Source: an uncultured Verrucomicrobiota bacterium (GTDB lineage Bacteria > Verrucomicrobiota > Kiritimatiellia > CAIKKV01 > CAITUY01). From it: a stretch of DNA of 64,000 nt. How positions within the stretch are numbered: the stretch's first letter is position 1; each line of letters begins with the position of its first letter. Below are positions 1 to 64,000 of this stretch, piece after piece. The translations under genes were made by a program, and so were the position numbers. The stretch is taken from positions 22,582 to 86,581 of the forward strand of contig CAZTAJ010000002.1 of the NCBI GenBank assembly GCA_964611575.1, in the 5' to 3' direction. Below the pieces are notes generated by a model. The model made no database searches. It saw nothing but the letters and a program-made list of their open reading frames with translations, and was not told where the DNA came from.

Positions 1-317
1 CCCACGAGGTCGGAGCCCTCCTTGACCCAACTGATCGAATCATGGGCTTCGGGTCCCTCGCCGTTGTCCATGAGCCGCAGTCCGTCGTTCTGGTTGCGGT
101 AACGCGCCTGCCGCAGTCCGCCGATGAGTTGTTCGATGACGAAATCGCCGTGGTGAAGATCCTGGCTCAGGGCTGTGCCCCGCTGCCAGGCCTTGGTCAC
201 GGTGGCGAAGATGCCGAAGGTGATGGAGGACACCATCACCAGGATGGCCACGGCCACAAGCAGTTCGACGATCGTAAACCCGGCGCCGACGAAGCGGCGC
301 CCTCCATCGGGCGTCAT
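1..317 (-). CDS. Minor pseudopilin (prepilin-type N-terminal cleavage/methylation domain), 3'-partial at window edge
   Basis: Reverse-complement translation from the ATG at 317 gives MTPDGGRRFVGAGFTIVELLVAVAILVMVSSITFGIF..., a canonical GFT(L/I)xE prepilin leader followed by a hydrophobic helix. It has no stop codon inside the window, so the ORF track does not list it. It is the last gene of the minus-strand gsp operon. Confidence 0.6.
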   Translation of the reverse strand, partial: MTPDGGRRFVGAGFTIVELLVAVAILVMVSSITFGIFATVTKAWQRGTALSQDLHHGDFVIEQLIGGLRQARYRNQNDGLRLMDNGEGPEAHDSISWVKEGSDLV

Positions 318-448
318 CGAGACTTGCGGGAGGATTCTCTTGGAGGGGCACGCTCTGTCGTGCCCGCGCGGGACTGGAGGGCATGGGGCGTCGCCGGGTC
401 GTCGTCTCGTTTCTGGGTCAGGATTCTCGATGGGGGGGCACGTCATGC

Positions 449-1048
449 TCATGGTGCCTCCAGATCGTTGGTGTAATAGAGGTAGGAGGTGACCTCCTCG
501 AACGACTCGCGCCCGCGGGCCGACCACCCGACGCGGGTTTTGACGACCACCAGATCCTTGAGCGTCGTGCTGCGTTCTCCCGAACGGGTGAAGGTGTAGG
601 CGTCGTAGTCGATCGGGCCGATATCCAGGTTGATGGCCTTGTCCTGGCCGGTGAGCGGGTCCTTCGCCACCAGCAGCGGGTGGTCGAGTTCGCCCAGGTC
701 GAGAATGCGGCGGGCGTCATAGTAGTTCTTGGCCAGCCGCACCACGGCCAGGCAGCGCGAGACGGCGGTCATGAGGACGCCGGCAGTGGCGCCGAGGATG
801 GCCAGTGCCAGGAGCACCTCGATCAGCGTGAGGCCGGCGCGGCGGGAAGCAGGTGGGAGGCGGGAGGTGTTAGGTGGGAGGTGTTGGGTGGGAGGTGGAG
901 GGGATCGGTCAGGACGCGAGCCGAACGTCCAATGGCCAACGCCCAACGCCCAACGCCCAAGTGCGGCTGGTCTTCTGTTGGGTGTTGGGCGTTGGGTGTT
1001 GTTTCTCAACCCTGAACCCTGAACCCTGAACCCTGAACCCTCTTTCAT
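449..1048 (-). CDS. Minor pseudopilin (GspI/J-like) with unusually long N-terminal extension
   Basis: It contains the motif RRAGLTLIEVLLALAILGATAG, a prepilin cleavage/methylation signal plus TM helix. The annotated ATG at 1048 overlaps the upstream stop by 4 bp (ATGA). The first 60 or so codons run through a repeat element (836-1040), so the true start is uncertain. Confidence 0.55.
   Translation of the reverse strand: MKEGSGFRVQGSGLRNNTQRPTPNRRPAALGRWALGVGHWTFGSRPDRSPPPPTQHLPPNTSRLPPASRRAGLTLIEVLLALAILGATAGVLMTAVSRCLAVVRLAKNYYDARRILDLGELDHPLLVAKDPLTGQDKAINLDIGPIDYDAYTFTRSGERSTTLKDLVVVKTRVGWSARGRESFEEVTSYLYYTNDLEAP
836..1040. repeat. Composite repeat: G-rich GGTGGGAGG array (851-903) + hairpin CCAACGCCCAACGCCCAA..TTGGGCGTTGGG (936-1000) + (AACCCTG)4-5 microsatellite (1007-1040)
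   Basis: Read directly from the sequence. The same G-rich array plus CCAACGCCCAACGCCCAAGTGCGG hairpin recurs at 33520-33700. Confidence 0.7.
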
Positions 1049-1632
1049 CGGTCGTCCCGTTGGGAGTTGGGGGTGGAAAGGGCGTCGACGCGAGTGAGTG
1101 TTGCGCTGCCGAACTGGTCGACCAGTCGCACGACGTAAGGCGTGCAGCGACCGTTGCTGCGATACACGATCGTGACTTTGCCGGAGGTTTCGCGATCGCG
1201 GTGTTCGACCTCGACGTATTCAATGCGCACCGCATCCAGCGGGCGCACCACGGTCAGCCCGGGTGAGAACGGCGCGGGCGCGTCATTGGTGTCCGCCGGG
1301 GCGGGGCTGTCCGCCGGCTCCGGAACCGGTGCGGCGGCAGGGGGGGTGTCGTAGCGGGGCTCCACCCGTATGGCCGGCTGGTTGATATCGAGGGTCAACA
1401 GCATGTCCCGCTGGCCGAGCAGCGCCATGCTGCGGGCATAGCGGCCGGCCCGGACGATCGTGTTCGTGGACACCCGCAGGCGATTGCCGCGGATGGATTG
1501 GACCAGGTAGGGCATGGTCACCAGGGTCAGGATCCCCATGATGGCCAGGACCATCAGGACTTCGACGAGGGTGAAGGCCCGGCGGCGGGGAACGGTTTCA
1601 TTGGGGATTGGGTTCATTGGGACCCTGTGCAA
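1045..1632 (-). CDS. Pseudopilin (GspH-like), prepilin-type N-terminal domain
   Basis: N-terminus MHRVPMNPIPNETVPRRRAFTLVEVLMVLAIMGILTLV. It lies in the gsp operon downstream of gspG. Confidence 0.65.
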   Translation of the reverse strand: MHRVPMNPIPNETVPRRRAFTLVEVLMVLAIMGILTLVTMPYLVQSIRGNRLRVSTNTIVRAGRYARSMALLGQRDMLLTLDINQPAIRVEPRYDTPPAAAPVPEPADSPAPADTNDAPAPFSPGLTVVRPLDAVRIEYVEVEHRDRETSGKVTIVYRSNGRCTPYVVRLVDQFGSATLTRVDALSTPNSQRDDR

Positions 1633-1674
1633 GCCGATTCATGCTCCCACGGCCGAATCGACCCAATCTCCTGT

Positions 1675-2103
1675 TCAATTCGTAATGTCGTCCGAGGTGC
1701 CGACCTGATTGTCGGGGCCGCCCGAACGCAACTCGACGCTGCCTTCCTTGGCCGCGTACTGGAAGTCGTTGCCCCAGGCGTCCTTCGGCATGCGGCCGTC
1801 ACGCAGGTAGGGGCCGCTCCAGTTGTTCTCGCTGCCGCGCGTGACCAGATTCTGCAGGCCGGCGGGATACCCGCCGTTATCGACTTCGTACATGTCGATG
1901 GCGGTCAGGATGGCCCCGATGCTCGTGCGCGTGGCGGCAATGTTCGCCTTCTTGGTCTTGCCGCTGACGCTGACCACGGCCACGCCGGCCAGGATGCCCA
2001 GGATGGCGACCACCAATAGGATTTCCACCAACGTAAAACCGGCGCGGGAATCACGTGCGTCGGACCGGAGCAGCAGCATCGACTTGAGTGAGTGCTTGTT
2101 CAT
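1675..2103 (-). CDS. gspG: Type II secretion major pseudopilin GspG
   Basis: 142 aa with leader ...GFTLVEILLVVAILGILAGVA. The motif VDNGGYPAGLQNLVT is typical of GspG. It lies directly downstream of gspF. Confidence 0.85.
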   Translation of the reverse strand: MNKHSLKSMLLLRSDARDSRAGFTLVEILLVVAILGILAGVAVVSVSGKTKKANIAATRTSIGAILTAIDMYEVDNGGYPAGLQNLVTRGSENNWSGPYLRDGRMPKDAWGNDFQYAAKEGSVELRSGGPDNQVGTSDDITN

Positions 2104-2255
2104 GGGATGTTCCTTTCAATTAGCCTTACAATCATAGCACATGCCACCTGACGCAACAATGCATTGGGAACGAGATAGGCTCTGGGCGGGCCGGTGTGTC
2201 CCCGTCCGCGACGCGCAGCATACGCGCCCTCCCACCCACCACCTTCCACCCTTCC

Positions 2256-3536
2256 TCAGACGCCCAGCCCATTGGTCATGTTGAACACCGCCATCACGAT
2301 GCTGACGGCGACGAACCCGACCAGGACGGCCACCAAAACGATCAAGATGGGTTCCAGCGCCGTGGTGAACACCTTGACGTTGCGGCTGAGTTCATTTTCA
2401 TAGCGGCGGGCAATATGTTTGAGCGCGCCGGCCATGTCGCCGGTCTGCTCGCCGATGGCGAGCATGTCGGTCATGAGCGGCGGGAAGACCTTGCCGGCCG
2501 CCAGCGGGCCCGAAATGGTGGTGCCATCGGTCACTCGATCGCGGGCCTTGCGGATCTCGTCGGCGATGATGACGTTGCCGATCGTGTTCTCCACAATGCC
2601 GAGGGCCTGCAGCACGGGCACGCCGTTGGTGAGCAGCGTGCTGAGGGTGCGCGCGAAATTGGCGTAGGTGCTGGAGGCGACGATGCCGCGGAGAAAAGGC
2701 GTCTTGAGCTGGAGGCGATGCCACCGTTCGCGGGCCTTGCCGTGCTGCACGGCCCGGTTGAGCGCGATGCCGCCGCCGACCAGTATGCCGATCATCAGCC
2801 AGCCGTAACGCAGCAGTCCGCCGCTCAAGGCGATCAGCATGCGCGTGGGCAGCGGCAATGCCGCGTTGCCCAGTTCCTCGAAGATTGCCGAGAACTTCGG
2901 GATCACGTAAACCATCGAGAAGATCATGGTGGCGAATCCCATGACCAGCACGATGACGGGGTAGACCAGCGCCGTGACCACCTTCTCCTTCAAATCCTGG
3001 ATGCGTTCGAAATGCTCCACCAGGCGGGTCATGACCTCGGATAGCGCGCCGCTGGCCTCGCCGACGCGGATCATGCTGACGTAAAGCGGCGAAAACGAGG
3101 CGGGCTGCCTGGCCAGCGCGTCGGAAAGGCTGACGCCCTGGATGATCTGGTCGCGCAGTTCGCGGGTGATCTCGTCCGTGGCCGTGCCGGTCTTGCGTCC
3201 GGCGAGGGTGGAGAGTGCATGGCCGAGAGTCATGCCCGATGCCAGCAGGTCGCTCAGTTCGGTCGAGAAGGTCAGGACATCCCGTGTTTTCATGCGGCGG
3301 GGGCCGCGCCCGAACGTGAATTTGAACCCGCCCGACCCGCCTGACCCGCCCGGCCGGGCCGGCCGGGTCGCCTCGCCGACGGCGACGGGCGCCGAGGGAC
3401 CGCCGGCCTGGATGGCGATGGGGACGAGGCCGAGCTTTTCAACCTGGCGCGTCGCGGCGACACGGTCGTTGGCATCGACCGTGCCTTCGACCCGCTGGCC
3501 CGCCTTGTCCCTGGCTTTATAGGTGAAGAGAGGCAC
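2256..3536 (-). CDS. gspF: Type II secretion system inner-membrane platform protein GspF
   Basis: 426 aa with two GspF-type domains and three TM segments. Its position between gspE and gspG fits. Confidence 0.9.
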   Translation of the reverse strand: MPLFTYKARDKAGQRVEGTVDANDRVAATRQVEKLGLVPIAIQAGGPSAPVAVGEATRPARPGGSGGSGGFKFTFGRGPRRMKTRDVLTFSTELSDLLASGMTLGHALSTLAGRKTGTATDEITRELRDQIIQGVSLSDALARQPASFSPLYVSMIRVGEASGALSEVMTRLVEHFERIQDLKEKVVTALVYPVIVLVMGFATMIFSMVYVIPKFSAIFEELGNAALPLPTRMLIALSGGLLRYGWLMIGILVGGGIALNRAVQHGKARERWHRLQLKTPFLRGIVASSTYANFARTLSTLLTNGVPVLQALGIVENTIGNVIIADEIRKARDRVTDGTTISGPLAAGKVFPPLMTDMLAIGEQTGDMAGALKHIARRYENELSRNVKVFTTALEPILIVLVAVLVGFVAVSIVMAVFNMTNGLGV

Positions 3537-3539
3537 TGC

Positions 3540-5246
3540 CTAATCCGCTTCCTCGGTGACGCGCAGGACTTCCTCGACGGTGGTCTGGCCGTCGAGCACC
3601 TTGCCCCAGCCGTCGTCGCGCAGTGTCATCATGCCTTCGGCCACGGCCTTCTGTTTAATCGCGTTGGACGATGACCGCTGGAGAATGAGGGGTTCGATCC
3701 CCTCGGTGATCTGGAGCACCTCGTAGATGCCCATCCGGCCGCGGAAGCCGGTGGACCGGCACTTCTCGCAGCCTGCGCCTTCGTAGACGCCCTCTGATCC
3801 AAGGCGTTCCACCGGGAAACCCGCGCCCTTCAGGAGTGCCTCGTCCGGCGTTGAAGGGCGCCGGCAGGCCTGGCACAGGCGGCGCACCAGGCGCTGGGCC
3901 ACGACGGCTTCGAGCGACGAGGCGACGAGGAACGGCTCCACGCCCATGTCGAGCAGGCGGGTGACCGCGCCGGCGGCGTCGTTGGTGTGCAGCGTGCTGA
4001 AGACCAGGTGACCGGTCAGCGACGCGCGAATCGCAATTTCAGCCGTCTCGAAATCGCGGATTTCCCCGATCATGATGATGTCGGGATCCTGGCGCAGAAT
4101 GTGGCGCAGGGCTGTGGCGAACGTGAGCCCGATGTCGGCCTTCACATTGATCTGGTTGATGCCGGCCATTTCGTATTCGATCGGGTCCTCGACCGTGATG
4201 ATGCGCTGGTCGATGGTGTTGATCTCGTGGAGGTAGGCATACAGCGACGTCGATTTGCCCGACCCTGTCGGGCCGGTGACGAGGATGATGCCGTTCGGGC
4301 GCTCGATCAGCTTGCGCATGATCTTCTCATCGCGTTCCCGCAGCCCGAGTTGGCGGAAGCCGATGAATTCCTTGCCGCGCATCAGCAGCCGAAGGCTGAC
4401 GCTTTCGCCGTAGACGGTCGGCATCGTGGACACGCGGATGTCGATATCCTCGCCCTGGATCCGCATGCCGATGCGGCCGTCCTGCGGCAGGCGCTTCTCG
4501 GCAATGTCCATGTTGGCCATGACCTTGATGCGCGAAAGGATGGCCGCCTGGAAGCGGGTGAGTTGGGCGGGCAGGGGCGTCTGGTGCAGAACCCCGTCCA
4601 CACGGTAGCGGATGCGGAGCTGGTTCTCCATGGGCTCCAGGTGAATATCGGTCGCACGTTCCTGGTAGGCCTCCCAGATGATCTGGTTGACGAACCGGAC
4701 GATCGACGCCTCCTGGTCGAGTTCGCTGAGATCGGTCTTGAGCAGGGTCTCTTCGGGCGCGACTTCGATGCGGCTGCCGTCCTGCATCAGCTTCTCGACC
4801 GTATCCGCGCCGACGCCGTAAAACCGCTTGATGGCCGCGCCGATGTCGGCGTTCAGCGCCAGGGCCAGTTTGACGCGCATGCCCGACGCCAGGCGCAACG
4901 CATCCATCAGGCCGGGGTCAAAGGGGTCGTTGGTGGCCACTTGGAGGGCGCCGTTCTGGATGGCAAGCGGGATGACGTTATACTGGAACACGGCGCGGGT
5001 GGGGAGTTTCTCTAAAATCGCCGCGTCGATGGTCAACGATCCGAGCCTGGCGAACGGCACGTTCAAGACCGCGGCCAGCGCCTCAAGGAAGGCGTCCTCG
5101 GCCACGAACCCCTGGGCGAGCGCGGCGCGGGTGATGGGCATGTCGTTCTGCTGCGCATGCAGTAGGAGCGCGGCAATCTGTGCGTCCGACAGCAGCCCGG
5201 TGCGTTTCAACAGACTCGTCAGGCTGGTTGGCAATGAAGCGGTCAT
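3540..5246 (-). CDS. gspE: Type II secretion ATPase GspE
   Basis: 568 aa. Walker A is GPTGSGKST. It has the Asp and His boxes and a C-terminal tetracysteine motif (CQAC...CEKC). It also has an N-terminal GSPII_E_N-like domain. Confidence 0.9.
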   Translation of the reverse strand: MTASLPTSLTSLLKRTGLLSDAQIAALLLHAQQNDMPITRAALAQGFVAEDAFLEALAAVLNVPFARLGSLTIDAAILEKLPTRAVFQYNVIPLAIQNGALQVATNDPFDPGLMDALRLASGMRVKLALALNADIGAAIKRFYGVGADTVEKLMQDGSRIEVAPEETLLKTDLSELDQEASIVRFVNQIIWEAYQERATDIHLEPMENQLRIRYRVDGVLHQTPLPAQLTRFQAAILSRIKVMANMDIAEKRLPQDGRIGMRIQGEDIDIRVSTMPTVYGESVSLRLLMRGKEFIGFRQLGLRERDEKIMRKLIERPNGIILVTGPTGSGKSTSLYAYLHEINTIDQRIITVEDPIEYEMAGINQINVKADIGLTFATALRHILRQDPDIIMIGEIRDFETAEIAIRASLTGHLVFSTLHTNDAAGAVTRLLDMGVEPFLVASSLEAVVAQRLVRRLCQACRRPSTPDEALLKGAGFPVERLGSEGVYEGAGCEKCRSTGFRGRMGIYEVLQITEGIEPLILQRSSSNAIKQKAVAEGMMTLRDDGWGKVLDGQTTVEEVLRVTEEAD

Positions 5247-5385
5247 GCGTGCAATCAGAATAAGCCGGACAGGGGGGGCAAGTCAACGCCTCTGCCAGCC
5301 GGTTGGCACCGTGATTCAGCGAGGTTGCGCGGGCGCTGCCGGGTGTTTACTATAGTCAAGTGGCCTGAACTGGAGCCCCCTTCCT

Positions 5386-6636
5386 ATGAATGCCGTGATT
5401 CTCTCTGTGGGCGATGAACTGATCCTCGGTCAGACGGTGGACACCAATTCCGCCTGGCTCAGCGCACAACTGGTGCTTCAAGGGGTCATGGTCGCTTACC
5501 ACAAGACGGTGGCTGACGACCAGGCTGTCATTGCTGCGGCCATTCGCGAAGCGGCCGCGGCTGTCCCGCTGGTGATCGTGACCGGCGGCTTGGGACCCAC
5601 CGCGGATGATTTGACGCGTCAGGCCCTGGCCGATGTGGTCGGTAAGCCGCTGGATCTGCACCCGCCGTCACTCGAGCGCATCCGCGCGTTCTTCAAATCG
5701 CTGGGCCGCGAGATGCCGGCGACCAACCGTATCCAGGCCATGGTGCCCCGCGGTTGCGAGATGCTCGAGAACGACTGGGGTACGGCGCCCGGTCTCAAGG
5801 TCCGGACCGGCCGGGCGACGGTATTCGCGTTTCCCGGCGTGCCGCGTGAGATGGAGCCCATGTACGGGAGGCATGTGCTTCCGACGCTGGCCCGGAAGTC
5901 GGGGCGCACGCTGCTCACGGAAACCGTGCGCACCTTCGGTTTGGGCGAATCGTTGGTGGCGGAAAAGCTGGGCGATCTAATGAAGCGCGATCGCAACCCG
6001 ACGGTTGGAACCACCGTTTCGGGCGGCATTGTCTCGGTGCGCATCCGCAGCGATTTTCCTGACGCCGGCCCGGCGCGGCTGCAACTCGATCGTACTGTCG
6101 AGGCGGTGGAGACGCGGCTCGGATCCCTGGTGTTCGGTCGCGGGGCGGAGACGTTGCCAGCCGTGGTCGGGCGGCGCCTGCGGGAGACCGGCCGGACGGT
6201 AGCCACGGCCGAGAGTTGCACGGGCGGCGGGCTGGCCCAACTTCTGACCGGGATCCCCGGCGCGAGCCTGTATTTTCCCGGCGGGTGGGTGGTTTACTCC
6301 AATGCGTTGAAACACCGGGAACTGGGGGTGCCCGAGGCCATCCTGGCGCAGCACGGCGCGGTCAGCGAGGAGACGGTTCGCCTGCTTGCCGCCCATGCGC
6401 TCGAAAAGGCCGGCGCCCACCATGCCCTCGCGGTGTCCGGTGTGGCGGGCCCGGACGGCGGGTCGGACGACAAGCCGGTCGGCACGGTCTGGATTGCTTT
6501 AGCATCCGTGCAGGACGCCGGCACGAAGGTGGTCGCCGAGCGTTTTCAATTTCCGGGCGACCGGGAGATGGTGCGCGACCGCGCGGCCAAGACGGCGCTC
6601 AACATGCTCCGCCTGGAATTGGGCGGGTCGGCGTAG
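5386..6636 (+). CDS. cinA: Competence/damage-inducible protein CinA (MoCF-binding domain + nicotinamide-nucleotide amidohydrolase PncC domain)
   Basis: 416 aa. The N-terminus LSVGDELILGQTVDTNSAWL and the C-terminal motif ESCTGGGLAQ are typical of CinA. Confidence 0.9.
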   Translation: MNAVILSVGDELILGQTVDTNSAWLSAQLVLQGVMVAYHKTVADDQAVIAAAIREAAAAVPLVIVTGGLGPTADDLTRQALADVVGKPLDLHPPSLERIRAFFKSLGREMPATNRIQAMVPRGCEMLENDWGTAPGLKVRTGRATVFAFPGVPREMEPMYGRHVLPTLARKSGRTLLTETVRTFGLGESLVAEKLGDLMKRDRNPTVGTTVSGGIVSVRIRSDFPDAGPARLQLDRTVEAVETRLGSLVFGRGAETLPAVVGRRLRETGRTVATAESCTGGGLAQLLTGIPGASLYFPGGWVVYSNALKHRELGVPEAILAQHGAVSEETVRLLAAHALEKAGAHHALAVSGVAGPDGGSDDKPVGTVWIALASVQDAGTKVVAERFQFPGDREMVRDRAAKTALNMLRLELGGSA

Positions 6637-6644
6637 GCGGCGTT

Positions 6645-7622
6645 CTAGCGCGCGACGCTCTCGGGGTGCGCCTGGGCGCGTTCAACTTGCAAAAGACGGT
6701 GGGCCTCCACGATGTCTTTGGGAAGCATCCACTCGCGCATCCGCGTCTGCATGAGGACGGCGGGTGTGCTGCCCAGTTCGGAGGCCTTCTCGGCCCAGAC
6801 ATAGGCGAGAATGGAGTCCTTCGGCACGCCCTGGCCCCGCTCGTACATGAATGCCAGGTTGAAGGCGGCCGCGGCAACCCCTTGATCGGCCGCTTTCCGA
6901 TACCATTGCGCGGCATCCGTGAACGAGACATCGACGCCTTCGCCCGTGGCATAGAGGACCCCCAGTTCATACTGGGCGGGCGCGAGCCCGGCTTCGGCGG
7001 CGGAACGGAACCAGGCGGCTGACTTCATGCTGTCTTGCGGGACGCCGCACCCTTCAGCATGCAGTAGAGCCAATTCGTATTGGGCGTCCGGCATGCCCTG
7101 CAAGGCGGCCTTCTGGAGCCAGCGTGCCGCTTCGACGGCATTCGTCCTGACACCATTGCCTGTGACCAACATGAGGGCGAAAACATACTGGGCCTGGGCG
7201 GCCCCCTGCTCAGCGGCGCTTTGGTACCAGTGCGCCGCCTCCACAAGGTCGCGGGGCGTCCCGTCGCCCGAGGCGAGGCTTACGGCCAGGTCAAGCTGCG
7301 CCGTGAGCAGTCCCTGCCGGGCAGCCAGGCGGTACCACTTGACCGCCTCGGCGGTGTCACCCCGGACGCCGATTCCTTCGTCATAGAGGACGGCCATCAG
7401 GTACTGCGCTTCGGCATCACCGCGCTCGGCCTGCCGTCGGACCCGGTCGATATCGTCTTTCAAAGCGGGGCGTTGCAGGTGTTGCCGGGGGGCGGCCGGC
7501 GGGATCGTGGACAAGGTGGCGGGGCCGGCCTTGATCGCGGGCGTCAAGACGAGCAGGGCCAGAGGGAGGGCGGCGGCAACGAAGAACCCGGCACAGGCGG
7601 GTCTAGGGTTGCATGGCTTCAT
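6645..7622 (-). CDS. Secreted Sel1-repeat (TPR-like) protein
   Basis: It has an N-terminal signal peptide and about seven repeats of the Sel1 signature AxAQYxLGxxYxxGxGVxxDxxxAxxWYxKAA. Confidence 0.8.
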   Translation of the reverse strand: MKPCNPRPACAGFFVAAALPLALLVLTPAIKAGPATLSTIPPAAPRQHLQRPALKDDIDRVRRQAERGDAEAQYLMAVLYDEGIGVRGDTAEAVKWYRLAARQGLLTAQLDLAVSLASGDGTPRDLVEAAHWYQSAAEQGAAQAQYVFALMLVTGNGVRTNAVEAARWLQKAALQGMPDAQYELALLHAEGCGVPQDSMKSAAWFRSAAEAGLAPAQYELGVLYATGEGVDVSFTDAAQWYRKAADQGVAAAAFNLAFMYERGQGVPKDSILAYVWAEKASELGSTPAVLMQTRMREWMLPKDIVEAHRLLQVERAQAHPESVAR

Positions 7623-7842
7623 TGACGTCGCGCTGCTCCTGTTTGCCGATCACGGTGATCTGGTCGCGCGCCTTCTTCCCGGCCTCCACCGCCGCCTTGC
7701 CGGTGATGCCGTTAATGACGGTGCTGACCGTCGACTGGGGCGCCTCTGGCGATGAGGATGGAGTGTGCGGCGCTGGCGTCGGGTTCCGACCGCAACCGAT
7801 GGCGGTCGCCGCCAGGATGGCAAATCCCCAGGCGATCCTCAT
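7603..7842 (-). CDS. Small secreted protein / lipoprotein candidate
   Basis: 79 aa. The N-terminal MRIAWGFAILAATAIGCGRNPTP has a signal peptide and a Cys, so a lipobox is possible. It overlaps the Sel1 gene by 20 bp. Confidence 0.35.
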   Translation of the reverse strand: MRIAWGFAILAATAIGCGRNPTPAPHTPSSSPEAPQSTVSTVINGITGKAAVEAGKKARDQITVIGKQEQRDVNEAMQP

Positions 7843-8678
7843 GGCCTGGCCACCCCGGTGGCATTCGTGAGAGCTGCGCGCTTGAGCCGGATCGATTGAA
7901 TGGTGCGCTCGACATCGGCCAGGGTGTCGGTCAGACGTGTCCCGACAGCGGCCGGTGGCGGGGCGGCCACGCGGTTCGTCTTGTCGGGCGGGGGTGGCGG
8001 CACTGCCGGTGAGGAACTCAGCGCCCGGAACAGGTCAGGCGCCGTCGCTTCAACGCGGGCGGGGGCGTTTGTGGCGGGCGCCGCGGCCGGTGACGCCACC
8101 CCCTTGCTTGAGGCCGCCGCCGGCGGCTCGACTGTCGATTTTCCGGGAACCGGGAGGCTTGGCGTGGCCCCTTCCGGGCCGGCGGCCGGGGGCGGTGCGA
8201 CAGGCATCGATGGACTTGCCGTGATCCTGGCGGAGTCAACCGTGGGGAGAGTCGCAGGAGTCGCCGCCGGCGGAGGGATCTGCCGACACATTTCCAATGT
8301 CGTCCGCAAATCGCGCGAGGCCTCCGACAGCACGTTTATGCTCTCGTTCAAGGCCCGTTCCACGCGTTCCAGGGACTGCCGCTCGGCCGCCATGCGTCGT
8401 TCGGACTGCTCGATGTATGTCTGCATGATGTGCAGGGGGCCCCAGATGAACAGGGCCAGCACCAGGATGGTTCCGGCGCCCAGGATCAGGGTGCGCAACC
8501 GGTTGCGACGCCGTTCGGCCTCAAGCAGGTCGCGAAAACTTCCCATCAGCGGCACGAAATGGGGAGAAGCTGCCAAGTCGGAGACCTGTTTCTCCAGTTC
8601 GGCCGCAGCGGGCTCCATCGTGGCGTTGCCGTTTGAGGTAACAGCCGTTTCGGCGTTGTCGTGTCCCGTCCTGTCCAT
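7839..8678 (-). CDS. Membrane-anchored coiled-coil / Pro-Ala-rich hypothetical protein
   Basis: 279 aa with one TM segment (LILGAGTILVLALFIWGPL), a coiled-coil segment, then a long P/A-rich low-complexity tail. Its start overlaps the next gene by ATGA. Confidence 0.5.
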   Translation of the reverse strand: MDRTGHDNAETAVTSNGNATMEPAAAELEKQVSDLAASPHFVPLMGSFRDLLEAERRRNRLRTLILGAGTILVLALFIWGPLHIMQTYIEQSERRMAAERQSLERVERALNESINVLSEASRDLRTTLEMCRQIPPPAATPATLPTVDSARITASPSMPVAPPPAAGPEGATPSLPVPGKSTVEPPAAASSKGVASPAAAPATNAPARVEATAPDLFRALSSSPAVPPPPPDKTNRVAAPPPAAVGTRLTDTLADVERTIQSIRLKRAALTNATGVARP

Positions 8679-8716
8679 GGTGTCTCCTATTCGTCCTGTC
8701 GCCGCGCCAGGCGCGG

Positions 8717-11700
8717 TCAGGGCTTGTCCGTGTCCGTGGGGCGATCTTTCACCCCCAGCCAGTTCTTCATCTTCGAGAGTGTCCCGGCGCCGGCCTTGTC
8801 CTTCTGCTGTTGGTCCCAGGACTGCAGTTCCGCCTGGAGTTGGTTCTCCAATTTACCCAGGGTTTGCTGCGGAGGGCGGCTGGCGCTGCGTGGGCGAGGC
8901 GGATGGGCGGCGCGCGGCGCAGCGCCCGCGGTCGTCCTGGCCAGGGACGGGCTGGAAACGATCTCCGCCTGCACCACATCCGCGGCAGGTTCGGGAGCCG
9001 GGGCCTCCGGTTCGGAGGCCTTGGCGGTTCCCCGGGGGATTTCGATTACGGTGGCCCGCGGGACATCGCGCGCGGCCGCAGCCCGCTGCTGGCGCAGGTT
9101 GCGGAGTTGCTCCTCCTGCATATCAACGCGGCGGCGCGCCTCGGTCAGTTGCACGCCGGCGGCGCGGACATCGCTTTTCAGTCGCTCAATCTGGCGCAGC
9201 AGGTTCTGCTCGTTCTGGGCGGCATCCTGTCGCAGGGTGCGCTGCTGTTCCTCGGCCGCTTCCAACTTGCGGCGGGCATCCTTGATGCTCCGCTCCTGTT
9301 CCTCGGCATTCTGGGTCAGGACCTGGATGCGTGCCTGGGCATCCGCCTGGGCCCGGCTGCCATCGTCCTTCAGTTGCGTCTGGGCTTGGCGTGACTCATC
9401 GAGTTGACGCTGGGCCGCCTTGAGTTCCTCGGTGGTCAGTGCGGCGCGGGCATCGACCTGCTGGATCTGGTTCTGCCAGTCCGCGGCGAGTTGCTGGGCC
9501 GCCTGTTCGGAGTCGGTCAGCCGGCGGCGAAGGTCGTTCAGTTCCGATTCCTTCTCCTCGGCGAACTGCTCCACACGCTGGCGGAGTTCCGTTTCCCATT
9601 GGTCGCGCCGGGCGACATCGGCCTGCTGGCGTTTGCGTTCGGCTTCAGCCATTTGGCGTGCTTCGGCCAGTTCGGCCTGCAGCGCGGCGGTCTGGCCCTG
9701 GGCGCGGGCCCGTTCCTCCGAGGCGGTGCGCGCAAGCTGGACGGTTTCGGCGGTGCGGGCGTCGAGTTGTGCCTGAAGGGCCAGGAGTGCGCGGTGGGCG
9801 CTCTCGGCGGTTTCGGTTTTTTCGCGTCGCGCGGCCTCAAGGTCGGCCTGCACGCGCGCCAGCATGGCGGCGCGGCGTTCGTTGTCCCCGGCGACTTGCT
9901 CCACACGCAGGCGGAGTTCCTGTTCCGCCTGGTCGCGCCGGGCGGCGGCGGTCTGTTGGCGCTTACGTTCGGCTTCCGCTGCCTGTCGCGTTTCGGCGAG
10001 TTCGGCCTGGGCCTGCTGGAGGCGGGTTTCGCGATTTTCGGCCTCCTGGGAGAGCGCCGCCAGCGAGGCGTGGCTCTGGGCCAGTTCGGCCTGCAGCGCG
10101 GCGGTCTGCCCCTGGGCGCGGGCGCGTTCCTCCGAGGCGGTGCGCGTAAGCTGGGCGGTCTCGGCGGTGCGGGCATCGAGTTGCGCCCGGAGGGCCAGGA
10201 GCGCGCGGTGGGCGGTTTCGGCGGCCTCGGTCTTCTCGTGCCGGGCGGCTTCAAGATCGGCCTGCAGGCGCGCCAGCATGGCGACGTGGCGTTCGTTGTC
10301 CCCGGCGACTTGCTCCACGCGCTGGCGGAGTTCCTGTTCCGTCTGGTCGCGCTGGGCGGCAGCGGCCTGTTGGCGCTTGCGTTCGGCCTCCAGCGTCTGT
10401 CGCATCTCGGCGAGTTCGGCCTGGCTCTGCTGGAGGCGGGCCTGGCGCTCCTCGGCCTCCTGAGAGAGCGCCGCCAGCGCGGCGTGGCCCCGGGCCAGTT
10501 CGGCCTGCAGCGCGGCGGTCTGACCCTGGGCGCGGGCGCGTTCCTCCGAGGCGGTGCGCGCAAGCTGGACGGTTTCGGCGGTGCGGGCGTCGAGTTGTGC
10601 CTGAAGGGCCAGGAGTGCGCGGTGGGCGCTCTCGGCGGTTTCGGTTTTTTCGCGTCGCGCGGCCTCAAGGTCGGCCTGCACGCGCGCCAGCATGGCGGCG
10701 CGGCGTTCGTTGTCCCCGGCGACTTGCTCCACGCGCTGGCGGAGTTCCTGTTCCGTCTGGTCGCGCTGGGCGGCAGCGGCCTGTTGGCGCTTGCGTTCGG
10801 CCTCCAGCGTCTGTCGCATCTCGGCGAGTTCGGCCTGGCTCTGCTGGAGGCGGGCTTCGCGATTCTCGGCCTCCTGAGAGAGCGCCGTCAGCGAGGCGTG
10901 GCCCCGGGCCAGTTCGGCCTGCAGCGCGGCAGTCTGGCCCTGGGCGCGGGTGCGTTCCTCCGAGGCGGCGCGCGCGAGCTGGGCGGCCTCGGCGGTGCGG
11001 GCGTCGAGTTGTGTCTGGAGGGCCAGGAGTGCGCGCTGGGCGGTTTCGGCGGCCTCGGCCTTTTCACGGCCCAGGGCCTCGACCCGGTCGCGCCATTGCG
11101 TGAGCGCGGCCCCGGCGATTTCGACGTCGCGTCGGGCGGCTTCGCCATCGGCCAGTCGCTTCTGCCGTTCGCTCTCGGCATCGCGGCGCAAGGCTTCGAG
11201 GTCGGTCTGTGCCCGCGCGAGCATGGTCGTTCGTTCGTCAAGGTCGTGGTGCAGGGTATCGATGATGCTGCGGGCTTCCTCGATCGTGGCCTGGTGCTCG
11301 GACTGCAGCGTGGCGTGGTCGTGGGCCAGCGCATCCCGTTCCCGGCGCAAGGCCTCATGGCGCTCATGGGCGTCAGTGAGCGCGGCGGCGGATTCGGCTA
11401 TCCGGCCTTGCAGGCGTTCGGTTTCGGCGCGGGCGGTCTCCGTGAGAGCGGTTTTCTCGGCGCGCAGGGTGTCGGCCAGGGCCGTCATCTGTTCGGCCGT
11501 GCCGCGGACGGCGGCCAGTTCCTTCCGGAGCGAGCTGGATTCGGATTCCTGGAGTTTGCCGTTCTGGTTCCGTTCGGCGAGCAGTTCGGAAAGCTGGTAC
11601 TTCAAACCGTCCAAGGCCTGCCGCGAGTCGTCGAGGGTGGTCGTGAGTTCGTCCTGCCGCTGACGGGCGGCGATCTGCGCCTCTTCATAGGCCGCCTTGA

Positions 11701-13297
11701 GGCGGGTGAATTGCTGCTGTACGCCGGCCAGGCGCGAGATGGCATCCGCCGCCCTGGCCTTGGCCGCCTCGTTTTCGGCTTCCAGTTCCGCCAGGCACCC
11801 GTCGGGGGGCTGCCTCGCGGGTTGCTTGGCCCGCTCAGCCTCCAGCAGGGTCTGAAGTTGGACGGCCAGTTCGGAATTGTGCTGTGATTCCGCCGACAGG
11901 CGGGCGACGACCTGGTTGAGCCTCTCGCGTTCGCGGGCGAAATCGGCCTCCTGCTTGAGAAGGCGTTCGTTCTCGTCGTTGGCCTGGAGTTCATGCTGGG
12001 TGGTTTGGGCGCGGACTTCTTGGAGTTCGCCGGTCAGTTGCTGCACATAGGCCTGCAGACCCTGCTCGCGTTGGGCGGCCTGGAGAAGGCGGGCCTGTTC
12101 GTCCTTCAAGGTTCCCCGGGTGTCGTCGAGGGCCTGACTGGCCGCGGTCAACTCGCTGCGCAGGGCCGCGACCCGATCGGTCAATTCGCGGCGCAAGGCC
12201 TCCATGGCCTGGGCTTGCGTGGTTTCGGCCTCGGCCTGGGCTTCCGACGCCTGGCGGAGCTGCCGCAAATCATTCTCGACACGGTCGGCTTCCTCGGCGC
12301 GGGCGGCCAGCCCTTTCTCGCGTCGTTGCAGGACTTCCAGTTCGGCATCGCGGGCCGCCAGTGCGGCCTCCGCGGCCGCCAATTGTGTCAGGGTCTGATC
12401 GCGTTCGGCCTCCAGCCGGTCCTGGGTTTTTGCCAGGGCGGCGAGGGTCTGCTCCGCCTTCCGGGCGCGCTCGGCCTCGTCCTTCCGCTGTTCGTCGCGC
12501 GTGTGCTGGTCGGCAATCGTGCGGTTCTCCGTGTCGACCCGTTGGTCCTGCAACTGCTGTTCGGCGTCTGCCAGCCGGCCCGTGAGGTCGGCGACCGCCG
12601 TCTCGCGGTCGCTTAACGCTGTTTCCAGTTCGGTCAGTCGCCCGGCCAGTCCGGTCTTCGCCTCTTCAAGCGCGAGCAATTGACGGGCGATGTCGCTCTC
12701 GCGGCTCTGCCAGAGCTTCAGTTCGGCGGCGTGGTCACGGTGGGCGGCGGCCAGTGTGGCGGTGGCGTAGGAGGCGGCATCCTCGGACTGCTTGCGCCCG
12801 CGTTCCAGTTCGCGGATCCGGTCGAGCAGGGACTGTTCCCGGTTCTTGCTCTGTGTGCGGATCTGGTTATAGACGGCCGTGATCTCGTTCAGTTTGCGGT
12901 CGAGGGACTCGGCCGTGGCCTGGGACCGATTGCGGTCGGCGCGGGCGGCCTCCAGGTCGGCGGTCAGGGCGGTCGTGGTGCCGGTTTCGGCGACTCGTGC
13001 GGAGAGCGCTTCATGCTCGCGGGCCAGTTCAGCCAGGCGGGATTCGAAGGCGGCCTGATCGCCCCGGCGGGCCTGCTGTTCCTGATCCAGGGTCGACTGC
13101 AGACGGCGGGCGAGGGCGGTTTCCCGGGCCGCCTCGGCGCTGCGCTGTTCAACGCGGGCGGACAGATTGACAAGCATCCGAACGAGGATTTCCCGGTCCA
13201 GTTCATCGTACAGCACGGGCTGCGGGGTCACGTGCTCCGTCTTACGGCGTGATGCGAAATCCCACATCGAACGTCTCATCATGTTCCTCCAAGGCAT
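8717..13297 (-). CDS. Giant coiled-coil protein (1526 aa) with four near-identical ~138-aa tandem repeats
   Basis: A continuous 4.58-kb ORF rich in E/R/Q/A/L, with coiled-coil heptads. DNA segments at 9690-9900, 10100-10320 and 10515-10740 are nearly identical. The antisense ORFs are G/L/F-rich junk. Confidence 0.7.
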   Translation of the reverse strand: MPWRNMMRRSMWDFASRRKTEHVTPQPVLYDELDREILVRMLVNLSARVEQRSAEAARETALARRLQSTLDQEQQARRGDQAAFESRLAELAREHEALSARVAETGTTTALTADLEAARADRNRSQATAESLDRKLNEITAVYNQIRTQSKNREQSLLDRIRELERGRKQSEDAASYATATLAAAHRDHAAELKLWQSRESDIARQLLALEEAKTGLAGRLTELETALSDRETAVADLTGRLADAEQQLQDQRVDTENRTIADQHTRDEQRKDEAERARKAEQTLAALAKTQDRLEAERDQTLTQLAAAEAALAARDAELEVLQRREKGLAARAEEADRVENDLRQLRQASEAQAEAETTQAQAMEALRRELTDRVAALRSELTAASQALDDTRGTLKDEQARLLQAAQREQGLQAYVQQLTGELQEVRAQTTQHELQANDENERLLKQEADFARERERLNQVVARLSAESQHNSELAVQLQTLLEAERAKQPARQPPDGCLAELEAENEAAKARAADAISRLAGVQQQFTRLKAAYEEAQIAARQRQDELTTTLDDSRQALDGLKYQLSELLAERNQNGKLQESESSSLRKELAAVRGTAEQMTALADTLRAEKTALTETARAETERLQGRIAESAAALTDAHERHEALRRERDALAHDHATLQSEHQATIEEARSIIDTLHHDLDERTTMLARAQTDLEALRRDAESERQKRLADGEAARRDVEIAGAALTQWRDRVEALGREKAEAAETAQRALLALQTQLDARTAEAAQLARAASEERTRAQGQTAALQAELARGHASLTALSQEAENREARLQQSQAELAEMRQTLEAERKRQQAAAAQRDQTEQELRQRVEQVAGDNERRAAMLARVQADLEAARREKTETAESAHRALLALQAQLDARTAETVQLARTASEERARAQGQTAALQAELARGHAALAALSQEAEERQARLQQSQAELAEMRQTLEAERKRQQAAAAQRDQTEQELRQRVEQVAGDNERHVAMLARLQADLEAARHEKTEAAETAHRALLALRAQLDARTAETAQLTRTASEERARAQGQTAALQAELAQSHASLAALSQEAENRETRLQQAQAELAETRQAAEAERKRQQTAAARRDQAEQELRLRVEQVAGDNERRAAMLARVQADLEAARREKTETAESAHRALLALQAQLDARTAETVQLARTASEERARAQGQTAALQAELAEARQMAEAERKRQQADVARRDQWETELRQRVEQFAEEKESELNDLRRRLTDSEQAAQQLAADWQNQIQQVDARAALTTEELKAAQRQLDESRQAQTQLKDDGSRAQADAQARIQVLTQNAEEQERSIKDARRKLEAAEEQQRTLRQDAAQNEQNLLRQIERLKSDVRAAGVQLTEARRRVDMQEEQLRNLRQQRAAAARDVPRATVIEIPRGTAKASEPEAPAPEPAADVVQAEIVSSPSLARTTAGAAPRAAHPPRPRSASRPPQQTLGKLENQLQAELQSWDQQQKDKAGAGTLSKMKNWLGVKDRPTDTDKP

Positions 13298-13574
13298 CCC
13301 GACCGGTGGTCATGGGGGCTGGCATGCCGTGTGTGGCGAGTGATAGTAGCGGACCGGAGAAGGGTTTCCAAGCGCGTTGTCAAAGGTTGTGCCAAGGTCG
13401 TGCACACCTCCCGATCCGAGTCACAGTGGGGTTGCACACCCGTCCGCGCCGCAGGCGTCGCGCTTGTATGCGGCCTGGGGACATTCGCATCCCTCCTTGC
13501 GTCGGGGGATGGCTGGCGGTAGGGTGATGCCGTTTTGAGGGCCTGGAAGACCTGGGCGGGGTGGCGGGGGCGCT

Positions 13575-14444
13575 ATGACAAATGTATGGTTTGCTTTCGG
13601 GCTCACGGCTTTTGCCGGCATGGCCACGGGCATCGGCAGCGCGCTGGCCTTCTTCACGCAGCGCACCAACTACCGCTTCCTGTCCGTCTCAACTGGCTTC
13701 TCCGCCGGCGTCATGCTCTATGTGTCGTTTGTGGAAATCCTCGCCAAGGGGCTTGACGCCCTCGTGCCGCGGTTCGGCGAGCACGGGGCCCACTGGATCA
13801 ATGCCGCCTCGTTCTTCGGCGGCATTCTCCTGATCGGGTTGATCGACAACCTCATCCCCGCGGCGGAGAACCCGCATGAGTTGCACTCGGAGACGGAAAC
13901 CCAGCCGCTTCATCTCCGTCCTCCGGCTGGCTCCCCGGTCGCCGGGCTGCATCCCGACAGCGCCCATCACAAGAAGCTGATGCGCATGGGCCTGTTCACG
14001 GCTCTGGCCATCGCCATCCACAATTTCCCCGAGGGTCTGGCCACCTTCCTGGCGGCCCTGCACAACCCCTCCCTTGGCATCGCCATCGCGGTCGCGATTG
14101 CCCTGCACAACATTCCCGAGGGCATCAGCGTGGCCGTGCCGATCTATTTCGCGACCGGCAACCGCAGGAAGGCGTTCACCTACTCCCTCCTCAGCGGCAT
14201 GGCCGAACCCGTCGGGGCGGGCATCGCCTACCTGGTGCTGCGCCTGCTGGTGGGTAATGGGAACGGCGGCATCCCCTTGTCCATCATGGGCATCCTCTTC
14301 GGCGGGGTGGCCGGCATCATGGTGTACATCAGTCTCGACGAGCTTCTGCCGACCAGTCGGGCCTACGGCAAGGGACACGACAGCTTGCTCGGCCTGGTCG
14401 CCGGCATGGCGGTCATGGCGCTGAGTCTGTTGCTGATGCTGTGA
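13575..14444 (+). CDS. zupT: ZIP-family zinc transporter ZupT
   Basis: 289 aa with about eight TM helices. It carries the ZIP motifs HNFPEGLA and [10 protein letters not shown]. Confidence 0.9.
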
Positions 14445-14462
14445 CGGACCGGCGCGCGGGCG

Positions 14463-16400
14463 TCACCGCATCTGCTGGCGGTTCAGCCGGGCGTAGAAGC
14501 CGCCCGCCTTTGCCAGTTCATCGTGCGTGCCGGCCTCGGCCACCACCCCGCCGTTGAGCACATAGATGTGCTGACAGCGCATCGCCATCGATACGCGCTG
14601 CGAGACAATTACGGCCGTGCGGCCGGTCAGGATCTTCACCAGCGTGGCCTGGATGCGGCGTTCCGTCTCGGCGTCCAGCGCCGACATGCAGTCGTCGAGC
14701 AGCAACACGTCGGGTTGCGTGAGCAGGGCGCGGGCCAGCGTGATGCGCTGGCGCTGCCCGCCCGAGAGGGTCATGCCTTTTTCGCCGATCAGCGTCTCGT
14801 ATTTCACCGGCAGTTCCATGATCAGGTCGTGGATCTCGGCCGCCTTGGCGGCGGCCACGATGTCGTTCGGGCTGGCGTCGGGGTTGCCGTAACAGATGTT
14901 GTCCCGGATGGAACCGCCGAAGATCTGCGGTTCCTGCGGCACCAGCACCACGCGGCGGCGCAGGTCGTTGAAGCGGATCCGGTTGAGCGGCACATGATCG
15001 AAGAAGATGCCGCCGGTCACCGGTTCGTAGAGCCGGCTGATGAGGTAAAGCAGCGTGCTCTTGCCGCACCCGCTCGACCCCATCACGCAGGCCCAGGACC
15101 CGGCGGGGATGTGCAGGGTGATATCCTCCAGCACGGCGTCGGTCTGCTGCTCGTACCGGAAATGCACGTTCAGCAGGGTGGTGCCGCGCTTGAGCGGCAC
15201 CGGGAAGGCCAGCGCGTCGGGCGCCTCGACGATGGTCTCCTTTTCGTCGAGCACCTGGCTCAGGCGCTGCAGGACGATCAGCAGCTTGGAGAAGGTGACG
15301 TTAAGCTGGCTGAGCTGGATGACCGGGCCGAACAGCACGCCCGCCACGCCGTTGGCGTACATCAGGGTGCCGAGGGTCATGTCGCCGGCCAGCACGCGCA
15401 TCGTGCCGAACAGGAATAAGCCGCACATGCCGATCGCCGCAATGACCGTGCACAGGGCGCCCAGGCCCGCGCTGACGTGCTGTTGCAGCATCGTGTCGCG
15501 GAGAAAGCACGCGGACAAGCGGTGGAAGTTCAGGTCCTCGTGGGGTTCGCGGCCGTAGGCCTGGATGGCCTTGATGCTGTCCAGTTTCTGTGACGCCAGG
15601 GAGTACATCCAGGAGTTGGTGTGCCGCAGTTCGGCGTTGACCTCCTTCAGGACGCGGCGTGACCGGCGATAGACCATCGTGTAGGCCGGCAGCGTCAGCA
15701 GCGCGATGACGCCGAAGCGCCAGTCGATCACGAACAGGATCGCCAGCCCCGTCGTGATGCTGGTGAGGACGCTCAACAACGTCAGGAACGACACGTAAAG
15801 CTGGTCCTGCACCTCGCCGACATCCGACAGGATGCGGGACATCAGGCGGCCCGGCGCGTGCGATTTATGGTAGGCCAGCGACAGGCGCATGACCTTCTGG
15901 TGCAGGTCCTCCCGCAGCCGTCCCGTGAGCCGCTGGCTGATCCGGATCCGGGCGCGGGCCTCCATCCGCGATCCCACGTTGGACAGGATCAGCGTGGCCA
16001 GGTAGATCCCGAAGAGCAGGCCCAGGGTGCCCATCGCGCCCGCGGGGCGGACGGACAGGCCGGGACCGCGGTCACGGTCGAGCCCGCTCCGCGCGCGGGC
16101 GGCCTCGGGCATGCGGTCTGCGCGCAGCGACGGCGCGTCCCGGGCGGCCAGGGCGGTGGCGGGCGTATCCGCGGTCGTGTTGACGACCAGGATCGAATCG
16201 ACCACCACCCGTCCGTACCAGGCCATCAGGAAGGGCGCGTCCGCATTGATAATCCACCAGATGGCGATGGCCAGAAGCACGCGCCGGTGAGGCCACACGT
16301 ATTCGCGCACGAAGCGGAAATAGAGCGCCACATGCCCGGCCTCCGGCGCGTATTCGCGGCGCGGCGGGCGGAAGCGGATGTTGCGGTGGTGCGTCTTCAT
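14463..16400 (-). CDS. ABC transporter ATP-binding/permease protein (exporter half-transporter)
   Basis: 645 aa with an N-terminal TMD and a C-terminal NBD. Walker A is GSSGCGKST, the signature is LSGGQRQRITLARAL, and Walker B is LLLDD. Confidence 0.9.
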   Translation of the reverse strand: MKTHHRNIRFRPPRREYAPEAGHVALYFRFVREYVWPHRRVLLAIAIWWIINADAPFLMAWYGRVVVDSILVVNTTADTPATALAARDAPSLRADRMPEAARARSGLDRDRGPGLSVRPAGAMGTLGLLFGIYLATLILSNVGSRMEARARIRISQRLTGRLREDLHQKVMRLSLAYHKSHAPGRLMSRILSDVGEVQDQLYVSFLTLLSVLTSITTGLAILFVIDWRFGVIALLTLPAYTMVYRRSRRVLKEVNAELRHTNSWMYSLASQKLDSIKAIQAYGREPHEDLNFHRLSACFLRDTMLQQHVSAGLGALCTVIAAIGMCGLFLFGTMRVLAGDMTLGTLMYANGVAGVLFGPVIQLSQLNVTFSKLLIVLQRLSQVLDEKETIVEAPDALAFPVPLKRGTTLLNVHFRYEQQTDAVLEDITLHIPAGSWACVMGSSGCGKSTLLYLISRLYEPVTGGIFFDHVPLNRIRFNDLRRRVVLVPQEPQIFGGSIRDNICYGNPDASPNDIVAAAKAAEIHDLIMELPVKYETLIGEKGMTLSGGQRQRITLARALLTQPDVLLLDDCMSALDAETERRIQATLVKILTGRTAVIVSQRVSMAMRCQHIYVLNGGVVAEAGTHDELAKAGGFYARLNRQQMR

Positions 16401-16404
16401 GGCG

Positions 16405-18180
16405 TCATCCCGGAATGCCCGCCACCACCGTCTGGGATTCGTCCAGGGTGCCGCGGCCCATGAACTTGGCGTAGATGGCCGCGTAATGCCCGCCCGGGAT
16501 CTTCATGAGATCGTCGTGGCAGCCCTGTTCCACGATGCGGCCCTGGCTCATCAGCACAATGACATCGGCGGTCCGGATGGTGCTGAGGCGGTGCGCCACG
16601 ATGAAGGCGGTCCGGTTCTTCAGCACGCGTTCCATGGCGACCTGGATGGCGCGTTCGGACTCGCTGTCCAGCGCGCTGGTGGCCTCGTCCATGATCAGGA
16701 TGGCCGGATCGGCCGCGACCGCGCGCGCAATGGTGATGCGCTGCTTCTGCCCGGTGGACAGTTGCGTGCCCTCGACGCCGATGACCGTCTCGTACCCCTG
16801 CGGCAGGGTCATGATGAAGTCGTGAATCTCGGCGACACGCGCGGCGGTCTCGATGTCCGCCTGCGTGGCGCCCGGCCGCGCGTAGCGGATGTTGTTGGCG
16901 ATCGTGGCCGTGAACAGTTGCGGCTCCTGGAGCACAATGCCGAACTGGCGCCGCAACTGCTTCAGCCGGAGCGTGCGCACGTCATGCCCGTCGAGGCGCA
17001 GCTCGCCCCCGGTGACATCGTAGAAACGCAGCAGCAGCGAGAGCAGGGTGCTCTTGCCGCACCCCGTGGGCCCGATCAGCGCCACCGTCTGGCCGGGCTC
17101 GACATGCAGGCTGAAATCGCGGATGACCGGCTTGTCCGGCGCGTAATGGAAGCTGACCTTGTCGAAATCGACCCGGCCGGTCAGGCGGGGCGCCACGTGC
17201 GCGGCGGGATCGTCGCGGATTTCCGGCGTTTCCGTGAACAGTTCGGTGAGCCGGTCGGCGGCCACGCCCACATCCTGGATCTGCTTGGCCAGCAGCGAGA
17301 ACCGCACGGACGGCCAGAGGAGCTGCATGGTGTACGTGGTGAACGCCAGCACGTCGCCGTACGTCATCAGGTCCATGAGCACCAGCGCGCAACCGGCGAA
17401 GTAGATCGCCGTACGGCCGGCCTCCGCCAGGAGCTGGGTGTTCATCCAGAACGTGTTATTGGTGACCTGCAGTTCGCGAACCTGCTGCAGGCTGGCGACC
17501 GATTGCGACTGGAACACGCCTTGTTCGCGCACCTCGGCGCCGTAGCTCTTGACGACCAGGTTCGTCATGAGACGGTCCTGCAGCCCGGCCGACAGGCGGT
17601 CCATCGACCGCTGGTACGTGCGGTTGATCTGGCGCAGGGAGCCCATGTTGAGGCGCACGTTGAGCACGAACACCGCGCTCAGGGCCACAATCACGAGGGC
17701 CAGGCGCCAGTTGATCAGGAAGGTGGCCGTGATGGCAAAGGCGGCGCAGACCAGGTCGGACAGGATGCTGATCGTCTGGGCGGTCAGCAGGTTCTGCACC
17801 GCGCCCGTGTCGCCCATGAGGCGGTTGACCAGCATGCCGACGCCGGTTTTGCCGAAGAACCGCATGGAGAGGCGCAGGAGATGCCGGTAGAGACTCTGGC
17901 GCATGTCGAAAACGAACTTCTGGCCGACATAGGTGATGCCCAGCGTCTGCAGGTAGGAACACAGGGCATTGACCAGCGGCAGCAGAACCATGGCCAGGCC
18001 CAGCATGAACAGCGGGGTCCGGTCGCCGCGCGTGATCACGCGGTCCACGATCGCCCGCAGCACCAGCGGGGGCAGCATGGCCAGCACCGACAGCAGGATG
18101 GTCAGCGCCAGCAGGACCAGCAGACGGCGCCGGTGCGGCGCCAGAAGCGGGACGAAGAATCGCAGTCGGGCGAAGATCAT
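16405..18180 (-). CDS. ABC transporter ATP-binding/permease protein (exporter half-transporter)
   Basis: 591 aa with a 6-TM TMD and an NBD (GPTGCGKST, LSTGQKQRITIARAV, ILIMDEATSALD). It is probably the heterodimer partner of the downstream ABC gene. Confidence 0.9.
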   Translation of the reverse strand: MIFARLRFFVPLLAPHRRRLLVLLALTILLSVLAMLPPLVLRAIVDRVITRGDRTPLFMLGLAMVLLPLVNALCSYLQTLGITYVGQKFVFDMRQSLYRHLLRLSMRFFGKTGVGMLVNRLMGDTGAVQNLLTAQTISILSDLVCAAFAITATFLINWRLALVIVALSAVFVLNVRLNMGSLRQINRTYQRSMDRLSAGLQDRLMTNLVVKSYGAEVREQGVFQSQSVASLQQVRELQVTNNTFWMNTQLLAEAGRTAIYFAGCALVLMDLMTYGDVLAFTTYTMQLLWPSVRFSLLAKQIQDVGVAADRLTELFTETPEIRDDPAAHVAPRLTGRVDFDKVSFHYAPDKPVIRDFSLHVEPGQTVALIGPTGCGKSTLLSLLLRFYDVTGGELRLDGHDVRTLRLKQLRRQFGIVLQEPQLFTATIANNIRYARPGATQADIETAARVAEIHDFIMTLPQGYETVIGVEGTQLSTGQKQRITIARAVAADPAILIMDEATSALDSESERAIQVAMERVLKNRTAFIVAHRLSTIRTADVIVLMSQGRIVEQGCHDDLMKIPGGHYAAIYAKFMGRGTLDESQTVVAGIPG

Positions 18181-18196
18181 GCGGCGCCTCGCCGCC

Positions 18197-19234
18197 TTAC
18201 AAATCCAGCAGGTACTGCCACAGGCTCACCTTGCCGTAGTAGACGCGCGCTTCAGCCGAGGTGCCTGGCGACACCTTGCGGCCGCCGGTAGTGAAGTCGC
18301 CGTAGGCCACCCGGTACGTCTTCAGGCCTTCCGCCTGGATGGCATTCCGCAGGCTTTCGATCCGGCCCGTGAACCAGACTGGTTTCAGGCCGCCGTAGGA
18401 GGTCAGGCGCGCCTCGTAGCGCTGGCCTTCCGCCACCCGCGCCGCGTAGCGCTCGGGGATGCGCAGTTTGAGCACCAGACGGTCGCCGCCGAAGACCTCG
18501 TACAGGACGCTCTCCGGGCGCACCAGTTCCCCGGCCACGAACTCGTAACGCAGCACCTGGCCGGACACCGGTGCCCGCACGAATTTCAGATTCAGGCGGG
18601 CGGCGGCGCGCGCCAGGGCCTCGCCCCGCGCCGCCAGTTCCTGACGCCGCGCCGCCAGTTCCTTCTCGGCGACGGTCGGGTCTTTCTTGAGCAGCGAGTC
18701 CAGTTCGGCGTCGGCGAGTTGCCCCGCCAGCGTGACGTCCTCCATCGCGCTGCCGGCGAGGAGTCCCTTGGCCAGCAGTTCGTGCGCCCGGGCGAGTTTG
18801 GCGGCGGTGTTCTGGACGCGCAGACGGGCGATGGCAATCTGCTCCTGGTGGCGGCGCTGTTCTTCGCCGATCTCCGCCTGCCGCCGGGCGAGTTCGGATT
18901 CCATCTGCAGCACCAGGCTCTGGGCCTCGTCAACGGCGGCCTGTTCCTCGGCCATGTCCAGGCGCACCAGCACCTGCCCCTGCGTGACCACGGACCCCGT
19001 CTTGACCAGGATGTCCGCGACGGCGCCGACGGTGGACGGACGCACCTCGGCATAGACTTCGGTTGTCACGTAGCCGGTGGCCAGGAAACGCCGGTCCAGA
19101 CGGATGAGGCCCCCGGCGGCGGCCAGGGCGACCCCGATGACCAGAACCAGCGCCAGCCGCCGGATCCTGTGGCGGCGGGCCTCCCGTGCGGAGGTCAGCG
19201 CAGGTTCGCCTGTTGTGGTACGATATTCTCCCAT
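18197..19234 (-). CDS. HlyD-family membrane fusion (periplasmic adaptor) protein
   Basis: 345 aa with an N-terminal TM anchor, a long coiled-coil hairpin and flanking beta-barrel/lipoyl-like segments. Confidence 0.85.
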   Translation of the reverse strand: MGEYRTTTGEPALTSAREARRHRIRRLALVLVIGVALAAAGGLIRLDRRFLATGYVTTEVYAEVRPSTVGAVADILVKTGSVVTQGQVLVRLDMAEEQAAVDEAQSLVLQMESELARRQAEIGEEQRRHQEQIAIARLRVQNTAAKLARAHELLAKGLLAGSAMEDVTLAGQLADAELDSLLKKDPTVAEKELAARRQELAARGEALARAAARLNLKFVRAPVSGQVLRYEFVAGELVRPESVLYEVFGGDRLVLKLRIPERYAARVAEGQRYEARLTSYGGLKPVWFTGRIESLRNAIQAEGLKTYRVAYGDFTTGGRKVSPGTSAEARVYYGKVSLWQYLLDL

Positions 19235-19239
19235 GGGCG

Positions 19240-19653
19240 TCAGACTTTCTCGGGTGCGTGGGTCGTCCGTTTCTCGTCGTCCTTCTCCGGCAGGCGGAAC
19301 CCGTCGGACTCATCGGCATACCGCTTGATGCAGAAATGGCAGTCGGTGCACTTCCGTTCGTAACAGTTGCGGTGCACCCGCGCGGGGTACAGGCGGCGGA
19401 AGGCTTCGTAGCACTCATCGGAACAGAAGCAATGGCGCTCCTGGGTGGCGCCGAGCGCGATATGCACCAGGTGGAACCCGTCTTTCGCGGGATCGCACGT
19501 CTTCTCGCACCAGGCGCAGGGCTGCTCGACGTCTTGTTCCGGCGTCTCCGGCTTGAGATCGGGGATGATCTGCTTCTCCACGGCGAGTTCCAGGTCCTCG
19601 GACTTGTCCTCGCCCAGTCCCAGCAGGTCCTTGATTCTACCGATATCCAACAT
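19240..19653 (-). CDS. Small Cys-rich (10 Cys) hypothetical protein, putative metal-binding
   Basis: 137 aa with an acidic N-terminal half. Its C-terminal half has the motif CAWCEKTC...HCFCSDEC...CYERKCTDCHFC. It sits between the TolC-like and HlyD genes and overlaps TolC by 17 bp. Confidence 0.5.
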   Translation of the reverse strand: MLDIGRIKDLLGLGEDKSEDLELAVEKQIIPDLKPETPEQDVEQPCAWCEKTCDPAKDGFHLVHIALGATQERHCFCSDECYEAFRRLYPARVHRNCYERKCTDCHFCIKRYADESDGFRLPEKDDEKRTTHAPEKV

Positions 19654-21169
19654 GGTCGTCTCCCAGGGGCGGCACGCCCGCCGCCCGGCTGTCGTCAGGG
19701 TTGTAGCCGGCAGCGTACAGGAAATCCGAATGTCCCCGCAACAGCGCCGCCACGATGGCGTTGCGGGTCCGGTAGGTCTTGGTCAGGTCGTTCTGGGCGT
19801 CGAGCACGTTGCGGCTGCGCCCGTCCCCGAGCCGGAACCGCTCGGCCTCGGCCTCGAGCGACCGGCGGGCCTGCTCGACGGCCGTGGTGATTTCCTCGAA
19901 CCGCTGGCGGGCGCCGGTGAAAGCGCGGTGCGCGGCGGCCAGGTCGGCGGCCAGCCGGTTGTTCAAATCGCGGCGGAGTTCGGCCAGTTCCGTTTCGCGG
20001 GCGCGCGCCTCGCGGAGCCGGGCGCGGGGGCCCGTCTGATGCCAGGGACGCGTCCAGACCAGCACGGCGGCGGCCGACGCTTCATCGCCACCCTCGATCA
20101 ACACCCCGTCGCCGGGCGGCGTCGCCGCATCCTCGGCCTGCCAGACGCCGCGCACGGCCAGCGCCAGGTCGGGGCGCAGCCGGTCGTCGAACGTGCGGGT
20201 CCCGGCGGCGGCGGCCTGCGCCAGGGCGTCCAACTCGCGGGCGGCCCCGCGGGCGCTGACGGCGCGATCGGCCGCCGGCGCGGCGGGCAGTTGTGCCGCC
20301 GCGGCGCGTTCGATAAGGATGCCGGCGTTCGTGGTCAGGACGGCGGGCGGCACGCCGCCCAGCACCTGCACCAGGCGCAGCCGGGCCGTGTCGGTCGCCT
20401 GGGCGGCGGTACGCGCCTCCTCGCGGCGGAGCGCCACTTCCAGCCGCGCCGGCGCCAGTTGGTACTCGGGCACCACCTTGAGCCGCACGAGTTCCTCCGC
20501 TTCCTTGAGCAGTTGCTGGGCGCGGTCGGTGGCGGAGGCCGAAGTCGCGTCGTTCGCGATGGCCTCCAGATAGTCAATGTACGATTGTTCGACGGCATGC
20601 CGGACGGCCTGGCGCGCCTCGAGCAGGCGGGCGGCGGCGGCCTCCCGCAGTCCCGTCAGGCGGGCGCGGTCCTGCTTCCAGAGACTGAACCCGCGGTCCT
20701 GGAGCAGCGGGATCCGGAGCTGTGCGCCGACCAGGGTGCGATACACGTGGTCCAGGTCGCCGGGCGGATTGATCAGGAATTGCTCAGAGGCGCCCACCCC
20801 GGCGTAGACGCCCGGACGGATCGGGACCTCGACTGCCGCCGAGGCGCCGTAGGCATCGGCCGACGGCAGTCCCGCCGGGGCCGCCAGCAGCGGGGGGGCG
20901 GCATCGCCGGCCGTGCGGCCCGCGGCCGCCGCCGTGCCCGGGTCCAGGAATTCGTCGACCGCGTCCCGCGCCGCGACCGCCTGGCCAACGCCTTCCCGTG
21001 CCGCCTGCAGTACGGGACTGTTGCTGAAGGCCAGGGTGATGAGGGCGTCCAGTTCGTCCGCGCGGCCGGCAGTGGATGCGGCGATCGCCAGGCACACGGC
21101 GACTGCAGCGGCATGACGGTGGACGCCATGCCGGATCACATGCCGATCCCGCCCCCGAAATGAGTTCAT
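19637..21169 (-). CDS. TolC-family outer membrane efflux protein
   Basis: 510 aa with a signal peptide and two TolC-type repeats of alternating beta-strand and coiled-coil segments. It is the first gene of the efflux operon. Confidence 0.8.
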   Translation of the reverse strand: MNSFRGRDRHVIRHGVHRHAAAVAVCLAIAASTAGRADELDALITLAFSNSPVLQAAREGVGQAVAARDAVDEFLDPGTAAAAGRTAGDAAPPLLAAPAGLPSADAYGASAAVEVPIRPGVYAGVGASEQFLINPPGDLDHVYRTLVGAQLRIPLLQDRGFSLWKQDRARLTGLREAAAARLLEARQAVRHAVEQSYIDYLEAIANDATSASATDRAQQLLKEAEELVRLKVVPEYQLAPARLEVALRREEARTAAQATDTARLRLVQVLGGVPPAVLTTNAGILIERAAAAQLPAAPAADRAVSARGAARELDALAQAAAAGTRTFDDRLRPDLALAVRGVWQAEDAATPPGDGVLIEGGDEASAAAVLVWTRPWHQTGPRARLREARARETELAELRRDLNNRLAADLAAAHRAFTGARQRFEEITTAVEQARRSLEAEAERFRLGDGRSRNVLDAQNDLTKTYRTRNAIVAALLRGHSDFLYAAGYNPDDSRAAGVPPLGDDHVGYR

Positions 21170-21206
21170 CTGCGCGACCTTGGCATCCCTGGGGGACGCC
21201 GTGACT

Positions 21207-21497
21207 TCACTTCACCGGCCAGACCGAGGGATCGGCTTTGTAGAAGGAGAATTCCATGAACTGCAGGACCAGCAGGGCGATGATGCAGAAGGTGGCGACG
21301 AGGCCGAGGATGGCGAAGACCGTGTAGCGTTTCGCCGACACACCACCAGCCGCTGCCACCGCTTCCGGTTCAGCGGCCGACGGCTCCGTTGTGAGGCCGG
21401 GCGGCGCGTCGGGCGTTGCGTCCGCCGGCGTCGCTTCCGCTTCCGGCCGCTTCTTTCTGATCGTCAGCATGATTCGTCTCCGTAAAGATGCAAGCAA
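21207..21497 (-). CDS. Small single-pass membrane protein (hypothetical)
   Basis: 96 aa with a hydrophobic segment YTVFAILGLVATFCIIALLVLQF. It sits directly upstream of and co-oriented with the TolC-like gene. Confidence 0.35.
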   Translation of the reverse strand: MLASLRRRIMLTIRKKRPEAEATPADATPDAPPGLTTEPSAAEPEAVAAAGGVSAKRYTVFAILGLVATFCIIALLVLQFMEFSFYKADPSVWPVK

Positions 21498-21948
21498 GGC
21501 TAGAACACCCCCCGTCCCCGCTCAAGCTCTTTCTTGCCCGATCTCCCGGCCGGGCGCATCTGCGAGTCGTTGTAGGCACGCCGCTCTGCGGCGTGTCTTC
21601 GCGTCGCGCAGCGACGCGTCTACAACAGATGCACCGAATTGCAGATGCGCCCTCCCGGCCTGCGGTCCTTCTTTACCCCCTGGAGGGGCAAGCTTGCGAG
21701 CCCGCTTTTCGCCCTGACGTCGAGTCAGCGCAGACTCAAAACCCGCACATCGTACACCTCCGTCTGCTGCGCCGAAATCGCAATAATCCTGTTAATCCTC
21801 AAATCGGTTCCCGGGGTGGTACCCACAGAGGATCCTTCACGTTGAGCCCCTGGCCCTGTGCGAGTTTTTCGTTGCATTCGGGCTGGGGGGCGGGGATAAT
21901 AGAACATAACCGGTTACGAGAGGGAACACTGAGCTTGGAGGGGATGCC

Positions 21949-24204
21949 ATGCAGAAGTCTATGGTTCTTGTGTGTGTTCTGGCGGTGATGGTGTGGCTGT
22001 GCCCGGGCGTGAGTCCGGCGGCGATCCGCATCTGGGACGGCGGGGCCGTGACCAACCTGGCCAGCAACCCGACCAACTGGGACGGGGATGCCTCGGCGCC
22101 CATCGCAGGCGATGACATCGTGCTGAATTCCACGTCCAGTCGCGATTTGCTCTGGAACCTGACGAACGTTGCGTCCATCGGGTCGTGGCTCCAGACGGTG
22201 GACTACACCGGCACGGTGACCGTCTATACGGTCTATCCCGGTGTTGCCGCCTACACCAACCTCCTCATCACCGGCAATGTGGCCATCAGTAATGGCATGT
22301 GGACCCATCAGCCGAATCCTTCCGGCGCGACGGAGGTCAACCGGCTGTGTGTGTCGATCAACGGCAACCTGACTCTGCAGGCGCCCGGCAGAATTGACGT
22401 GACTGGCCGGGGATACGCCACCGGAGTCGGGCCAGGTTCTGCCGGCTTGGCACCCCCCCGTCAGGCCGCGAGCTATGGCGGAGAGGGTGGCATCAACGCT
22501 ACCTTCGCCTACACCAACCAGACCTTGCCGTGCCCGACATATGGATCGATCAAAGCCCCCATCCGGCTGGGTAGTGGATCGGCGGAGGGGCCCGGCGGTG
22601 GCGCGGTGTACATCACGGTGGCCGGCCAAACGACGCACAACGGGACCATCGTGGCCAGGGGCGGCCCCGGTGGCCAAGGCGGCGGTCCGTCGGGCGGTTC
22701 GATCTATCTGGTGACGGACACGCTCGTCGGCAGCGGTACGAACGACGCGTCGGGCGGGGCAACCATCAACCGCGGCGGCGGCGGCGGCGGGCGCGTGGCC
22801 GTGGTACTGAAGTCCGGCAACTTGTTTGATGCCGTAACGTCGGTCGCCACGGGAACAGTAAGCGGGCAGGGCACCTATGGGGCAGGGGGAACGGTTTATC
22901 TGGAGAAACAGAACCAGGCCGGTGCCGGAACGCTCATCATCAATGGAGGGGGCATCTTGCCGCAGGACTCGAGTAGTATCACCCTTATGCCGGCTGACAA
23001 TCCCGTGAACTTGAACACGGATTTCAGCGAAATCATCCTGACGAACCGTGCCAATCTTGGGGTCAACACGAATACGACGTTGAACCTGGGGGACCTCAGC
23101 AAGTTTAAGTTGTACGGCGCCAGCCAATCCTCGATCACCCTGCGCGGGACGAACCTGGTGACGATTCCCAGTCCGTTGGTCGTTAGCAACTACACGCTCG
23201 TCGTTGAACGGCCGATGACTTTGAATGGCGACGTCCTGATCGCCACCAACAGCGCGCTGTCCCACACGAGAGATTTCGAGATACAGAGATACGGGATCAA
23301 CTTGACCATCAACGGCAACCTGACCGTGGCGCTCGGTGGCGCTATCTCCGCGGATTATTGCGGCTATTGGTTGGGGCAAGGACCAGGCAAGGGGATAGGG
23401 AACGTGCCGCAGCGCGTTGACCGGGGAGGGTCCTACGGAGGCGAAAGCGGTTCCCGCAGTTGGGGCACGACCAATACTTGCATCACCTATGGCTCCGCAC
23501 TGGCACCCACCAATCTCGGAAGTGGCGGTACGGCAAACTCGGGTGGCGGCGCGGTGAGACTGGTCGTCACCGGTGAAACGAAACTGGACGGTCGCATCTC
23601 GGCCAATGGCAACGGGACCGCCTCATCCGGCTCCGGCGGGTCGATCTATCTGACCACCTCCAATCTGACCGGCAGCGGGAAGATGGATGCATCGGGTGCG
23701 CCAGGGACAACATTGTCCAACGGGGGCGGGGGCGGGGGCCGCGTCGCCGTGATCCTGACGTCCGGCGATACCTTTGGGACGGTCAGCATGACGGCGACGG
23801 GAGGCGTCGCGGGCGCCAGTTCCGGGGCGGCGGGCACCGTGTACAAACAGACCGCCACCCAAGGCGCGGGGAAAGGGATCCTTGTCGTAGATAACGCGGC
23901 CGTCCCCTGGCCGACCGTACAGACCAACGTCACATGCGTACCGGCGCGCACGAACAGCAGCGCGACGGAACTGCTCAATGTGACGCTGATCGTCACCAAT
24001 ACCGCGATGGTCCAACTCACGACCAATATCGGTTTGGATAATCTGTATGTGGGTTCCGCGACGTCGCGCCTGGATTTGGCCTACTTCACCATAACGATCC
24101 CCCGGGCGCAGCATTCGCTGGGGCTGGGCTCCAACTCCGTGATCAACTACGGCAGCATCATATGGGTCCCCCCCATGCGCGGCTCCGTTCTTTACGTGCG
24201 CTAG
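21949..24204 (+). CDS. Secreted beta-helix/Gly-rich repeat protein with internal duplication
   Basis: 751 aa with signal peptide MQKSMVLVCVLAVMVWLCPGVSPAA. It has two homologous roughly 100-aa blocks (...GGSIYL(V/T)T..L.GSG..DASG....NGGGGGGRVAV(V/I)L.SG..F..V...ATG.V.G...G.AGTVY...), which are parallel beta-helix-like. The antisense ORF at 21799-23379 was rejected. Confidence 0.65.
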   Translation: MQKSMVLVCVLAVMVWLCPGVSPAAIRIWDGGAVTNLASNPTNWDGDASAPIAGDDIVLNSTSSRDLLWNLTNVASIGSWLQTVDYTGTVTVYTVYPGVAAYTNLLITGNVAISNGMWTHQPNPSGATEVNRLCVSINGNLTLQAPGRIDVTGRGYATGVGPGSAGLAPPRQAASYGGEGGINATFAYTNQTLPCPTYGSIKAPIRLGSGSAEGPGGGAVYITVAGQTTHNGTIVARGGPGGQGGGPSGGSIYLVTDTLVGSGTNDASGGATINRGGGGGGRVAVVLKSGNLFDAVTSVATGTVSGQGTYGAGGTVYLEKQNQAGAGTLIINGGGILPQDSSSITLMPADNPVNLNTDFSEIILTNRANLGVNTNTTLNLGDLSKFKLYGASQSSITLRGTNLVTIPSPLVVSNYTLVVERPMTLNGDVLIATNSALSHTRDFEIQRYGINLTINGNLTVALGGAISADYCGYWLGQGPGKGIGNVPQRVDRGGSYGGESGSRSWGTTNTCITYGSALAPTNLGSGGTANSGGGAVRLVVTGETKLDGRISANGNGTASSGSGGSIYLTTSNLTGSGKMDASGAPGTTLSNGGGGGGRVAVILTSGDTFGTVSMTATGGVAGASSGAAGTVYKQTATQGAGKGILVVDNAAVPWPTVQTNVTCVPARTNSSATELLNVTLIVTNTAMVQLTTNIGLDNLYVGSATSRLDLAYFTITIPRAQHSLGLGSNSVINYGSIIWVPPMRGSVLYVR

Positions 24205-24234
24205 GAGTCGGTCGGGCTTGACATGCGCGAGGGT

Positions 24235-24347
24235 CAAACCGGCGGAGGACCGCCGGCTCCAGGCGGATTGCGAACTTTGGAACAAACCGGCGGAGGACCG
24301 CCGGCTCCAGGGGGATTGCGAATTTTGGAGCCGGCCGTCCCGGCCGG
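24235..24347. repeat. Tandem 48-bp repeat x2, each containing a CCGGCGG-AGGA-CCGCCGG hairpin, followed by a CCGGCCG..CGGCCGG palindrome; probable terminator/REP-like element
   Basis: Units at 24235-24282 and 24283-24330 differ at 3 positions. They are intergenic between the co-oriented genes 21949-24204 and 24496-25758. Confidence 0.6.
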
Positions 24348-24495
24348 TGGAGGTTGCGGGGGCTCCATGAGATCGCGGATGGCCGCGAAGACGGCGCGGA
24401 AACTGGCATCGTACTTGTTTTCGAGAACCGCGACCTTGCGGGCGAGGCCTTCGCGGCATTTCAGGTTGATTTGAGGGCCTGCGCCGCGTATTCCT

Positions 24496-25758
24496 TTGCG
24501 CCCTATGGGCGTGTTTCAGTCAGATCCCGTGTTCCGGCGGCGCTTGGGGCGGCTACTGGTCACGGAGTTCGTGTGGGGGGTGGGAACCTTCTTCGTGCTC
24601 CCGGCCACCACGGTGCCGGCGTTCCTGACCGCGCGCGGCGCTTCGCCGATGGCGGTGGGCCTGATGGCCGTGGCCATGGGCGCCCTGCCGCTGTTATGCC
24701 AGTTCTTCGGACGGAGCGTGCTGGACCGATTCCGTGACCGGCGCCTCGGGGTGATCTGCCTGCACGTCCCCGTGGTCCTGCCCTACGCTCTGGTGGCGGC
24801 GGCTGACGTCCTGCTGCCCGGATACCCGCTGGCGGTAGCGGGCCTGTGCATCGGCCTGCTCGGGGTGTCGCAAATCGCACTGGGGATCGTGACGCCGGTG
24901 TGGCTCGACATGATCAGCCGGCTCATTCCCCTGGAGTGGCGGGGGCGTTACTTCGGGTTCTCCTCCGGCGCGTTTGCGCTGGGCGGCATTGTCGGGAGTT
25001 CCGCGCTGTACGGTCTTGAACGCATGGCAGGCGCGTTTGTGTTCCCGGCCGCCTTCGCGATCGCCACCGCGTGTTTCCTGGTGTCCATGAGCGTGTTTGC
25101 CACCGTGCCGGTGCCGGCGTCGATGTTTCAGCACCCGGCTGAGGGGCCTCTGTCGGCGCGCGTGCGGAATGCGGTGCGGGCGTGCGGTTGGCGAACGAAT
25201 TTCGGCCGGCTGATCGGGAGTTATGCCGGCGTGCTGATGGCGGCGGCTGTGGCGCCGTTCATTGTGGTGTACGCCATGGACGCCACGCATGGCCTCGGGT
25301 ATCCGTCCAACGTCTTTGCGCGCCTGACGGTGCTGCAAGCCGTCGGCGGGGCGGTGGGCGCCGTGGCCCTGGGCTGGATGGTGGACCACCACGGGCCGCG
25401 CTGGCCCTGGGTGTTCGCGACGCTGGTGGTTCCGCTGGTGGTCGTCTTGCTGCCCCACGGCGGATACTGGCCGGTGCTGGCCCTGTGCGCCGCGCTGGGG
25501 GGCGTGTTGAGTACGCATTGGTCGGTCAGTGCGCCCGCGCTGCTCGAGTTCTCGCCGGCGGGCGACAAGAGCGCGTATGTGGCGGTGGCCAACCTGGTGG
25601 CGTTCGTGCCGGCGTCGCTCGGGCCGCTGGTATACGGCGGGTTGATCCAGAGGGTGGGTTTCGAGCCGGCCTTCTGGGTGGCGGGCGCAATCGGCCTGGC
25701 CGCCGCTGTGCCGGCGTTGATGCTTCGGCGACGCGAGTCCTCCGCGCCGGTGGATTAA
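24496..25758 (+). CDS. MFS transporter
   Basis: 420 aa with about 12 predicted TM helices. It is typical MFS architecture with no substrate-specific motif recognised. Confidence 0.85.
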   Translation: MRPMGVFQSDPVFRRRLGRLLVTEFVWGVGTFFVLPATTVPAFLTARGASPMAVGLMAVAMGALPLLCQFFGRSVLDRFRDRRLGVICLHVPVVLPYALVAAADVLLPGYPLAVAGLCIGLLGVSQIALGIVTPVWLDMISRLIPLEWRGRYFGFSSGAFALGGIVGSSALYGLERMAGAFVFPAAFAIATACFLVSMSVFATVPVPASMFQHPAEGPLSARVRNAVRACGWRTNFGRLIGSYAGVLMAAAVAPFIVVYAMDATHGLGYPSNVFARLTVLQAVGGAVGAVALGWMVDHHGPRWPWVFATLVVPLVVVLLPHGGYWPVLALCAALGGVLSTHWSVSAPALLEFSPAGDKSAYVAVANLVAFVPASLGPLVYGGLIQRVGFEPAFWVAGAIGLAAAVPALMLRRRESSAPVD

Positions 25759-26051
25759 CGGGGTGCGGGGGTAAGCCACTGCTTCGTCTGGCCTCTCTTC
25801 AAGGTCGCAAATTGCGACCTTGAATGTTGGGCTTCTGCAGGGGTGAGTTGAAAAACGAAGTCTTCCGGGAATCTCTTAATATTGCGGCGGACCTGCTCGT
25901 TGAGTCGCTTGACGGTGACGCCGTAGAGGGCGGCGAGGTCGGAATCGAGAATGACGGCCTGTCCGCGAAGGCGGACAATGGCGTCCTGGGGCGTGAGGCC
26001 GAGAGGCCCGTCGATGCGCGTGCCCTGAGTTTCCGCTTTGCCTGTGAGCAT
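25755..26051 (-). CDS. ORF6N (KilA-N-like) domain protein, probably truncated
   Basis: 98 aa. The motif VILDSDLAALYGVTVKRLNEQVRRNIKRFPEDFVFQLT matches the conserved core of ORF6N/antirepressor-type domains. It ends abruptly where family members usually continue and abuts the MFS gene stop. Confidence 0.5.
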   Translation of the reverse strand: MLTGKAETQGTRIDGPLGLTPQDAIVRLRGQAVILDSDLAALYGVTVKRLNEQVRRNIKRFPEDFVFQLTPAEAQHSRSQFATLKRGQTKQWLTPAPR

Positions 26052-26105
26052 GCTGAATCATAGCCGATCAAGACTACATATGTCTATATAGACACGCATT
26101 ATGTG

Positions 26106-27044
26106 TTAACCGGTGGCATTCGCATCCGGGCAGGCGCGCCGGGCGTTGGCTTGCCAGCGTGCCAGTCCCTTGGCGGTTTCAGGAATGTACCCGAACAGCG
26201 GATGCACGACGTTCCGATACGTTGATTCATCCATCGTCGCCAGCGCCGCCGGCGTGAGCCGGTCGGCCGCCGCCTCCAGCCACGGGGCTTCCTCCTGCTC
26301 TCGCCATTTCCCGGCATTGAGCGGGCAGGCGTCCTGGCAGGTGTCGCATCCATAGATCCAGCCGCCCATTTGCGCCCGCAACTCCGGCGCCGCCGGCTCC
26401 GGCCCGCCGTATGTCAGATACGCCACGCAGCGGTCCATGCGCATCACATACGGTTCGACGATAGCCCCGGTCGGACAGGCATCCAGGCAGGCGCGGCAAT
26501 CGGGTGGACAGAGCGGTTCCGGATCGGGTGCATCGGGCGGGAGTTCGGCGTCGACCCGCCAGGCTTCGATGTTGATCCAGGAACCGTGCTCGCGGGTGTA
26601 GGCGAAACTGTTGCGGCCGATGCGGACGAGACCGCATCGCGCCGCCGCCGCGCGGCAGGGCACCCCGCCCATTTTCGCGCGAATTCCCAGAGCCACCAGG
26701 CCTTCCTTCATCCGCTTCGGCATTACGGCGTCGGGACAGGCGGGGATGCGTCGGTCGGCCAGGTAATTTCGGCCGATATGTCCGGCCAGTCCTGGTGGCA
26801 GGCGGTACTTCCCGTAAGCGCGTACGGCCACGATCACGGAGCGCGCCCAGGGCGCCGACCCGCGCGGATCGACCCGCACCCGCATGGCGGCGTAGAGGGC
26901 CGCCGCCTCGGGGAATTGACGCTGCCGCTCCTCGATCGCATGCCGGTAATCCTCGAACGGCTCGGCCGTGGTGAACCGGCAGTCGGCATAGCCGCAGGTA
27001 CGCGCAAGGTCACGGATCTGGGAGGCAAGGCTCATGGTGACCAC
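26106..27044 (-). CDS. queG: Epoxyqueuosine reductase QueG
   Basis: 312 aa with two 4Fe-4S ferredoxin motifs (CPPDCRACLDACPTGAI and CDTCQDACPLN) in the QueG-specific context. Confidence 0.85.
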   Translation of the reverse strand: MVTMSLASQIRDLARTCGYADCRFTTAEPFEDYRHAIEERQRQFPEAAALYAAMRVRVDPRGSAPWARSVIVAVRAYGKYRLPPGLAGHIGRNYLADRRIPACPDAVMPKRMKEGLVALGIRAKMGGVPCRAAAARCGLVRIGRNSFAYTREHGSWINIEAWRVDAELPPDAPDPEPLCPPDCRACLDACPTGAIVEPYVMRMDRCVAYLTYGGPEPAAPELRAQMGGWIYGCDTCQDACPLNAGKWREQEEAPWLEAAADRLTPAALATMDESTYRNVVHPLFGYIPETAKGLARWQANARRACPDANATG

Positions 27045-27402
27045 TCAGGAGACAGAATTCAGGAGTCAGGATCCAGAATGGAATGCAGATAGGTTTCCTG
27101 GATCTTGTTGCTCTGTTCGTTCATGCATTCTCAAAGGCATCTTCATTCTGACTTCCAATAGCATCCCATGGAATAGTGGAGTGATGGAGTATTGGGGCAA
27201 ACAGGCCAAGCAGAATCGGCTGACCTGCGAAGCATGGATATCGGAAATCCCTTGTTCCGCGTAAGGGTGAACAGAATGTGTAAGTCACAGTCTGGCAACA
27301 CCTCAATACTCCCATACTCCACTACTCCGCGTTCCCGTGGGACGCCACTGTCTGACTTCTGGATTCTGTCTTCTGACTTCACTGGCGTGCCTGTGGCACG
27401 CC

Positions 27403-27951
27403 CTATTCCCGGAACACCCGTTCGACCCAGTACATGGCGTTTTCCAGGATCGGTTTCTCGCGCTCGATGCGGTCCCGGATGCCGCCCAGCAGGGCGAGAT
27501 ACTTGTGGAGCACCTGGCCGATATTCTCGCCCATCTCGTTTCCGGTGAAGAGCTCGGGATGCCGCTCGCCGAAATCGAGCGTGGGCTGGACGGAGTCCGT
27601 GTCAGGGGCGAATCCGAGACGATGACCGCTCAGCAGCAGGCGGTCCGCCTGCGGTTCCTCGACGCCGAGGCTGGTGCAGTCGTCCAGGTACCAGGTGGGC
27701 GATGACGTCAGCGAGTCGACGTGCAGCAGGCAGAGCAGTTTCTTTTCCGCCTCGAACAGATCGCGGATCGCCTCCAGCGGCACATGGAAGGCCCGCAACG
27801 AAATCACTTTTTCGAGGAACAGGGCGTAACTCTGGGGATAGGCGTCGTTCGCTCCCGGGATATGGAGGTGGAGCTGCTTCTGGATATGGCGGACCACGAC
27901 GGCGTCCTTGCCGACCATCTGGCACAGTTCGCCGAACTTCAAACCGTTCAT
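27403..27951 (-). CDS. Hypothetical protein (possible HTH regulator)
   Basis: The ORF 27403-28122 is trimmed to the internal Met (MNGLKFGELCQMVGKDAVVVRHIQKQL...) to avoid a large overlap with metH. No recognised catalytic motif. Confidence 0.4.
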   Translation of the reverse strand: MNGLKFGELCQMVGKDAVVVRHIQKQLHLHIPGANDAYPQSYALFLEKVISLRAFHVPLEAIRDLFEAEKKLLCLLHVDSLTSSPTWYLDDCTSLGVEEPQADRLLLSGHRLGFAPDTDSVQPTLDFGERHPELFTGNEMGENIGQVLHKYLALLGGIRDRIEREKPILENAMYWVERVFRE

Positions 27952-28108
27952 GGCCGCAGTATGTCCCGCCGCGAGGCGCGAGGCAAGCGGCGAGGGAGGA
28001 CGGAAGGTGGGAGGTGGGAGGGAGGCGGATGGCCGACTCGGTCCGCTTGACACGGCGGGAGAGGCTGAGACACAATCTTCACGCCGGAAGGGCGAAGGAA
28101 TCGAGACC

Positions 28109-31100
28109 GTGCCGAAATCCACACTCCAGGATCACGAACTGCTGATTGTCGATGGCGCCTGCGGGACCAACCTGCAGGCCATGGACATCCCGGTCTCGGC
28201 CTGGCAGGGGAAGGACGGCTGCAACGAGTGGCTGAATGTTTCCTCACCGGGCGCCATCGTCGATCTGCACACGGCTTTTGTTGAGGCCGGCGCACAGATC
28301 CTGGAGACCAACACCTTCGGCGCCACGGGGATTGTGCTGGCCGAGTACGGTCTGGAGCGGGAGGTCGCCCGCATCAACACGGCGGCGGTTGCGAATGCCC
28401 GGCAGGCCGCCGGCGGGCGGCCCGGCGTATTCGTGGCCGGTTCGCTGGGGCCCACCACGAAACTGGTCTCGCTGGGCCACATCACGCGCGATGCGCTGTT
28501 CGCAACCTATGCGGAACAGGTGCGGGCCTTAATCGACGCCGGCGTCGATCTACTGATCGTCGAAACGTGCCAGGATCTCCTGCAGATCAAAACCGCCCTG
28601 GCCGCCTGCTTCGAGACCGCAGCCAAAGCCGGGCGCGACGTGCCCGTCATGGTTTCCGTGACCGTCGAACGCACCGGCACCCTGCTGGTCGGCACCGACA
28701 TTGCCGCCGCCGCCGCCGCGCTGGCGCCGTTCCCCCTGTTCTCATTCGGGTTGAACTGTGCGACCGGGCCGGCCGATATGGTCTCGCACATCCGCTACCT
28801 CAGTCAACACTGGACGGGCCGCATCTCCTGCATCCCCAACCAGGGCCTGCCCGAGGTGGTGGACGGCCGGACCATGTATCCGCTGAGTCCCGACGAGTAC
28901 GCGCGCCAGATGCGCGGCTTCGTTGAAGAGCACGGGGTCAGCCTTGTCGGCGGCTGCTGCGGCACGACCCCGGCCCACACGCGACGCCTGGCGGAAACCC
29001 TGCGCGGGGTGCGGCCCGCCCCGCGGACGCCGAGCCCCGCGCCCGCCGTGGCAAGCCTCTACCAGGCGGTGGAACTCCGGCAGGAGATCCCGCCGCTCCT
29101 GATCGGCGAGAAGACCAACGCCAACGGGTCGAGGAAATTCCGCGAACGCCTCCTGGCCGAGGACTTCCAGGGCTGCCTGCAACTCGCCCTGGAACAGGAA
29201 GCCGACGGCGCCCATGTGCTCGACGTCTGCGCCGCCTACGCCGGCCGCGAGGAAACACGCGACATGCTCGAGCTTGTGCGGCTTTTCGCGCGGTCGGTGA
29301 AGATTCCGCTGGTGATCGATTCCACCACGCCGGAGTGCATTGAGGACTGCCTCAAGATCTATCCCGGCCGCGCCATCGTCAATTCGATCAATCTGGAGGA
29401 TGGCGGCGCCTACCTGCGGCGGGTGTGCGGCCTGCTGAAGACGTACGGGGCCGCGGCCGTGGCGCTGACGATCAACGAAAAAGGCATGGCCATGACCGCG
29501 CGGGAGAAGATCGAGACCGCCCGCCGCATCCACGACATCGCGGTCGGCGAATTCGGGCTGAGCCCGTCCGACCTGCTGTTCGATCCGCTGACGTTCACGA
29601 TCGGTTCCGGCGACGCGACACTGCGGGACGCGGCGGTCCAGACGCTGGAAGCGATCCGCGGCATCAAGGCGGCCCTGCCCGGCGTCGGCACCATCCTGGG
29701 CGTCAGCAACATTTCCTTCGGCCTGGCGCCGGCGTCGCGCCGCATCCTGAATTCCGTCTTCCTCCACGAGGCGGTGGGGGCCGGACTGGACGCCGCCATT
29801 GTGGATGCAGGCAAGGTGCTGCCGCTGGCCCGGATCCCGGAGGCGGATCGCGTCATCTGCCTGGACCTGTTGTACGACCGCGGCGAAAGAGAGGGCCGGA
29901 CGCCGCTCACGCGCTTTATCGAGCACTTCCGTGACGCCGGCCGGACTCCGGCGGCATCGGACGAGCCGGCTGACGAGGCGCGCACCGCCGAACAGGTGCT
30001 GTTCGACATGGTCGAGGGCGGGCGGAAAGAGGGGCTCGAGGACCAGTTGACGATTCTGCTGAGCCGGTTTGCCCCCATGGCCATCATCAATCAGATCCTG
30101 GTGCCGGCCATGCGGCACGTCGGCGAACTGTTCGGCAAAGGGGAAATTTTGCTGCCGTTCGTGCTGCAATCCGCCGAGGTCATGAAGCAGGCCGTGTCGT
30201 TCCTGGAGCCGCTGCTCGACAAGGCCGATACGCGCAGCGCCACCAAGGTCGTGCTGGCCACCGTGCAGGGCGACGTGCATGACATCGGGAAGAACCTGGT
30301 GGACATCATTCTCTCGAACAACGGCTACAAGGTGTACAACCTGGGCATCAAGGTGCCGGCCGAGACGATCATCGCAAAGGCGCGCGAGCTCAAGGTCGAC
30401 ATCATCGGCCTGAGCGGGCTGCTGGTGAAATCGGCGATCGTGATGAAGGAGAGCCTGCCCCAGTACCAGGCGGCGGGCCTGAACTGCCCCATCCTGCTCG
30501 GCGGGGCGGCGCTGACGCGCAAGTATGTCGCGGAGGCCTGCGTGCCGCGCTACGGCGGGCCGGTGGTTTACTGTGCCGACGCGTTTGCGGGACTCAAGGC
30601 GGCGCGCGAGTTCGAGGAAGGCCGGCTGAAGGCCACCACGTATGAGGCGGGGGCGGCGGCCGCGGCGCTCAAGCCGGGCGTGAAGAATCTCGATATCAGT
30701 CGCGAGGTGCCCGTGCCGGCGCCGCCCTTCGTGGGCTGGCGCCACGTGACGGACCTCGACCCGCGCCGGGTCTTTCCCCTGATCAACGAACAGGCGCTCT
30801 TCCGCGGCCGCTGGGGCTACCGCCGCGCCAAGATGGGCGCGGCCGAATACGACGACCTGATCGCCACCCGCGTGCGGCCGCTGTTCGAAGGCTTCATCCG
30901 CGCCGGGAGCGAGGAAGGGCTCATCCAGCCGAAGGTTGCCTACGGCTACTTTCCCTGTCACAGCGAGGGGGACGTGCTGATCGTGCACGACGGGGACCGG
31001 CGGCAGGCCTTTCCGTTTCCGCGCCAGGCCGAGCCCCCCTTCCAGTGCATCGCCGATTTCTTCAAGACCGAGTCCGAGGGCGGCGATCGGGTCGGGTTCT

Positions 31101-31492
31101 TCGTCGCCACGATCGGTGAGGCCATCGGGCGGCGCACGCATGCGCTCTACGACGCGAACCGCTATCACGATTACGTCATGCTGCACGGGTTCAGCGTGGA
31201 GGTCACCGATGCGCTGGCCGAATACTGGCACCAGGTCATGCGCCGCGAGTGGGGCATCGCCACCGGCGAGCCCGAGTCGCCGGGCGGCTACGTGACGCAG
31301 GCCTACCGCGGGTCGCGCTACGGCTTCGGCTATCCCGCGTGCCCGGATCTCGACGCGCACCGGCCGCTGTTCGAACTGCTGCGGCCGGAGGCCATCGGCG
31401 TCACGCTGACCGAGTCCATGGAGATGGTGCCGGAACAGAGCACCTCGGCCATCGTCGTCCATCATCCGCAGGCCAAGTATTTCTCCGTGTGA
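28109..31492 (+). CDS. metH: Cobalamin-dependent methionine synthase MetH (full length: Hcy-binding, pterin-binding, B12-binding, AdoMet-reactivation domains)
   Basis: The ORF starts at 27908. The likely true start is the GTG at 28109 with a GAAGGA Shine-Dalgarno (VPKSTLQDHELLIVDGACGTNLQ). The B12-binding motif is GDVHDIGKNLV and there is a C-terminal activation domain. Confidence 0.9.
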   Translation: MPKSTLQDHELLIVDGACGTNLQAMDIPVSAWQGKDGCNEWLNVSSPGAIVDLHTAFVEAGAQILETNTFGATGIVLAEYGLEREVARINTAAVANARQAAGGRPGVFVAGSLGPTTKLVSLGHITRDALFATYAEQVRALIDAGVDLLIVETCQDLLQIKTALAACFETAAKAGRDVPVMVSVTVERTGTLLVGTDIAAAAAALAPFPLFSFGLNCATGPADMVSHIRYLSQHWTGRISCIPNQGLPEVVDGRTMYPLSPDEYARQMRGFVEEHGVSLVGGCCGTTPAHTRRLAETLRGVRPAPRTPSPAPAVASLYQAVELRQEIPPLLIGEKTNANGSRKFRERLLAEDFQGCLQLALEQEADGAHVLDVCAAYAGREETRDMLELVRLFARSVKIPLVIDSTTPECIEDCLKIYPGRAIVNSINLEDGGAYLRRVCGLLKTYGAAAVALTINEKGMAMTAREKIETARRIHDIAVGEFGLSPSDLLFDPLTFTIGSGDATLRDAAVQTLEAIRGIKAALPGVGTILGVSNISFGLAPASRRILNSVFLHEAVGAGLDAAIVDAGKVLPLARIPEADRVICLDLLYDRGEREGRTPLTRFIEHFRDAGRTPAASDEPADEARTAEQVLFDMVEGGRKEGLEDQLTILLSRFAPMAIINQILVPAMRHVGELFGKGEILLPFVLQSAEVMKQAVSFLEPLLDKADTRSATKVVLATVQGDVHDIGKNLVDIILSNNGYKVYNLGIKVPAETIIAKARELKVDIIGLSGLLVKSAIVMKESLPQYQAAGLNCPILLGGAALTRKYVAEACVPRYGGPVVYCADAFAGLKAAREFEEGRLKATTYEAGAAAAALKPGVKNLDISREVPVPAPPFVGWRHVTDLDPRRVFPLINEQALFRGRWGYRRAKMGAAEYDDLIATRVRPLFEGFIRAGSEEGLIQPKVAYGYFPCHSEGDVLIVHDGDRRQAFPFPRQAEPPFQCIADFFKTESEGGDRVGFFVATIGEAIGRRTHALYDANRYHDYVMLHGFSVEVTDALAEYWHQVMRREWGIATGEPESPGGYVTQAYRGSRYGFGYPACPDLDAHRPLFELLRPEAIGVTLTESMEMVPEQSTSAIVVHHPQAKYFSV

Positions 31493-31499
31493 GTACGCC

Positions 31500-31676
31500 A
31501 TGAACGACCCCTCTTCCGTCCGGTATGTGTGCATTAATTGCGGGTATGTGTACGATCCCGCGCAGGGCGACGCGTTGAACAACGTGCCGCCCGGCACGGC
31601 GTTCGACGCCCTGCCGGAGGGGTGGGTGTGTCCGCTGTGCTATGCGGACAAGGACAAGTTCGATCCCGTGGATTGA
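31500..31676 (+). CDS. Rubredoxin (58 aa; below the ORF-track size cutoff)
   Basis: Manual translation gives MNDPSSVRYVCINCGYVYDPAQGDALNNVPPGTAFDALPEGWVCPLCYADKDKFDPVD. This matches the canonical rubredoxin pattern of CxxCG..YDP and WxCPxC plus a short tail. It lies 8 bp after the metH stop. Confidence 0.8.
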   Translation: MNDPSSVRYVCINCGYVYDPAQGDALNNVPPGTAFDALPEGWVCPLCYADKDKFDPVD

Positions 31677-31692
31677 GGGACGGAGGAGCACC

Positions 31693-33519
31693 ATGGAGAA
31701 TATTCTGGAACGACTCAAGCGGGCGCCGCTCATGTTTGACGGCGCCATGGGAACCGTCATCTACGGCAAAGGTGTTTTCATCAACACCTGCTACGACGAA
31801 CTCAATGTCACGCGGCCGGACCTCATCCGGGAGATTCATCGCGAGTACGTGGCGGCGGGCGCCGACGTCATCGAAACCAACACCTACGGCGCCAACCGCG
31901 TCAAATTGCGCGGCCACGGGCTGGCCGACAAGGTGCAAGCCATCAACGTCGCGGCCGTCCGTCTGGCCCGCGCGGAGGCGGGCGATGACGTGTATGTGGC
32001 CGGGTCGGTCGGGCCGTGCCTGGTATCGGGCCAGATGTGGAGTGACGACAAGGTGACTGACCTGCGGACGGCGTTCGAGGAGCAGATCGGCGCGCTGGCC
32101 GAAGCCGGCGTGGACCTGATTCAGTTGGAGACGTTTGTTTTCCTGGAAGAGTTGAAGCTGGCTGCCGGGGTGGCCCGCGCCGCCGGGCTCCCGGTGCTGG
32201 CGTGTTTTTCGGTACGTTCCGGCGAGGAGACGGCGCTCGGGTCGCCGGTCGAGGCCTTTGCGGCGGCGTTGAACGGGGATCCTGACGTGGACGCCATCGG
32301 CCTCAATTGCGGTGTGGGCCCGGCGCAGGTCTACGATGCGGCGGAACGCATTCTGCCGCTGCTGTCGAAACCGTTGATCTGCCTGCCGAATGCGGGGCTG
32401 CCCCGGGACGTGGACGGGCGGATGATGTACCTGTCCAGCCCCGAGTATTTCACCAAGTACGCCAAGAAGCTCATCGAAATGGGCGTGCGGGGGGTGGGCG
32501 GCTGCTGCGGCACGACGCCGGAGCACATTCGCGTGGCGGCCCGCGCGGTGAAGACGCTGAGCGGCGTGAAGCAGCACGCCCGGATCCAGGTCTACCAGCC
32601 CGACCAGATCACCGTCCGGGTCACGCCGCCGGTGCAGAAGTCGCGTTTCGCCGAACGGCTGCTGTCCGGCGCGCGGGTGACCTCCATCGAGCTGCTGCCG
32701 CCGAAGGCCTGCGACGTATCGGGCCTGGTCGAGAAGGCGCGCCAGTGCCGCGAGCGCGGCATCGATGCCATCAATATTCCGGACGGGCCGCGCGCCAGCG
32801 CGCGCGTTTCGCCGATGGTGGCGGCACTGGCCGTGCTGCAGCAGGCCGGCATCGAGCCGGTGCTGCACTACTGCTGCCGTGACCGCAACCTGATCGGCAT
32901 GCAGTCGGACCTGCTCGGCGCGCAGGTGGCGGGGCTGCGGAACATTTTGATCATCACCGGCGATCCGCCGAAACTGGGCGACTATCCCGACGTGACCGGC
33001 GTCTTCGATGTGGATGCGATCGGGTTGACCCAGGTGGCGGCGAACCTCAATCGCGGCCGCGACATTGGCGGCAATCTGGTGGACCCGCCGACGGCCCTGT
33101 TCATCGGGGTGGGGGCCAATCCGGTGGCGGTGTCGCCCGAGCAGGAGGTGCAGCGGTTCGGGGCCAAGCTGGAGGCCGGCGCGGAGTTTGCCATCACGCA
33201 GCCGATTTTCGATGCCGACTCGCTGTTCCGGTTCCTTGACCGTATCGAGGCGCTGCCGCGCCGCGTGCCCGTCGTGGCCGGGGTCTGGCCGCTGGTGAGT
33301 TTCAAGAACGCCGAATTCATGCGCAACGAGGTGCCGGGGGTAACCGTACCCGACGGGATCATGGAGCGCATGGCGTGCTGCCGGACCAAGGAGGAGGGCA
33401 TCGACGCCGGCATCGGCATCGCGCGGGATATCTGCGAGGCGATCGCCGCGCGCGTCGCCGGCTACCAGGTCAGCGCGCCGCTCGGTAAACTCGATATTGC
33501 GTTAAGGGTGCTGGCCTGA
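31693..33519 (+). CDS. Bifunctional homocysteine S-methyltransferase / 5,10-methylenetetrahydrofolate reductase
   Basis: The start is an ATG with a GGAGGAG Shine-Dalgarno at 31683. It has an N-terminal Hcy-binding domain with zinc ligands (C at LNCG and GCCGTTP) and a C-terminal MetF/MTHFR TIM barrel (ILIITGDPP.). Confidence 0.85.
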   Translation: MENILERLKRAPLMFDGAMGTVIYGKGVFINTCYDELNVTRPDLIREIHREYVAAGADVIETNTYGANRVKLRGHGLADKVQAINVAAVRLARAEAGDDVYVAGSVGPCLVSGQMWSDDKVTDLRTAFEEQIGALAEAGVDLIQLETFVFLEELKLAAGVARAAGLPVLACFSVRSGEETALGSPVEAFAAALNGDPDVDAIGLNCGVGPAQVYDAAERILPLLSKPLICLPNAGLPRDVDGRMMYLSSPEYFTKYAKKLIEMGVRGVGGCCGTTPEHIRVAARAVKTLSGVKQHARIQVYQPDQITVRVTPPVQKSRFAERLLSGARVTSIELLPPKACDVSGLVEKARQCRERGIDAINIPDGPRASARVSPMVAALAVLQQAGIEPVLHYCCRDRNLIGMQSDLLGAQVAGLRNILIITGDPPKLGDYPDVTGVFDVDAIGLTQVAANLNRGRDIGGNLVDPPTALFIGVGANPVAVSPEQEVQRFGAKLEAGAEFAITQPIFDADSLFRFLDRIEALPRRVPVVAGVWPLVSFKNAEFMRNEVPGVTVPDGIMERMACCRTKEEGIDAGIGIARDICEAIAARVAGYQVSAPLGKLDIALRVLA

Positions 33520-34442
33520 TGGGATTGGAAGGTGGGAGGCAGGAGTTGGAAGGTGGGAGGCAGGAGTTGGAAGGTGGGAGGGGGAAGGTGGGAGGGGGAA
33601 CCGTCAACAACCGACAGCCAACGCCCAACGCCCAAGTGCGGGCAGGATACTCTCTGGACCGTGGACGTGGGTTGTGGGTTGTTGGTTGTTGGGCGTTGGC
33701 GCTTGCGCTGCCAGCCGTGTGGGCGGCCGATACGGGCGACTGGGAGGTTGTGAAATCCCGGCATTTCCTTGTCATGCATACGGGCGACGCGCCGTTCGCG
33801 GAACGGGCGGCCCGGGTCGCGGAGACCCACTACCACGCCATTGCCGAGGATCTGGGCTACTCGCGCACGTCGGGGTTCTGGACCTGGGACAACCGTGTGA
33901 GGATCATGATCCATCCCACGGCGGAGTCGTTTCGCGCCGCCTTTCAGGCCCCGGGCTGGGCGGCCGGCGGGGCCAGCATCCAGCGGCATGAGATAGCCGG
34001 GTGCCGGCCGGATGGCGAGGGTTTTCTATCCACCATCCTGCCGCACGAAATGGCGCATCTGGTGCTGAGCGATTTTGTGGGAGCGCGGCAGGTGCCCGGC
34101 TGGCTGGCGGAAGGCTTTGCGCAGTGGGAGCAGGACGGCCGGAAAAGCAGCCGGATGCTTCTCGGGAGAGACCCGGGGTATGCCTTGCGCGACCTCATGT
34201 CCATGGACATCCGGCAGGAGCGGGACACGGCGCGGGTCCACCTGTACTACGCCCAGTGTGCCAGCCTGGTCGGTTTCCTGATCGGTTCGGGCGGCGGCGA
34301 CCGGTTCGGTCGCTTCTGCCGCCTGCTGCGCGACGGCAAGCCCTGCGTCGAGGCGCTGGCGTCCGCCTATCCGGACCTTGCGGCCACGGTGGAGGATCTC
34401 GAACGCGCCTGGCGCAAGTCGCTGAAGGATGCAGCGCGGTAG
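33519..34442 (+). CDS. Putative secreted zinc metallopeptidase (HEMAH motif)
   Basis: It has HEMAHLV followed by EGFAQWE, an HExxH...E gluzincin-like arrangement. A signal-peptide-like segment WVVGCWALALALPAVWAAD is encoded inside the repeat hairpin. The true start is probably internal, TTG or GTG near 33670. Confidence 0.55.
   Translation: MGLEGGRQELEGGRQELEGGRGKVGGGTVNNRQPTPNAQVRAGYSLDRGRGLWVVGCWALALALPAVWAADTGDWEVVKSRHFLVMHTGDAPFAERAARVAETHYHAIAEDLGYSRTSGFWTWDNRVRIMIHPTAESFRAAFQAPGWAAGGASIQRHEIAGCRPDGEGFLSTILPHEMAHLVLSDFVGARQVPGWLAEGFAQWEQDGRKSSRMLLGRDPGYALRDLMSMDIRQERDTARVHLYYAQCASLVGFLIGSGGGDRFGRFCRLLRDGKPCVEALASAYPDLAATVEDLERAWRKSLKDAAR
33520..33700. repeat. Second copy of composite repeat: (GGAAGGTGGGAGGCAGGAGTT)x2-3 G-rich array + CCAACGCCCAACGCCCAAGTGCGG hairpin
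   Basis: It shares the G-rich GGTGGGAGG motifs and the hairpin arm sequence with 836-1000. It overlaps the 5' end of the downstream ORF. Confidence 0.7.
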
Positions 34443-34534
34443 GTGCGCACGGCGCGGCCGGAGGCCGTCGCCCCACCGGGGACCGCCGGACAGGCACGGC
34501 GCGGGCGTCCTCGCCCCGCCGGCAACAGACCCGT

Positions 34535-35662
34535 TCACAGCCAGCCGGTGGCTTCGGCAAGGCATTTGACGTAGTGGGTGTAGTCCGGCCAAGCCACGTC
34601 CGCCGGCACGCCGTGGTCGCAGCTCGGGATGAAGCCGCCGTCGCGGATGACCGGGCGGATACGGTCGATCTCGCGCTCGATCACCCGGCCGCCCCTGGCC
34701 ATGGCGCGTTTGTCGACTCCGCCGCGGTAGGCCATGTTGCGCCCGAATTGCCTGCGGAAAGCCACGATGTCGTTGCCCGCCGCCACCTCCATGGGGTCGC
34801 AGACGGTGATGCCGGACTCAATCCACAGGGGAATCAGTTCACCGACGTGTCCATCCGAATCCATGCTGTAGAGCGGGACGCCGGCCTTGTGCACGATCTC
34901 GCCCCACCGTTTCCAGGTCGGCATCAGGAACTCCCGCGCCATCTGCGGGGAAATCATGGAATGTTCCTTGTATGCCATGTCCTCCGACAGGTGGACGCTG
35001 TCCGGGGTGAACAGCGCCAGCGCCCGTTCGAGCAGGCGGGCGACATGGTTCTCCCAGAACCGGATCATTTCCGTTGTCAGTGCGGGATCGTCATAGAACA
35101 GCGTGCAGAGGTTTTCGAACCCGACCCACTCGCGCAGTTGCCAGAAGGGGCCGGAGAAATGCAGCTCCACGAACCAGGAACGGTCCCGCAGGCGGACGCC
35201 GAGCGCGGCGGCGTCGGCGTCGAGACGGGAGGGGTCGTTGGCGTCGTAGCGGCGCTGCATGTCCGCCCAATCCTGGCGATTCTCCACCGGGCATTTGATC
35301 CACTTGCGGGTGACGAAGTCGATGGCGTTGCGCAAATACTCGGGTGAGAACTCGCGGCCGATCTCGCAGACGTTGCCCTTCCAGTCCTGGACCACCCGTG
35401 AGGTCGGCCGTTCCTCCACGACCTTCTCCTCGAACTGAGGAATCATGCGTTCGTTGACGGGGAAGCCCGGGCCGCCTTCCGGCCACGGCAGCGTTCCGCC
35501 GGCGAGGCGGTAGGCCAGTTCGTTGTAGTTCCGCACCTCGGCGGGCAGTCCCTGGCGATGCCAGACCTCCAGGGTCGAGCGACGGCCGCCGCCCGGGGAC
35601 AGGGGTACGCGGTCGGCGGTCTGGAAACGCAATACGGCGAGCTCACGTTCACGAGGGGTCAT
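34535..35662 (-). CDS. Uroporphyrinogen decarboxylase (URO-D) family protein / MtaA-CmuA-like methyltransferase
   Basis: 375 aa with a URO-D-like TIM-barrel fold signature and conserved C-terminal ...GFIPSCDHGVP. No specific family assignment made. Confidence 0.75.
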   Translation of the reverse strand: MTPRERELAVLRFQTADRVPLSPGGGRRSTLEVWHRQGLPAEVRNYNELAYRLAGGTLPWPEGGPGFPVNERMIPQFEEKVVEERPTSRVVQDWKGNVCEIGREFSPEYLRNAIDFVTRKWIKCPVENRQDWADMQRRYDANDPSRLDADAAALGVRLRDRSWFVELHFSGPFWQLREWVGFENLCTLFYDDPALTTEMIRFWENHVARLLERALALFTPDSVHLSEDMAYKEHSMISPQMAREFLMPTWKRWGEIVHKAGVPLYSMDSDGHVGELIPLWIESGITVCDPMEVAAGNDIVAFRRQFGRNMAYRGGVDKRAMARGGRVIEREIDRIRPVIRDGGFIPSCDHGVPADVAWPDYTHYVKCLAEATGWL

Positions 35663-35725
35663 GGTGCAAATTCTCCATTACGATCATTTCAGGCAGAAGA
35701 ATGACAGTGGAATGCAAAGCTGGCA

Positions 35726-36622
35726 ATGGACAGTCCATGCGTGATTATGGATAATTCGCTCATGGGCAGATACCGGATTTATCGGGAGACGCGGTTTCGG
35801 ACGCCGAGCCGGACGGAGCGGGAGATCGGGTTATGGGCGGACCGGATTGGCGGCGGAGCGGTGCTGGCCGGCGCCCCGGCACCGCGCGGTCTGCGCTTGC
35901 TCGGGCAGTATGCGGCCGTGGCGGTTGAAACCGGGGCCGGCCGGTTGATCACGGCGCAGGGCGGGGCGTTGCCCGTGACGGCCGGCGATGTGATCCTGGT
36001 CTTCCCCGAGGAACCCACGGCCTACCATCCCGACCCGGCGTGGACCTCGCGCTGGGTGGTGTGGAACGGGCCGGAAGCCGGGCGGCTGGCACGGCTGGGC
36101 TATCTGTCGCGGCAACGTCCCGTGGTCCCGGCGGCTGCGGCGGTTCGGGAGGCGTACGAGCGCCTGTTCCGCCTGATGGAGCGGGAGGATGCGGCGTCGG
36201 TCCTGGAGCGCAAGGAGGTGCTGCTGCGCCTGATTCTTGAACTGCACCGGGCGGCCGAGCGGCGGCATCCGCCGAGTCCGGCGCAACGGCGGATGGCGGA
36301 GGCGGTGGACTATCTCCGGCAGCATGCGGCGGAGGGGGGGCGCGTGCCGGAACTGGCGCGCCGGTTCGGGTTGAGCCCGGCGCATCTCCGGCGTCTCTTT
36401 CGCGAGGGCACCGGGTGGAGTCCCGTGGCGTTTGTGACGGGGCTGCGCATGGCGCGGGCGCGTGAACTGCTCTCGATGGGGATCCCGGTCAAGGAAGCGG
36501 CGGACCGTGTCGGGTACGCGGACCTGTTCTATTTCATGCGCGTGTTCAAGAAGACGCACGGGGTGTCGCCCGGCCGTTTTCTCAAACGATTGACGATGGG
36601 GACAACCGGCGTACGCACCTGA
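35726..36622 (+). CDS. AraC-family transcriptional regulator
   Basis: It has a C-terminal AraC HTH (RVPELARRFGLSPAHLRRLFREGTGWSPVAFVTGLRMARARELL) and an N-terminal cupin-like sensor domain. Confidence 0.85.
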   Translation: MDSPCVIMDNSLMGRYRIYRETRFRTPSRTEREIGLWADRIGGGAVLAGAPAPRGLRLLGQYAAVAVETGAGRLITAQGGALPVTAGDVILVFPEEPTAYHPDPAWTSRWVVWNGPEAGRLARLGYLSRQRPVVPAAAAVREAYERLFRLMEREDAASVLERKEVLLRLILELHRAAERRHPPSPAQRRMAEAVDYLRQHAAEGGRVPELARRFGLSPAHLRRLFREGTGWSPVAFVTGLRMARARELLSMGIPVKEAADRVGYADLFYFMRVFKKTHGVSPGRFLKRLTMGTTGVRT

Positions 36623-36628
36623 GCGCCA

Positions 36629-37501
36629 TCACGGCTGGCGGCCGGCGGCAGTGCTTTCGATCTGTGCCGAGAATTTGCCTTCCGGTTCGGGTGACACCCG
36701 GATGAGCGTCCTCATCCCGCTGGCGGGGCGGCTCGCGCCCGATCCGGGGTATGACGTGAAGCGGTCCACAATGGCGGCGGCGTCCAGGGCGTTGCTGCCG
36801 ATGATAAACAGCCGGCCGGGCTGCGCGGCGCATCCCAGGATCGACAGATCCTCGAGCGAACGCACGCCGCTCACATAAAGGATTTCCGGGGCGAACATCA
36901 AGAGACTCTCCACCCCGTCCTTGATGCTGTCGCAGTCGCTGCCCACCTCGCATTGCACAATGATCGAGCTGCGGTGGGCCATGAGGTAGGTGAGGGGGTT
37001 TTCGACGATCCCCACGATGCGGCGGGAGGTCTGGTTGAGCGCATCGAGGACGGCATAGACGAGGGTGCCGATCAGCACGGGGTCCGGCCCCGACACGCCC
37101 ACGATGCCGCCCTGGTCCGACTGGGTCACCTGCCGCAGGGCGGCAATCGTGGCGGGATCATCGCACAGCGACTCCAGGGCCGGGATGACGAAGGGAATGC
37201 GGGTGACGCTTACCACCTTGCTGCCGCGTTGCGTCAGGTACGTCACGCGGATACGGCCCACCTTGCGCAGGCCGAAGGAAAAGCCGCCGAACATCGAGGT
37301 CGCGTCCAGTTCGCGTTTGGGCGACTGGGTCTTGAGCGCCTGCAGGGTATCGAAGACGTCGCCGGAACTCAGCACCATGCTGAGAATGACGCGCACTTCG
37401 CCTGCCGCATGCACGACGGGTGGGGCATTGGGCGCAAGCACCACGGTGCAGGGTTTGGCATCGCCAGACAGGTACTCCAGGATTTCCTGCGCTCGATTCA
37501 T
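36629..37501 (-). CDS. PilT/GspE-family ATPase paralog with degenerate catalytic motifs (pseudo-ATPase)
   Basis: 290 aa that aligns to the PilT core, but Walker A is replaced by GVSGPDPVLIGT (no GxxGxGKST) and the His box GHLVFGTLHT is replaced by GRLFIIGSNAL. Confidence 0.6.
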   Translation of the reverse strand: MNRAQEILEYLSGDAKPCTVVLAPNAPPVVHAAGEVRVILSMVLSSGDVFDTLQALKTQSPKRELDATSMFGGFSFGLRKVGRIRVTYLTQRGSKVVSVTRIPFVIPALESLCDDPATIAALRQVTQSDQGGIVGVSGPDPVLIGTLVYAVLDALNQTSRRIVGIVENPLTYLMAHRSSIIVQCEVGSDCDSIKDGVESLLMFAPEILYVSGVRSLEDLSILGCAAQPGRLFIIGSNALDAAAIVDRFTSYPGSGASRPASGMRTLIRVSPEPEGKFSAQIESTAAGRQP

Positions 37502-37508
37502 CTAGGTG

Positions 37509-37541
37509 TGGAGCGTGCGACCGGGTTCGAGCCGGCGACCA
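37509..37541 (-). other. tRNA 3'-end-like fragment (variable loop, T-arm, acceptor 3' strand, discriminator, encoded CCA) without a 5' half
   Basis: The minus strand reads tggtc-GCCGG-CTCGAAC-CCGGT-CGCACGC-T-CCA. No complementary 5' acceptor strand (GCGTGCG) or anticodon arm is present upstream. It lies 7 nt upstream of the PilT-like start, at the onset of the lower-GC region. Confidence 0.35.
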
Positions 37542-37859
37542 TCGGCTTTACAAATGGAGCACATTACAGCTAATGACCAATGAATAAAGGTTTTACTATC
37601 TTTGTTCGCCCAGAAGTTTGATGCTTGTTTGACGACCGCGCCGTTTTCGCCGATGATGCTCGCGTGTGATTGAGTGAGCGGTTTCGGCGTTGCTGACATG
37701 GGTCGGCTCCTATTTCTTACTCATACCTAGCACCCGCACGGAACCCACGTCAATAGAAACCGTTCGGCCCGTAAACCGGCCCGTAAACCGCTCATTGGGA
37801 GGGTCTGTCATGCCTCTCGAACCAAGGCACATGAGGCCGTACGCCGGCGCAGCCATCGC

Positions 37860-40800
37860 TCAGAGTGTTATCGGCAGACTGTCTCTGGCGCATTCAGCCT
37901 GCACAGCGCCCGGCAGGCGGAGAACCGTAGCGAAGTTATAGCCGACATCGCTGCTGGCGAGGGCGAGAATGATGTCCGGCGGTTTGGCCAGAGTTCGGAC
38001 GTCGAGTTCGCTGATCCCGGTCTTCTGAGGCCAGAGTTCGGTCTTTCCGTCTTTGAGAGCCTCCAGGGCCGCCACCAGACTCACAAGGATGGAGGCGGAT
38101 GCAATGTGGCCGGTGTTGAACGTCGTGGTGACCAGGGGCACTTCAGCGGATCGCTCGCCGAGGAGTTCGTCGACGATATCCGTGACTTTCAGGTCCACAC
38201 AGTTTCCCATGGGAGCCCAGACAATCAGTCCGATGTCTGCAGTCACGATGCCGGCGCGATCCATTGCCGATTTCACGGCGTGGCGCAGCCCATCACGGCC
38301 GAGGTTCTGGCCGGAAAACTGCTCTGCGTCCATGCTCATGCCGTAGCTCAGAATCTCCGCCAAGACGTTTGCGCCACGCTCTTTTGCGGACCCCAGAGGT
38401 TCAAGCACCAGCATCGCGGCGCCTTCTCCGAGCACTCGCTCTTGGCAGCGGTCGACTCGCAGCCGGTAATCAGCCTCTTCCTCCCCGCGGTAGAGGTAGC
38501 CGAACCGGTCGTAGTTCGCATAGGTCTGACCGTACACTTCGTCCGAAGCCCCCGCGAGAATGGCCTTGGCGCGGCCGTCTGAGATCATCTCACAAGCGTA
38601 GGCCAGACTCTGCAAGCCCGCGTGTGGACCGGGACTGAGCGACATGTTGACGCCCTTGAGGCACAGTCGCGCCGATACGTAACCGGCTGTGGAATTGGCG
38701 GTCACGGACGAAAATCCGGTGATGTCGGCCACGTGGTTGTCGCTGGTGAAAACACTGTCCATGTGCGCCATTTCTGACGCTCCGCAGCAGACGCCCATAA
38801 CAACGCCTACGTCGTCTGCGTTTTTCGGGCTGACCTTCAGGCTGGCATCTCGGAGAGCGAAACTGGATGCGGCAACGGCCAGCCTGCCGATGTCGGTCAA
38901 TCCCGAAAAGTCCAGCCGACGGTCGACTGCTGACGCTGCAAAGGCCTCGACGAGGCCCGCCAGGCGGGACTGCACATTGTCAAGCGCGAGCCTGTCGATG
39001 GGGCGCAGGCCCACCTTGCCGGCGCGCAGGGCCTGCAACGTTGTTTGTGAGGTAAGTCCCAGCGAGGTGACCAGGCCGGTGCCGGTAATGACAACGCGCT
39101 CCTCGCGGCGCGCGAGTGGCCGGATAGGAGCATCGCGGCCGGCGATGACCACCGCAGCGTTGTTGCCGCCAAAGGCGTAGTTCGCGGAAAGGAAGGCATG
39201 GTAGTTCTTGCTCCGCGCCTGGTTGGGAACATGGTCGAGGGGGCAGCCGGGGCGTGGGGAGGAGAAATTGATGGTCGGCGGGATGAATCCCTCGTTCATG
39301 GCGAACACATTGCACGTTGCTTCCAGGATTCCCGTCGCTCCCATGCAGTGCCCGAAGAACGACTTAAGCGAGACGGTCGGCAGGGGGGTATCCCCGAGAA
39401 ACCCTGCGATGCCTTTCGATTCCGCAACATCGTTGGCGGCGGTCCCTGTGCCGTGGGCGTTGATGCAGCCGAGGTCCCCTAACTCGAACCCGGAATCTCG
39501 GAGCGCATTGTGCAGGGTTCTCGACACGCCGCTCCCGCGGGGGTCGGGCGAGGTCGGATGGTAGGCGTCGGACGTCGTGGAGTTCCCTGCGATTCTTGCC
39601 GTCCAACGACCGTGTCGCAGCAGCACATGTTCCATGCTCTCCACAACCCAGAAACCGGCTCCTTCGCCGATGTTCAACCCTATGGGAAGTGAGAAGGGCG
39701 CCGTGCGCTCACTGGACATCGCTTTCAATGCGTCAAACCCGGACATATTGGCCAGGCAAAGAGCATCGGAGCCTCCGACAATCACCGTGCTGCAGCGGCC
39801 ACGGGCAATCAAATTTTGGGCCAGACCGAGCGCCCCGGTGGTTGAGGAGCAGGCTGTGGTGACGATCCATGTTTCGCCGCCCACGCCCAGCGCTCTGGCC
39901 ATGGCCTTCCCGAAACCGTAGAGTTCGGCCTGTGTGTTCAGTTTTTCGTCGGCGACCCTGGCGCTCTTTCCGTGTTTCCAGGCGTATTCCTGTTCGGCTG
40001 AGAGCAGGCCTCCGTTGCAGGTTCCGAGGACAAGGGCCACGTCACGCCGAACGGCGCCACCGGGCCAGTCAAGGCCCGAGTCCTTGATAGCCATTCTGGC
40101 TGCAGCGATCGCATAGAGAAGGTAGCGGTCATCGTACTCGGCGATTTCCGCATCGGTCAGCCATTCAAGCGGCTCGAAATCGTCGATTTGCCCGCCCAGT
40201 GACGAGCGAAAATGCGAGGTGTCAAAGCGGGTGATCGTGCGGATTCCGTGCCGGCCGTCTCTGAGCGCCTTGGTGACCGTGTCCCGGTCGTTTCCGATAG
40301 GACTGAGAATGCCGATTCCCGTGACGACCGCATGGCTATTGACGCCCTGTTTCTGTAAAGGCTTGCCTAGGATCTGGGCATTGTTCTCCCATGTTGCCGG
40401 CTCAAGGCTGGCAACGTGTTGGTCCTTCTTTAGCGCAAAGAAACCATTCCACACCTTCAGGAACTGCTCGTTGAGCTCATCAGGGGTCATGGTCTGAGGC
40501 CGGAAAACTACGTGTGCGCCATTGTAATGACTCCAATCCCGGTCGATGATCCGGTTCTGCCTCTCCATGCGTTCCCATAAAGGAGCCCCCGGGTATGGCG
40601 TGAAAATGAAGAACTCCGACGTGTGGATGTTGGCCTCGACGAAGAGCGAGAGGATGCGGTCGGCGATGCTGGTATCGTCCCAATCTCTACCCATTGCACA
40701 GGATCCGAAGAAACGGATATCCCGGTCCTCCAGTTTCTTGACGAGATCGATGAGAACCTGGCGAGCATTCTTGTCGCCCTGTAAGGCCCTGATGGAGATC

Positions 40801-41657
40801 GGGTCGACATTCATGGTGCAGTAGAAGTTCCGCACGCCGGCTTCTGCAATCAGGTCCAGGAACGAGGCATCGATGTTCAATGCCAGCGTCGAGGAAACAA
40901 AGTACTTCTTGTTGAGAGGCTTCAGTGCCGTGAAGAGTTCTCTGGCGTAGTCCTTGACCTGGCGCTGCGTGAAGAACAAGGAATCATCGGCCAGATAGAC
41001 GTTTTCATACTTGAGGGTCTTGATTTCCCGTACAACGTGCTCGACGGGACGGAAGCGCATGCGGTTGCCCATGTGCGCCGGGATCGCGCACATGGCGCAG
41101 GCGTACGAGCAGCCACGGGAGACCTGCACCAGGTCCTCATCCCAGTCGTAGGAGTCCTTGCTGTAGAAGATCTCACGTTTGGGGATGGGAAGCTTCGCAA
41201 GATCGAACCGGCATCCGCCGATGTACTTGCGTTTGAGCTGCCCCTGCCGGGCGTCCGCTAGAATGGTTTCCCATACGGGCTCGACTTCTCCCACGTTGAC
41301 GGCGTCGGCATGCTTCAAACACTCGTCAGGCATTGTGGACGGAAAGAACCCGCCCATAATGACCTGTTTGCCGTGCCGGCGAAAGCCGTCCGCGATCTCA
41401 AAGGCCCGAGTTGCCTGCGGAGTGAAACAGTTGATGGCCACCAGGTCGGTGTCGGCGGCGTAGTCAATGGCGTCGCCCCCGTTGTCGTCAATCAGTTCGA
41501 CATCGATCGACTCCGGCGTCAGGGCTGCCATGATCGGAATGCCAAGAGACGGCGGCGTCGTGAAATTGCCGAGAAAATAGCTGACCAGATCGCTATCCAG
41601 ATCCTTGCGAGATTCCAGAAACTTGGTGAATCGAGGATAGACGAAAGAAACCTTCAT
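37860..41657 (-). CDS. Tri-domain fusion: B12-binding radical SAM domain + beta-ketoacyl synthase (KS) + KS-like/chain-length-factor domain
   Basis: 1265 aa. The N-terminal 430 aa form a B12-binding domain plus a radical SAM domain (CSYACAMC = CxxxCxxC). The middle is a full KS (TTACSST active-site Cys, NAHGTGT, GHCMGATG). The C-terminal domain is a KS-fold without the canonical Cys-His-His triad, so it is CLF-like. Confidence 0.8.
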   Translation of the reverse strand: MKVSFVYPRFTKFLESRKDLDSDLVSYFLGNFTTPPSLGIPIMAALTPESIDVELIDDNGGDAIDYAADTDLVAINCFTPQATRAFEIADGFRRHGKQVIMGGFFPSTMPDECLKHADAVNVGEVEPVWETILADARQGQLKRKYIGGCRFDLAKLPIPKREIFYSKDSYDWDEDLVQVSRGCSYACAMCAIPAHMGNRMRFRPVEHVVREIKTLKYENVYLADDSLFFTQRQVKDYARELFTALKPLNKKYFVSSTLALNIDASFLDLIAEAGVRNFYCTMNVDPISIRALQGDKNARQVLIDLVKKLEDRDIRFFGSCAMGRDWDDTSIADRILSLFVEANIHTSEFFIFTPYPGAPLWERMERQNRIIDRDWSHYNGAHVVFRPQTMTPDELNEQFLKVWNGFFALKKDQHVASLEPATWENNAQILGKPLQKQGVNSHAVVTGIGILSPIGNDRDTVTKALRDGRHGIRTITRFDTSHFRSSLGGQIDDFEPLEWLTDAEIAEYDDRYLLYAIAAARMAIKDSGLDWPGGAVRRDVALVLGTCNGGLLSAEQEYAWKHGKSARVADEKLNTQAELYGFGKAMARALGVGGETWIVTTACSSTTGALGLAQNLIARGRCSTVIVGGSDALCLANMSGFDALKAMSSERTAPFSLPIGLNIGEGAGFWVVESMEHVLLRHGRWTARIAGNSTTSDAYHPTSPDPRGSGVSRTLHNALRDSGFELGDLGCINAHGTGTAANDVAESKGIAGFLGDTPLPTVSLKSFFGHCMGATGILEATCNVFAMNEGFIPPTINFSSPRPGCPLDHVPNQARSKNYHAFLSANYAFGGNNAAVVIAGRDAPIRPLARREERVVITGTGLVTSLGLTSQTTLQALRAGKVGLRPIDRLALDNVQSRLAGLVEAFAASAVDRRLDFSGLTDIGRLAVAASSFALRDASLKVSPKNADDVGVVMGVCCGASEMAHMDSVFTSDNHVADITGFSSVTANSTAGYVSARLCLKGVNMSLSPGPHAGLQSLAYACEMISDGRAKAILAGASDEVYGQTYANYDRFGYLYRGEEEADYRLRVDRCQERVLGEGAAMLVLEPLGSAKERGANVLAEILSYGMSMDAEQFSGQNLGRDGLRHAVKSAMDRAGIVTADIGLIVWAPMGNCVDLKVTDIVDELLGERSAEVPLVTTTFNTGHIASASILVSLVAALEALKDGKTELWPQKTGISELDVRTLAKPPDIILALASSDVGYNFATVLRLPGAVQAECARDSLPITL

Positions 41658-41725
41658 TGCGGCAAACGAGTATCACAAGACCCCTGGGTAGTCAATTGGG
41701 GGGAGCGGGTCAACTCCCCCTTCAC

Positions 41726-43171
41726 CTAATCCTTGGTCATTTTTCTGCCTGCCATGGCAAATCGAACGAAGTTGGCGAGATTCAGCACGAATCGCCGCCA
41801 ACTATCCGGTGAGCTCCAGAGCATGGCGAGATACCCTAGCCACACCTTGGGCCGCCGGTAATGCATCTGATAGAATCGGCCGTACAGTTGCTCGATGCGA
41901 GCCTTGGTGAACCCGGTGGGCACAAAAACGAAATGCATGCAATCCATCTGGGCCGGATCTTCATCGAAGGTCCCGAATTCCCCGATGTTCTCGTGGATTG
42001 GCGAGCCGGGAAACGGCGTGAACTTTGTCAGATTGAAGTCGTCGACCGGAAGCGAGAAAACGTACTTCATGCTGCGCTCGATGCTCTCCTCCGTTTCACC
42101 GGGTAACCCCATCATCAGCAAGCCCTTGGTCCTGATTCCCGCCTTCTTGATGTCGCGAATCCTCTGGGCCAGCAACTCAAGATCTGCGTTCTGGCGATGT
42201 TGCGACAGAAGATCAGGGTCGCCGGTTTCAATGCCCAGGCTGATCATCCAACACCCCGCCGCCTTCATTTGGCGCAACAGGTCCGGGTCAACGTGTTCGG
42301 CCCGCACGGCGCAATTGAACGTCATGCCCAGCGGTTTGTTGAGCAACAGGCTGCAGAAATCCCGGACTCTCTGCCGATGGAAGGTGAACTGGTCGTCGTA
42401 GAAGTTGACGTGGCGAATGTGCCATCGCTCCTTGAGGTAAAGCAGGTGTTCGTACAGGTACTCCGCCGAGTTAAAACGGAAGCTCTTTCGGAAGACGGAC
42501 CGGTCGCAGTAGCTGCACTCGTAAGGGCAGCCTCGACTTGAAATGCAGCTCGCGTTCGGAGCGCGCGGATAGTTAAAAATAGGCAGTTTGTAAACGTCGG
42601 GATACCCCGCCAGCTTCTCGTAGGCCGGAAAGGGAAGGCTGTCCAGATCGACTCCGTGCTGCCTGAATCCGGAGAAAGCGACCGTGTGCCCGTCGCGGTA
42701 GGTCAAGCCGGGTATGAGCCCGGGATTCGAATGACCGCTGCGCATTAACGCTTCGAGCGTTTCTTCTCCCTCGCCGACGACGGTGTAGTCGACCTCAGGG
42801 TTCTCCTCCAGGATTCGTTCGCGCAACGCCGACACATGCGGCCCGCCGAGAACCCCCTTGATTCCTGGCATCTCAACCTTGGCCAGCTTGATGATCTGCG
42901 TTGCATCGTGGAACCCGAACGTCGTGCAACCGACGCCGATGAATCCCGGTCGCCGGTCGCGTAGCAGTTCACGGATGAGCCCGCCCGAATCGGGCCACGC
43001 CACGCAATCGACGATATCCGCACGCAGCCCTTTTGATTCCAGGTAGGCGGCGATGCTGGCCATGCCCAGCGGGGGCATCAGGTTGGCGATGCGCGTGATG
43101 TCGCCACGTGCCTCTTCCGGACGATAGCCCAACGGATGAACCAGCAGAATGCGATTCTGATCAAGCGGCAT
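41726..43171 (-). CDS. B12-binding radical SAM protein (class B rSAM)
   Basis: 481 aa with an N-terminal cobalamin-binding Rossmann domain (GFIGVGCTTFGFHDATQIIKLAK) and a CPYECSYC radical SAM cluster motif. Confidence 0.85.
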   Translation of the reverse strand: MPLDQNRILLVHPLGYRPEEARGDITRIANLMPPLGMASIAAYLESKGLRADIVDCVAWPDSGGLIRELLRDRRPGFIGVGCTTFGFHDATQIIKLAKVEMPGIKGVLGGPHVSALRERILEENPEVDYTVVGEGEETLEALMRSGHSNPGLIPGLTYRDGHTVAFSGFRQHGVDLDSLPFPAYEKLAGYPDVYKLPIFNYPRAPNASCISSRGCPYECSYCDRSVFRKSFRFNSAEYLYEHLLYLKERWHIRHVNFYDDQFTFHRQRVRDFCSLLLNKPLGMTFNCAVRAEHVDPDLLRQMKAAGCWMISLGIETGDPDLLSQHRQNADLELLAQRIRDIKKAGIRTKGLLMMGLPGETEESIERSMKYVFSLPVDDFNLTKFTPFPGSPIHENIGEFGTFDEDPAQMDCMHFVFVPTGFTKARIEQLYGRFYQMHYRRPKVWLGYLAMLWSSPDSWRRFVLNLANFVRFAMAGRKMTKD

Positions 43172-43431
43172 GCGCCACTATAACACGATCCGAAGGGTGA
43201 CAGTCAACGCTGTGGAGCTATCGCGTTTGGCCTTTCCTCGGATGCCGGGAACGACTCCCTGCTTGCGCCCATCCCCGAGCTTTCGTAGCATTCCGATACG
43301 AAAGCATTCCTTACAGTCGTCCTCACGGGACGTGTGCCCCAACCGCAGGGAAGGCGAATCCTTATCTATTAGGGCTTTGCCTCGACGCAGATTTACCCAG
43401 AGGCGTTTGCCGCGACCGGGCATGAGGAACG

Positions 43432-44607
43432 ATGAAACCGCACAACGTCCAGTTCGACAATCTGATCGCACCCGGGCCTCCCCTGAAGAATGTGGTCGGC
43501 ACATATCCCGGCATTGGCGTCATGTCGGAACTGGTCGACGGTGTGGATGAGGTGGTGGATTTCAAGGGACGTCTCATCCGGCCGAACCCTAACCGCATGT
43601 CGACGCTGGATCTGGGGACCCAGTTCGCCCCCGAAGGGGCGTGTCTCCCGTTCAAGCTGATCATGGGTAACGTGATGGAGTCCCTCAATCGGGGCGCCAA
43701 CACGGTGGGAATGATTACAGAAAATGGGCCTTGCCGGTTGGGGTTCTACAGCCTCGGGATGCGATTGATCTTCAGTGACTTGGGTTTGGGGAACGGGTGG
43801 CTGGAATTCGACAATGCCAGTGTGAGCCGGGGTTACATCAAGTATTTCAGAGAGGCGTACCGGGAGACGCATGGAAAGGAACTCAGCGTCTGGAAGGTTG
43901 GCCAGGGCTTCTGGGTTGGCTTCAGCCGCATTACCGCCGTGGAGAAGCTCCAGGAAGAACGAAATCGCCTGTTAGCCTACGAGAGGGACGCGGGCAGTAT
44001 CAAGGCAGCCTACGACGAAGGGCTTGCGCTGATTCGCGCGGTGCAATCCCCGCTTGCCATGAGGGGGGCCGTCCGGAAGGCGATGCAGAAACTGCACGCC
44101 GTGCCGATCGACCGGTCGCGGGATACGGTCCGTGTGGCTATCACCGGCGAGGTTTACTGCGTGGTGGATCCCTTCGCCAACTCGGACGTGGAGATGCGAT
44201 TGGCGCGCTTGGGGGCGGAGCCGTTGCGCGTCATCTGGCAGGTGAACTATCTTCGCCACAAACTGCACTTGGACCATTTCAGGAAGATCAGCCACGGCCG
44301 GGCGGTGCGCGCGGCCAGGAAATACGTGGGGGAAGACATCGGCGGCGACTGCAACTCCAACATCGGCCATGCGGTTCTGGCTCACCAACGGGGAGATGAT
44401 GGCATGGTCCACGTGAAGCCATTTGGCTGCATGCTGGAGTTCGTGTCCGAGAATTTGCTGCAGAAGGTTGAGGAGGATCTGGACTTCCCCATTCTCAGTC
44501 TCACGCTTGACGATCTGTCGGGTGAGGAGCGGATCAATGTCCGGCTTCAGGCCTTTGTGGACAACCTGTTCCGCCGGAAACACAATCGCATGAAGGGGGG
44601 GCGGTAA
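43432..44607 (+). CDS. 2-hydroxyacyl-CoA dehydratase-like / acyl-CoA dehydratase activase-related protein (DUF2229/HGD-D family)
   Basis: 391 aa resembling the partner subunits of BadF/BcrA-type activases. No cysteine-cluster motif typical of HgdAB was confirmed. Confidence 0.6.
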   Translation: MKPHNVQFDNLIAPGPPLKNVVGTYPGIGVMSELVDGVDEVVDFKGRLIRPNPNRMSTLDLGTQFAPEGACLPFKLIMGNVMESLNRGANTVGMITENGPCRLGFYSLGMRLIFSDLGLGNGWLEFDNASVSRGYIKYFREAYRETHGKELSVWKVGQGFWVGFSRITAVEKLQEERNRLLAYERDAGSIKAAYDEGLALIRAVQSPLAMRGAVRKAMQKLHAVPIDRSRDTVRVAITGEVYCVVDPFANSDVEMRLARLGAEPLRVIWQVNYLRHKLHLDHFRKISHGRAVRAARKYVGEDIGGDCNSNIGHAVLAHQRGDDGMVHVKPFGCMLEFVSENLLQKVEEDLDFPILSLTLDDLSGEERINVRLQAFVDNLFRRKHNRMKGGR

Positions 44608-44608
44608 C

Positions 44609-45682
44609 TTGCCACGTCGCCTGGGCATCCTGCGCAGCCTGCTCTATTACCCCTTCTACCCGTTCTGGCACGCGTTCTTCGAGGATCTTGGGTTCTCCAT
44701 CGTCGTGTCCCCACCCCTGTCGAAGGATGATTTTGACCAGCGCCATCGTCATTTCGTAGGCGACATATGTCTCCCGATCGAATCGGCATTTTATCATGTC
44801 GAGGCCATCAAAGACCGTGTGGACATTCTCTTTCTTCCCCGCAACAATCGGATTCACAGAGATACTTATGTATGCCCTGCCTGTGCGGGCTTTCCATACG
44901 TGGTGATGCATAGGGTGCCCCAGTTACCGGATCTGCTGACGATTAACCTGACGCCTTTCCGGCCGCCGGACCGGAGCGACTGTCGGCGTCTCAGGGAGTT
45001 GGGGTGTTCCTCGGGCCAGGTGAAGGCGGCTTATCGAAACGCGCAGCACCGATATCGCGATTTCATCGATTCCTTGTCCGAGCATCCACACCTTGATCAA
45101 GCGATCGACCGATTTGTTGCCGTAGCCTCGGAGTTGCCCGCGCGCCGTCCAACTGCGCCCAGAAACACGGGTGCGCACATTCTCCTGTTGGGCATGCCAT
45201 ACGTGCTGGCTGATCCCTTTGTGAACCAGAGCATCCTGTCAACCCTTGAAAGTTTCGGGTGCCGGGTGTCCACTCCCATGATGCAAGTGCCGGAGTTGGC
45301 ATCGCAGGAGGTTATGATTGAGGGGTACGCCATCTATTGGAGTTTTGCGGGGATGAGTGTCGCCGCACTGGAGAAGTCGCTGCATGCGCGCGACGTGGAT
45401 GCGGTCGTTTACTGTTCATCCTTTGCCTGCGGCGTGGATAGTCTGATCACCCCGATCATTCAGTCCGCCTGTCAACGCTGCTATGACATTCCCCTCTGTA
45501 TTCTCACGATGGATGAGCATTCGGAGGGCTCTTACCTGAATGTTCGAATGGAAGCCTTTCTTGATTGCGTCAACTCCCGGCTTGCCCAACGGACTGACGC
45601 CGCAGAGACTCAGCCCGTACCGCAAGCCTCAGAGGCCAATGCACAGGATGCCCGTCATGATAGATACAACCGAGATGGCTGA
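44609..45682 (+). CDS. Acyl-CoA dehydratase activase-related protein, second DUF2229/HGD-D-like subunit
   Basis: 357 aa. The N-terminus LGILRSLLYYPFYPFWHAFFEDLGFSIVVSP is characteristic of this family. It abuts the previous gene with a 1-bp gap. Confidence 0.6.
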   Translation: MPRRLGILRSLLYYPFYPFWHAFFEDLGFSIVVSPPLSKDDFDQRHRHFVGDICLPIESAFYHVEAIKDRVDILFLPRNNRIHRDTYVCPACAGFPYVVMHRVPQLPDLLTINLTPFRPPDRSDCRRLRELGCSSGQVKAAYRNAQHRYRDFIDSLSEHPHLDQAIDRFVAVASELPARRPTAPRNTGAHILLLGMPYVLADPFVNQSILSTLESFGCRVSTPMMQVPELASQEVMIEGYAIYWSFAGMSVAALEKSLHARDVDAVVYCSSFACGVDSLITPIIQSACQRCYDIPLCILTMDEHSEGSYLNVRMEAFLDCVNSRLAQRTDAAETQPVPQASEANAQDARHDRYNRDG

Positions 45683-46649
45683 TCAGCCGGAATGCAGTCG
45701 CCAGGAATGGAGTCTGGGTGTTGATATTGGCTCCGTCACCATCAAGTTCGTTCTGATGGACGCGGCCGGAGAGGTGCGCTACGACTCGTATGCTCGCACG
45801 GAAGGCTCCCCGGTCCATGCGCTGTCTGTTGGCGCGAGACAGGTGCGGGAGCAACTCCCCAAGGGCACGGAGATCGGTGCCGTGGGCACGACGGGGAGCG
45901 GTCGGTTCCTGGCGGGCGCGTTTCTGGGCGCGGATGTCGTGAAGAACGAGATCACTGCGCATGCCGTGGGCACGCTTCATTGGCGAAACGATATTGCCAC
46001 CATTATCGAGATCGGCGGCCAGGACTCCAAGATTATCCATCTCCGCGATGGGATGGTCCGTGATTTTGCAATGAACACGGTCTGTGCAGCAGGCACAGGC
46101 GCTTTTCTCGACCAGCAGGCCTTTCGGCTCAAGATCCCCATTGACGAGTTTGGCCCCTTCTCTCTTAAGGCGGAGAGACCGTTGAGGATCGCGGGCCGAT
46201 GCTCGGTCTTCGCGGAATCCGACATGATCCACTACCAGCAGACGGGGCATGAGAAGGCCGATATCTGCATGGGGCTTTGCCAGGCACTGGTCCGAAACTA
46301 CCTTAATAACGTTGCGCGGGGGAAGGCCATCCGGGGGCCGGTGTCGTTTCAGGGTGGGGTCGCCTTCAACCCGGCCATCCTCAAGTGCTTCCGGGACGCG
46401 TTGCCTGGGCGGGAGATCGTGACCCCGCCGCATTCGACGGGTTGTGGCGCCATGGGTGCGGCCCTGCTGGCCCGCGAGGCCGTCGGCGATGGCCGAACCG
46501 CATTCCGCGGCTGGCAGGAGGGTGACTTCCGCATTAGCCAGGGAACCTGTCCGCATTGTGGCAACCAATGCAAGATCTGCAGCCTGAACGGTGAGCAAGG
46601 AGCACTTGCCCGGTGGGGCGGCCGCTGCGATCGTGGGAATGCGCTATGA
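45675..46649 (+). CDS. CoA-substrate-specific enzyme activase (BadF/BadG/BcrA/BcrD ATPase family, HgdC-like)
   Basis: It has ASKHA-fold motifs LGVDIGSVTIKFVLMD and IEIGGQDSKII, plus a conserved Cys pair for a bridging [4Fe-4S]. The ORF begins at 45540. The preferred start at 45675 overlaps the upstream stop (ATGGCTGA). Confidence 0.75.
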   Translation: MADQPECSRQEWSLGVDIGSVTIKFVLMDAAGEVRYDSYARTEGSPVHALSVGARQVREQLPKGTEIGAVGTTGSGRFLAGAFLGADVVKNEITAHAVGTLHWRNDIATIIEIGGQDSKIIHLRDGMVRDFAMNTVCAAGTGAFLDQQAFRLKIPIDEFGPFSLKAERPLRIAGRCSVFAESDMIHYQQTGHEKADICMGLCQALVRNYLNNVARGKAIRGPVSFQGGVAFNPAILKCFRDALPGREIVTPPHSTGCGAMGAALLAREAVGDGRTAFRGWQEGDFRISQGTCPHCGNQCKICSLNGEQGALARWGGRCDRGNAL

Positions 46650-48073
46650 AGAGAATCCTGCTGGTCAAACCCGATTCCGAGTTGACGGTCGTGAAGCGGC
46701 TGCGGGCCTTTCTCCATCTCGAGCCGCTGGAGCTTGAGCACCTGGCCGGAGCCGTGCCGCCGGGACATGATGTGCGCATCCTCGACATGACGGTCGAGAC
46801 ATGGCCTCTGCGGGCCCTGCGACGAACCGTCCGTTGTGACCGGCCGCACCTGGTCGGGGTGACCGCCTACAGCAACCAGCGGGCGCGGGTGGCCGCTTGC
46901 ATCCGTATCATCAGGGAGGAAGCCCCGGATGCGTTGATCGTGCTGGGCGGTCACCACGCCACCATCATGCCGCACGATTGCCGGATTCCGCACCTCGACG
47001 CGATCGTGCGTGGCGAAGGGTGCGCGACCTTCCGGAAGATGATTGAGGTGCTGGGCGCCGGTAGGGACGCGGTCCTGGCGATACCCAATGTCTACGCCCC
47101 GGATGCAGCGGATTTCGGGGAGGTGCCGCCCTATCCCGGCATCGACACTCTGCCGCTGCCCCGGCGTGATCTCGTGGATGGACGAAAGTACTTTTGCGCT
47201 TGGAGCACCCCCAACAAGGCCGCCAACGCGTCCATCCTGCCGGTGGTGGCCAGTATGCGAACGTCCTTCGGCTGCGCTTACCAGTGCAGTTTCTGCATCG
47301 TGCCGGAGCTCTGCGGCCGGAAGTACTTCCCGAGGAACATCGACAGCATTGTCGATGAGCTCGAATCGCTGGCCACCGATTACGTCTACTTCGTCGATGA
47401 CGAGACGTTTCTCTCGCCCCGCCACATGTGGGACCTGGGCAGGAAGATTCAGGAACGCGGCATCAAGAAGCATTACGTCTCCTGGGCCAGGAGCAATACC
47501 GTCACCACGAACCCGGATCTGTTCAAGTTCTGGCACGAGATCGGGCTCGACATCGTCTATGTGGGCCTGGAAAGCATCAATGATGCGACCCTCATGAGTC
47601 TCAATAAGAAGGCGACCCTCGCGCAGAACGAAGAGGCCATCCGAATCCTCCACGAGTGTGGAATCACGCTCCATCCGGCGTTCATGGTCATGCCGGAGTT
47701 CACTGCCGAGGATTTCCGAGCGCTCAATGACTACGTTCAGGCCATGCCGCCCGTGGAGGCGACGTTCACGGTCTACTCGCCGTCGCCGGGAACCGAAGAC
47801 TGGAAGAGACATGCCGACGACTTCATCTGCGATCCCATCCGGTTCTACGACTGCATGCATACGATTTTGCCCACCCGTTTGCCGTTGAAGGAGTTTTATC
47901 GGCACTTCGCGCAACTCACCGTCCGAGCCCTGAACCGGAACCCTGTGCGGGTGAACAGGACCAGGGTGAAGTTCCGGGAACTCCTGAAGATCGTGTGGAT
48001 GACGGGCCGCTATATTCGGACCCAGCGCAACATGTGGCGTGACTACCGGGGAGTTCGAGCGGGTGGTGCGTGA
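46646..48073 (+). CDS. B12-binding radical SAM protein (class B rSAM), second copy
   Basis: It has an N-terminal B12-binding domain and a CAYQCSFC radical SAM motif. Its start overlaps the activase stop (ATGA). Confidence 0.85.
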   Translation: MKRILLVKPDSELTVVKRLRAFLHLEPLELEHLAGAVPPGHDVRILDMTVETWPLRALRRTVRCDRPHLVGVTAYSNQRARVAACIRIIREEAPDALIVLGGHHATIMPHDCRIPHLDAIVRGEGCATFRKMIEVLGAGRDAVLAIPNVYAPDAADFGEVPPYPGIDTLPLPRRDLVDGRKYFCAWSTPNKAANASILPVVASMRTSFGCAYQCSFCIVPELCGRKYFPRNIDSIVDELESLATDYVYFVDDETFLSPRHMWDLGRKIQERGIKKHYVSWARSNTVTTNPDLFKFWHEIGLDIVYVGLESINDATLMSLNKKATLAQNEEAIRILHECGITLHPAFMVMPEFTAEDFRALNDYVQAMPPVEATFTVYSPSPGTEDWKRHADDFICDPIRFYDCMHTILPTRLPLKEFYRHFAQLTVRALNRNPVRVNRTRVKFRELLKIVWMTGRYIRTQRNMWRDYRGVRAGGA

Positions 48074-48447
48074 GGCGACGACCAAGGCAGTGAATCGCGC
48101 CGCTCAGGACTTCGCCTCAGAGGAGTTCCACAGCAAAGCGATCCTGAAACAATAACGGCTCTGTTCGTGAGCGGACTGCAACGCGGCGATCACACTATTG
48201 CGGCGCGGGTGATTGTCGCAGGCGATGTCCTCGTGCGACAAACGCATCGCGGGGTAGCTTGCATGGCGAGCCCCGGAGCATGAAACGCTGCCTGATCGTT
48301 TTGGCGAATGGCTCGCTGACTGCTGTGGTCATGGGTTGCGCACAGCCATCCGTGTGATTCGTAAAGCAACGCGATGCAGAAGGCGTTATTCCGCGAGTCG
48401 CACCGCGTTGCCCTATTCATATTGCGAAAGTTCGCGTTGCATTCCGT

Positions 48448-49086
48448 TTAGAATACCGCGCGAACACTCACTAACACTCCGCCGGGGGTTACCTTTTCCT
48501 CCCTTGAGTATGAACGATAACCGTAATGATAGTCGTAATCACCAGAGTCCCGTTTCAGGGTAACTTCTGAGGAGTCATATCCGATTTCAGCCTGAATGCC
48601 GACTTTCTTTTTGCGCAAGAGTTCGACACCCACAGCAGCATATGCGCCGGGGGTGGAACCCTCCACGTTGTCCCCGCCGGCAAAGTGGTATTTAGCGCCA
48701 ATCCGAGCATAGGGCGATACGGATCCATGCGGGATAAAATTGAATCCGTATGAAAGCGCTGCAGGGACGTCCCAATAGAATGCGTCTGCTCCCCCGGTGA
48801 CGATCACAATCCCGGCAGGGCCGAGATCAAACCCGATCCGGGATCCATGGGCAAACTGGTAGTATGGAGTACAAGAGAGACCGATGGGAACAAAGCCACT
48901 CGCATCAGCCCCATACTCATCTTCATAAAAGCTAACAATATCCGAAAACCCCGAAATGTAGCTTATCCCGACCGGGAAACGCCACTGGGCGAAGTCGAAT
49001 TGAGCCACATTGTCGTCAGCTTGCGACAACACTCCAGCCAAGACAGCCACCACACACACGATGCCCAACAAAATTCTATTCCTCAT
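48448..49086 (-). CDS. Outer-membrane beta-barrel protein (OmpW/porin-like)
   Basis: It has a signal peptide MRNRILLGIVCVVAVLAGVLSQA, alternating amphipathic strands with aromatic residues, and a C-terminal Phe. Start trimmed to Met17 of the ORF. Confidence 0.6.
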   Translation of the reverse strand: MRNRILLGIVCVVAVLAGVLSQADDNVAQFDFAQWRFPVGISYISGFSDIVSFYEDEYGADASGFVPIGLSCTPYYQFAHGSRIGFDLGPAGIVIVTGGADAFYWDVPAALSYGFNFIPHGSVSPYARIGAKYHFAGGDNVEGSTPGAYAAVGVELLRKKKVGIQAEIGYDSSEVTLKRDSGDYDYHYGYRSYSREEKVTPGGVLVSVRAVF

Positions 49087-49495
49087 AGTATTCGATCCTT
49101 CTGCAAAACGTCCTCTTTGAGGCTCGCCCATCACTCTTCAGGTCAGTCCTGCCAAGCACAGTCTTGAATTGTGTTTCGATTCCACTCATTTTCTCAGGAG
49201 GAAAACGTCATACGTTACACCCCTTTCGCTTTGCTTGTTCTCGCCGCAGTGTCGAACCCATCTCGCTGAATTGCCCTATATCAAATATTCCGGGAGTGAC
49301 AAGAACATTGTTCTGGTTTTCGCATGGGGTTTTCGCTTGTCGGGCGTATCGGCGCTGTGACAGCATGGCAGTGTTGATGCTCCAACCGAGTCTTGGACTG
49401 GGCTTAGGGACGACGGCCCGATAATGGAGGCAGTTGCATGTTCCCGCTGGGTGCTGCAAAGGCGATCAAGGCGGCGCGTTCGATCATATGAATTC

Positions 49496-50947
49496 ATGAT
49501 GAATCTCGCTGACTTGCTGCAACATGCTGCCGCGCGATATCCCGAAAACATTGCGGTTTCGGATGGTGAGCGTGCGCTGACCTATGCAGAACTGTGGCAG
49601 GAGGTTTGCCGTGCCGCCGGGGAACTGGAGGCCGTGGGGATCGGTCGCGGCCGGATGGCGGGCCTTCAGTTGGGGAACAGCATTGCATTCATCATACTGA
49701 CCTATGCGTTGTGGCGCTGTGGGGCGGTGGTTGTCCCTATTCCCATGGAGATGCGGGAGTCGGAGAGAACCGAATTGCTCCGCACGATGGACTTGGCCGC
49801 CGTGTTGTCGAGTACGGCACCGGTGGGTGAGCACGCGACCGTGGCAATCGATGTCGCGGGCACAGCCATAACGGGCACCGTATTCCATAGGGGCAGCGCG
49901 CCGATCAGGGACAAGGTCAATGCCGCCATGGTGCGGTTCACATCAGGAACAACCAACGCCAACAAGGGGGTTGTGCTTTCTCACGAGGGCATACTGGAAC
50001 GCATCACGGCCGCGAACAATGCGTTGCATATTGGCCCGGGCGACACCGTAATGTGGTGCCTCCCCATGGCTCACCACTTCGTGGTTACGATCATCCAGTA
50101 CCTTTGGCAGGGGGCGAAAATCGTTCTCATCAGGAACACGGCAGGCCAACCCTTCCTTGATGCGATCATCGAGAACCGGGGCACAGTCTTGTACGCATCG
50201 CCGTTTCACTACGATGCGCTTTCACAAGACGCGTCGGGACGTGGGATCTCGTCTGTGCGCATGGCCATCTCAACGACCACGGCCCTTCCGGCCGATACGG
50301 CGCTCCGTTTCTTCGATCGGTACGGCCTGCACCTCATCCAAGCCTACGGAATCATTGAACTCGGGCTGGCTTGCGTCAATGTCGATGATCCGGCCGGCCG
50401 GCCGACATCGGTCGGGCAGCCGACCCCGGGATTCAGGTTGCGGCTTGCCAACGGAGAGCAGTACATCGGGCTTGGCGAGGGATGTGGCGAAATCGAGGTC
50501 TCCGGCCCCGGGTTCTTCGCGGCCTATTATCATCCGTGGGTTGCCGCCCGCGACGTCATGGATGGCCCGTGGTTTCACACTGGTGACGTGGGCAGAATCG
50601 ACAGCGACGGGTTCCTCTTCCTCTACAGTCGGGTCAACAGCGTCATCAATATCGCGGGAATGAAGGTTTTTCCGGAAGAAATTGAGCACGTACTGGACTC
50701 GCACGACTTCGTGAAGGAGTCGCGGGCCTACGCGGTGAAGCATGCCCACCTGGGGGAGGTCGTCCAGGCCGATGTTGTGCTGCGCCACGGCGTTGCAGCG
50801 GTGTCTGAGGATGACCTCCGAACGCATTGCGCGCAGCGACTCTCTTCTTTCAAGGTGCCGAACAGGATTCGATTCCTGGACGGCATTGACAGGACATCGA
50901 CCACCCTCAAGATCAAACGACACACAGCACCGGAGTCGGCCACTTGA
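49496..50947 (+). CDS. AMP-dependent synthetase/ligase (fatty-acyl or aryl-AMP ligase; ApeH-like starter-loading enzyme)
   Basis: It has an adenylation core A3-like motif FTSGTTNANKGVVLSH and an A8-like GWFHTGDVGRIDSDGFLFL. Start trimmed to MMNLADLL. Confidence 0.8.
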   Translation: MMNLADLLQHAAARYPENIAVSDGERALTYAELWQEVCRAAGELEAVGIGRGRMAGLQLGNSIAFIILTYALWRCGAVVVPIPMEMRESERTELLRTMDLAAVLSSTAPVGEHATVAIDVAGTAITGTVFHRGSAPIRDKVNAAMVRFTSGTTNANKGVVLSHEGILERITAANNALHIGPGDTVMWCLPMAHHFVVTIIQYLWQGAKIVLIRNTAGQPFLDAIIENRGTVLYASPFHYDALSQDASGRGISSVRMAISTTTALPADTALRFFDRYGLHLIQAYGIIELGLACVNVDDPAGRPTSVGQPTPGFRLRLANGEQYIGLGEGCGEIEVSGPGFFAAYYHPWVAARDVMDGPWFHTGDVGRIDSDGFLFLYSRVNSVINIAGMKVFPEEIEHVLDSHDFVKESRAYAVKHAHLGEVVQADVVLRHGVAAVSEDDLRTHCAQRLSSFKVPNRIRFLDGIDRTSTTLKIKRHTAPESAT

Positions 50948-51939
50948 GCGAACCGACGACAACAAGTGATGCCATTTCCTCCGTCGGCTCATCGGAGACG
51001 GTGCGGCGCGAGGCTGCGGCGGCGACCCAAGCCGCCTATCGATCATCCAAGTGGTCCGGAAAGACCAGGGGTGGATCCCTGGGCAACTGGTACTTCCTGC
51101 AAGTGATAAGGCTCCTGGGAATACGGGCGGCGTACGTTGCCCTTGTGCCCATCGCGGCATATTATCTGATTGCGAGTCCCCGGAGCGTAAAGAACTCCCG
51201 CCGTTATCTCCGGCGTGTGTTGGGGCCGAAGTCGTTCTGGCGATGGCCCTTCCTGGTATATGGTCACTTCTTCTCCTTGGGCATGAGTCTGCTTGACCGG
51301 TCCGCCATGCTGATGGGGCGCAAGGAGTTTACATGCACCTACGATGGAGAGGGCAGAATCGCGAACGCGCTTGCCTATGGGAAAGGCGTCATTCTAGTCA
51401 GCGCTCATGTCGGGAACTGGGCGGCCGGCGGGCATCTTCTCCGGCGTTTGAACACGCGCGTCAACATGGTGGCGCTGGAGAACGAGGTCAAGAGCATCCA
51501 GCGGATGTTTGACCGGGCATTTCCGGACAAGGGATTCGGGGTTCTCTCCTCCAGTCCCGATCTCACATCAAGCATGGCGATCATGGATGCCTTGCGGCGA
51601 GGGGAGATCGTGGCATTCAATGGCGACCGGACGGTTGAAGGCGCGGCCAGCGTAGAGACGACCTTTTTCGGGGACGTGGCCGATTTTCCGGTGGGTCCCT
51701 ACCTGCTGGCGTCGGTGACCGGGTCGCCGGTGATCCACGTTTTTGCCATGCGGGACGGGGTTGATCGGTATAGATTCTTCTGCTCGACAGCCAGGTTTGT
51801 CGAGAGGACTTCCAGGCAAAAGCGGCAGGAAGTGGTGAGGGCCGTTGCAGGGGGCTTTGCACACGATCTGGAAACGGTGCTCAGAAGGTATCCGTTCCAG
51901 TGGTACAATTTCTACCCGTTCTGGAAGAAGGAAACCTGA
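50944..51939 (+). CDS. Lipid A biosynthesis (LpxL/HtrB)-like lysophospholipid acyltransferase (ApeD-like)
   Basis: 331 aa in the LPLAT/HtrB family. Its start overlaps the upstream stop. Confidence 0.7.
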   Translation: MSEPTTTSDAISSVGSSETVRREAAAATQAAYRSSKWSGKTRGGSLGNWYFLQVIRLLGIRAAYVALVPIAAYYLIASPRSVKNSRRYLRRVLGPKSFWRWPFLVYGHFFSLGMSLLDRSAMLMGRKEFTCTYDGEGRIANALAYGKGVILVSAHVGNWAAGGHLLRRLNTRVNMVALENEVKSIQRMFDRAFPDKGFGVLSSSPDLTSSMAIMDALRRGEIVAFNGDRTVEGAASVETTFFGDVADFPVGPYLLASVTGSPVIHVFAMRDGVDRYRFFCSTARFVERTSRQKRQEVVRAVAGGFAHDLETVLRRYPFQWYNFYPFWKKET

Positions 51940-51972
51940 TCTCTGGCGGGCTGAACACCGAGAGGAATCCGC

Positions 51973-52395
51973 ATGGAATTGATGGACATCGAAGAGGTTA
52001 TACCGCATCGGCCGCCGATGCGGATGATCGATGCCTTGACGGAGTGGAGTGACGACTCCGCGAGCGGGGTCGTCGTCTTCGATGGAAATCACATGGCGGT
52101 GCATGACGGCCTGGTTGTTGAGTCGGCGCTTGTCGAATGCATTGCCCAGACAGTTGCCGCGATGGAGGGCGCCAAGCGGGTTGCCTGCGAAAGCCCGCGT
52201 GGTCCTGCCGGGGAGCAGGTGGGCATGCTGTGCGGGGTGTCTGATTTTGCTGTCGTCAGGCGGCCGCGAGCGGGGGATCGGTTGGAGATCCGGGTTCAAG
52301 TCCGCAAGAGGCTTGGACCGATGCTGCTTGCAGACGGCCAGGTCTTGTGTAATGGACACATCGCGGCTGCAGGATCGTTGAAACTTTCAGGCTAA
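51973..52395 (+). CDS. FabA/FabZ-like 3-hydroxyacyl-ACP dehydratase (hotdog fold)
   Basis: 140 aa. The N-terminus IPHRPPMRMID matches the FabZ-like IPHRxPxxxxD signature. Confidence 0.7.
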   Translation: MELMDIEEVIPHRPPMRMIDALTEWSDDSASGVVVFDGNHMAVHDGLVVESALVECIAQTVAAMEGAKRVACESPRGPAGEQVGMLCGVSDFAVVRRPRAGDRLEIRVQVRKRLGPMLLADGQVLCNGHIAAAGSLKLSG

Positions 52396-52413
52396 ACGCT
52401 TGGCGCAGAGCCC

Positions 52414-52908
52414 TTGGGAGACGACACAATGGGAGTCAGGAGAAAACGGAGGCGGCGCTCTATCGAGGAGGCCCGCAGCTATCTGTCCGAGGAGACGCAA
52501 GTGCGCGTGCGTTTCCATGAGGTGGATTCCATGCGTATTGTCTGGCATGGACACTATGTGACCTACTTCGAGGATGCGCGACGGGCCTTCGGACGTCGCT
52601 ACGGGCTCGACTATCCCGTCTTTCTTGAAAACAACATCGGCGCGCCGGTGGTGAGCGTGTGGGTCGATTTTCTCTCTCCGGCCTTGGGGAACGACCTGTT
52701 GGAGGTGGAGGCGCGCCTGTACAAGTCGGAAGGCGCCCAGCTCGAATTCAGCTACGAGGTGAAGCGCGCCCAAACGGGCGTTCTGCTCGCCAGCGGCGGC
52801 AGCGTGCAGGTGTTCACCACATTGAAGGGAGAATTGTTGCTGACTTGGCCGGCTCTGATGCTCGAGCGCTATGAGGCATGGAAAGACTTATGGATCCCCT
52901 CCGCTTGA
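52414..52908 (+). CDS. Acyl-CoA/acyl-ACP thioesterase (4HBT/YbgC-like hotdog)
   Basis: 164 aa with the motif FHEVDSMRIVWHGHYVTYFEDAR, typical of 4HBT thioesterases. Confidence 0.7.
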   Translation: MGDDTMGVRRKRRRRSIEEARSYLSEETQVRVRFHEVDSMRIVWHGHYVTYFEDARRAFGRRYGLDYPVFLENNIGAPVVSVWVDFLSPALGNDLLEVEARLYKSEGAQLEFSYEVKRAQTGVLLASGGSVQVFTTLKGELLLTWPALMLERYEAWKDLWIPSA

Positions 52909-54089
52909 AGGGAGCCGTGGCCGTTGCCGGCCTGGGGGTGGTGTCTGCCGCCGGAGACGGCGCCGACGCCACGTTGCTGTCCATTAAGGCAAACAGCGTG
53001 GAACTGCACGAGTGCGTCAGATATCGCGACGCCCTTTACATGACGAATCGCGTGGGGGCGGTGTCTGATCGCGTCTGGAGTTTGCTTGGCGGACCGGACG
53101 CCGGGCCCGCCGATTCCCGCACCTTTCAACTGGCGAATCGTGCGCTGGTCGAGGCGGTTCGGCAGGCGGGCCCGCAACTGGCCGATGTTGACGCCCAGCG
53201 AGTGGGCTTGGTGTTGTCCACGACCAAGGCCGAGATCGACGCGTTGGGTTCTCTCGTGGCCGGTGGCCATTGCAGTGACCGGTCGCGGCGGCATATCCTC
53301 GCGTCTCAACTCGCGGCTGACTTGGCTTCCGCCAACCACGCGTTCGGACCGCTTCAGTGTGTCTCCGTCGCCTGTATATCCGGTCTGCTGGCGATCCAGC
53401 AGGGGGTGCGGTTGATTCTTGCCGGCATCGCCGATGCGGTGCTCGTCGTTGGAGCCGACGTACTTTCGCACTTTGTCCTTGCGGGATTTAGCGCCTTGAA
53501 ATCTCTCGACCCTTGCGGATGCCGCCCCTTTGACAAGGATCGACAGGGCTTGAGCCTGGGCGAAGGCGCTGGCGCACTGGTGCTGGTTCGGTCAGATCTG
53601 GTTTCCGCTCCGCTGGCGACGATCACGGGATGGGGCGTTAGCAATGATGCCAATCATCTGACAGGTCCTTCCCGGGACGGCTCGGGACTGGCGCTCGCCA
53701 TTAAGCGAGCCTTGCGCATGGCCAACCGGACTCCCGACTCCATTGAGTATATCAACGCCCATGGAACCGGTACGGTCTACAACGACAGGATGGAAGCGCT
53801 GGCTTTCAGGACGGTCTTCGGTAGCCGCTCGCCTTGGGTCACCTCCTGCAAGGGATTGCTCGGGCACACGCTGGGAGCGGCCGGAGTTATCGAGAGCGCC
53901 ATCTGCATTCTGGCTGCCCGCGCTCAGGTCATGCCGGGGACGCCTGGATTCAGCCGTCCGGATGAGGAGGCTCCCGTTCGCGTGGCGGCCACCCCGCGGT
54001 GTTCGGTTTCCTACAGTCGAATCTTGAAGACCAACGCCGGGTTTGGCGGCACGAACAGCGCACTGGTTCTGGAGGTGCCCCCCCCATGA
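52890..54089 (+). CDS. Beta-ketoacyl-ACP synthase (KS, FabF-like; ApeO-like)
   Basis: It has the active-site Cys (SVACISGL), NAHGTGT and GHTLGAAG. The ORF starts at 52878 and is trimmed to MDPLRL. Confidence 0.85.
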   Translation: MDPLRLKGAVAVAGLGVVSAAGDGADATLLSIKANSVELHECVRYRDALYMTNRVGAVSDRVWSLLGGPDAGPADSRTFQLANRALVEAVRQAGPQLADVDAQRVGLVLSTTKAEIDALGSLVAGGHCSDRSRRHILASQLAADLASANHAFGPLQCVSVACISGLLAIQQGVRLILAGIADAVLVVGADVLSHFVLAGFSALKSLDPCGCRPFDKDRQGLSLGEGAGALVLVRSDLVSAPLATITGWGVSNDANHLTGPSRDGSGLALAIKRALRMANRTPDSIEYINAHGTGTVYNDRMEALAFRTVFGSRSPWVTSCKGLLGHTLGAAGVIESAICILAARAQVMPGTPGFSRPDEEAPVRVAATPRCSVSYSRILKTNAGFGGTNSALVLEVPPP

Positions 54090-54796
54090 CACGTGAAGTG
54101 ATTGCCGTTGCGGCCAGCTACATGACGCCCGAAGGCTACGGTAGCAGCGCCTTTGGCCGTCGTCCATGGAGGGATGGCCATGGGGAGCCGTGCGAACAAA
54201 AAGAGTTGATGGGCATACCCTGGTTGTCGCTGTTCTCGGTGCCGTGTCCTCGATTCGGCCGGATGTCCCCGCTCACCAGACTAGGTTTGATGGCGGTCGA
54301 ACTGCTCGACGTTGGCTTTGCCGATATGACTGAGGAGCAGAGGACGGACACAGGCCTCTGCATGCTCAGTCCTTTTGGGTCCATGGCGACGGACATCGAG
54401 TTCCTGAGGGAACCCGGCCCCGCCTCCTTCGCCTACACGCTGCCCAGTAGCGTGATCGGAGAGGTGTCCATACGACACCGGCTGCGGGGGCCCGGTCTGT
54501 GCCTGATGTCCGCGGGAAACACGGGGCGCAGCATTGTCGAAGAAGCATCGGAGCGGATCGCGATGGGGGAAGCCGAGTCCATGTTGTGCCTTTTCTGTGA
54601 CGCGCAGGGGGATGAGACTCGCGATCTCCTCAAGTATACACTTGATCGGGATGACAAGTTCTGCTGGTATGCCTACGCATTGTACCTTGTGCGGAAAGGC
54701 CCCGTTCCAGGCCCAGGCAAGACTGTCGCGGGAGGGGTGTTCGCATCCGGTACGGATATCTGTGGGATGTGTCTGGATCTGTGCGGGAATAAGTGA
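54086..54796 (+). CDS. Chain-length-factor-like small KS-fold protein (ApeC-like)
   Basis: About 236 aa with a KS N-terminal-like fold lacking the catalytic Cys. Its start overlaps the KS stop (ATGA), consistent with a KS/CLF heterodimer. Confidence 0.6.
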   Translation: MTREVIAVAASYMTPEGYGSSAFGRRPWRDGHGEPCEQKELMGIPWLSLFSVPCPRFGRMSPLTRLGLMAVELLDVGFADMTEEQRTDTGLCMLSPFGSMATDIEFLREPGPASFAYTLPSSVIGEVSIRHRLRGPGLCLMSAGNTGRSIVEEASERIAMGEAESMLCLFCDAQGDETRDLLKYTLDRDDKFCWYAYALYLVRKGPVPGPGKTVAGGVFASGTDICGMCLDLCGNK

Positions 54797-54866
54797 CGTA
54801 GGCCGGGAGATATGGCGTGTGGGGTCCGGTGGGTGCCTCACGTGATCGAACATTTGGAGATGGACC

Positions 54867-55130
54867 ATGTCGATTGAAGAACGAATAGAGGATCTCAAGG
54901 GCAAGATTATCGCGGCTCTTGACCTGGAAGACGTCACTCCCGAGGACATCGATCCGGATGCGCCGTTGTTCCAGGAGGGCCTGGGGCTCGACTCCATCGA
55001 CGCGCTGGAACTCGTGGTGATGCTCGAAAAGGAGTACGGAATCTCCGTCAAGGACATCGAGGTGACGAAGAAGGCGTTTGCATCGGTTCGAGCTCTGGCA
55101 ATCTTCATTGCGGAGAACCATGCTCCATGA
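54867..55130 (+). CDS. Acyl carrier protein
   Basis: 87 aa with the phosphopantetheine attachment motif GLDSIDALEL. Confidence 0.85.
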   Translation: MSIEERIEDLKGKIIAALDLEDVTPEDIDPDAPLFQEGLGLDSIDALELVVMLEKEYGISVKDIEVTKKAFASVRALAIFIAENHAP

Positions 55131-57544
55131 GCGAACGCGTTCCTGTCGTAACGGGAACCGGTGTCATTTGTTCCGTTGGCTGCGACAGTGAGAGTGTCTG
55201 GCAGTCCCTGATCAGGGGCAACTCCGGCCTTGCGCCCTTGACTCTCTTCCACTCCGCCCGCCACGGGCAGGCGCCGGTGGCCGAAGTGGTTGCCGACGTG
55301 GACCAGCTCTGCGGAAGTGCGATCAGGGGATCGCGTTCCGACAAACTTGCCTACATCGCTGTCCGGCAGGCATTGGCCGCCGCGGGCCTGGAAGAGGCCA
55401 TCGGCAGTTTCGGGAACCGCGCGGGTGTCGTGTTGGGGGCCACGGTTGGAGGGGTCCGGGGAACCGAACAATTTCTGGACAGCCTTCTACGCGGAAACGT
55501 CCGCAGGTACGGGCTGCTTCGTTATCACGAGTGCGCCGCTGCGACGGATTTGTGTGCAAAGGCTTTCCGGTGTTTCGGCCCGACAACGACCGTTTCGACC
55601 GCCTGTTCGGGCGGCGCCATGGCAATCGCCATGGCAGGGAGGCTTATCGAGAGCGGTGCTGCTGACATCATGATCGCCGGCGGATGCGATTCGCTATGCC
55701 GCCTGACGGTCAATGGCTTCGGTTCTCTCCTGTTGCTTGACCCCGAGGGGTGCCGGCCTTTCGACGTGAATCGAGCGGGAATCAGCCTTGGCGAGGGAGC
55801 GGCGGCGTTGGTCATCGAGAGTGCGCAATCAGCCGCCAGACGAGGGGTTCCGGTTCTTGCCGTCCTGTCAGGGTGGGGTTGCACCTGCGATGCATTTCAC
55901 GCGACCGCGCCTGACAGCAATGGTGACGGGGCGTACCGGGCCATGTCCGGGGCTCTCCGTCGAGCCGGCCTCGTGCCTGCCTCGATCAGCCACGTCAATG
56001 CGCACGGCACGGGCACTCCCGGCAATGACCTGGCCGAATCCAAGGCCATCAAACGGTTGTTCAGCGAAGTCATGCCCCCCGTACTTTCAACAAAGGGACT
56101 TCTGGGTCACACCCTGGCCGCCAGCGGCGCCATCGATTCCGTGATTTGTGTAAAGTCGATGGAACACGGGGGCCCGCCCAGGAGCCCGAGGTTTGAAGCC
56201 GTGGATCCCGACATCGGGTTTGAACCCGTGCGGAAGACTTCCGCAGAGCCTCAGTCTCATGTCATGAACAACGCTTTCGGATTTGGCGGCAACAACGTCT
56301 CGCTCGTCTTTTCTCGGGCGGTCGACGAGGCATCACATCCAATATCCATGGGTGGGGCGTCCTCGACGGTTCGGACGAGCCGGTTTTCGATTGCGGGCGT
56401 CGGGGTCGTTTCGCCCATGGGTAACACGGCGGAAAGCCTGTTTGTCGCCTGTTCCTCCGCGGGTGCGACGGCATCTCCGCGGGAGATTGATGCGCCGTTG
56501 CCGCTAAAACGAGTCCGCGTCTATTGCTGTTCCGACGACTTCGGCGCCAGGGAAGAAATTGCCGCCGGACGCCGTCGGAGACTGGAGCGGATTCAGTTGA
56601 TGACGCTGGTGGCCGCCAAGAGAAGCTGCCGAGGCCTGTCGCTGGAGGCTGTCGACGGAGAGCGGATCTGTGTGGCCATGGGAACCGGACTCGGCGCCGC
56701 CTCAGCTACGGCCGCCTTTGTCGAGCCCGTGGTGGCCGATGATAATGCCGCGCCGTCGCCGCAGAAATTCACCAATGCGGTGCACAATGCACTGGCATCG
56801 TCGGTGGCTATGGAAATCGCTGCTCGTGGCCTCAACTCCACCGTCACGCATCGCGAGATCTCATTTGAATCCGCCTTGTGGCATGGCACGCAGGAGATTG
56901 TCACGGGGAATTCGGACTACGCGATCGTGGGCGGAGCCGACGAACTGACTCCGTACTTGCTCAGCGCCGGCGCCCGCTGGGGTTGGTGGGATGAGAACAC
57001 CCTGCCACTCCGCCCTTTGTCAGCCAACTTGACTCGCCGACAGAGGGCAATGCCCGGGGAAGGCGCGGTGGTCTTCTGTCTGACCCGGAGCCGTGGCGAT
57101 CGCCCTGCGCTTGCCGAAGTGGCCTGCGTTTCTTTCGGCCGATTTGCCACGGACGAAGACGGGAAGATCGCTGCAGATCGGGAAGCCGGATGGATTGAGG
57201 CCGAACTTACGGGCCATGGCGTATCCCTAGCACAGATCGACATGGTCCTTACAGGGGCAAACGGGCTCCCGTCCCTTGACGACATGTACATTGCCGTCGT
57301 GGCAGCGCTCGGGCGGAGGGTGGGTAGGGACATCCGCCATGGCTGCTACAAGCATCTCTGCGGAGAATATCACACCGCATCCGCATTTGGGATGGCTATG
57401 GCGGTGGGCCTGGTATCAGAGAGCGTGTCTCCCGACTCGCTGCTTTCTGCTGGTGGCCGTTGCCGTGTGGTGCTCATCTACACTCTATCGGGCGATGGCA
57501 CGCGAGCCGTGGTATGTGTTACCCGGCCGGGAGCGATTCCATGA
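55127..57544 (+). CDS. KS fused to a C-terminal KS-like/CLF domain (didomain condensing enzyme)
   Basis: 805 aa. The N-terminal domain is a full KS (TACSGGA, NAHGTGTPGND, GHTLAASG). The C-terminal 380 aa or so is a second thiolase-fold domain without the catalytic triad. Confidence 0.8.
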   Translation: MSERVPVVTGTGVICSVGCDSESVWQSLIRGNSGLAPLTLFHSARHGQAPVAEVVADVDQLCGSAIRGSRSDKLAYIAVRQALAAAGLEEAIGSFGNRAGVVLGATVGGVRGTEQFLDSLLRGNVRRYGLLRYHECAAATDLCAKAFRCFGPTTTVSTACSGGAMAIAMAGRLIESGAADIMIAGGCDSLCRLTVNGFGSLLLLDPEGCRPFDVNRAGISLGEGAAALVIESAQSAARRGVPVLAVLSGWGCTCDAFHATAPDSNGDGAYRAMSGALRRAGLVPASISHVNAHGTGTPGNDLAESKAIKRLFSEVMPPVLSTKGLLGHTLAASGAIDSVICVKSMEHGGPPRSPRFEAVDPDIGFEPVRKTSAEPQSHVMNNAFGFGGNNVSLVFSRAVDEASHPISMGGASSTVRTSRFSIAGVGVVSPMGNTAESLFVACSSAGATASPREIDAPLPLKRVRVYCCSDDFGAREEIAAGRRRRLERIQLMTLVAAKRSCRGLSLEAVDGERICVAMGTGLGAASATAAFVEPVVADDNAAPSPQKFTNAVHNALASSVAMEIAARGLNSTVTHREISFESALWHGTQEIVTGNSDYAIVGGADELTPYLLSAGARWGWWDENTLPLRPLSANLTRRQRAMPGEGAVVFCLTRSRGDRPALAEVACVSFGRFATDEDGKIAADREAGWIEAELTGHGVSLAQIDMVLTGANGLPSLDDMYIAVVAALGRRVGRDIRHGCYKHLCGEYHTASAFGMAMAVGLVSESVSPDSLLSAGGRCRVVLIYTLSGDGTRAVVCVTRPGAIP

Positions 57545-57584
57545 GAAACGATCGACGCCTGAAGCGCAAGGGGGTACCACTCGG

Positions 57585-57980
57585 ATGAGGCCTTGCGTTG
57601 AACGATCCCTGCTGCGTTGCGAATGCGGAGATTCGACCGGGGAATTTTTCTTTTCGTTTTCGGCATCGGAAGGCACATTCAAGGGGCATTTTCCGAGGCA
57701 TCCGATTCTGCCGGGGGTGTTCCAACTGGAGATGGCCAAGTTTGCATGTGAACGGGTGACGGGCAGGCGTCTTGAGATTGAGAAGATCGAAAGAGCCAAG
57801 TTTTCCCGGCCGATCCTGCCGGAAGAAGAGATCCGTCTGTCGGTGAAGATTCAATCGGGTGAAGGCATTCTGCATGCCCAAGCGATTGTTTTTGTATCCA
57901 GCGAGCAGGCGGGAGGTGTCAGCCTGGTTCTGCGCAGCCGGGGGACTCGGGAGCGGGGGGCAGGCGGCTCAAACGCTTGA
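57585..57980 (+). CDS. Hotdog-fold dehydratase (FabA/FabZ-like; ApeP-like)
   Basis: The motif FKGHFPRHPILPGVFQLEMAKFA is characteristic of FabZ-like dehydratases. It is trimmed from ORF 57276-57980 to the first Met after the upstream stop. Confidence 0.6.
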   Translation: MRPCVERSLLRCECGDSTGEFFFSFSASEGTFKGHFPRHPILPGVFQLEMAKFACERVTGRRLEIEKIERAKFSRPILPEEEIRLSVKIQSGEGILHAQAIVFVSSEQAGGVSLVLRSRGTRERGAGGSNA

Positions 57981-58058
57981 CGAGACGAGCGTATCTCCAT
58001 AATCTAAGATCACGCTTTCAGAAAGCTTGACGCATAACACATCAGGGAGGGTCCAGAA

Positions 58059-58634
58059 ATGAAGAAGGAATGGGTAAAGGCTGGAATCGTGGCGGCGGTG
58101 TTTTTCTGCTCTCTGTTGACGTTTGCTCAAGGGGGGACGACAGACGCGGTCAAGGGAACTATTATGGAGGGCGGATTCAACAAGTTCAAACTGCAGGACA
58201 AGAGCGGCACAAGCTGGCTGTTTTACCCCTCCCAGAAGGCTACCGGCTACGAGCCTGCCGACTGGCGGCCGAACGAGGGCGACGAGGTTGCGGTGGCCTC
58301 CATCGAAGTGAAGCGACGGGATGCCACGATTCTACAGGCGAACCAGATCACACTACTCAAAGCCGGACCCAATACGTTCAGGTTCAAGAGCCCGGTGGAG
58401 GTGGAAATCGTCGAAGCCGGTCGCAGTGGGTACAGGGCCAAGGTCCTGTCCGTTGGCGCCACGGTGAAGTTCGGAAACCAGCGCGGCATGCAAATGGTTC
58501 CGGCGGGTTGGCTCCCTGCCATGGGTGAGAGGGCCATCATAACCTTCATCACCAAACCCATCCCGATCGGCTACTCGATGGGTTACTACATAGTGAAGAT
58601 GGAGAAGGTCGATACCGGCAAGAAGGCTGAGTGA
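58059..58634 (+). CDS. Secreted hypothetical protein (signal peptide)
   Basis: 191 aa with signal peptide MKKEWVKAGIVAAVFFCSLLTFAQG. It is beta-rich and has no recognisable motif. Confidence 0.5.
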   Translation: MKKEWVKAGIVAAVFFCSLLTFAQGGTTDAVKGTIMEGGFNKFKLQDKSGTSWLFYPSQKATGYEPADWRPNEGDEVAVASIEVKRRDATILQANQITLLKAGPNTFRFKSPVEVEIVEAGRSGYRAKVLSVGATVKFGNQRGMQMVPAGWLPAMGERAIITFITKPIPIGYSMGYYIVKMEKVDTGKKAE

Positions 58635-58665
58635 GGCGACGAAGGAGAGGACCCGCTGGCTGACG

Positions 58666-59868
58666 ATGAATCGGGTTCTCATTTTTCCTAACACGCATAC
58701 GCTCTCCCACCTGGCCCGTGCCTTGGCTGTGGCGGACTGGCTGGATGGTGCGGGTTGGGAGAGCCATCTTGGAGTCTCGGCGTTGCGTTTGGAGTGGGCC
58801 GCACGGTTCCATTCCCGATGCCACGTTGTGTCGGAACTGTGGGAACCCTCGGGCACTCCGCACCCTTGCGTGAAGTGGTTCCATGATGCGAAGCACGTGA
58901 CGAGGTGCATCGATTCCCAGGAGCGGCTCATCCGCAGCATCTCCCCCTCCCTGATTGTCGGGATTTTTGATTTTCCCTCGGCCGTGAGCGCCGGCAACAT
59001 TCCCCGTCTCAGCATCAATGGCGGGTGCATGCTGCCGTTCTACCCAGGGGTGCTCGGATACGACGCGACTCCATCCTCTCAGCAGACGCTTCAGAAAACG
59101 GTGTTGGATCGCTTCTGGGCCTTCGCCGGACGAGCCTTTAACACCGCTCTGTGCGATCACAGACAGGAGCCAGTCGCGAGCGTGCTCGATCTCCTGGTGG
59201 GCGACGTGAATTTGATCTACGAAATCGACGAGATCTGTCGGCTCCCCAGCTTGTCACCCAACTATCACATGGTCGGTCCGATTGCCTGGGACGGGTGGGA
59301 AGTGATGGGTGAATGCGTATCTCCGTGGCGGAGGGATGACTCAAAACGGACTGTGTATCTCAACTGCGGATCGCTGGCAAGAAACGGACGGGTAAGGACG
59401 AGAATCATGGAGGCGTGCCTCCGGCAGTGCGACCGCCTGCTGGTCAGTACGGGTCTGAACGGTGGCGGGGATGTGAAGTCGGACCGGGTTCAGATCAGGC
59501 CGTTTCTTTCCCCGGCGGGCGCCACTGCCGTCGCTGACGTCGTGGTCTGCACGGGCGGGGTCGGCGCCTGTTACACCAACCTGTTGCATGGAGTTCCGTC
59601 CCTGGTGGTGCCAATGCAGCCCGAACAGGAAACGAACGGCATCAACTTGGAGCGAGCGGGATGCGGCAGGGTCCTGAGGGCGAACCTTGTCTTTCTTGGC
59701 GATCCGCGACAGTACGAAGAGTCGCTCGACTATGGATACTTGGAGGAAACACTGCACGAGATGCTGGCAACGCAAGACCTCGAACAGGGGTGCGAGCAGG
59801 TCCGGGAGCGGCTCTTGAAGTGCCGGACTCGCGAGGCGGTCATTGATCTTGCCGGGAGTCTGCAATGA
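58666..59868 (+). CDS. GT1-family (MGT/UDP-glycosyltransferase-like) glycosyltransferase
   Basis: 400 aa with a GT-B fold. The C-terminal nucleotide-sugar motif is VVCTGGVGACYTNLLHGVPSLVVPMQPEQETNG. Confidence 0.7.
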   Translation: MNRVLIFPNTHTLSHLARALAVADWLDGAGWESHLGVSALRLEWAARFHSRCHVVSELWEPSGTPHPCVKWFHDAKHVTRCIDSQERLIRSISPSLIVGIFDFPSAVSAGNIPRLSINGGCMLPFYPGVLGYDATPSSQQTLQKTVLDRFWAFAGRAFNTALCDHRQEPVASVLDLLVGDVNLIYEIDEICRLPSLSPNYHMVGPIAWDGWEVMGECVSPWRRDDSKRTVYLNCGSLARNGRVRTRIMEACLRQCDRLLVSTGLNGGGDVKSDRVQIRPFLSPAGATAVADVVVCTGGVGACYTNLLHGVPSLVVPMQPEQETNGINLERAGCGRVLRANLVFLGDPRQYEESLDYGYLEETLHEMLATQDLEQGCEQVRERLLKCRTREAVIDLAGSLQ

Positions 59869-61451
59869 AAGGACGGCTGAGAGCGTTTCTGGTGCATGGA
59901 ATGGGAAGCTCGCCGGGATGGTGGAATCCGCTCATCGCCCCGCTTCAGAGCCTGGGACTGGAACCCGCTGCACTGGAAATGCCTTCTCTTGAATCACACG
60001 GCCCGGCGGCATGGGTTGACGCGATTGTGCGGCACGCAGGCCACGCTCCAATCCTTCTGATCGGGCATTCGCTGGGTGCGGCCGTGTGCGTGGTGGCCTC
60101 TCGTCGAATCTCTTGTGTCGGGATCATCCTGCTGGCCTGTCCTCCGTTCTTCGATGACTACCGTCCGTCGCCTCCGGCGGGAACCGGCCTCTCCGTCCGC
60201 GCTGTGACAAGGGTTGGGATGTTCCTGCGCGATGCCGCGCGGGAATCGACTCTGGTGACAACGGATTCCATTCATTTCATCGGTGACGCCGACCCATTCA
60301 TCCCAGCGGAACAGGCGGCGCGCCTGCCCTTTCCCCTGATTGTGATCCCTTCCGCGGACCATGATCCGATGGACTCGATGCGCTTCATGAAAGCGCTGAT
60401 CGAGCACATCGTCAATTCGCGGTTCGGAAAACACTTCCTCGATCCTGCAGTCCGTGCGCCGTCGCGTCTCCGCGCGTCGGACACCCTTGGGGAGGCGATG
60501 GATTTGAATGAAGCCGCACCTCCCCCGGCTCGGATCGATCTGGAGATCACCACCCGCTGCCAGTGCGCCTGTCCGCGATGTGCCAGAACGCTGTTCCCGA
60601 CCTTGGCCCGACCCATGGATATGAGCCGGGTGTTCTTCGAACGAGTGATGGGCGAGTGCTCCGGAGCTGGCGAGATCATTTTCGTTGGGCTGGGCGAACC
60701 GCTGCTTCACCCTGATCTCCCCTTCTTCGTTTCCACGTGCGCGAGACTGCAGATGAACGTCAGTGTGGTCACCAACGGCCTGCTGGCGGAACCCGGTCTG
60801 GTGGAAACGCTATTTGAGGCCGGTCTTGGGGAGATCACGTTCAGCATCGATTCCACCGACCCCGAAAGGTTTCGGTCTCTGCGCGGAGGGGCCGATTTGC
60901 GGCGGGTTCTGGTCAATTTCCGTGCGGTGCGGGCAGGTCGGCATAAATCGATATTCGTGACGCTCTCCCAACAGAATGTGGGAGACCTGCGGGGATTGGT
61001 GGATCTCGCTGCGAGCGAGGGGCTGCGCGCCATTGCGGTCTCTGATGTGAACTTCCCGGAGAATGCCGACGAGTCCCTGCACCAAGCCCAAGCGGAGATG
61101 GATCTGGGTGCCGCCATCGCATACGCGCAGGAACGTAATGTTCTGCTCATTGACCCCAGGTTTCACAACACCGGAGATCCGCGGCGTCATCCTCTTCGTT
61201 GCACGGCAAGAAAGCCTGCGAACATTATGGGAAGATCCTGCCGCCATCGTCATTGCCTGGCCCCCTGGCGCATTGCGGTGGTGGGGGTGAATGGCGACCT
61301 GACGCCGTGCAATTGTGCGCCGAAGGCGGCGGTTGGCAGCCTTGCCCGTGGCTCGATGGCGGATGGATGGAACGGGCCAGACATGGCGAGATGGCGCAAG
61401 GCCGTCATGGGCGGCGAGTGCCAGTCGTGCTTGACCTGTCCCAGGTACTGA
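59865..61451 (+). CDS. Fusion of alpha/beta-hydrolase domain (GHSLG nucleophile elbow) and radical SAM-SPASM domain
   Basis: The N-terminal 190 aa or so have GHSLGA plus an Asp/His-bearing alpha/beta-hydrolase layout. Then comes a radical SAM CxxxCxxC (CQCACPRC). The C-terminal Cys cluster is C..C....C...C.C (SPASM/twitch-like). Confidence 0.75.
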   Translation: MKGRLRAFLVHGMGSSPGWWNPLIAPLQSLGLEPAALEMPSLESHGPAAWVDAIVRHAGHAPILLIGHSLGAAVCVVASRRISCVGIILLACPPFFDDYRPSPPAGTGLSVRAVTRVGMFLRDAARESTLVTTDSIHFIGDADPFIPAEQAARLPFPLIVIPSADHDPMDSMRFMKALIEHIVNSRFGKHFLDPAVRAPSRLRASDTLGEAMDLNEAAPPPARIDLEITTRCQCACPRCARTLFPTLARPMDMSRVFFERVMGECSGAGEIIFVGLGEPLLHPDLPFFVSTCARLQMNVSVVTNGLLAEPGLVETLFEAGLGEITFSIDSTDPERFRSLRGGADLRRVLVNFRAVRAGRHKSIFVTLSQQNVGDLRGLVDLAASEGLRAIAVSDVNFPENADESLHQAQAEMDLGAAIAYAQERNVLLIDPRFHNTGDPRRHPLRCTARKPANIMGRSCRHRHCLAPWRIAVVGVNGDLTPCNCAPKAAVGSLARGSMADGWNGPDMARWRKAVMGGECQSCLTCPRY

Positions 61452-61536
61452 TGATGCACTCGAATCCTCTTTGTGAGGTGGACCGTCCATCCTCACGATT
61501 GACCTCGTGGCCGCTTGATGGCACCATTTCTGACAG

Positions 61537-62340
61537 ATGAGAACATTCCCTGATGCCGGTCACCCCGGACGCGTGCCCGCAGCGCCAGAAGAGCGGCTTC
61601 TTGTCACTTGGGTTCGCAGAATGGTGTTTGGTGTGGTGGGGCTGTGTTCCTATCCGAGTCTGGCCATCATCAACACACTGAAGATATCAGGGACGGAACA
61701 CCTCAGATGCCTGCCAAGGGAAAACGTCCTATTTGTCAGCAACCACCAAACCTACTTTGCCGATGTGATTGCCATTCTGCATATTCTTTGTGCCGTGAGA
61801 GTGGGGAAGACGCGTAGTTTGGGGATTCCGTACTACTTGCTCGCACCCTTTACCCGTGTCAACTATGTGGCATCTGAACAAACCATGAATGGCACTTGGA
61901 TCAGCCGCCTTTTTGCGGTGGCTGGGGCCGTGACGGTAAGAAGAACCTGGAACGCAGAAGCAAAGGAAACCCGCAAGGGCCTTGATCCATCGGATACTCG
62001 GAAGATCACCAGGGCACTTGCCCGGAACTGGGTGATTACTTTTCCCCAGGGAACCACCACACCATTTGCGCCGGGAAGAAGAGGAACGGCACTCATCATC
62101 AAACATAACAGACCCATCGTCATCCCTGTAATTATTGACGGATTTGGGAAAGCTTTCAACAAGACAGGCTTAAAACTCAGGAAGCCAGGAACAATCCTGA
62201 CGGTTCAGTTCAAAAAGGCATTGGATATAGATTATGGTGCCCGATCAGAAGACATGCTTGAGCAGATAATGGGCGCCATTGAGCAAAGCAAGGCGTATGC
62301 GATGCCAGAAGACACAGAACGGACGACGACTCATGAGTAG
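61537..62340 (+). CDS. 1-acyl-sn-glycerol-3-phosphate acyltransferase (PlsC/AGPAT-family)
   Basis: It has the NHQTYFAD (NHxxxxD) catalytic motif and FPQGTT (FPEGT-like) block. The start may be internal. Confidence 0.7.
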   Translation: MRTFPDAGHPGRVPAAPEERLLVTWVRRMVFGVVGLCSYPSLAIINTLKISGTEHLRCLPRENVLFVSNHQTYFADVIAILHILCAVRVGKTRSLGIPYYLLAPFTRVNYVASEQTMNGTWISRLFAVAGAVTVRRTWNAEAKETRKGLDPSDTRKITRALARNWVITFPQGTTTPFAPGRRGTALIIKHNRPIVIPVIIDGFGKAFNKTGLKLRKPGTILTVQFKKALDIDYGARSEDMLEQIMGAIEQSKAYAMPEDTERTTTHE

Positions 62341-62598
62341 AACATAGTTGCTGCGAACGACCGGGCTATGATGCAATATGCATTGGATTAATGGGCGAGA
62401 TCAAGGTCTGGCACGAAAGCAACGGCGCAATGTTCCCGCCAAGCGAAGGACACACCAACAGGACCGGGGGAACTCGCTGATCACACTCGGGAGCACTTCA
62501 TGTCGCAGCAGAAAGCATCGGACGTCGACCATCGAACACGGAATGCCAAAGGAAGGCGGATCCTCTGCCGCCACAGCGCCTCGCCTCGCTGTTGGATC

Positions 62599-63246
62599 AT
62601 GAATCTTCGATATGTGCCGCTGGCCGTTGTATTGCTGCTGCCAATGGCCCCGCTCTGCGCGGAAACGAATACCGCGTTGGCGGTGGAGCGGCTGCGAGGT
62701 ATACAGGAAAGGCTGAGTGCGGTTCGTACGGTGCAGGCGGATTTCGAGCAGGAGAAGGACCTCTCGCTGTTCAAGCAGAAGATCGTTATCGTGGGACGGA
62801 TCTACCTTGAGAACCCCGGTCGGTTCGCCTGGCACGCCGAGAAGCCGGTGCGCTATCGGCTCGTAATCAACGAGGATGATGTCCGGCAATGGGACGAGGA
62901 TACGCGCCAGGCACAGCGACTGCCTGTTGAGGGGAATCCTCTGTTCAAGATGGCGACGGGGCAGATGCGCGACTGCTTTGCCGGGCGTTACGAGGGGATG
63001 CTGAAGGAATGCGACATGACGGTGTCGGGCGTGTCCGCGCTGACGATTCGGTTTGTTCCAAAGCCAGCCGCCCTTACGGCGAAAGCGCTTCGGGCGTTGG
63101 AGGTGACGCTGCAGGGAGATGAGCGATATATTTCCTGCATTCGGTTTGAAGATCTCAACGGAGATGCCACGACGATTCGGTTCAAGAACGCAGTTCTGAA
63201 CGAAGCAATCGACCCCCGGGCCTGGGAGGTCACGCCGCGTGAGTAA
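62599..63246 (+). CDS. LolA-like outer-membrane lipoprotein carrier family protein (ApeM-like)
   Basis: It has signal peptide MNLRYVPLAVVLLLPMAPLCAE and a LolA/LolB-like beta-clam motif VQADFEQEK. Trimmed from ORF 62500. Confidence 0.6.
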   Translation: MNLRYVPLAVVLLLPMAPLCAETNTALAVERLRGIQERLSAVRTVQADFEQEKDLSLFKQKIVIVGRIYLENPGRFAWHAEKPVRYRLVINEDDVRQWDEDTRQAQRLPVEGNPLFKMATGQMRDCFAGRYEGMLKECDMTVSGVSALTIRFVPKPAALTAKALRALEVTLQGDERYISCIRFEDLNGDATTIRFKNAVLNEAIDPRAWEVTPRE

Positions 63247-64000
63247 GCATCCGTTTTTGGGCATCCACGAATTCTGCCGCTGCCATCGGTGGGGGTTGCT
63301 CATGGTCTCCGCAGTGATGACGTTGGCCGCCGGCGTCTCGCTGTGGTTCGTGCAGTACGATAAGACTCTGGATTCCATGCTTCCGGCACGCAGCTCGATC
63401 CCCCGAGTGATGGAGGTGCTTCGGGATGCACGCCTCTCGAATAAGATTGTGGTCAGCGTAGGCTCCGTCGTGGCGGGTGCCACGGCGCATGATGTCATGA
63501 TCGCGGCCGATCAACTGGCGACTTCGCTTGCGCAATCGCCGCTGATCAACCAAGCCACGGCGGATTTCACGCGCATGGCGTCCGTCGACGATATGGCCCT
63601 GTTCTATCAGGCGGCGCCCGAACTCCTGGGGGAAGAGGATGTCCGTGAGATGGGCGTTGCCGTGACGCCGGAAGGGGTGCGCGCCGCTCTCAGGCGGCGA
63701 TACGTGCAACTCATGAAGCCCGAGGGCAACTTCCTCGCTCCCTTGATCCGTGCCGACCCCCTCGATGTCCGCTGGCGGGTCGTGGAACGGCTGCAGGCCG
63801 CGATGTCCTCCTTTGGGTACGATGTCAACATGGTCGAGGGCCACCTCATGAGCCGGGACGGACGGCATTGCATGATTGTGGCCGAGACTCCGATTGCGCC
63901 GACCGACAATGTCGGAGCTATGGCCTTGGTGAAGATGTTGACCGCGAAGATCGGGTCGTTGCCGACAGGTTTCACGGCGGACACGATATGCGGTCACATG
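63239..64000 (+). CDS. MMPL/RND-family exporter, 5'-partial view (continues past window)
   Basis: Manual translation from the GTG at 63239 (alternative ATG at 63302) gives ...MVSAVMTLAAGVSLWFVQYDKTLDSMLP...., an N-terminal TM segment plus a periplasmic domain typical of MMPL/HpnN-like lipid exporters. There is no stop in the window. Its start overlaps the LolA-like stop. Confidence 0.55.
   Translation, partial: MSKHPFLGIHEFCRCHRWGLLMVSAVMTLAAGVSLWFVQYDKTLDSMLPARSSIPRVMEVLRDARLSNKIVVSVGSVVAGATAHDVMIAADQLATSLAQSPLINQATADFTRMASVDDMALFYQAAPELLGEEDVREMGVAVTPEGVRAALRRRYVQLMKPEGNFLAPLIRADPLDVRWRVVERLQAAMSSFGYDVNMVEGHLMSRDGRHCMIVAETPIAPTDNVGAMALVKMLTAKIGSLPTGFTADTICGHM

Follow-up and report, generated by a model that had tools for sequence, protein, structure and literature searches.

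Composition, extent, and left edge of the block

We asked whether a dense run of lipid genes in a 64,000-nt stretch of DNA (the window) from an uncultured Verrucomicrobiota bacterium works as one cluster, and what it might make. The initial annotation had described a lower-GC genomic island starting at ∼37.5 kb. The drop in GC was borne out: GC was 0.665 over 1–37501 and 0.595 over 37502–64000 (1-kb bins: left mean 0.665, SD 0.031; right mean 0.596, SD 0.024), and 60-nt lines at 40%–55% GC made up 6.6% of the left side versus 25.2% of the right side. The shift was also seen at synonymous sites, with a GC3 of 0.832 ± 0.043 in 22 left-flank ORFs versus 0.712 ± 0.053 in 20 cluster ORFs (Mann–Whitney p = 1e-7). 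It is particular to this genome, with a cluster–flank gap of 7 GC points; in the relatives L081 and L001, GC matches. The cluster spans ∼33 kb, from 37.86 kb to window-equivalent 71 kb, and runs past the window end as had been predicted. Its last ∼7 kb were read from the extension contig L082 (100% identical over the aligned 1001 bp, window 63000–64000) and hold an MMPL/RND exporter, a DUF3261 (ApeN-like) gene, a gene resembling polysaccharide deacetylases, and a further pair of B12 radical SAM genes.

The island claim held in part. Its status comes from composition and from the left edge, where synteny with relatives is lost and GC and GC3 change abruptly; against it, no integrase, tRNA, or flanking repeat was found at that edge. 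The host is an anaerobic, high-GC member of the PVC group, and the block probably reflects acquisition from, or recombination with, a relative whose GC is ∼60%. An abrupt change falling exactly at the end of synteny could also reflect an assembly chimera of two organisms joined at ∼37.6 kb, and three assemblies do end at one identical nucleotide, 216 bp past the stop codon of the outermost gene, the fusion g01. However, the left junction was seen again in five independent assemblies, and two independent Logan assemblies (SRR12261224 and SRR12261225) read straight through it. In the broken assemblies, cluster-side contig ends match flank contigs by a 30-nt (k-1) suffix–prefix overlap (in two cases from the same sample); this indicates an assembly-graph branch rather than a missing junction. 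We consider a chimera very unlikely.

An aryl polyene-type assembly and export block

The block is the dense, mostly co-directional, type II PKS-like lipid cluster that had been described, with aryl polyene (APE)-type parts and extra radical enzymes, and all domain calls were reproduced with Pfam or NCBIfam (weakly for the outer-membrane barrel and GT1). The APE-type genes and those that follow are listed below.

g07, 48448–49086 (−): small outer-membrane β-barrel-like protein (212 aa in the public-assembly gene call); PF13505 25.4 bits, below cutoff
g08, 49424–50947 (+): acyl-AMP ligase, ApeH-type, starter-activating; PF00501 190.8 bits, PF13193
g09, 50944–51939 (+): LpxL/lysophospholipid-acyltransferase family (ApeD-like); PF03279 64 bits
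g10, 51973–52395 (+): ApeP-like hot-dog dehydratase, 140 aa; PF22817 (precomputed for an identical protein)
g11, 52429–52908 (+): 4HBT/YbgC-type thioesterase (ApeK-like); PF13279, PF03061
g12, 52878–54089 (+): ketosynthase (KS; ApeO-like), Cys-His-His triad intact; PF00109, PF02801
g13, 54086–54796 (+): truncated KS-like chain-length factor (CLF; ApeC-like), 236 aa; weak PF00109
g14, 54867–55130 (+): acyl carrier protein (ACP), 87 aa, motif GLDSID; PF00550 46.9 bits
g15, 55127–57544 (+): KS::CLF fusion, 805 aa; PF00109, PF02801
g16, 57585–57980 (+): ApeI-like hot-dog dehydratase, 131 aa; PF22818, PF07977; PDB 3esi, 6qsr_A
g17, 58059–58634 (+): 191-aa secreted or lipoprotein-like protein with a hydrophobic, signal-like N terminus
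g18, 58666–59868 (+): GT1/GT28-type glycosyltransferase (ApeJ position); weak PF04101, PF06722, MGT
g19, 59865–61451 (+): α/β-hydrolase::radical SAM::SPASM fusion, 528 aa; PF12697, PF04055, PF13186
g20, 61621–62340 (+): PlsC-type acyltransferase; PF01553 30.5 bits
g21, 62500–63246 (+): LolA-like periplasmic lipid carrier (ApeL-like); PF03548 47 bits
h22, 63239–64000 (+; 5' part, ends at window-equivalent 65641): 800-aa MMPL/RND exporter (ApeM-like); Pfam MMPL
DUF3261/ApeN-like gene, window-equivalent 65638–66333: Pfam DUF3261
Polysaccharide deacetylase, window-equivalent 66428–67201 (−): Pfam Polysacc_deac_1
215-aa protein of unknown family, between the polysaccharide deacetylase and h26

These genes match the Escherichia coli APE cluster gene for gene at ApeC, D, E, H, I, J, K, L, M, N, O, P, and R (PMC8253772), a correspondence backed by Pfam hits to ApeI-like, ApeP-like, LolA, MMPL, and DUF3261. 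The ligase g08 resembles fatty-acyl and aryl-CoA ligases (no NCBIfam model above cutoff), and its position and neighbors agree with the APE gene table (PMC8253772). Other NCBIfam matches were a PIM acyltransferase for g09 (best, under cutoff), weak FabZ models for g10 (with FabZ matches in PDB), TIGR00051 for g11 (65.9 bits vs. a 68.7-bit cutoff), and HAE3 and HpnN for h22. PDB matches of g12 were 9s5h_B, FabF, and the APE ketosynthase 6qsp_A, all at ∼E=1e-47. Cys-His-His is intact in all three KS domains of the cluster, and the Cys is lost in their three CLF partners: g13 has Gly at that position and is missing the C-terminal His region, and the C-terminal half of g15 has Arg for Cys and is without the first His, the triad being present in its N-terminal half. 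As the initial annotation had noted for the part in view, no ketoreductase (KR), ammonia-lyase, or methyltransferase is encoded from 37.5 kb to window-equivalent 71 kb. Its proposal of an outer-membrane location agrees with the LolA, MMPL, DUF3261, and OMP export genes, which point there.

Homologues of g07 occur in the related clusters L001, L015, and L044, and g17, for which a Pfam search gave no match, has one in L091 (36% identity). L091 also carries a radical SAM–SPASM protein related to g19 (for which no NCBIfam model scored above cutoff), fused there to an ApeP-like dehydratase.

The radical SAM complement and a three-part fusion enzyme

g01, 37860–41657 (−): 1265-aa B12-radical SAM::KS::CLF fusion; PF02310 (weak), PF04055, PF00109, PF02801
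g02, 41726–43171 (−): class B (B12-binding) radical SAM protein, 481 aa; PF02310 78 bits, PF04055 87 bits
h26, window-equivalent 68213–69457: B12-binding/radical SAM protein; Pfam B12-binding, Radical_SAM
h27, window-equivalent 69411–70916: TIGR04072 radical SAM protein; 598.7 bits (cutoff 360)

With g06 (below) and g19, the cluster has six radical SAM domains, all with an intact CxxxCxxC (starting at residue 215 in g02, 221 in g06, and 232 in g19) and five with B12-binding domains. Inside the window, none reaches the cutoff of any characterized NCBIfam family. The best matches of g02 (BchE, HpnJ, and P-methyltransferase) are all far under cutoff, and g06 scores 229 bits against HpnR (hopanoid C-3 methylase; cutoff 650 bits) and is thus not a member.

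The fusion g01 consists of a B12-binding/radical SAM region (residues ∼1–440), a ketosynthase (∼441–842), and a chain-length-factor-like part (∼850–1265). Its radical SAM motif (C183-x3-C187-x2-C190) and KS triad (C603/H735/H770) show no variation across 23 homologues. In the CLF half, the Cys is missing, as are the two His. The N-terminal domain and the standalone h26 are paralogues (31% identity, E=6e-57). Directly upstream in the same operon lies g02, and this synteny is kept in L001, L002, L019, L044, and L081.

The initial annotation had listed the extra radical SAM genes and the fusion among parts foreign to canonical APE or flexirubin clusters and had suggested a possibly undescribed product. 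The extra genes are not a one-off, and the fusion is widespread, with >245 full-length homologues in PVC bacteria, Fibrobacterota, and Omnitrophota. The gene h27, partnered with h26, belongs fully to TIGR04072 (rSAM_ladder_B12, "lipid biosynthesis B12-binding/radical SAM protein"). Clusters of the same kind have been on record since 2009, both beside the ladderane genes of anammox bacteria and in bacteria outside that group (PMC2649909), and genome-mining papers list Verrucomicrobiota, Fibrobacterota, and Omnitrophota among the phyla with "ladderane" calls (PMC9902471). The cluster therefore belongs to a kind already known, though uncharacterized, and not to an unseen class. Going by equal lengths of the longest contigs, the h27 homologues P0184 and P0192 appear to share contigs with the fusion homologues P0005 and P0010.

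Elsewhere, the fusion is almost always followed downstream by ACP, GcvT-like, KR, and FabD genes (ACP2 and GcvT-like in 32, KR in 29, and FabD in 22 of the 34 surveyed loci of at least 20 kb). These followers are absent here within the 71 kb examined, so the fusion may be non-functional or may depend on genes located elsewhere.

An accessory activase-dependent trio

g03, 43432–44607 (+): DUF2229-like subunit of an activase-dependent Fe–S enzyme, 391 aa; weak PF09989
g04, 44609–45682 (+): DUF2229/HGD-D-like catalytic subunit, 357 aa; PF09989 121.6 bits; PF06050 23.5 bits (below cutoff)
g05, 45657–46649 (+): HgdC/BcrAD-type ATP-dependent activase, 330 aa in public assemblies (longest ORF begins at 45540); PF01869 142.6 bits
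g06, 46613–48073 (+): class B radical SAM protein, 486 aa, last gene of the g03–g06 operon; PF02310, PF04055

The activase g05 scores 170 bits against TIGR00241 (acyl-CoA dehydratase activase; cutoff 125 bits). Its neighbors g03 and g04 are distant paralogues (23% identity, E=1e-9), and a g03 homologue always lies directly upstream of a g04 homologue in L089, L090, and L091. In g04, three Cys (C54, C89, and C274) are conserved without exception across 24 homologues. The AF2 model of g04 (pLDDT 84) matches 2-hydroxyisocaproyl-CoA dehydratase β (3o3n_B, E=2.8e-10), the benzoyl-CoA reductases BzdNO/MbdON, and the double-cubane cluster protein, and thus predicts a fold shared with dehydratases and reductases that depend on an activase. 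The activase, DUF2229, and HGD-D domains bear out part of the original label of dehydratase-like partners. The two subunits, however, belong to the wider 2-hydroxyacyl-CoA dehydratase/benzoyl-CoA reductase/double-cubane-cluster-protein superfamily and have domain families in common with PlsA and Ger, two ether-lipid enzymes, leaving dehydration as one of several possible reactions (PMC13159169). In L090 and L091, homologues of the trio lie within lipid clusters of ladderane- or APE-like type. The trio is absent from L001 (the closest syntenic cluster, where g06 is present without it) and from all 34 fusion loci, which marks it as accessory, not core. We found no literature description of either the trio or the fusion in this setting.

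One composite cluster or several systems

The cluster is a hybrid of a near-complete APE-type set, a ladderane-like radical SAM module, and an accessory ATP-driven Fe–S reductase/dehydratase trio. Its parts might be adjacent, independent systems: an ordinary aryl polyene pigment cluster (g08 to DUF3261) next to unrelated radical SAM operons (g01–g02, g03–g06, and h26–h27) acting on other substrates. The modules are indeed separable, with the g03–g06 unit conserved at 76%–88% identity but standing alone in L089 and the AMP-ligase block adjoining the fusion in only one of the 34 loci, so their co-location here could be partly accidental; moreover, the fusion normally brings its own ACP, KR, FabD, dehydratase, and PlsC set. 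Yet g19 is embedded in the APE-type operon between the glycosyltransferase and PlsC-like genes, with overlapping reading frames, and h26–h27 come directly after the MMPL and DUF3261 genes. Mixtures of the same kind recur in L001 and the P0010 contig (in both, g02 and the fusion are contiguous with the APE-type block), L090, and L091, and in L038 a g18–g19 homologue pair adjoins the fusion. Having lost its own ACP, KR, and FabD, the fusion would here need the neighboring ACP and dehydratases, and one atypical composition is common to the whole block. We judge independent systems unlikely, though worth keeping in mind.

Two other readings concern the product. The trio holds exactly the three Pfam families of Ger/PlsA (PF01869, PF09989, and PF06050; PMC13159169), acyltransferases lie in the same cluster, and the chemistry involved is all anaerobic, so the main role could be remodeling of membrane lipids, with a split PlsA/Ger-type ester-to-ether reductase acting on acyl chains that the LpxL-like and PlsC-like enzymes have attached, to give ether or plasmalogen-like lipids. 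This seems improbable: the trio comprises three separate proteins with one ATPase domain, in contrast to the conserved fused, two-ATPase layout of Ger (PMC13159169), it is accessory, and three KS/CLF pairs and six radical SAM domains would be left unexplained. The g04 fold search, for its part, fits PlsA/Ger-like, dehydratase, benzoyl-CoA reductase, and double-cubane-protein chemistry alike. True ladderanes, the fused-cyclobutane lipids of anammox bacteria, would fit a TIGR04072 member paired with a second B12-radical SAM protein, a PVC host, and the KS/CLF pairs, dedicated ACP, FabZ-like dehydratases, and polysaccharide-deacetylase-like gene shared with the Kuenenia clusters (PMC2649909; bioRxiv 10.64898/2026.05.19.726425). 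However, no phytoene-desaturase-like gene or Kuste3347-like methyltransferase was found over 37.5–71 kb, TIGR04072 homologues number thousands across non-anammox phyla, Desulfotalea psychrophila has a syntenic cluster and no ladderanes (PMC2649909), and ladderanes are reported from anammox genera only (PMC9902471). We regard a ladderane product as extremely unlikely.

A proposed pathway

We think it likely, though far from certain, that the ∼33 kb form one composite cluster making a radical SAM-modified fatty-acyl or polyene lipid of the outer membrane. The KS/CLF residues and the missing KR are observed directly; from sequence we infer the functions of the steps, including the starter unit, chain length, degree of unsaturation, and reactions of the six radical SAM domains. 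The ligase g08 would activate a carboxylic-acid starter and load it onto the ACP g14, and three KS/CLF pairs (g12/g13, the g15 fusion, and the g01 fusion) would extend the chain with malonyl units. Ketoreduction would fall to a KR encoded elsewhere, since none is encoded here, and the ApeP/ApeI-like pair g10 and g16 would dehydrate the intermediates. The radical SAM domains may then alter unactivated chain carbons by methylation and/or C–C bond (ring) formation; because that of g01 is fused to a KS–CLF pair, at least this step probably takes place on the growing, ACP-bound chain. The ATP-driven g05 could supply low-potential electrons to a g03/g04 Fe–S heterodimer for a ketyl-radical-type reduction or dehydration at the (thio)ester carbonyl, together with g06. 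The chain would be attached to a glycolipid or lipid anchor by g11, g09, g20, g18, and the deacetylase-like enzyme, and carried to the outer membrane by g21, the MMPL/RND exporter, the DUF3261 protein, and the small OMP. The three-part fusion could be of use in testing how lipids of this kind are assembled.

Gene content of the cluster

Pfam and NCBIfam searches reproduced every domain call that the initial annotation had made, and its expectation that the cluster would run past position 64000 was confirmed by a public contig (L082), 100% identical in the overlap, that carries it on. We followed the rightward extent to window-equivalent 71 kb; the contig with an identical copy of the gene h27 (P0178) stops 155 nt past that gene. 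Cluster genes are referred to from left to right as g01–g21 within the window and h22–h27 from the exporter onward.

Genes of the cluster (rSAM, radical SAM; KS, ketosynthase; CLF, chain-length factor)
g01 and g02, minus strand: 1265-aa B12-rSAM-KS-CLF fusion (37860..41657); B12-rSAM protein
g03 and g04, plus strand: DUF2229/HGD-D-like proteins, distant paralogues
g05 and g06, plus strand: BcrAD_BadFG activase; B12-rSAM protein
Small OMP-like gene, minus strand: between g06 and the AMP ligase
g08–g13, plus strand: AMP ligase, LpxL-like acyltransferase, ApeP-like dehydratase, 4HBT thioesterase, KS, CLF
g14–g17, plus strand: ACP, KS::CLF, ApeI-like dehydratase, 191-aa secreted protein
g18–h22, plus strand: GT1/28-like glycosyltransferase, abhydrolase::rSAM::SPASM, PlsC-like protein, LolA-like protein, start of MMPL/RND exporter
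Beyond the window (L082): remainder of the 800-aa MMPL/HAE3-like exporter; DUF3261 (ApeN-like) protein; polysaccharide deacetylase; 215-aa protein of no known family
h26, beyond the window (L082): 414-aa B12-binding/rSAM protein
h27, L082:19547-21052 (window-equivalent 69411-70916): 501-aa B12-rSAM protein

All rSAM domains keep the CxxxCxxC motif. Three KS domains keep the Cys-His-His triad, and the Cys is gone from their three CLF partners. The reported lack of a ketoreductase (KR), an ammonia-lyase or a methyltransferase also held in family searches from 37.5 kb to window-equivalent 71 kb, and over the cluster up to that point there is likewise no FabD and no phytoene-desaturase-like gene.

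Composition and the left junction

The GC content is 0.665 at 1-37501 and 0.595 at 37502-64000. In 1-kb bins the mean is 0.665 (SD 0.031) on the left and 0.596 (SD 0.024) on the right, and the share of 60-nt lines with 40%–55% GC rises from 6.6% to 25.2%. The shift is also present at synonymous sites, as GC3 was 0.832 ± 0.043 in 22 left-flank ORFs compared with 0.712 ± 0.053 in 20 cluster ORFs (Mann–Whitney P = 1e-7). A lower-GC block from ~37.5 kb, as first proposed by eye, is thus borne out by both windowed GC and GC3. The mismatch is peculiar to this genome, since cluster and flanks are alike in two relatives (0.615 vs. 0.608 in L001, the closest syntenic relative, and 0.555 vs. 0.543 in L081), and it would fit acquisition from a relative of ~60% GC.

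Synteny with L001 stops exactly at the fusion stop codon, the same point as the GC change, and left of 37.86 kb lie unrelated genes (an ATPase-like ORF, an AraC regulator, a UroD-like protein, a peptidase, HMT::MTHFR, and MetH). Two Logan assemblies continue unbroken across this junction. Three others end 216 bp beyond the fusion stop codon, and because their ends share a 30-nt (k−1) suffix–prefix match with flank contigs, the break is a branch in the assembly graph. We considered whether these identical ends in three assemblies marked the edge of a variable island and rejected the idea, since the match shows a graph branch and not a missing junction. The left junction at the fusion/flank boundary is real, and an assembly chimera behind the compositional break is highly improbable. 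At this edge we found no tRNA, no integrase or transposase, no meaningful direct or inverted repeats, and no match to an Rfam family, hence no cobalamin riboswitch.

Several features of the junction and flank are recorded here in their own right. An AT-rich 358-bp spacer (window 37502-37860), within which a 65-aa ORF was called, separates the fusion stop codon from the unrelated flank. At the junction node (37644-37673), three public assemblies break at exactly one shared 30-mer, which points to an alternative path in some samples, possibly a strain variant. A B12-dependent MetH and a homocysteine S-methyltransferase::MTHFR fusion (window 27908-31492 and 31642-33519, both plus strand) lie 4–10 kb left of the cluster; near five B12-binding rSAM domains, they may be coincidental housekeeping genes or may supply SAM or methyl groups. 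Farther left, a 1526-aa ORF (window 8717-13297, minus strand) has a coiled-coil-type sequence dominated by Ala, Glu, Gln, and Arg and lacks a Pfam match; its several tandem repeats, each ~110 aa long, are nearly identical, and the ORF accounts for the extreme AT skew (about −0.45) at 9–13 kb. The high-GC left flank also encodes T2SS F and E and paired fused ABC exporters with an HlyD-type adaptor (window 2256-5246 and 14463-19234, both minus strand), unrelated to the cluster.

Likeness to aryl-polyene clusters

We compared the cluster with the aryl-polyene (APE) systems of E. coli CFT073 (apeA-R) and Xenorhabdus doucetiae, taking the gene table of the E. coli cluster (PMC8253772). The block from g08 to the DUF3261 gene is a gene-for-gene match to ApeH, D, P, K, O, C, E, R, I, J, L, M, and N, and like the APE cluster, it is a single co-directional operon with overlapping genes. 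The ApeH-type adenylating enzyme, predicted to activate the starter, is g08 (PF00501 and PF13193), and the dedicated ACP is g14 (PF00550). The ApeO/ApeC heterocomplex is mirrored by g12, with its Cys-His-His triad, and g13, without the Cys; the additional KS, ApeR, is mirrored by g15, whose N-terminal half retains the triad. The ApeI/ApeP pair of hot-dog dehydratases is represented by g16 (PF22818) and g10 (PF22817, recorded for an identical protein). Anchoring functions (ApeD, ApeJ, ApeK) have counterparts in an LpxL-like protein (PF03279), weak glycosyltransferase matches, and a 4HBT thioesterase, and export functions (ApeL, ApeM, ApeN) in a LolA-like protein (PF03548), an MMPL/HAE3 exporter, and a weak DUF3261 match (E = 0.0016). 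PDB searches with g12 and with the KS-CLF region of the fusion placed APE, ishigamide, 9s5h, and FabF ketosynthases all within ~5 bits and did not tell them apart.

APE-cluster genes without a counterpart here are ApeQ (ketoreductase), ApeB (methyltransferase), ApeG, and the second ACP. No gene from 37.5 kb to window-equivalent 71 kb matches an SDR/KR family, and tblastn with the KR of L001 finds nothing in the window. APE products are aryl-headed conjugated polyene carboxylic acids; the cluster here has neither an ammonia-lyase nor a head-group methyltransferase. It further differs in having two KS/CLF pairs as single polypeptides, in the addition of six rSAM domains and an activase-dependent Fe-S enzyme, and in its host, an anaerobe placed in the PVC group by the labels of the closest MAGs (Victivallales, Kiritimatiellia, and "PVC group").

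Radical SAM genes and ladderane-type clusters

Beyond the window, h27 passes the 360-bit cutoff of TIGR04072 (rSAM_ladder_B12, "lipid biosynthesis B12-binding/radical SAM protein") with 598.7 bits, and thousands of its homologues are spread over PVC bacteria, Desulfobacterales, and Omnitrophota. Of the cluster's proteins, h27 is the sole member of that family; g01, g02, and g06 were also considered and rejected, at 48–87 bits against the same cutoff. PF02310 and PF04055 matches are strong for g02, g06, and h27 and weak for g01 and h26. No characterized class-B equivalog (HpnR, HpnP, BchE, HpnJ, PhpK, and others) fits, with g06 at 229 bits on HpnR (cutoff 650) and g02 at 159 bits on BchE (cutoff 481).

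We also compared the cluster with ladderane-type clusters, which carry B12-binding rSAM genes, namely the anammox KustE3603-3608 and kuste3335-3352 and their non-anammox relatives (Desulfotalea psychrophila). Such clusters are on record from Kuenenia, and D. psychrophila has a syntenic one although it contains no ladderanes (PMC2649909); the FAS-II-like genes of Cluster I have been described as a KS/inactive-KS pair, a dedicated ACP, and FabZ-like proteins (bioRxiv 10.64898/2026.05.19.726425). Our cluster shares with them a TIGR04072 B12-rSAM gene adjoining a second B12-rSAM gene (h27 and h26), KS paralogues paired so that one partner is catalytically dead (KS/CLF), a dedicated ACP, FabZ-like dehydratases, and a polysaccharide-deacetylase-like gene. 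It differs in the covalent fusion of an rSAM domain to a KS-CLF pair and in the APE-type anchoring and export line attached here, with the TIGR04072 gene outside the window. Genome mining has returned "ladderane" calls of unassigned function in Verrucomicrobiota, Fibrobacterota, Omnitrophota, and Desulfobacterota (PMC9902471), the phyla in which the fusion and h27 occur. The ladderane-type cluster family is recognized, yet never characterized, and the components and both parent cluster types are already known.

A recurrent rSAM-ketosynthase fusion

The fusion g01 proved widespread. It has >245 full-length homologues (47%–93% identity), and a scan of species-representative genomes gave 111 fusion loci in Kiritimatiellia, Victivallales/Lentisphaerae, Verrucomicrobiia, Opitutales, Fibrobacterota, and Omnitrophota. 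The closest loci (86%–87% identity) are in Victivallales-type MAGs, and the Opitutales carriers include Puniceicoccaceae Marseille-Q1082, apparently a cultured isolate. The N-terminal rSAM domain of g01 is a paralogue of h26 (31% identity over ~420 residues, E = 6e-57), which makes the fusion a covalent tie of a ladderane-type rSAM to KS/CLF.

Downstream from the fusion, the 34 loci with ≥20 kb of sequence usually carry a second ACP and a GcvT-like gene (32/34), a KR (29/34), and FabD (22/34); 4HBT, flavodoxin/SCP2, ApeP-like dehydratase, and PlsC genes are further frequent neighbors. A window-wide search for the usual partners (ACP2, GcvT-like, KR, FabD, flavodoxin/SCP2, ApeP, PlsC2) returned only weak cross-matches to g14 and g11, together with the OMP gene. 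With these partners absent from the window, the fusion here must depend on the neighboring ACP and dehydratases plus housekeeping FabD/FabG, or on genes elsewhere, or else be decaying. The GcvT-like gene, of the folate-binding aminomethyltransferase family, is found in L001 (15060-16172) and L081 (14354-15436) and is absent from the window; one idea is that this gene, following the fusion and ACP, supplies one-carbon units to the cobalamin enzymes.

Our searches of the open-access literature found no paper on the rSAM::KS::CLF fusion or on its ACP/GcvT-like/KR/FabD partners, nor did this architecture appear under TIGR04072, rSAM-ketosynthase fusions, or APE with B12 and radical SAM. A mechanistic parallel comes from the iterative PKS of jawsamycin, in which a partner rSAM enzyme is thought to alter an ACP-bound alpha,beta-unsaturated intermediate between rounds of extension (PMC13459092). 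The fusion suggests the same logic of rSAM action during elongation as in Jaw4/Jaw5, a likeness that is mechanistic only. Jaw4 belongs to the type I PKSs, and Jaw5 is not fused to it; Jaw5 is also a HemN-like rSAM enzyme, not a class-B (B12) one.

An activase-dependent trio as a mobile accessory

The activase g05 scored 170 bits on TIGR00241 (HgdC/BcrAD-type ATPase activase), above the 125-bit cutoff. Its C-terminus (gene at window 45540-46649) carries an extra CPHCGNQCKIC motif (CxxC-x3-CxxC), which suggests an added metal- or Fe-S-binding tail. The catalytic subunits match no NCBIfam family, and a PDB sequence search with g03 and g04 gave no match. A fold search with the AF2 model of g04 (pLDDT 84) returned 3o3n_B, 8s02, 9g87, and 7yyl (E = 1e-7 to 3e-10, probability 1.0), the matches being the 2-hydroxyisocaproyl-CoA dehydratase beta subunit (E = 2.8e-10), the class I benzoyl-CoA reductases BzdNO and MbdON, and a double-cubane cluster protein. 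Three Cys are invariant in the g04 family and are predicted Fe-S ligands, and g03 is a paralogue of g04. The trio has the arrangement of HadBC/HgdAB with HadI/HgdC, of benzoyl-CoA reductases, and of the double-cubane protein, an activase with two paralogous HGD-D/DUF2229-fold subunits, but shares only ~12%–14% sequence identity with the solved activase-dependent enzymes. Distant homologues of g04 (P0163-P0170; 25%–30% identity, 351–377 aa) occur in Asgard archaea, in MAGs labeled Promethearchaeota and Thorarchaeota.

Neither L001 nor any of the 34 surveyed fusion loci has the trio, which recurs in three other settings. In L089 (8875-13454), g03–g06 form a stand-alone four-gene operon (76%–88% amino-acid identity) among genes for pilin, rubrerythrin, sulfatase, and hydrogenase, and the surrounding 10 kb holds no lipid genes. 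The trio is duplicated in L090 (145-6384), beside h26 and h27 homologues and LpxL, ACP, and KS genes, and in L091 (4947-11946), beside rSAM-SPASM::ApeP, LolA, MMPL, DUF3261, a g06 homologue, and an AMP ligase. In both loci the copies are tandem or divergent, one near the window trio (45%–67% identity) and one distant (24%–48%). On this distribution, the trio is a mobile accessory of these lipid clusters. A B12-rSAM gene shares the locus in three out of three of these settings, directly adjacent in L089 only. Known activase enzymes differ in this respect, the trio usually lying within lipid clusters with a B12-rSAM gene in the same locus. The open-access literature yielded no paper on an activase trio in this setting.

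A proposed pathway and its alternatives

Given its domains, its catalytic residues, and the recurrent linkage of its genes, the cluster probably encodes one APE-like, rSAM-modified outer-membrane lipid pathway, for which we infer the following substrates, reaction types, and product. An adenylated acid starter and the APE-like type II system would build an unsaturated acyl or polyene chain on the ACP g14. The rSAM enzymes would then introduce methylation and/or ring or cross-link formation at unactivated carbons, and g01 would act while the chain is still growing on the ACP. ATP-driven g03/g04/g05 may perform a low-potential reduction or dehydration at the (thio)ester carbonyl. The acyltransferases, glycosyltransferase, and deacetylase-like enzyme would join the chain to a lipid anchor. 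Delivery of the product into the outer membrane would fall to the LolA-like, MMPL, DUF3261, and OMP proteins.

The modules are separable in other genomes, as expected if they were independent systems that happen to be neighbors, in which case the finding shrinks to an APE-like cluster next to uncharacterized rSAM operons. The abhydrolase::rSAM::SPASM gene g19 is nevertheless embedded in the APE-type operon, the same mixtures of modules recur elsewhere, and a single composition is common to the whole block, and we regard independence as rather unlikely. The three Pfam families of the trio are those that build PlsA and Ger, ether-lipid enzymes that turn an sn-1 ester into an alkyl or alkenyl ether. 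In these enzymes one polypeptide has a pair of BcrAD_BadFG domains ahead of its DUF2229 and HGD-D segments, the conserved "BBD" core (PMC13159169). The trio, in contrast, is split over three proteins and has a single ATPase domain, and a PlsA/Ger-like ether-lipid role as the main function seems very unlikely. Least probable of all is true ladderane synthesis, which we judge extremely doubtful despite the TIGR04072 gene. Ladderanes are reported from anammox genera only (PMC9902471), and unlike the anammox clusters, this one has no phytoene-desaturase-like gene and no Kuste3347-type SAM methyltransferase; no cluster gene matches the amine-oxidase, FAD, or methyltransferase families.

Implications for outer-membrane lipid chemistry

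Under the favored reading of a single modified-lipid pathway, anchoring and export machinery of APE type accompanies the ladderane-type B12-rSAM pair, which would place the product in the outer membrane. The fusion of an h26 paralogue to KS/CLF in hundreds of genomes argues for radical modification on the ACP-bound chain during elongation. A bolder proposal, which we offer as speculative and on present evidence improbable, is that the fusion carries out radical C-C bond formation or C-methylation between condensation rounds on that chain, that the clusters of PVC bacteria, Fibrobacterota, and Omnitrophota make a new class of polycyclic or heavily branched outer-membrane lipids, and that rSAM and KS/CLF are coupled stepwise in ladderane-type pathways. 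Stepwise, elongation-coupled action is one of three competing models of ladderane biosynthesis, and if the proposal is true, the fusion would be a "Rosetta stone" for such cooperation in ladderane-type clusters. At least one fusion carrier, the Puniceicoccaceae isolate, is apparently cultured, so the question is testable outside slow-growing anammox cultures. Finally, the repeated association of an ATP-driven Fe-S reductase/dehydratase with B12-rSAM enzymes in lipid clusters, possibly serving ether formation or reductive tailoring, is a new lead in anaerobic lipid chemistry.

Follow-up and report, generated by a model that had tools for sequence, protein, structure and literature searches.

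The window, the whole 64,000-nucleotide stretch of DNA that was analysed, carries a sharp border between syntenic core genes and a low-GC lipid-type biosynthetic region. The first core gene is a PilT-like gene coding for a degenerate ATPase (36629..37501, minus strand), whose start codon lies 6 nt after a tRNA remnant. The biosynthetic region opens with the rSAM-KS gene (37860..41657, minus strand), for which Pfam gives a B12-binding radical SAM domain and two ketosynthase domains in a protein of 1265 amino acids (GC3 of 0.73). The genes of this region encode several B12-binding radical SAM enzymes, the radical SAM-ketosynthase fusion, ApeI/ApeP-like dehydratases, a LolA-like protein and an amine oxidase. 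The low-GC lipid cluster was followed to ~88.7 kb in window numbering, where the contig ends in three samples, and is thus at least 51 kb long. The open reading frame at 62401-63498 was discarded as not a real gene. The GC content is 60-72% just left of the border, 42-48% at 37500-37650 and 54-61% at 37650-37860. Thus, of the 320-bp AT-rich spacer in the preliminary description, only the part up to about 37650 is markedly AT-rich. Genes of the core flank have GC3 values of 0.82-0.88 and those of the cluster 0.65-0.79, and a short reading frame between the two has 0.56. The composition therefore steps at the boundary marked by the tRNA fragment, and, measured against the core flank, the cluster is foreign in composition.

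The tRNA fragment occupies the minus strand of 37509..37548 and corresponds to the displaced 3' portion of a tRNA-Gly(TCC), positions 37-76, with the encoded CCA at its end. It matches the intact tRNA-Gly(TCC) of the relatives L008, L009 and L013 at 37 of 40 positions, the three substitutions being A41C, T54C and C69A. Read from 37541 to 37509, the minus strand gives the variable loop (TGGTC), a 5-bp T-stem (GCCGG and CCGGT) enclosing a 7-nt T-loop (CTCGAAC), a 7-nt acceptor strand (CGCACGC), the discriminator (T) and CCA. The T-stem is formed by four Watson-Crick pairs and one G-T pair, and the T-loop has a C at the normally invariant T54. Local alignment to the relatives' intact tRNA-Gly(TCC) gave a score of 65 over the 40 nt from 37548 to 37509, compared with a maximum of 26 over 500 shuffles; at the sequence level, the resemblance is far above chance. 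The 36 nt upstream match the 5' part of the tRNA at only 12 of 36 positions. The preliminary description, which had read here the 3' half of a tRNA with an encoded CCA and without any 5' half, was accurate on both counts. A degraded full tRNA, for which a D-arm and an anticodon arm were sought upstream (TAGCTGTAATGTGCT and TTGTAAA), was ruled out by this low identity and by the absence of the 5' acceptor strand. With its incomplete cloverleaf and non-canonical T-loop, the fragment does not qualify as a functional tRNA gene. ARAGORN calls zero tRNAs in the whole window, and ARAGORN and Rfam leave the fragment uncalled in the wider region. The Rfam tRNA model in truncated mode scores the bare fragment at 10.3 bits as a 5'-cut match (E = 7.3, gathering score 29), which is not significant alone. 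Because generic tRNA detection fails on the fragment, its significance was taken from the comparison with the tRNA of its own lineage.

The next 11 nt (37549..37559, minus strand) are a degenerate counterpart of tRNA positions 26-36, i.e. the 5' strand of the anticodon stem and the anticodon loop. They were assigned by alignment to a 51-nt block that reproduces tRNA positions 26-76 perfectly. The block lies in L100, contig_7707 of ENA ERZ25039499, which is a distant comparator, being from a different host (54% GC) and only ~75% identical to the window. In the window, GCTC is kept at the start, and the following 8 nt differ from L100 at seven positions. The identity block in the window is therefore clean from position 37 to the 3' end and degenerate at positions 26-36, and it was counted as beginning at the anticodon stem-loop. 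Divergence along the remnant is uneven, as positions 29-36 differ at 7 of 8 sites from L100 whereas positions 37-76 differ at 3 of 40 from the tRNA. Uniform decay fails to explain this pattern, which implies another attP variant or a later event. The remnant is an end piece of the tDNA rather than an internal one, with the core flank on its 3' side and foreign DNA on its 5' side, an orientation that fits a displaced 3' fragment. No second copy was found in the window or in locus L006 with up to three mismatches, or in any examined locus of the same contig with up to five substitutions.

Structural correspondence with L100 extends well past the tRNA remnant. The window from 37826 to 37509 is homologous to an L100 segment that runs from the start codon of a tyrosine integrase through a small reading frame to the 51-nt tRNA-Gly 3' copy. 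Blastn aligned 37715..37509 with 74.5% identity over 212 nt (E = 4e-30), and a MAFFT alignment carries the homology on to a conserved block around the integrase ATG. The element-derived att arm, from the integrase start to the tRNA-derived core, is thereby placed at 37560..37809. At its outer end, on the plus strand, 12 nt of a tyrosine-integrase gene remain (37810..37821), comprising the ATG and three further codons (MPLE). Within the conserved block, ATGCCTCTCGAA in the window faces ATGCCTCTGGAA at the start of the 578-aa PF00589 integrase of L100, and homology ends thereafter. This start codon is 262 nt from the tRNA fragment and on the opposite strand. The shortness of the integrase remnant, only 12 nt, and the distance of L100 both weigh against the junction reading. 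A tblastn search with the full L100 integrase found no match in the window or in locus L093, and scans of viral contigs with a 21-mer of the arm and with a 35-mer of the tRNA-Gly gave zero matches. A reading frame of 65 codons (37502..37699, minus strand) was called by the gene finder within the arm and the remnant. Its first ~37 codons are homologous to a 41-aa reading frame beside the L100 integrase, and the remainder runs through the tRNA remnant in a frame that differs from that of L100. The homologue in L100 lies 100 bp from the divergent integrase and directly before the perfect tRNA-Gly copy. A sigma-70 promoter (TTGACG-N18-TAGGTA) spotted by eye upstream of the small frame is unsupported, as the promoter scan makes no call there. 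Around 37671, two contigs of SRR21424288/9 end at one and the same base.

The junction was compared with a relative that lacks the island (L008, L009 and L010). The gene order there is a DNA-alkylation gene, an intact tRNA-Gly, an ABM gene, the PilT-like gene and URO-D; L008 also has PurH-like and QueD/E/C genes. The intact tRNA-Gly of L008 is located ~600 bp upstream of the PilT-like gene in the same orientation as the window fragment, and synteny with L008 breaks exactly at the fragment. Downstream of the fragment, URO-D (86%), MTHFR (93%) and MetH (89%) remain syntenic; the upstream genes of L008 are absent from the window and from the searched stretch of 49.9-71.5 kb. The comparison with an island-free relative, which had been proposed as a check, thus agrees with insertion at this tRNA. 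The tRNA-Gly(TCC) is identical in L008 and L013, although the PilT-like proteins match the L008 query at only 58%. In L008 and L099, the ABM gene and about 250-270 bp separate the tRNA from the PilT-like gene, whereas only 6 nt lie between the fragment and the PilT-like ATG in the window. This difference counts against the scar reading, which has to assume either a further deletion in the window or an insertion in the lineage of the relatives. The DNA-alkylation protein is so widespread that a scan of the genome collection with it hit mainly unrelated phyla; of its results, L013 alone was useful.

The side of the element to which the junction belongs was assessed by comparison with a ~48-kb provirus, IMGVR_UViG_3300050333_000099, whose integrase (2959-4440) is 47% identical. 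About 130 bp from the start of this integrase is a tRNA-fMet 3' fragment, and the intact tRNA-Met (50867-50943) is found on the same strand as the fragment ~48 kb away. The identity block begins in the anticodon stem and extends 4 nt beyond CCA. Like the window, L100 and the provirus have a divergent integrase, a short arm and a tRNA 3' copy in the same order and orientation. L100 further shares the small reading frame, the tRNA-Gly(TCC) target and ~75% DNA identity over the arm, but differs in its full integrase and perfect 51-nt tRNA copy, whereas the provirus, intact at both ends, has tRNA-fMet as its target. An integrase beside the displaced fragment is the normal layout in this family. 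As the window keeps the integrase ATG and the provirus shows the integrase beside the displaced fragment, the junction is the integrase-proximal one. The preliminary description had assigned the fragment to the integrase-distal end, and this part of it has to be given up.

Taken on sequence comparison, the tRNA-like fragment and the spacer beside it are genuine leftovers, the former of a glycine tRNA gene and the latter of the arm of a mobile element that has lost its integrase gene by deletion. Positions 37509-37821 very probably represent the decayed integrase-proximal junction left by an integrative element. The junction is of the attR type, in which the element arm is followed by the core and then by the 3' end of the host tRNA. 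The earlier suggestion of an integration scar at an island boundary therefore stands, with the synteny and composition boundaries coinciding and the spacer homologous to an integrase-adjacent att arm. Judging from the class of element, the tyrosine integrase would have recombined attP with the host tRNA-Gly(TCC) gene, and attP would have carried a tRNA copy from the anticodon stem to CCA. Such integration is expected to restore a complete tRNA at the far end and to push the original 3' part to the near end of the element, beside the integrase. The integrase gene would later have been deleted to its first four codons, so that the junction could no longer be excised, and the orphan tRNA piece would then have gained substitutions, including the one at T54. 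The PilT-like gene appears to have lost its own upstream region and must now presumably be transcribed from or through the scar. What would have been the element interior is now filled by the at least 51 kb of lower-GC lipid-biosynthesis genes.

Two explanations dispense with an integration event. The T-arm-like palindrome could be a native regulatory hairpin, either a leader or a terminator, of the PilT-like gene or the upstream biosynthetic operon, as might be suggested by its position between the PilT-like start, 6 nt away, and the same-strand rSAM-KS gene, which lies upstream of it. However, no T-run follows the hairpin and the scan calls no terminator at the fragment, and the similarity spans the whole tRNA 3' portion, well past the hairpin. 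The tRNA-like element is missing from the PilT-like leaders of five relatives (L008, L099, L013, L011 and L012): their shuffle p values range from 0.02 to 0.94, and not one is significant once corrected for five tests. This also holds for a weak tRNA-like 10-mer in the leaders of L013 and L099 (p ~0.02-0.03 uncorrected). The scar reading has thus withstood a test set beforehand, and the regulatory hairpin is effectively refuted. A small gene translationally coupled to the PilT-like gene, with an incidental tRNA resemblance, is improbable for the 65-codon frame. The frame has an AGGAG 7 nt before its ATG, its TAG stop abuts the PilT-like ATG, and its N-terminal 37 residues are 67% identical to P0027, with a mild excess of differences at third codon positions (11, as compared with 7 at first and 5 at second positions). 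However, a search of 1.84 billion representatives gave P0027 as the sole real homologue, the last 28 codons of the frame are translated tRNA remnant, and the GC3 is far from that of the core genes. The frame has no Pfam match, so the fragment overlaps no conserved protein domain, and a 37/40 match to a tRNA is far beyond chance.

The decayed junction has to be distinguished from the origin of the biosynthetic region. The lipid-biosynthesis DNA most likely entered via the tRNA-Gly hotspot, either as element cargo or by later accretion or replacement, although confidence in this is much lower than in the scar. That the region was cargo of this very element is a tentative reading, somewhat short of an even chance. 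The full sequence of events, in which a tRNA-Gly-targeting integrative element brought in the region of at least 51 kb as its cargo and the loss of the integrase then fixed it there, can be proposed only more tentatively still. There is close to an even chance that the scar and the region go back to separate events. In that case, an element that was small or unrelated to the cluster, for instance a prophage like the IMG/VR relative, would have inserted at tRNA-Gly, and a later deletion, inversion or tandem accretion would have removed its body and integrase and brought in the lipid cluster. This is consistent with the zero mobility genes in the cluster: from 37.9 to ~88.7 kb there is no intact tRNA-Gly, direct repeat of the fragment, integrase or other mobility gene, and PF00589 matches no called gene across 33.5-88.7 kb. 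The intact tRNA or direct repeat predicted to lie beyond 64000 is absent over the further 24.7 kb to about 88.7 kb. The nearest relatives of the cluster, L109 (93%) and L110 (87%), also point to separate events, since after the rSAM-KS gene they continue into unrelated DNA without the arm, an L100-family integrase or the PilT-like gene. Homology to them ends at about 37905, so that the integrase remnant is set apart from the cluster by ~80 nt of unassigned junction DNA (37822..37904), which holds the last 14 codons and the stop of rSAM-KS. In addition, neither of the known members of the integrase family is a biosynthetic island, one being a prophage and the other a defence- or transposase-rich contig, and the parts of L100 and the provirus that were read have no lipid biosynthetic cluster, unlike the window. 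However, the foreign composition of the cluster begins exactly where the element interior should, and, barring another copy, the rebuilt tRNA-Gly would have been lost as well if a simple deletion had reached from the cluster into the integrase.

Large islands such as ICEclc and those of the PAGI type may be likened to the window in that they target a tRNA-Gly and carry cargo of tens of kilobases. However, their site is the extreme 3' end of another tRNA-Gly, and they have conjugation modules, of which no genes were seen here. Scars of tRNA fragments with lost integrases are a well-known and ordinary phenomenon. The present one locates an edge of a large accessory lipid-biosynthesis region to within ~100 bp, pinpoints tRNA-Gly(TCC) as a hotspot and names the integrase family; it also predicts where the other end of the island should be, which is checkable. 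The integrase-beside-fragment layout of the L100 and provirus family matters for delimiting such islands in draft genomes. If the cargo reading is true, a whole membrane-lipid or polyene pathway has moved between lineages by site-specific integration.

Islander, which defines tDNA-flanked genomic islands and prophages, describes exactly this signature of a tDNA fragment at an island edge; anticodon-centred sites, its 'A' class, are the commoner ones (2083 of 3919 islands; Hudson, Lau & Williams 2015, PMC4383910). The window is like this class in its 3'-terminal tRNA fragment in displaced orientation and in the composition step at the boundary. The family members share the identity block from the anticodon stem-loop to CCA and a tyrosine integrase associated with the arm. 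Unlike the Islander islands, the window has an integrase cut to 12 nt, so it would fail the Islander integrase filter, and it has no intact cognate tRNA or repeat within 51 kb. Its fragment is damaged, with three substitutions and positions 29-36 scrambled. The arm further contains a 12-bp tandem duplication of GGTTTACGGGCC (37766-37789). It was considered as an arm-type integrase site and dropped, since the copies are too few and their placement is inconsistent: two tandem copies lie in the window arm, one near-copy directly follows the provirus fragment, in what should be host flank, and L100 has weak ones.

The feature is well supported as a real integration scar of a known kind, in which an att arm lies between the 3' fragment of a tRNA and a 12-nt integrase stub. 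The minus strand at 37541..37509 reads TGGTC-GCCGG-CTCGAAC-CCGGT-CGCACGC-T-CCA, corresponding in order to a variable loop, a T-arm, an acceptor 3' strand, a discriminator and CCA. It deviates twice from working tRNAs: the T-loop starts with C at a position where T54 is near-universal, and one pair of the T-stem is G-T. ARAGORN found no whole tRNA in the window, the Rfam scan at E <= 10 found no tRNA in 36500-39000, and the bare fragment in Infernal truncated mode matched tRNA as the sole family at a sub-threshold 10.3 bits (E = 7.3), so that the generic tRNA shape is suggestive rather than proof. The identity of the fragment comes from comparison with the tRNA-Gly(TCC) of relatives, which showed 37 of 40 identical bases at positions 37-76 (substitutions A41C, T54C and C69A) and a local alignment score of 65 vs. 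26 for the best of 500 shuffles. The 36 nt upstream of the fragment match the 5' part of the tRNA at only 12 positions. Both the tRNA 3' end and the missing 5' half noted in the preliminary description were thus borne out. A 206-codon antisense ORF (36953-37573, plus strand) ending in ...ERATGFEPAT... was rejected as an ORF-finder artefact, ERATGFEPAT being the translated reverse complement of a T-arm.

An orthologue of the PilT-like protein encoded next to the fragment (36629-37501, minus strand), 78% identical, is present on two JGI contigs (L008 and L009) and the Logan contig L010, all without the biosynthetic region. The gene order there is a DNA-alkylation-repair gene, an intact tRNA-Gly(TCC) oriented as the PilT-like gene, an oppositely oriented ABM-domain gene, a 271-bp intergenic stretch, the PilT-like gene, and URO-D onward. 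Synteny between L008 and the window holds on the core side (URO-D 86%, peptidase MA 78%, MTHFR 93%, rubredoxin 81% and MetH 89%), whereas the genes that precede the tRNA in L008 are all absent from the window and from the 49.9-71.5 kb contig stretch searched. These relatives, of the island-free kind that the preliminary description proposed for comparison, thus hold the intact tRNA, and synteny with L008 breaks precisely at the fragment. L008 and the more distant L013 (NCBI contig CAITUY010000217.1) share this tRNA-Gly(TCC) without a single base difference; their PilT-like genes are 58% identical. The T-arm-like palindrome could instead have been a conserved leader of the PilT-like gene; this reading fails because the leaders of five orthologous PilT-like genes are without the element.

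The fragment lies within a 65-codon ORF (37699..37502, minus strand), which has AGGAG upstream and a TAG stop abutting the ATG of the PilT-like gene, making a genuine gene a serious rival reading early on. An exhaustive HMMER search with the ORF product returned one real homologue, P0027, a protein of 41 aa with 67% identity across residues 1-37. However, the ORF is out of frame with the P0027-bearing ENA contig L100 after about codon 37 and is thereafter just translated tRNA remnant; at best, it is a small gene of the element in damaged form. On L100 and the Logan contig L101, a distance of 100 bp separates P0027 from a divergently encoded tyrosine integrase of 578 aa (PF00589, E = 3.7e-14). 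Directly after P0027 comes a 51-nt perfect copy of tRNA-Gly(TCC) positions 26-76, with no 5' tRNA half or intact tRNA on the contig. Within the tRNA-like block, 7 of 8 bases differ from L100 at positions 29-36 vs. 3 of 40 from the tRNA at positions 37-76, an uneven divergence rather than uniform decay.

Window 37715..37509 is 74.5% identical to the L100 segment (E = 4e-30), and a MAFFT alignment showed that homology extends across the interval between integrase and small ORF, as far as a conserved block that surrounds the start codon of the integrase. The stub at 37810-37821 (plus strand) reads ATGCCTCTCGAA, its L100 counterpart is ATGCCTCTGGAA (MPLE), and homology ends thereafter. The full L100 integrase has no tblastn match in the window or in L093, a stretch of the Logan contig SRR12261224_44328, and no called gene from 33.5 to 88.7 kb matches PF00589. 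The radical SAM-ketosynthase fusion gene, the first of the biosynthetic region, is most closely related to those of L109 (93%) and L110 (87%), and this homology stops at ~37905, leaving ~80 nt unassigned from the stub onward. The integrase gene has thus been removed almost exactly, and the spacer is the integrase-adjacent att arm. Its description as 320 bp of AT-rich DNA holds at ~37500-37650 (42-48% GC), while GC is 54-61% further on. Contigs from two separate sequencing runs, SRR21424288 (L002) and SRR21424289 (L003), both begin at the same base within the scar ORF, window ~37671, which suggests an assembly-graph branch, that is, strain variation just island-side of the fragment.

The layout of the integrase family is seen in the provirus UViG_3300050333_000099 (IMG/VR), in which a 47% identical integrase (2959-4440) starts ~130 bp from a tRNA-fMet 3' fragment (~2777-2830) on the opposite strand. 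An intact tRNA-Met(CAT) at 50867-50943 shares the strand of the fragment, and the identity block common to both comprises the anticodon stem through CCA plus 4 nt. The site is thus anticodon-centred, the commoner class in Islander (2083 of 3919 islands; PMC4383910). In this family, the integrase thus adjoins the displaced fragment, with the rebuilt tRNA at the opposite end, ~48 kb off, and the window accordingly keeps the integrase-proximal junction. The preliminary description, sound in its observation and most of its interpretation, was wrong in placing the scar at the end distal to the integrase; its topology otherwise stands, with the island on the high-coordinate side and the intact tRNA expected far away. 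The arm also contains a tandem duplicate of the 12-bp unit GGTTTACGGGCC (37766-37789, minus strand), of which L100 has a single diverged copy. The provirus has AATTTACGGGCC at 2766-2777 (minus strand), right after the CCA of its fragment; the 10/12 match may be due to chance.

The scar also raises the possibility that the large lipid cluster was carried by the integrated element. The Logan contig SRR12261224_44328 was walked by exact-protein look-ups to its end at ~window 88.7 kb, giving the biosynthetic region a length of at least 51 kb (37860-64000 and, through L006, L093, L102 and L106, on to ~88.7 kb). All genes followed are of lipid- or polyketide-type biosynthesis: at least seven B12-binding radical SAM genes, ketosynthases, ACPs, ketoreductases, an MCAT-type acyltransferase, ApeI/ApeP-like dehydratases, thioesterases, a LolA-like protein, an 800-aa membrane protein, an amine oxidase, acyltransferases and a GcvT-like protein. 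The source annotation of one member is 'lipid biosynthesis B12-binding/radical SAM protein'. The radical SAM genes include the first gene, whose 1265-aa product fuses a radical SAM domain to two ketosynthase domains; 92 relatives of this fusion protein were confirmed among the JGI metagenome contigs (46-93% identity for the best 80 of 92). One homologue, on the JGI metagenome contig L119, lies ~8 kb from a distant tyrosine-integrase-like sequence (944-1645), which over 249 aa has 26% identity with the integrase of L100.

GC3 is 0.65-0.79 across the region, including the last gene, vs. 0.82-0.88 in five core genes on the left; this step marks the region as compositionally foreign. The foreign region starts where the interior of the element should start, which leaves its carriage as cargo conceivable, if somewhat doubtful. 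The region may alternatively have been added later at the same tRNA-Gly hotspot or juxtaposed by rearrangement; beyond the fusion gene, the DNA of L109 and L110 is unrelated. To ~88.7 kb, where the contig ends before the far boundary of the region, the region has no tRNA, and hence no intact partner, and no mobility gene, and the fragment has no further copy in the window or in the same-contig stretches.

The PilT-like family is very small, with 22 matches among 5.8 billion proteins. The nucleotide-binding loop of PilT is GPTGSGKST; here it is a degenerate VSGPDPVLIG, and the match to Pfam T2SSE (20.4 bits) lies below the threshold of 24.9; the protein is probably a pseudo-ATPase. Only 6 nt separate CCA from its ATG, in comparison with the ABM gene plus ~250-270 bp between tRNA and PilT-like gene in L008 and L099. 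The PilT-like proteins of these two loci are 89% identical to each other and 78-79% to that of the window, which makes the window their outgroup, and either a gain of the ABM gene in their lineage or a loss in that of the window may account for the difference. With either history, the PilT-like gene is now without an upstream region of its own, and we infer expression from or through the scar. In L013 (208-5349), just 97 bp, without a tRNA, separate the DNA-alkylation gene from the PilT-like gene that follows it, and the identical copy of tRNA-Gly(TCC) is located 3.4 kb downstream, indicating that the relative position of the tRNA shifted within the clade. An AraC-family regulator lies between the PilT-like gene and URO-D in the window (35726-36622, plus strand) and in L099 (1142-2032) but not in L008, and an amidohydrolase of L008 has no counterpart in the window; synteny is otherwise conserved, and these differences are small indels.

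Follow-up and report, generated by a model that had tools for sequence, protein, structure and literature searches.

Domain architecture of the fused gene

The window analysed here, a 64,000-nt stretch of DNA from an uncultured Verrucomicrobiota bacterium (GCA_964611575.1 CAZTAJ010000002.1:22582-86581; coordinates count from its first letter), carries on its minus strand an ATG-initiated open reading frame of 1265 aa with 0 internal stops, as an earlier note on this DNA had described. The motifs quoted in that note were all found in the translation (CSYACAMC at aa 183-190, TTACSST with Cys603, NAHGTGT with His735 and GHCMGATG with His770), and its three domain assignments, namely radical SAM, ketosynthase (KS) and CLF-like, stand on the basis of Pfam/NCBIfam profile matches, alignments and fold comparison. 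The gene and its parts are as follows:

37860..41657, minus strand: radical SAM-KS-CLF-like tridomain gene (1265 aa)
41238..41657, minus strand: Rossmann (B12-binding-like) domain, aa 1-140 (Pfam PF02310, AF2 model, Foldseek)
40458..41237, minus strand: radical SAM core, aa 141-400 (Pfam PF04055, Foldseek)
41088..41111, minus strand: CX3CX2C [4Fe-4S]/SAM motif CSYACAMC, C183, C187 and C190 (alignment)
40332..40457, minus strand: conserved structured connector from radical SAM to KS, aa 401-442 (alignment, two-domain model)
39144..40331, minus strand: active ketosynthase, FabF/Iga11-like, aa 443-838 (Pfam, alignment)
39849-39851, 39453-39455 and 39348-39350, minus strand: KS triad codons for Cys603, His735 and His770
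39102..39143, minus strand: KS-to-CLF linker, aa 839-852 (alignment)
37923..39101, minus strand: degenerate KS fold (CLF-like), aa 853-1245 (alignment to FabF)

With its CX3CX2C motif and core fold, the N-terminal module is a member of the radical SAM superfamily. The Pfam Radical_SAM profile matched aa 178-323 at 37.3 bits (cut-off 29.5), Foldseek paired the core with many radical SAM structures at a probability of 1.00, and C183, C187 and C190 are conserved without exception, both in 121/121 family members and in a 59-sequence alignment of the broader radical SAM family. The N-terminal domain was modelled by AF2 at a pLDDT of 93.4, and its structural neighbours were AprD4 (the best, TM 0.73-0.75), TsrM, MgmA, CysS and OxsB, so that the predicted fold of the Rossmann and radical SAM module matches class-B-type enzymes. 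Similarity to any characterised radical SAM enzyme is marginal at the sequence level: identity to AprD4 at the structural match was 16-17%, and the best PDB sequence match was MgmA (Foldseek rank 7), at a marginal 26 bits. NCBIfam TIGR04072 (rSAM_ladder_B12, 'lipid biosynthesis B12-binding/radical SAM protein') scored 47.9 bits, below its curated cut-off of 360. The earlier note had proposed a B12-binding N-terminus; its Rossmann fold, akin to those of TsrM, OxsB, MgmA and CysS, was borne out, whereas B12 binding itself is less clear, with the Pfam B12-binding match (aa 36-127) at 30.3 bits, just under the cut-off of 32.1, and AprD4 as top structural match. AprD4 is a dehydratase that has a Rossmann domain and does not use cobalamin. 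No member of the broad family in the 59-sequence alignment departs from the GG motif at G102-G103, and the strong conservation of this motif and of the Rossmann fold is consistent with a bound cofactor.

The domain-boundary profile search advised in the earlier note placed Radical_SAM, ketoacyl-synt (aa 444-676) and Ketoacyl-synt_C (aa 687-798) in order and located the second KS-like region, matched by NCBIfam PRK06147/PRK06519 at ~aa 853-1210. Judged by sequence, aa 443-838 is a type II/FabF ketosynthase, with a thiolase fold and a Cys-His-His triad that is invariant or nearly so in the family (His735 in 120/121); Iga11, a polyene-forming KS, lies closest to it. Alignment of the second KS fold to FabF puts Pro1011 in place of Cys, Pro1149 in place of His and His1184 at the triad positions, and the Lys is lost, in keeping with the earlier description of this domain as catalytically degenerate and CLF-like. 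Across the family, Pro occupies position 1011 in 100/121 sequences (His in 16/121) and position 1149 in all 121/121, and position 1184 holds Tyr, Phe or His; the Gln that CLFs of aromatic type II PKSs carry at the active-site Cys position was not found there. The 14-aa KS-to-CLF linker keeps its length in 115/121 sequences at low conservation (0.48). The stretch joining radical SAM and KS (aa 400-443) is exactly 44 residues long in 121/121 sequences, with a mean conservation of 0.71 for the connector at aa 401-442 versus 0.77-0.81 for the catalytic domains. Structure prediction of this linker, likewise advised earlier, gave mean pLDDT values of 80-92 for 10-residue blocks of aa 401-440 in the AF2 two-domain model (pTM 0.85).

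Integrity and distribution of the fusion

The tridomain ORF is a genuine fusion protein. The exact 1265-aa protein is present on 7 public contigs, and Logan assemblies of four runs (SRR12261224, SRR12261225, SRR21424281 and SRR21424289) are 100% identical to the window, with 0 gaps. A single tblastn HSP spans aa 1 to at least 1230 in 66 of 80 species-genome loci, and the remaining 14 are interrupted solely by contig ends, leaving an uninterrupted frame in 66/66 complete loci. The earlier note had raised the possibility of a frameshift or misassembly joining a radical SAM gene to a KS-CLF gene, and had advised checking whether homologues are fused or split. Split parts were found on one related contig (L003), where the radical SAM and KS-CLF proteins are separate ORFs; this, together with a GC-content step immediately downstream of the fused gene, would favour an artefact, which we nonetheless consider next to impossible. 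It is ruled out by the identity of four separately assembled runs to the window, by the unbroken frame in every complete locus, by the recurrence of the ~1250-aa tridomain architecture in at least 120 protein clusters (90% identity clustering), by the conserved connector of fixed length, and by the recurrence in another locus (L091) of the junction downstream of the fused gene.

The architecture is neither rare nor isolated, and constitutes a widespread database family, with relatives of the tridomain enzyme in at least 118 species genomes. Carriers of the uninterrupted frame are mostly Verrucomicrobiota (Victivallales, Kiritimatiellia, Opitutales), Fibrobacterota and Omnitrophota, with no Brocadiales among them; one carrier is an isolate, Puniceicoccaceae bacterium Marseille-Q1082. 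Their habitats are peat, lakes, sediments and guts (including human-gut Opitutales), and they are anaerobes, unable to use oxygen-dependent desaturases. The earlier note did not recognise the architecture from described systems, and our literature search agreed in finding no paper that describes a radical SAM-KS-CLF fusion.

Gene neighbourhood and related systems

Further genes in the window accompany the fused gene:

41726..43171, minus strand: standalone B12-binding radical SAM protein, 481 aa, co-directional and upstream (weak BchE/HpnJ-like matches)
46613..48073, plus strand: divergent standalone B12-binding radical SAM protein, 486 aa (HpnR-like best match)
49424..54796, plus strand: aryl-polyene-like arm (profile matches; syntenic with locus L009)
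54870-55109, plus strand: ACP (profile match)
55127-57544, plus strand: second KS-CLF didomain protein, 805 aa (profile match, alignment)

The 481-aa radical SAM gene is kept beside the fused gene in three related loci (L001, L008 and L009; 74-84% identity), and the HpnR-like match of the 486-aa protein, at 229 bits, lies below cut-off. The aryl-polyene-like arm encodes an acyl-CoA/AMP ligase, an LpxL-like acyltransferase, a FabZ-like protein, a 4HBT thioesterase, a KS (403 aa) and a degenerate KS partner (265 aa). The window's plus-strand genes resemble APE clusters in their AMP ligase, LpxL-like acyltransferase, 4HBT thioesterase, ApeI/ApeP-like dehydratases, KS with degenerate KS, ACP and glycosyltransferase, and the APE gene set (dehydratases, acyltransferase, thioesterase, KS/CLF and ACP) lies together at 49424-57980 by Pfam and NCBIfam. 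No aryl-starter enzymes were identified in this arm, and we know of no APE clusters with B12-type radical SAM enzymes.

Among 38 related loci with at least 8 kb of downstream sequence, a KS-CLF didomain lies directly downstream of the fused gene in 21, and partner genes encode ACP (29/38), a folate-type GcvT-like protein conserved in the cluster (29/38), KR (26/38), AT (24/38), TE (17/38), FabZ/ApeP-type DH (16/38) and PlsC (14/38). Despite these KR and DH genes, no enoyl reductase was recognisable in scans of the clusters. The ACP-GcvT-TE-KR-AT arm of the nearest syntenic relative is missing from this window, and a phytoene-desaturase-like gene is absent from the window and from 79/80 fused loci; elsewhere, members of this radical SAM family are joined to phytoene-desaturase-like proteins or encoded beside them (P0130 and L089). 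The gene content suggests that anaerobic PVC and FCB bacteria carry an uncharacterised lipid cluster of type II FAS/aryl-polyene-like make-up, with the fused gene as its signature enzyme. One standalone relative, at 47% identity, sits among small ORFs and not lipid genes.

Cluster I of anammox bacteria (KustE3603-3608), a putative ladderane cluster, encodes amxACP, amxFabZ, an amxFabF2/amxFabFmut heterodimer, a phytoene-desaturase-like protein and a B12 radical SAM enzyme; locus L090 encodes ACP, FabZ, FabF2, FabFmut, PDH and a B12 radical SAM enzyme. Like the fused enzyme, Cluster I pairs a KS whose triad is intact with a degenerate one acting as CLF (bioRxiv 10.64898/2026.05.19.726425), and like the fused loci it carries its own ACP and FabZ/ApeP-like dehydratase. 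The best PDB sequence match for the fused KS is amxFabF2 (9s5h_B), homologues of which all come from Brocadiales. The Cluster I radical SAM enzyme, as encoded at L090, aligned with the fused N-terminal domain at 30.5% identity over 390 aa (E 5e-56, 184 bits), compared with only 85 and 57 bits for the two standalone radical SAM proteins of the window; it ranks ~104th of 150 against family representatives and scores 87.9 bits against TIGR04072, below the cut-off of 360. The relationship is at family level, the two belonging to one broad family without being each other's closest relatives, and the system as a whole would be a fused relative of the Cluster I B12 radical SAM enzyme and FabF2/FabFmut heterodimer. 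The three parts are separate genes in Cluster I and one polypeptide here; the fused clusters mostly lack the phytoene-desaturase-like gene and add a second KS-CLF didomain, GcvT-like, KR, AT and PlsC genes. In the fused family the degenerate triad reads Pro/Pro/(Tyr, Phe or His), whereas in amxFabFmut Cys is replaced by Val or Thr and the two His by Asn, Glu or Cys. The hosts also differ, being Verrucomicrobiota, Fibrobacterota and Omnitrophota instead of anammox bacteria.

In jawsamycin biosynthesis, the radical SAM cyclopropanase Jaw5 alters the growing carrier-bound chain between elongation cycles of Jaw4 (PMC13459092). This pair is the clearest precedent for radical chemistry in each elongation cycle, although Jaw5 is a separate, unfused protein and Jaw4, unlike the enzyme described here, is a type I iterative PKS. 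Jaw5 is HemN-like (class C) and not of the Rossmann-containing class-B type. The class B enzymes CysS, TsrM, MgmA and OxsB share the Rossmann and radical SAM fold at 13-17% identity, and none is fused to a condensing enzyme; structures of CysS hold pantetheinylated substrates, which gives class-B action on carrier-tethered substrates a precedent. The ishigamide Iga11/Iga12 pair, the actinorhodin KS/CLF and the PUFA synthase PfaC, a KS-CLF didomain fused in one polypeptide, are all without a radical SAM domain. Among acyl (non-isoprenoid) lipids, modification by radical SAM enzymes is so far confined to ladderanes and jawsamycin (PMC13459092, a 2026 review).

Candidate chemistry of the radical SAM module

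We lean towards a reading in which the radical SAM module of this tridomain enzyme functionalises the ACP-bound chain between rounds of KS/CLF elongation, most likely by cobalamin-mediated C-methylation. Within one polypeptide, the active KS would pair with the degenerate KS fold as a pseudo-heterodimer, as their covalent 14-aa linkage and the PfaC precedent suggest, and the pair would add malonyl units to an acyl chain carried by the ACP that the cluster itself encodes. With the radical SAM module docked rigidly on the KS, as one AF2 pTM value would indicate, a 5'-deoxyadenosyl radical could serve to functionalise that same intermediate, ACP-tethered or KS-bound, at an unactivated carbon, in a step interleaved with elongation. 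The finished chain would then pass to a lipid acceptor via the PlsC/LpxL-type acyltransferases of the cluster. Coupling of the radical chemistry in cis to each elongation cycle, which the earlier note had envisaged, is a reasonable inference because the connector is conserved and fixed in length and the two-domain model is confident. The split form also speaks for coupling, its radical SAM stop overlapping the KS-CLF start (GTGA). Methylation is hinted at by the conserved folate-type GcvT-like gene and by the structural neighbours TsrM, MgmA and CysS, which are methylases.

Alternatively, the radical SAM domain might close rings (cyclopropane, cyclobutane or larger) on a growing, partly unsaturated ACP-bound chain after each or some elongations, resembling Jaw5 with Jaw4 and matching what has been proposed as 'type c' ladderane synthesis. 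Its physical fusion to the elongating KS, the proximity of that KS to polyene-forming Iga11 and the KR and DH genes lacking a recognisable enoyl reductase would fit such chemistry, as would its membership of one broad family with the Cluster I enzyme, which has been proposed to close rings between rounds of FabF elongation (PMC10139942; PMC13459092). We regard ring formation as quite unlikely, however, given that the phytoene-desaturase-like gene of Cluster I is missing from 79/80 loci, that the Cluster I enzyme is not the closest relative, that the conserved GcvT-like gene would be left unexplained, and that no carrier lineage is known as a ladderane producer, the products of 'ladderane' clusters outside anammox bacteria being unknown (PMC9902471).

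A cobalamin-independent or non-methylating domain, which might catalyse oxygen-free, Ted-like desaturation or, in the manner of AprD4, dehydrate or rearrange a KS-made hydroxy or keto intermediate, would agree with the sub-threshold Pfam B12 score, with the diol dehydratase AprD4 as best structural match, with the phytoene-desaturase-like proteins fused or adjacent to members of this family, and with the anaerobic lifestyle of the carriers. Lipid desaturation by a B12 radical SAM enzyme also has a precedent in the archaeal desaturase Ted (bioRxiv 10.1101/2025.10.20.683597). Against this, identity to AprD4 is just 16-17%, FabZ/FabA-type dehydratases already supply oxygen-free unsaturation in the clusters, and the conserved GG motif and Rossmann fold are in keeping with a bound cofactor, which together make desaturation or dehydration improbable. 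That the domain modifies a protein (KS/CLF, ACP or another cluster protein), or is a structural remnant not acting on lipids, is very unlikely: the best PDB sequence match is a protein glutamine methylase, MgmA, and the 47%-identical standalone relative lies amid small unknown ORFs, but the invariant CX3CX2C motif and whole-domain conservation of 0.77-0.81 argue against a remnant, and the consistent company of ACP, KS, KR, DH and AT genes and the lipid-type phytoene-desaturase-like partners of other family members also count against this reading.

The fused enzyme, for which C-methylation is our preferred chemistry, marks a lipid or polyketide pathway that is widespread and so far unexplored among anaerobes of peat, lakes, sediments and guts. 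A stronger version, which we think fairly unlikely, would have iterative radical C-C chemistry form rings or branches at unactivated carbons in lock-step with each KS elongation on one ACP-bound chain. If so, anaerobic Verrucomicrobiota and Fibrobacterota, including human-gut Opitutales, would make a new class of carbocyclic or heavily branched membrane lipids, and by Rosetta-stone logic the Cluster I radical SAM enzyme would work in a physical complex with amxFabF2/amxFabFmut. That nature has covalently joined a radical SAM domain of the Cluster I enzyme's family to a KS/CLF pair is an independent argument for joint action on the growing chain, and ladderane assembly by anammox bacteria is a long-standing open problem. 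Anammox bacteria are without a genetic system, and attempts at heterologous expression have so far not delivered the Cluster I radical SAM enzyme (PMC10139942; bioRxiv 10.64898/2026.05.19.726425); the fused enzyme is possibly a more tractable, single-polypeptide model for biochemistry.

A conserved radical SAM-ketosynthase-CLF polypeptide

The gene at 37860..41657 on the reverse strand opens with ATG and encodes 1265 aa with zero internal stops. Its domains comprise a radical SAM module, a ketosynthase (KS) and a second, degenerate KS resembling a chain length factor (CLF).

Domains of the tridomain protein
aa 36-127: B12-binding (Pfam, 30.3 bits, just below the 32.1-bit cut-off)
aa 178-323: Radical_SAM (Pfam, 37.3 bits)
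aa 444-676: ketoacyl-synt (Pfam)
aa 687-798: Ketoacyl-synt_C (Pfam)
about aa 853-1210: second KS-like region (weak NCBIfam match)

The four motifs that an earlier note had read from the sequence (CSYACAMC, TTACSST, NAHGTGT and GHCMGATG) are all present, and the second KS fold is catalytically degenerate, as that note had claimed: Pro1011, Pro1149 and His1184 occupy the FabF Cys/His/His positions, and the conserved Lys is gone. The motifs of the E. coli FabF reference used in one alignment match PDB alignments. Across a 121-sequence alignment, the CX3CX2C cysteines are invariant, as are Cys603 and His770 of the KS, with His735 retained in 120/121. Conservation extends to the degenerate positions (Pro in 100/121 at 1011, Pro in 121/121 at 1149, and Tyr, Phe or His at 1184). 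The three-domain protein is conserved, keeps its radical SAM and KS catalytic residues intact and has a degenerate second KS. The connector between the radical SAM and KS domains (aa 401-442) is likewise conserved and rigid-looking, with aa 400-443 spanning exactly 44 residues in 121/121 sequences and a conservation of 0.71 vs 0.77-0.81 in the catalytic domains; the linker joining KS and CLF is short, at 14 aa, and variable. AlphaFold2 modeled aa 1-440 with a mean pLDDT of 93.4 and pTM of 0.91, and aa 1-845 with a mean pLDDT of 86.4 and pTM of 0.85, the latter value implying, in our judgement, that the predicted relative orientation of the two ~400-aa domains is confidently fixed. Based on profile matches, conserved residues and confident models, the domain assignments therefore hold.

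The description of the N-terminal module as a radical SAM enzyme that depends on B12 stands for its radical SAM and Rossmann folds, but B12 dependence is unproven, because the Pfam match is sub-threshold, the best PDB sequence match of the module (MgmA) reaches only 26 bits, and AprD4 has a Rossmann domain and is not known to carry cobalamin. Across the broad radical SAM family, the GG motif (G102-G103) never varies, nor do further Rossmann residues, which argues in favor of a bound cofactor.

The continuous frame was borne out by independent data. The exact 1265-aa protein is present on seven contigs in public collections, and Logan assemblies of SRR12261224, SRR12261225, SRR21424281 and SRR21424289 are 100% identical to the window, gapless, over 8-14 kb. 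Among 80 related loci kept, a single tblastn alignment spans aa 1 to at least 1230 in 66, and the remaining 14 are interrupted by contig ends only. Together, the seven contigs, four assemblies and 66 uninterrupted loci rule out a frameshift or misassembly as the origin of the fusion. A 917-aa relative, P0123, was considered as a variant with radical SAM and KS only and rejected, as its CLF resumes in the next ORF, at about residue 75; a frameshift in that contig has most likely broken the tridomain gene there.

Proteins of 1229-1302 aa with the same domain set and 61-93% identity make up >120 clusters (90% identity level) in a database search, and when one genome per species was scanned, 118 proved to encode a relative of aa 1-845. 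The carrying genomes belong mainly to Verrucomicrobiota, Fibrobacterota (including Chitinivibrionales and Chitinispirillaceae) and Omnitrophota, and a few to other bins. Those in Verrucomicrobiota belong to Victivallales (88-89% identity), Kiritimatiellia and Opitutales, the last including Coraliomargarita sp. CAG:312, Candidatus Merdousia and the isolate Puniceicoccaceae bacterium Marseille-Q1082. Given these carriers, the window probably derives from a bacterium close to Victivallales. The family is neither unique nor rare, but widespread and uncharacterized, and its public annotations are generic ("radical SAM protein", "cobalamin-dependent protein", "3-oxoacyl-ACP synthase II"). The earlier note had not recognized the architecture from described systems, and we likewise found no description of a radical SAM-KS-CLF polypeptide in the literature searched. 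The family bears directly on an open biosynthetic problem.

Kinship with the anammox ladderane cluster

When aa 1-440 were searched against 1.84 billion representative proteins, 12,336 matches were obtained, 1,112 of them at E<=1e-30. At 50% identity, the fused family falls into essentially a single cluster, and the other top matches are nearly all standalone proteins of 400-500 aa. In the relative P0122 (58% identical; locus L003), the radical SAM protein has its own gene, with a TGA stop that overlaps the GTG start (GTGA) of a KS-CLF gene with 44% identity to the target. Judged from this junction, a genuine split form is plausible, not certain, with a sequencing frameshift as the alternative; the pair is probably translationally coupled. 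Another relative, P0130 (39% identical, 931 aa; L004 594-3389, L005 2828-5623), is fused to a CrtI/phytoene-desaturase-like domain and adjoins an ACP, an LpxL-like acyltransferase and a second desaturase-like gene, and is a second fusion tying this radical SAM family to components of anammox Cluster I, the "ladderane" gene cluster. P0126 (44% identical) also adjoins a desaturase-like gene. The neighbors of P0124 (47% identical) are other radical SAM genes and small ORFs of no assigned function, so the radical SAM family is not exclusively lipid-linked.

The best PDB sequence match of the target KS is 9s5h_B, identified as amxFabF2 from its close homologs, which are all Brocadiales (Kuenenia, Jettenia, Scalindua and Brocadia); amxFabF2 is part of a heterodimer (bioRxiv 10.64898/2026.05.19.726425). 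A specifically amxFabFmut-like character of the CLF-like domain was not supported: taken alone, the domain scores higher to ordinary FabFs (116 bits) than to 9s5h_C (105 bits), and an earlier score of 152 bits was a sum over several stretches. The corresponding anammox locus, L090, encodes an ACP, FabZ, FabF2, FabFmut, a phytoene-desaturase-like protein and a 486-aa B12 radical SAM enzyme. The latter matches the N-terminal module of the target with 30.5% identity over 390 aa (E 5e-56, 184 bits), vs only 85 and 57 bits for the two standalone radical SAM proteins of the window. That 184-bit score would rank ~104th among the enzyme's scores to 150 family representatives. By sequence comparison, the anammox enzyme belongs to the same broad family as the target, and is not the closest relative of the fused clade. 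Neither protein is a member of TIGR04072.

Among radical SAM plus KS/CLF lipid systems, of which anammox Cluster I is the type example, the target represents a fused version. Three Cluster I proteins, encoded separately in the anammox cluster, have their counterparts in one chain in the target; a fourth, the phytoene-desaturase-like protein, has its counterpart joined to a sister branch of the same radical SAM family. Even so, these pathways are clearly not the same; the phytoene-desaturase-like partner is absent in 79/80 fused loci and in the window. Genome mining has yielded clusters of unknown function that the software labels "ladderane", in Verrucomicrobiota, Fibrobacterota and Omnitrophota, among others (PMC9902471).

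Conserved partners and proposed chemistry

The fused gene is set within a dedicated ACP/KR/DH/AT/acyltransferase cluster. Its most frequent partners were counted in the 38 related loci that extend >=8 kb downstream of it.

Partners in 38 related loci
Second KS-CLF didomain, directly downstream of the fused gene: 21/38
ACP: 29/38
GcvT-like protein (128 bits to GcvT, below cut-off): 29/38
KR: 26/38
AT: 24/38
Thioesterase: 17/38
FabZ/ApeP-type dehydratase: 16/38
PlsC: 14/38
FMN-reductase/SCP2 protein: 14/38

The GcvT-like gene, of the folate-binding aminomethyltransferase family, comes straight after the ACP gene (loci L001, L002, L009 and others; 29/38).

We propose that the KS and CLF-like domains would pair intramolecularly, as in PfaC, and extend an ACP-bound chain, and that the docked radical SAM module would act between elongation steps on the same tethered intermediate. 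Among the structural matches, CysS structures show that class-B enzymes can take pantetheinylated substrates, and in Jaw5/Jaw4 radical SAM chemistry is interleaved with iterative elongation (PMC13459092). The reaction could instead be the formation of C-C rings, along the lines of the "type c" proposal for ladderanes (PMC10139942), oxygen-free desaturation, for which Ted is a precedent (bioRxiv 10.1101/2025.10.20.683597), or an AprD4-like dehydration. C-methylation at an unactivated carbon is ranked ahead of these as the most likely chemistry, because structural neighbors are methylases and the clusters conserve the folate-type GcvT-like gene, whose product might supply one-carbon units. A radical SAM domain that is vestigial or modifies proteins is unlikely.

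Gene neighborhood and downstream junction

The cluster in the window has three KS/degenerate-KS pairs in total, the target among them, and the (+) arm resembles an aryl-polyene cluster.

Features around the target in the window
41726-43171 (-): standalone B12-type radical SAM gene, preceding the target on the same strand
43432-46649 (+): two DUF2229/HGD-like genes (DUF2229 protein, 391 aa; DUF2229/HGD-D-like protein, 357 aa) and a BcrAD/BadFG-type acyl-CoA dehydratase activase (TIGR00241, 170 bits), between the divergent B12-type radical SAM genes
(+), divergent from the target: second B12-type radical SAM gene, HpnR-like, below cut-off
(-), inside the divergent arm: outer-membrane beta-barrel gene
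(+), divergent arm: acyl-CoA ligase, LpxL-like acyltransferase, FabZ-like protein, 4HBT thioesterase
(+), further along: KS and truncated degenerate KS, ACP (54870-55109), KS-CLF didomain (805 aa), ApeI-like dehydratase
(+), beyond these: glycosyltransferase, alpha/beta-hydrolase-radical SAM-SPASM fusion, PlsC-like acyltransferase

Besides the target, the pairs are a 403-aa KS overlapping its 265-aa truncated degenerate partner, and the 805-aa didomain, which the ACP precedes; both lie within 52878-57544 (+). The DUF2229/activase trio would be an ATP-driven low-potential electron-transfer module, and could serve this cluster variant as a dedicated reductant system or ketyl-radical dehydratase. 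The insert is identical across the four run assemblies, and is missing in L001 and in L009, a Victivallales MAG locus that is the nearest long-flanked syntenic relative and matches window 37910-55746.

Downstream of the fused gene, L009 carries an ACP-GcvT-TE-KR-AT-FMNred-DH-PlsC arm that is missing in the window, where unrelated genes take its place: T2SSE-like, AraC, URO-D-like, peptidase, homocysteine methyltransferase-MTHFR fusion and MetH. GC is 0.63-0.73 beyond the junction, 0.55-0.62 in the cluster and 0.53 in the intergenic stretch just after the target. A chimeric contig at this GC step (~37.5-37.86 kb) was rejected, as the Logan contigs L091 and L092 carry the same junction. Independently assembled contigs from two other runs (L093/L094) stop exactly at window 37644, and the junction is therefore real and possibly strain-variable. 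This suggests a rearrangement or strain-variable junction at ~37500-37860, with part of the pathway elsewhere or lost. The target ORF itself ends normally, since C-terminal tails differ across the family.

An Rfam scan of the window found no riboswitches (e.g., cobalamin), and a promoter/terminator scan around the target performed no better than on shuffled sequence. The stretch 27908-33519 (+) encodes MetH, a full-length methionine synthase of the cobalamin-dependent type (1194 aa), and after it the homocysteine S-methyltransferase-MTHFR fusion (625 aa); the host evidently draws on cobalamin and on folate one-carbon metabolism. A second unusual fusion, at 59865-61451 (+), joins an N-terminal alpha/beta-hydrolase domain to radical SAM/SPASM (528 aa); its top NCBIfam matches are metalloenzyme-maturase-type radical SAM families, all below cut-off, and it was found in only 2/45 related loci. 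A 1526-aa ORF at 8717-13297 (-), with no Pfam match, is rich in Ala/Arg/Glu/Gln with long internal coiled-coil-type repeats, and lies within the highest-GC region (0.68-0.71), which shows strong negative AT skew.
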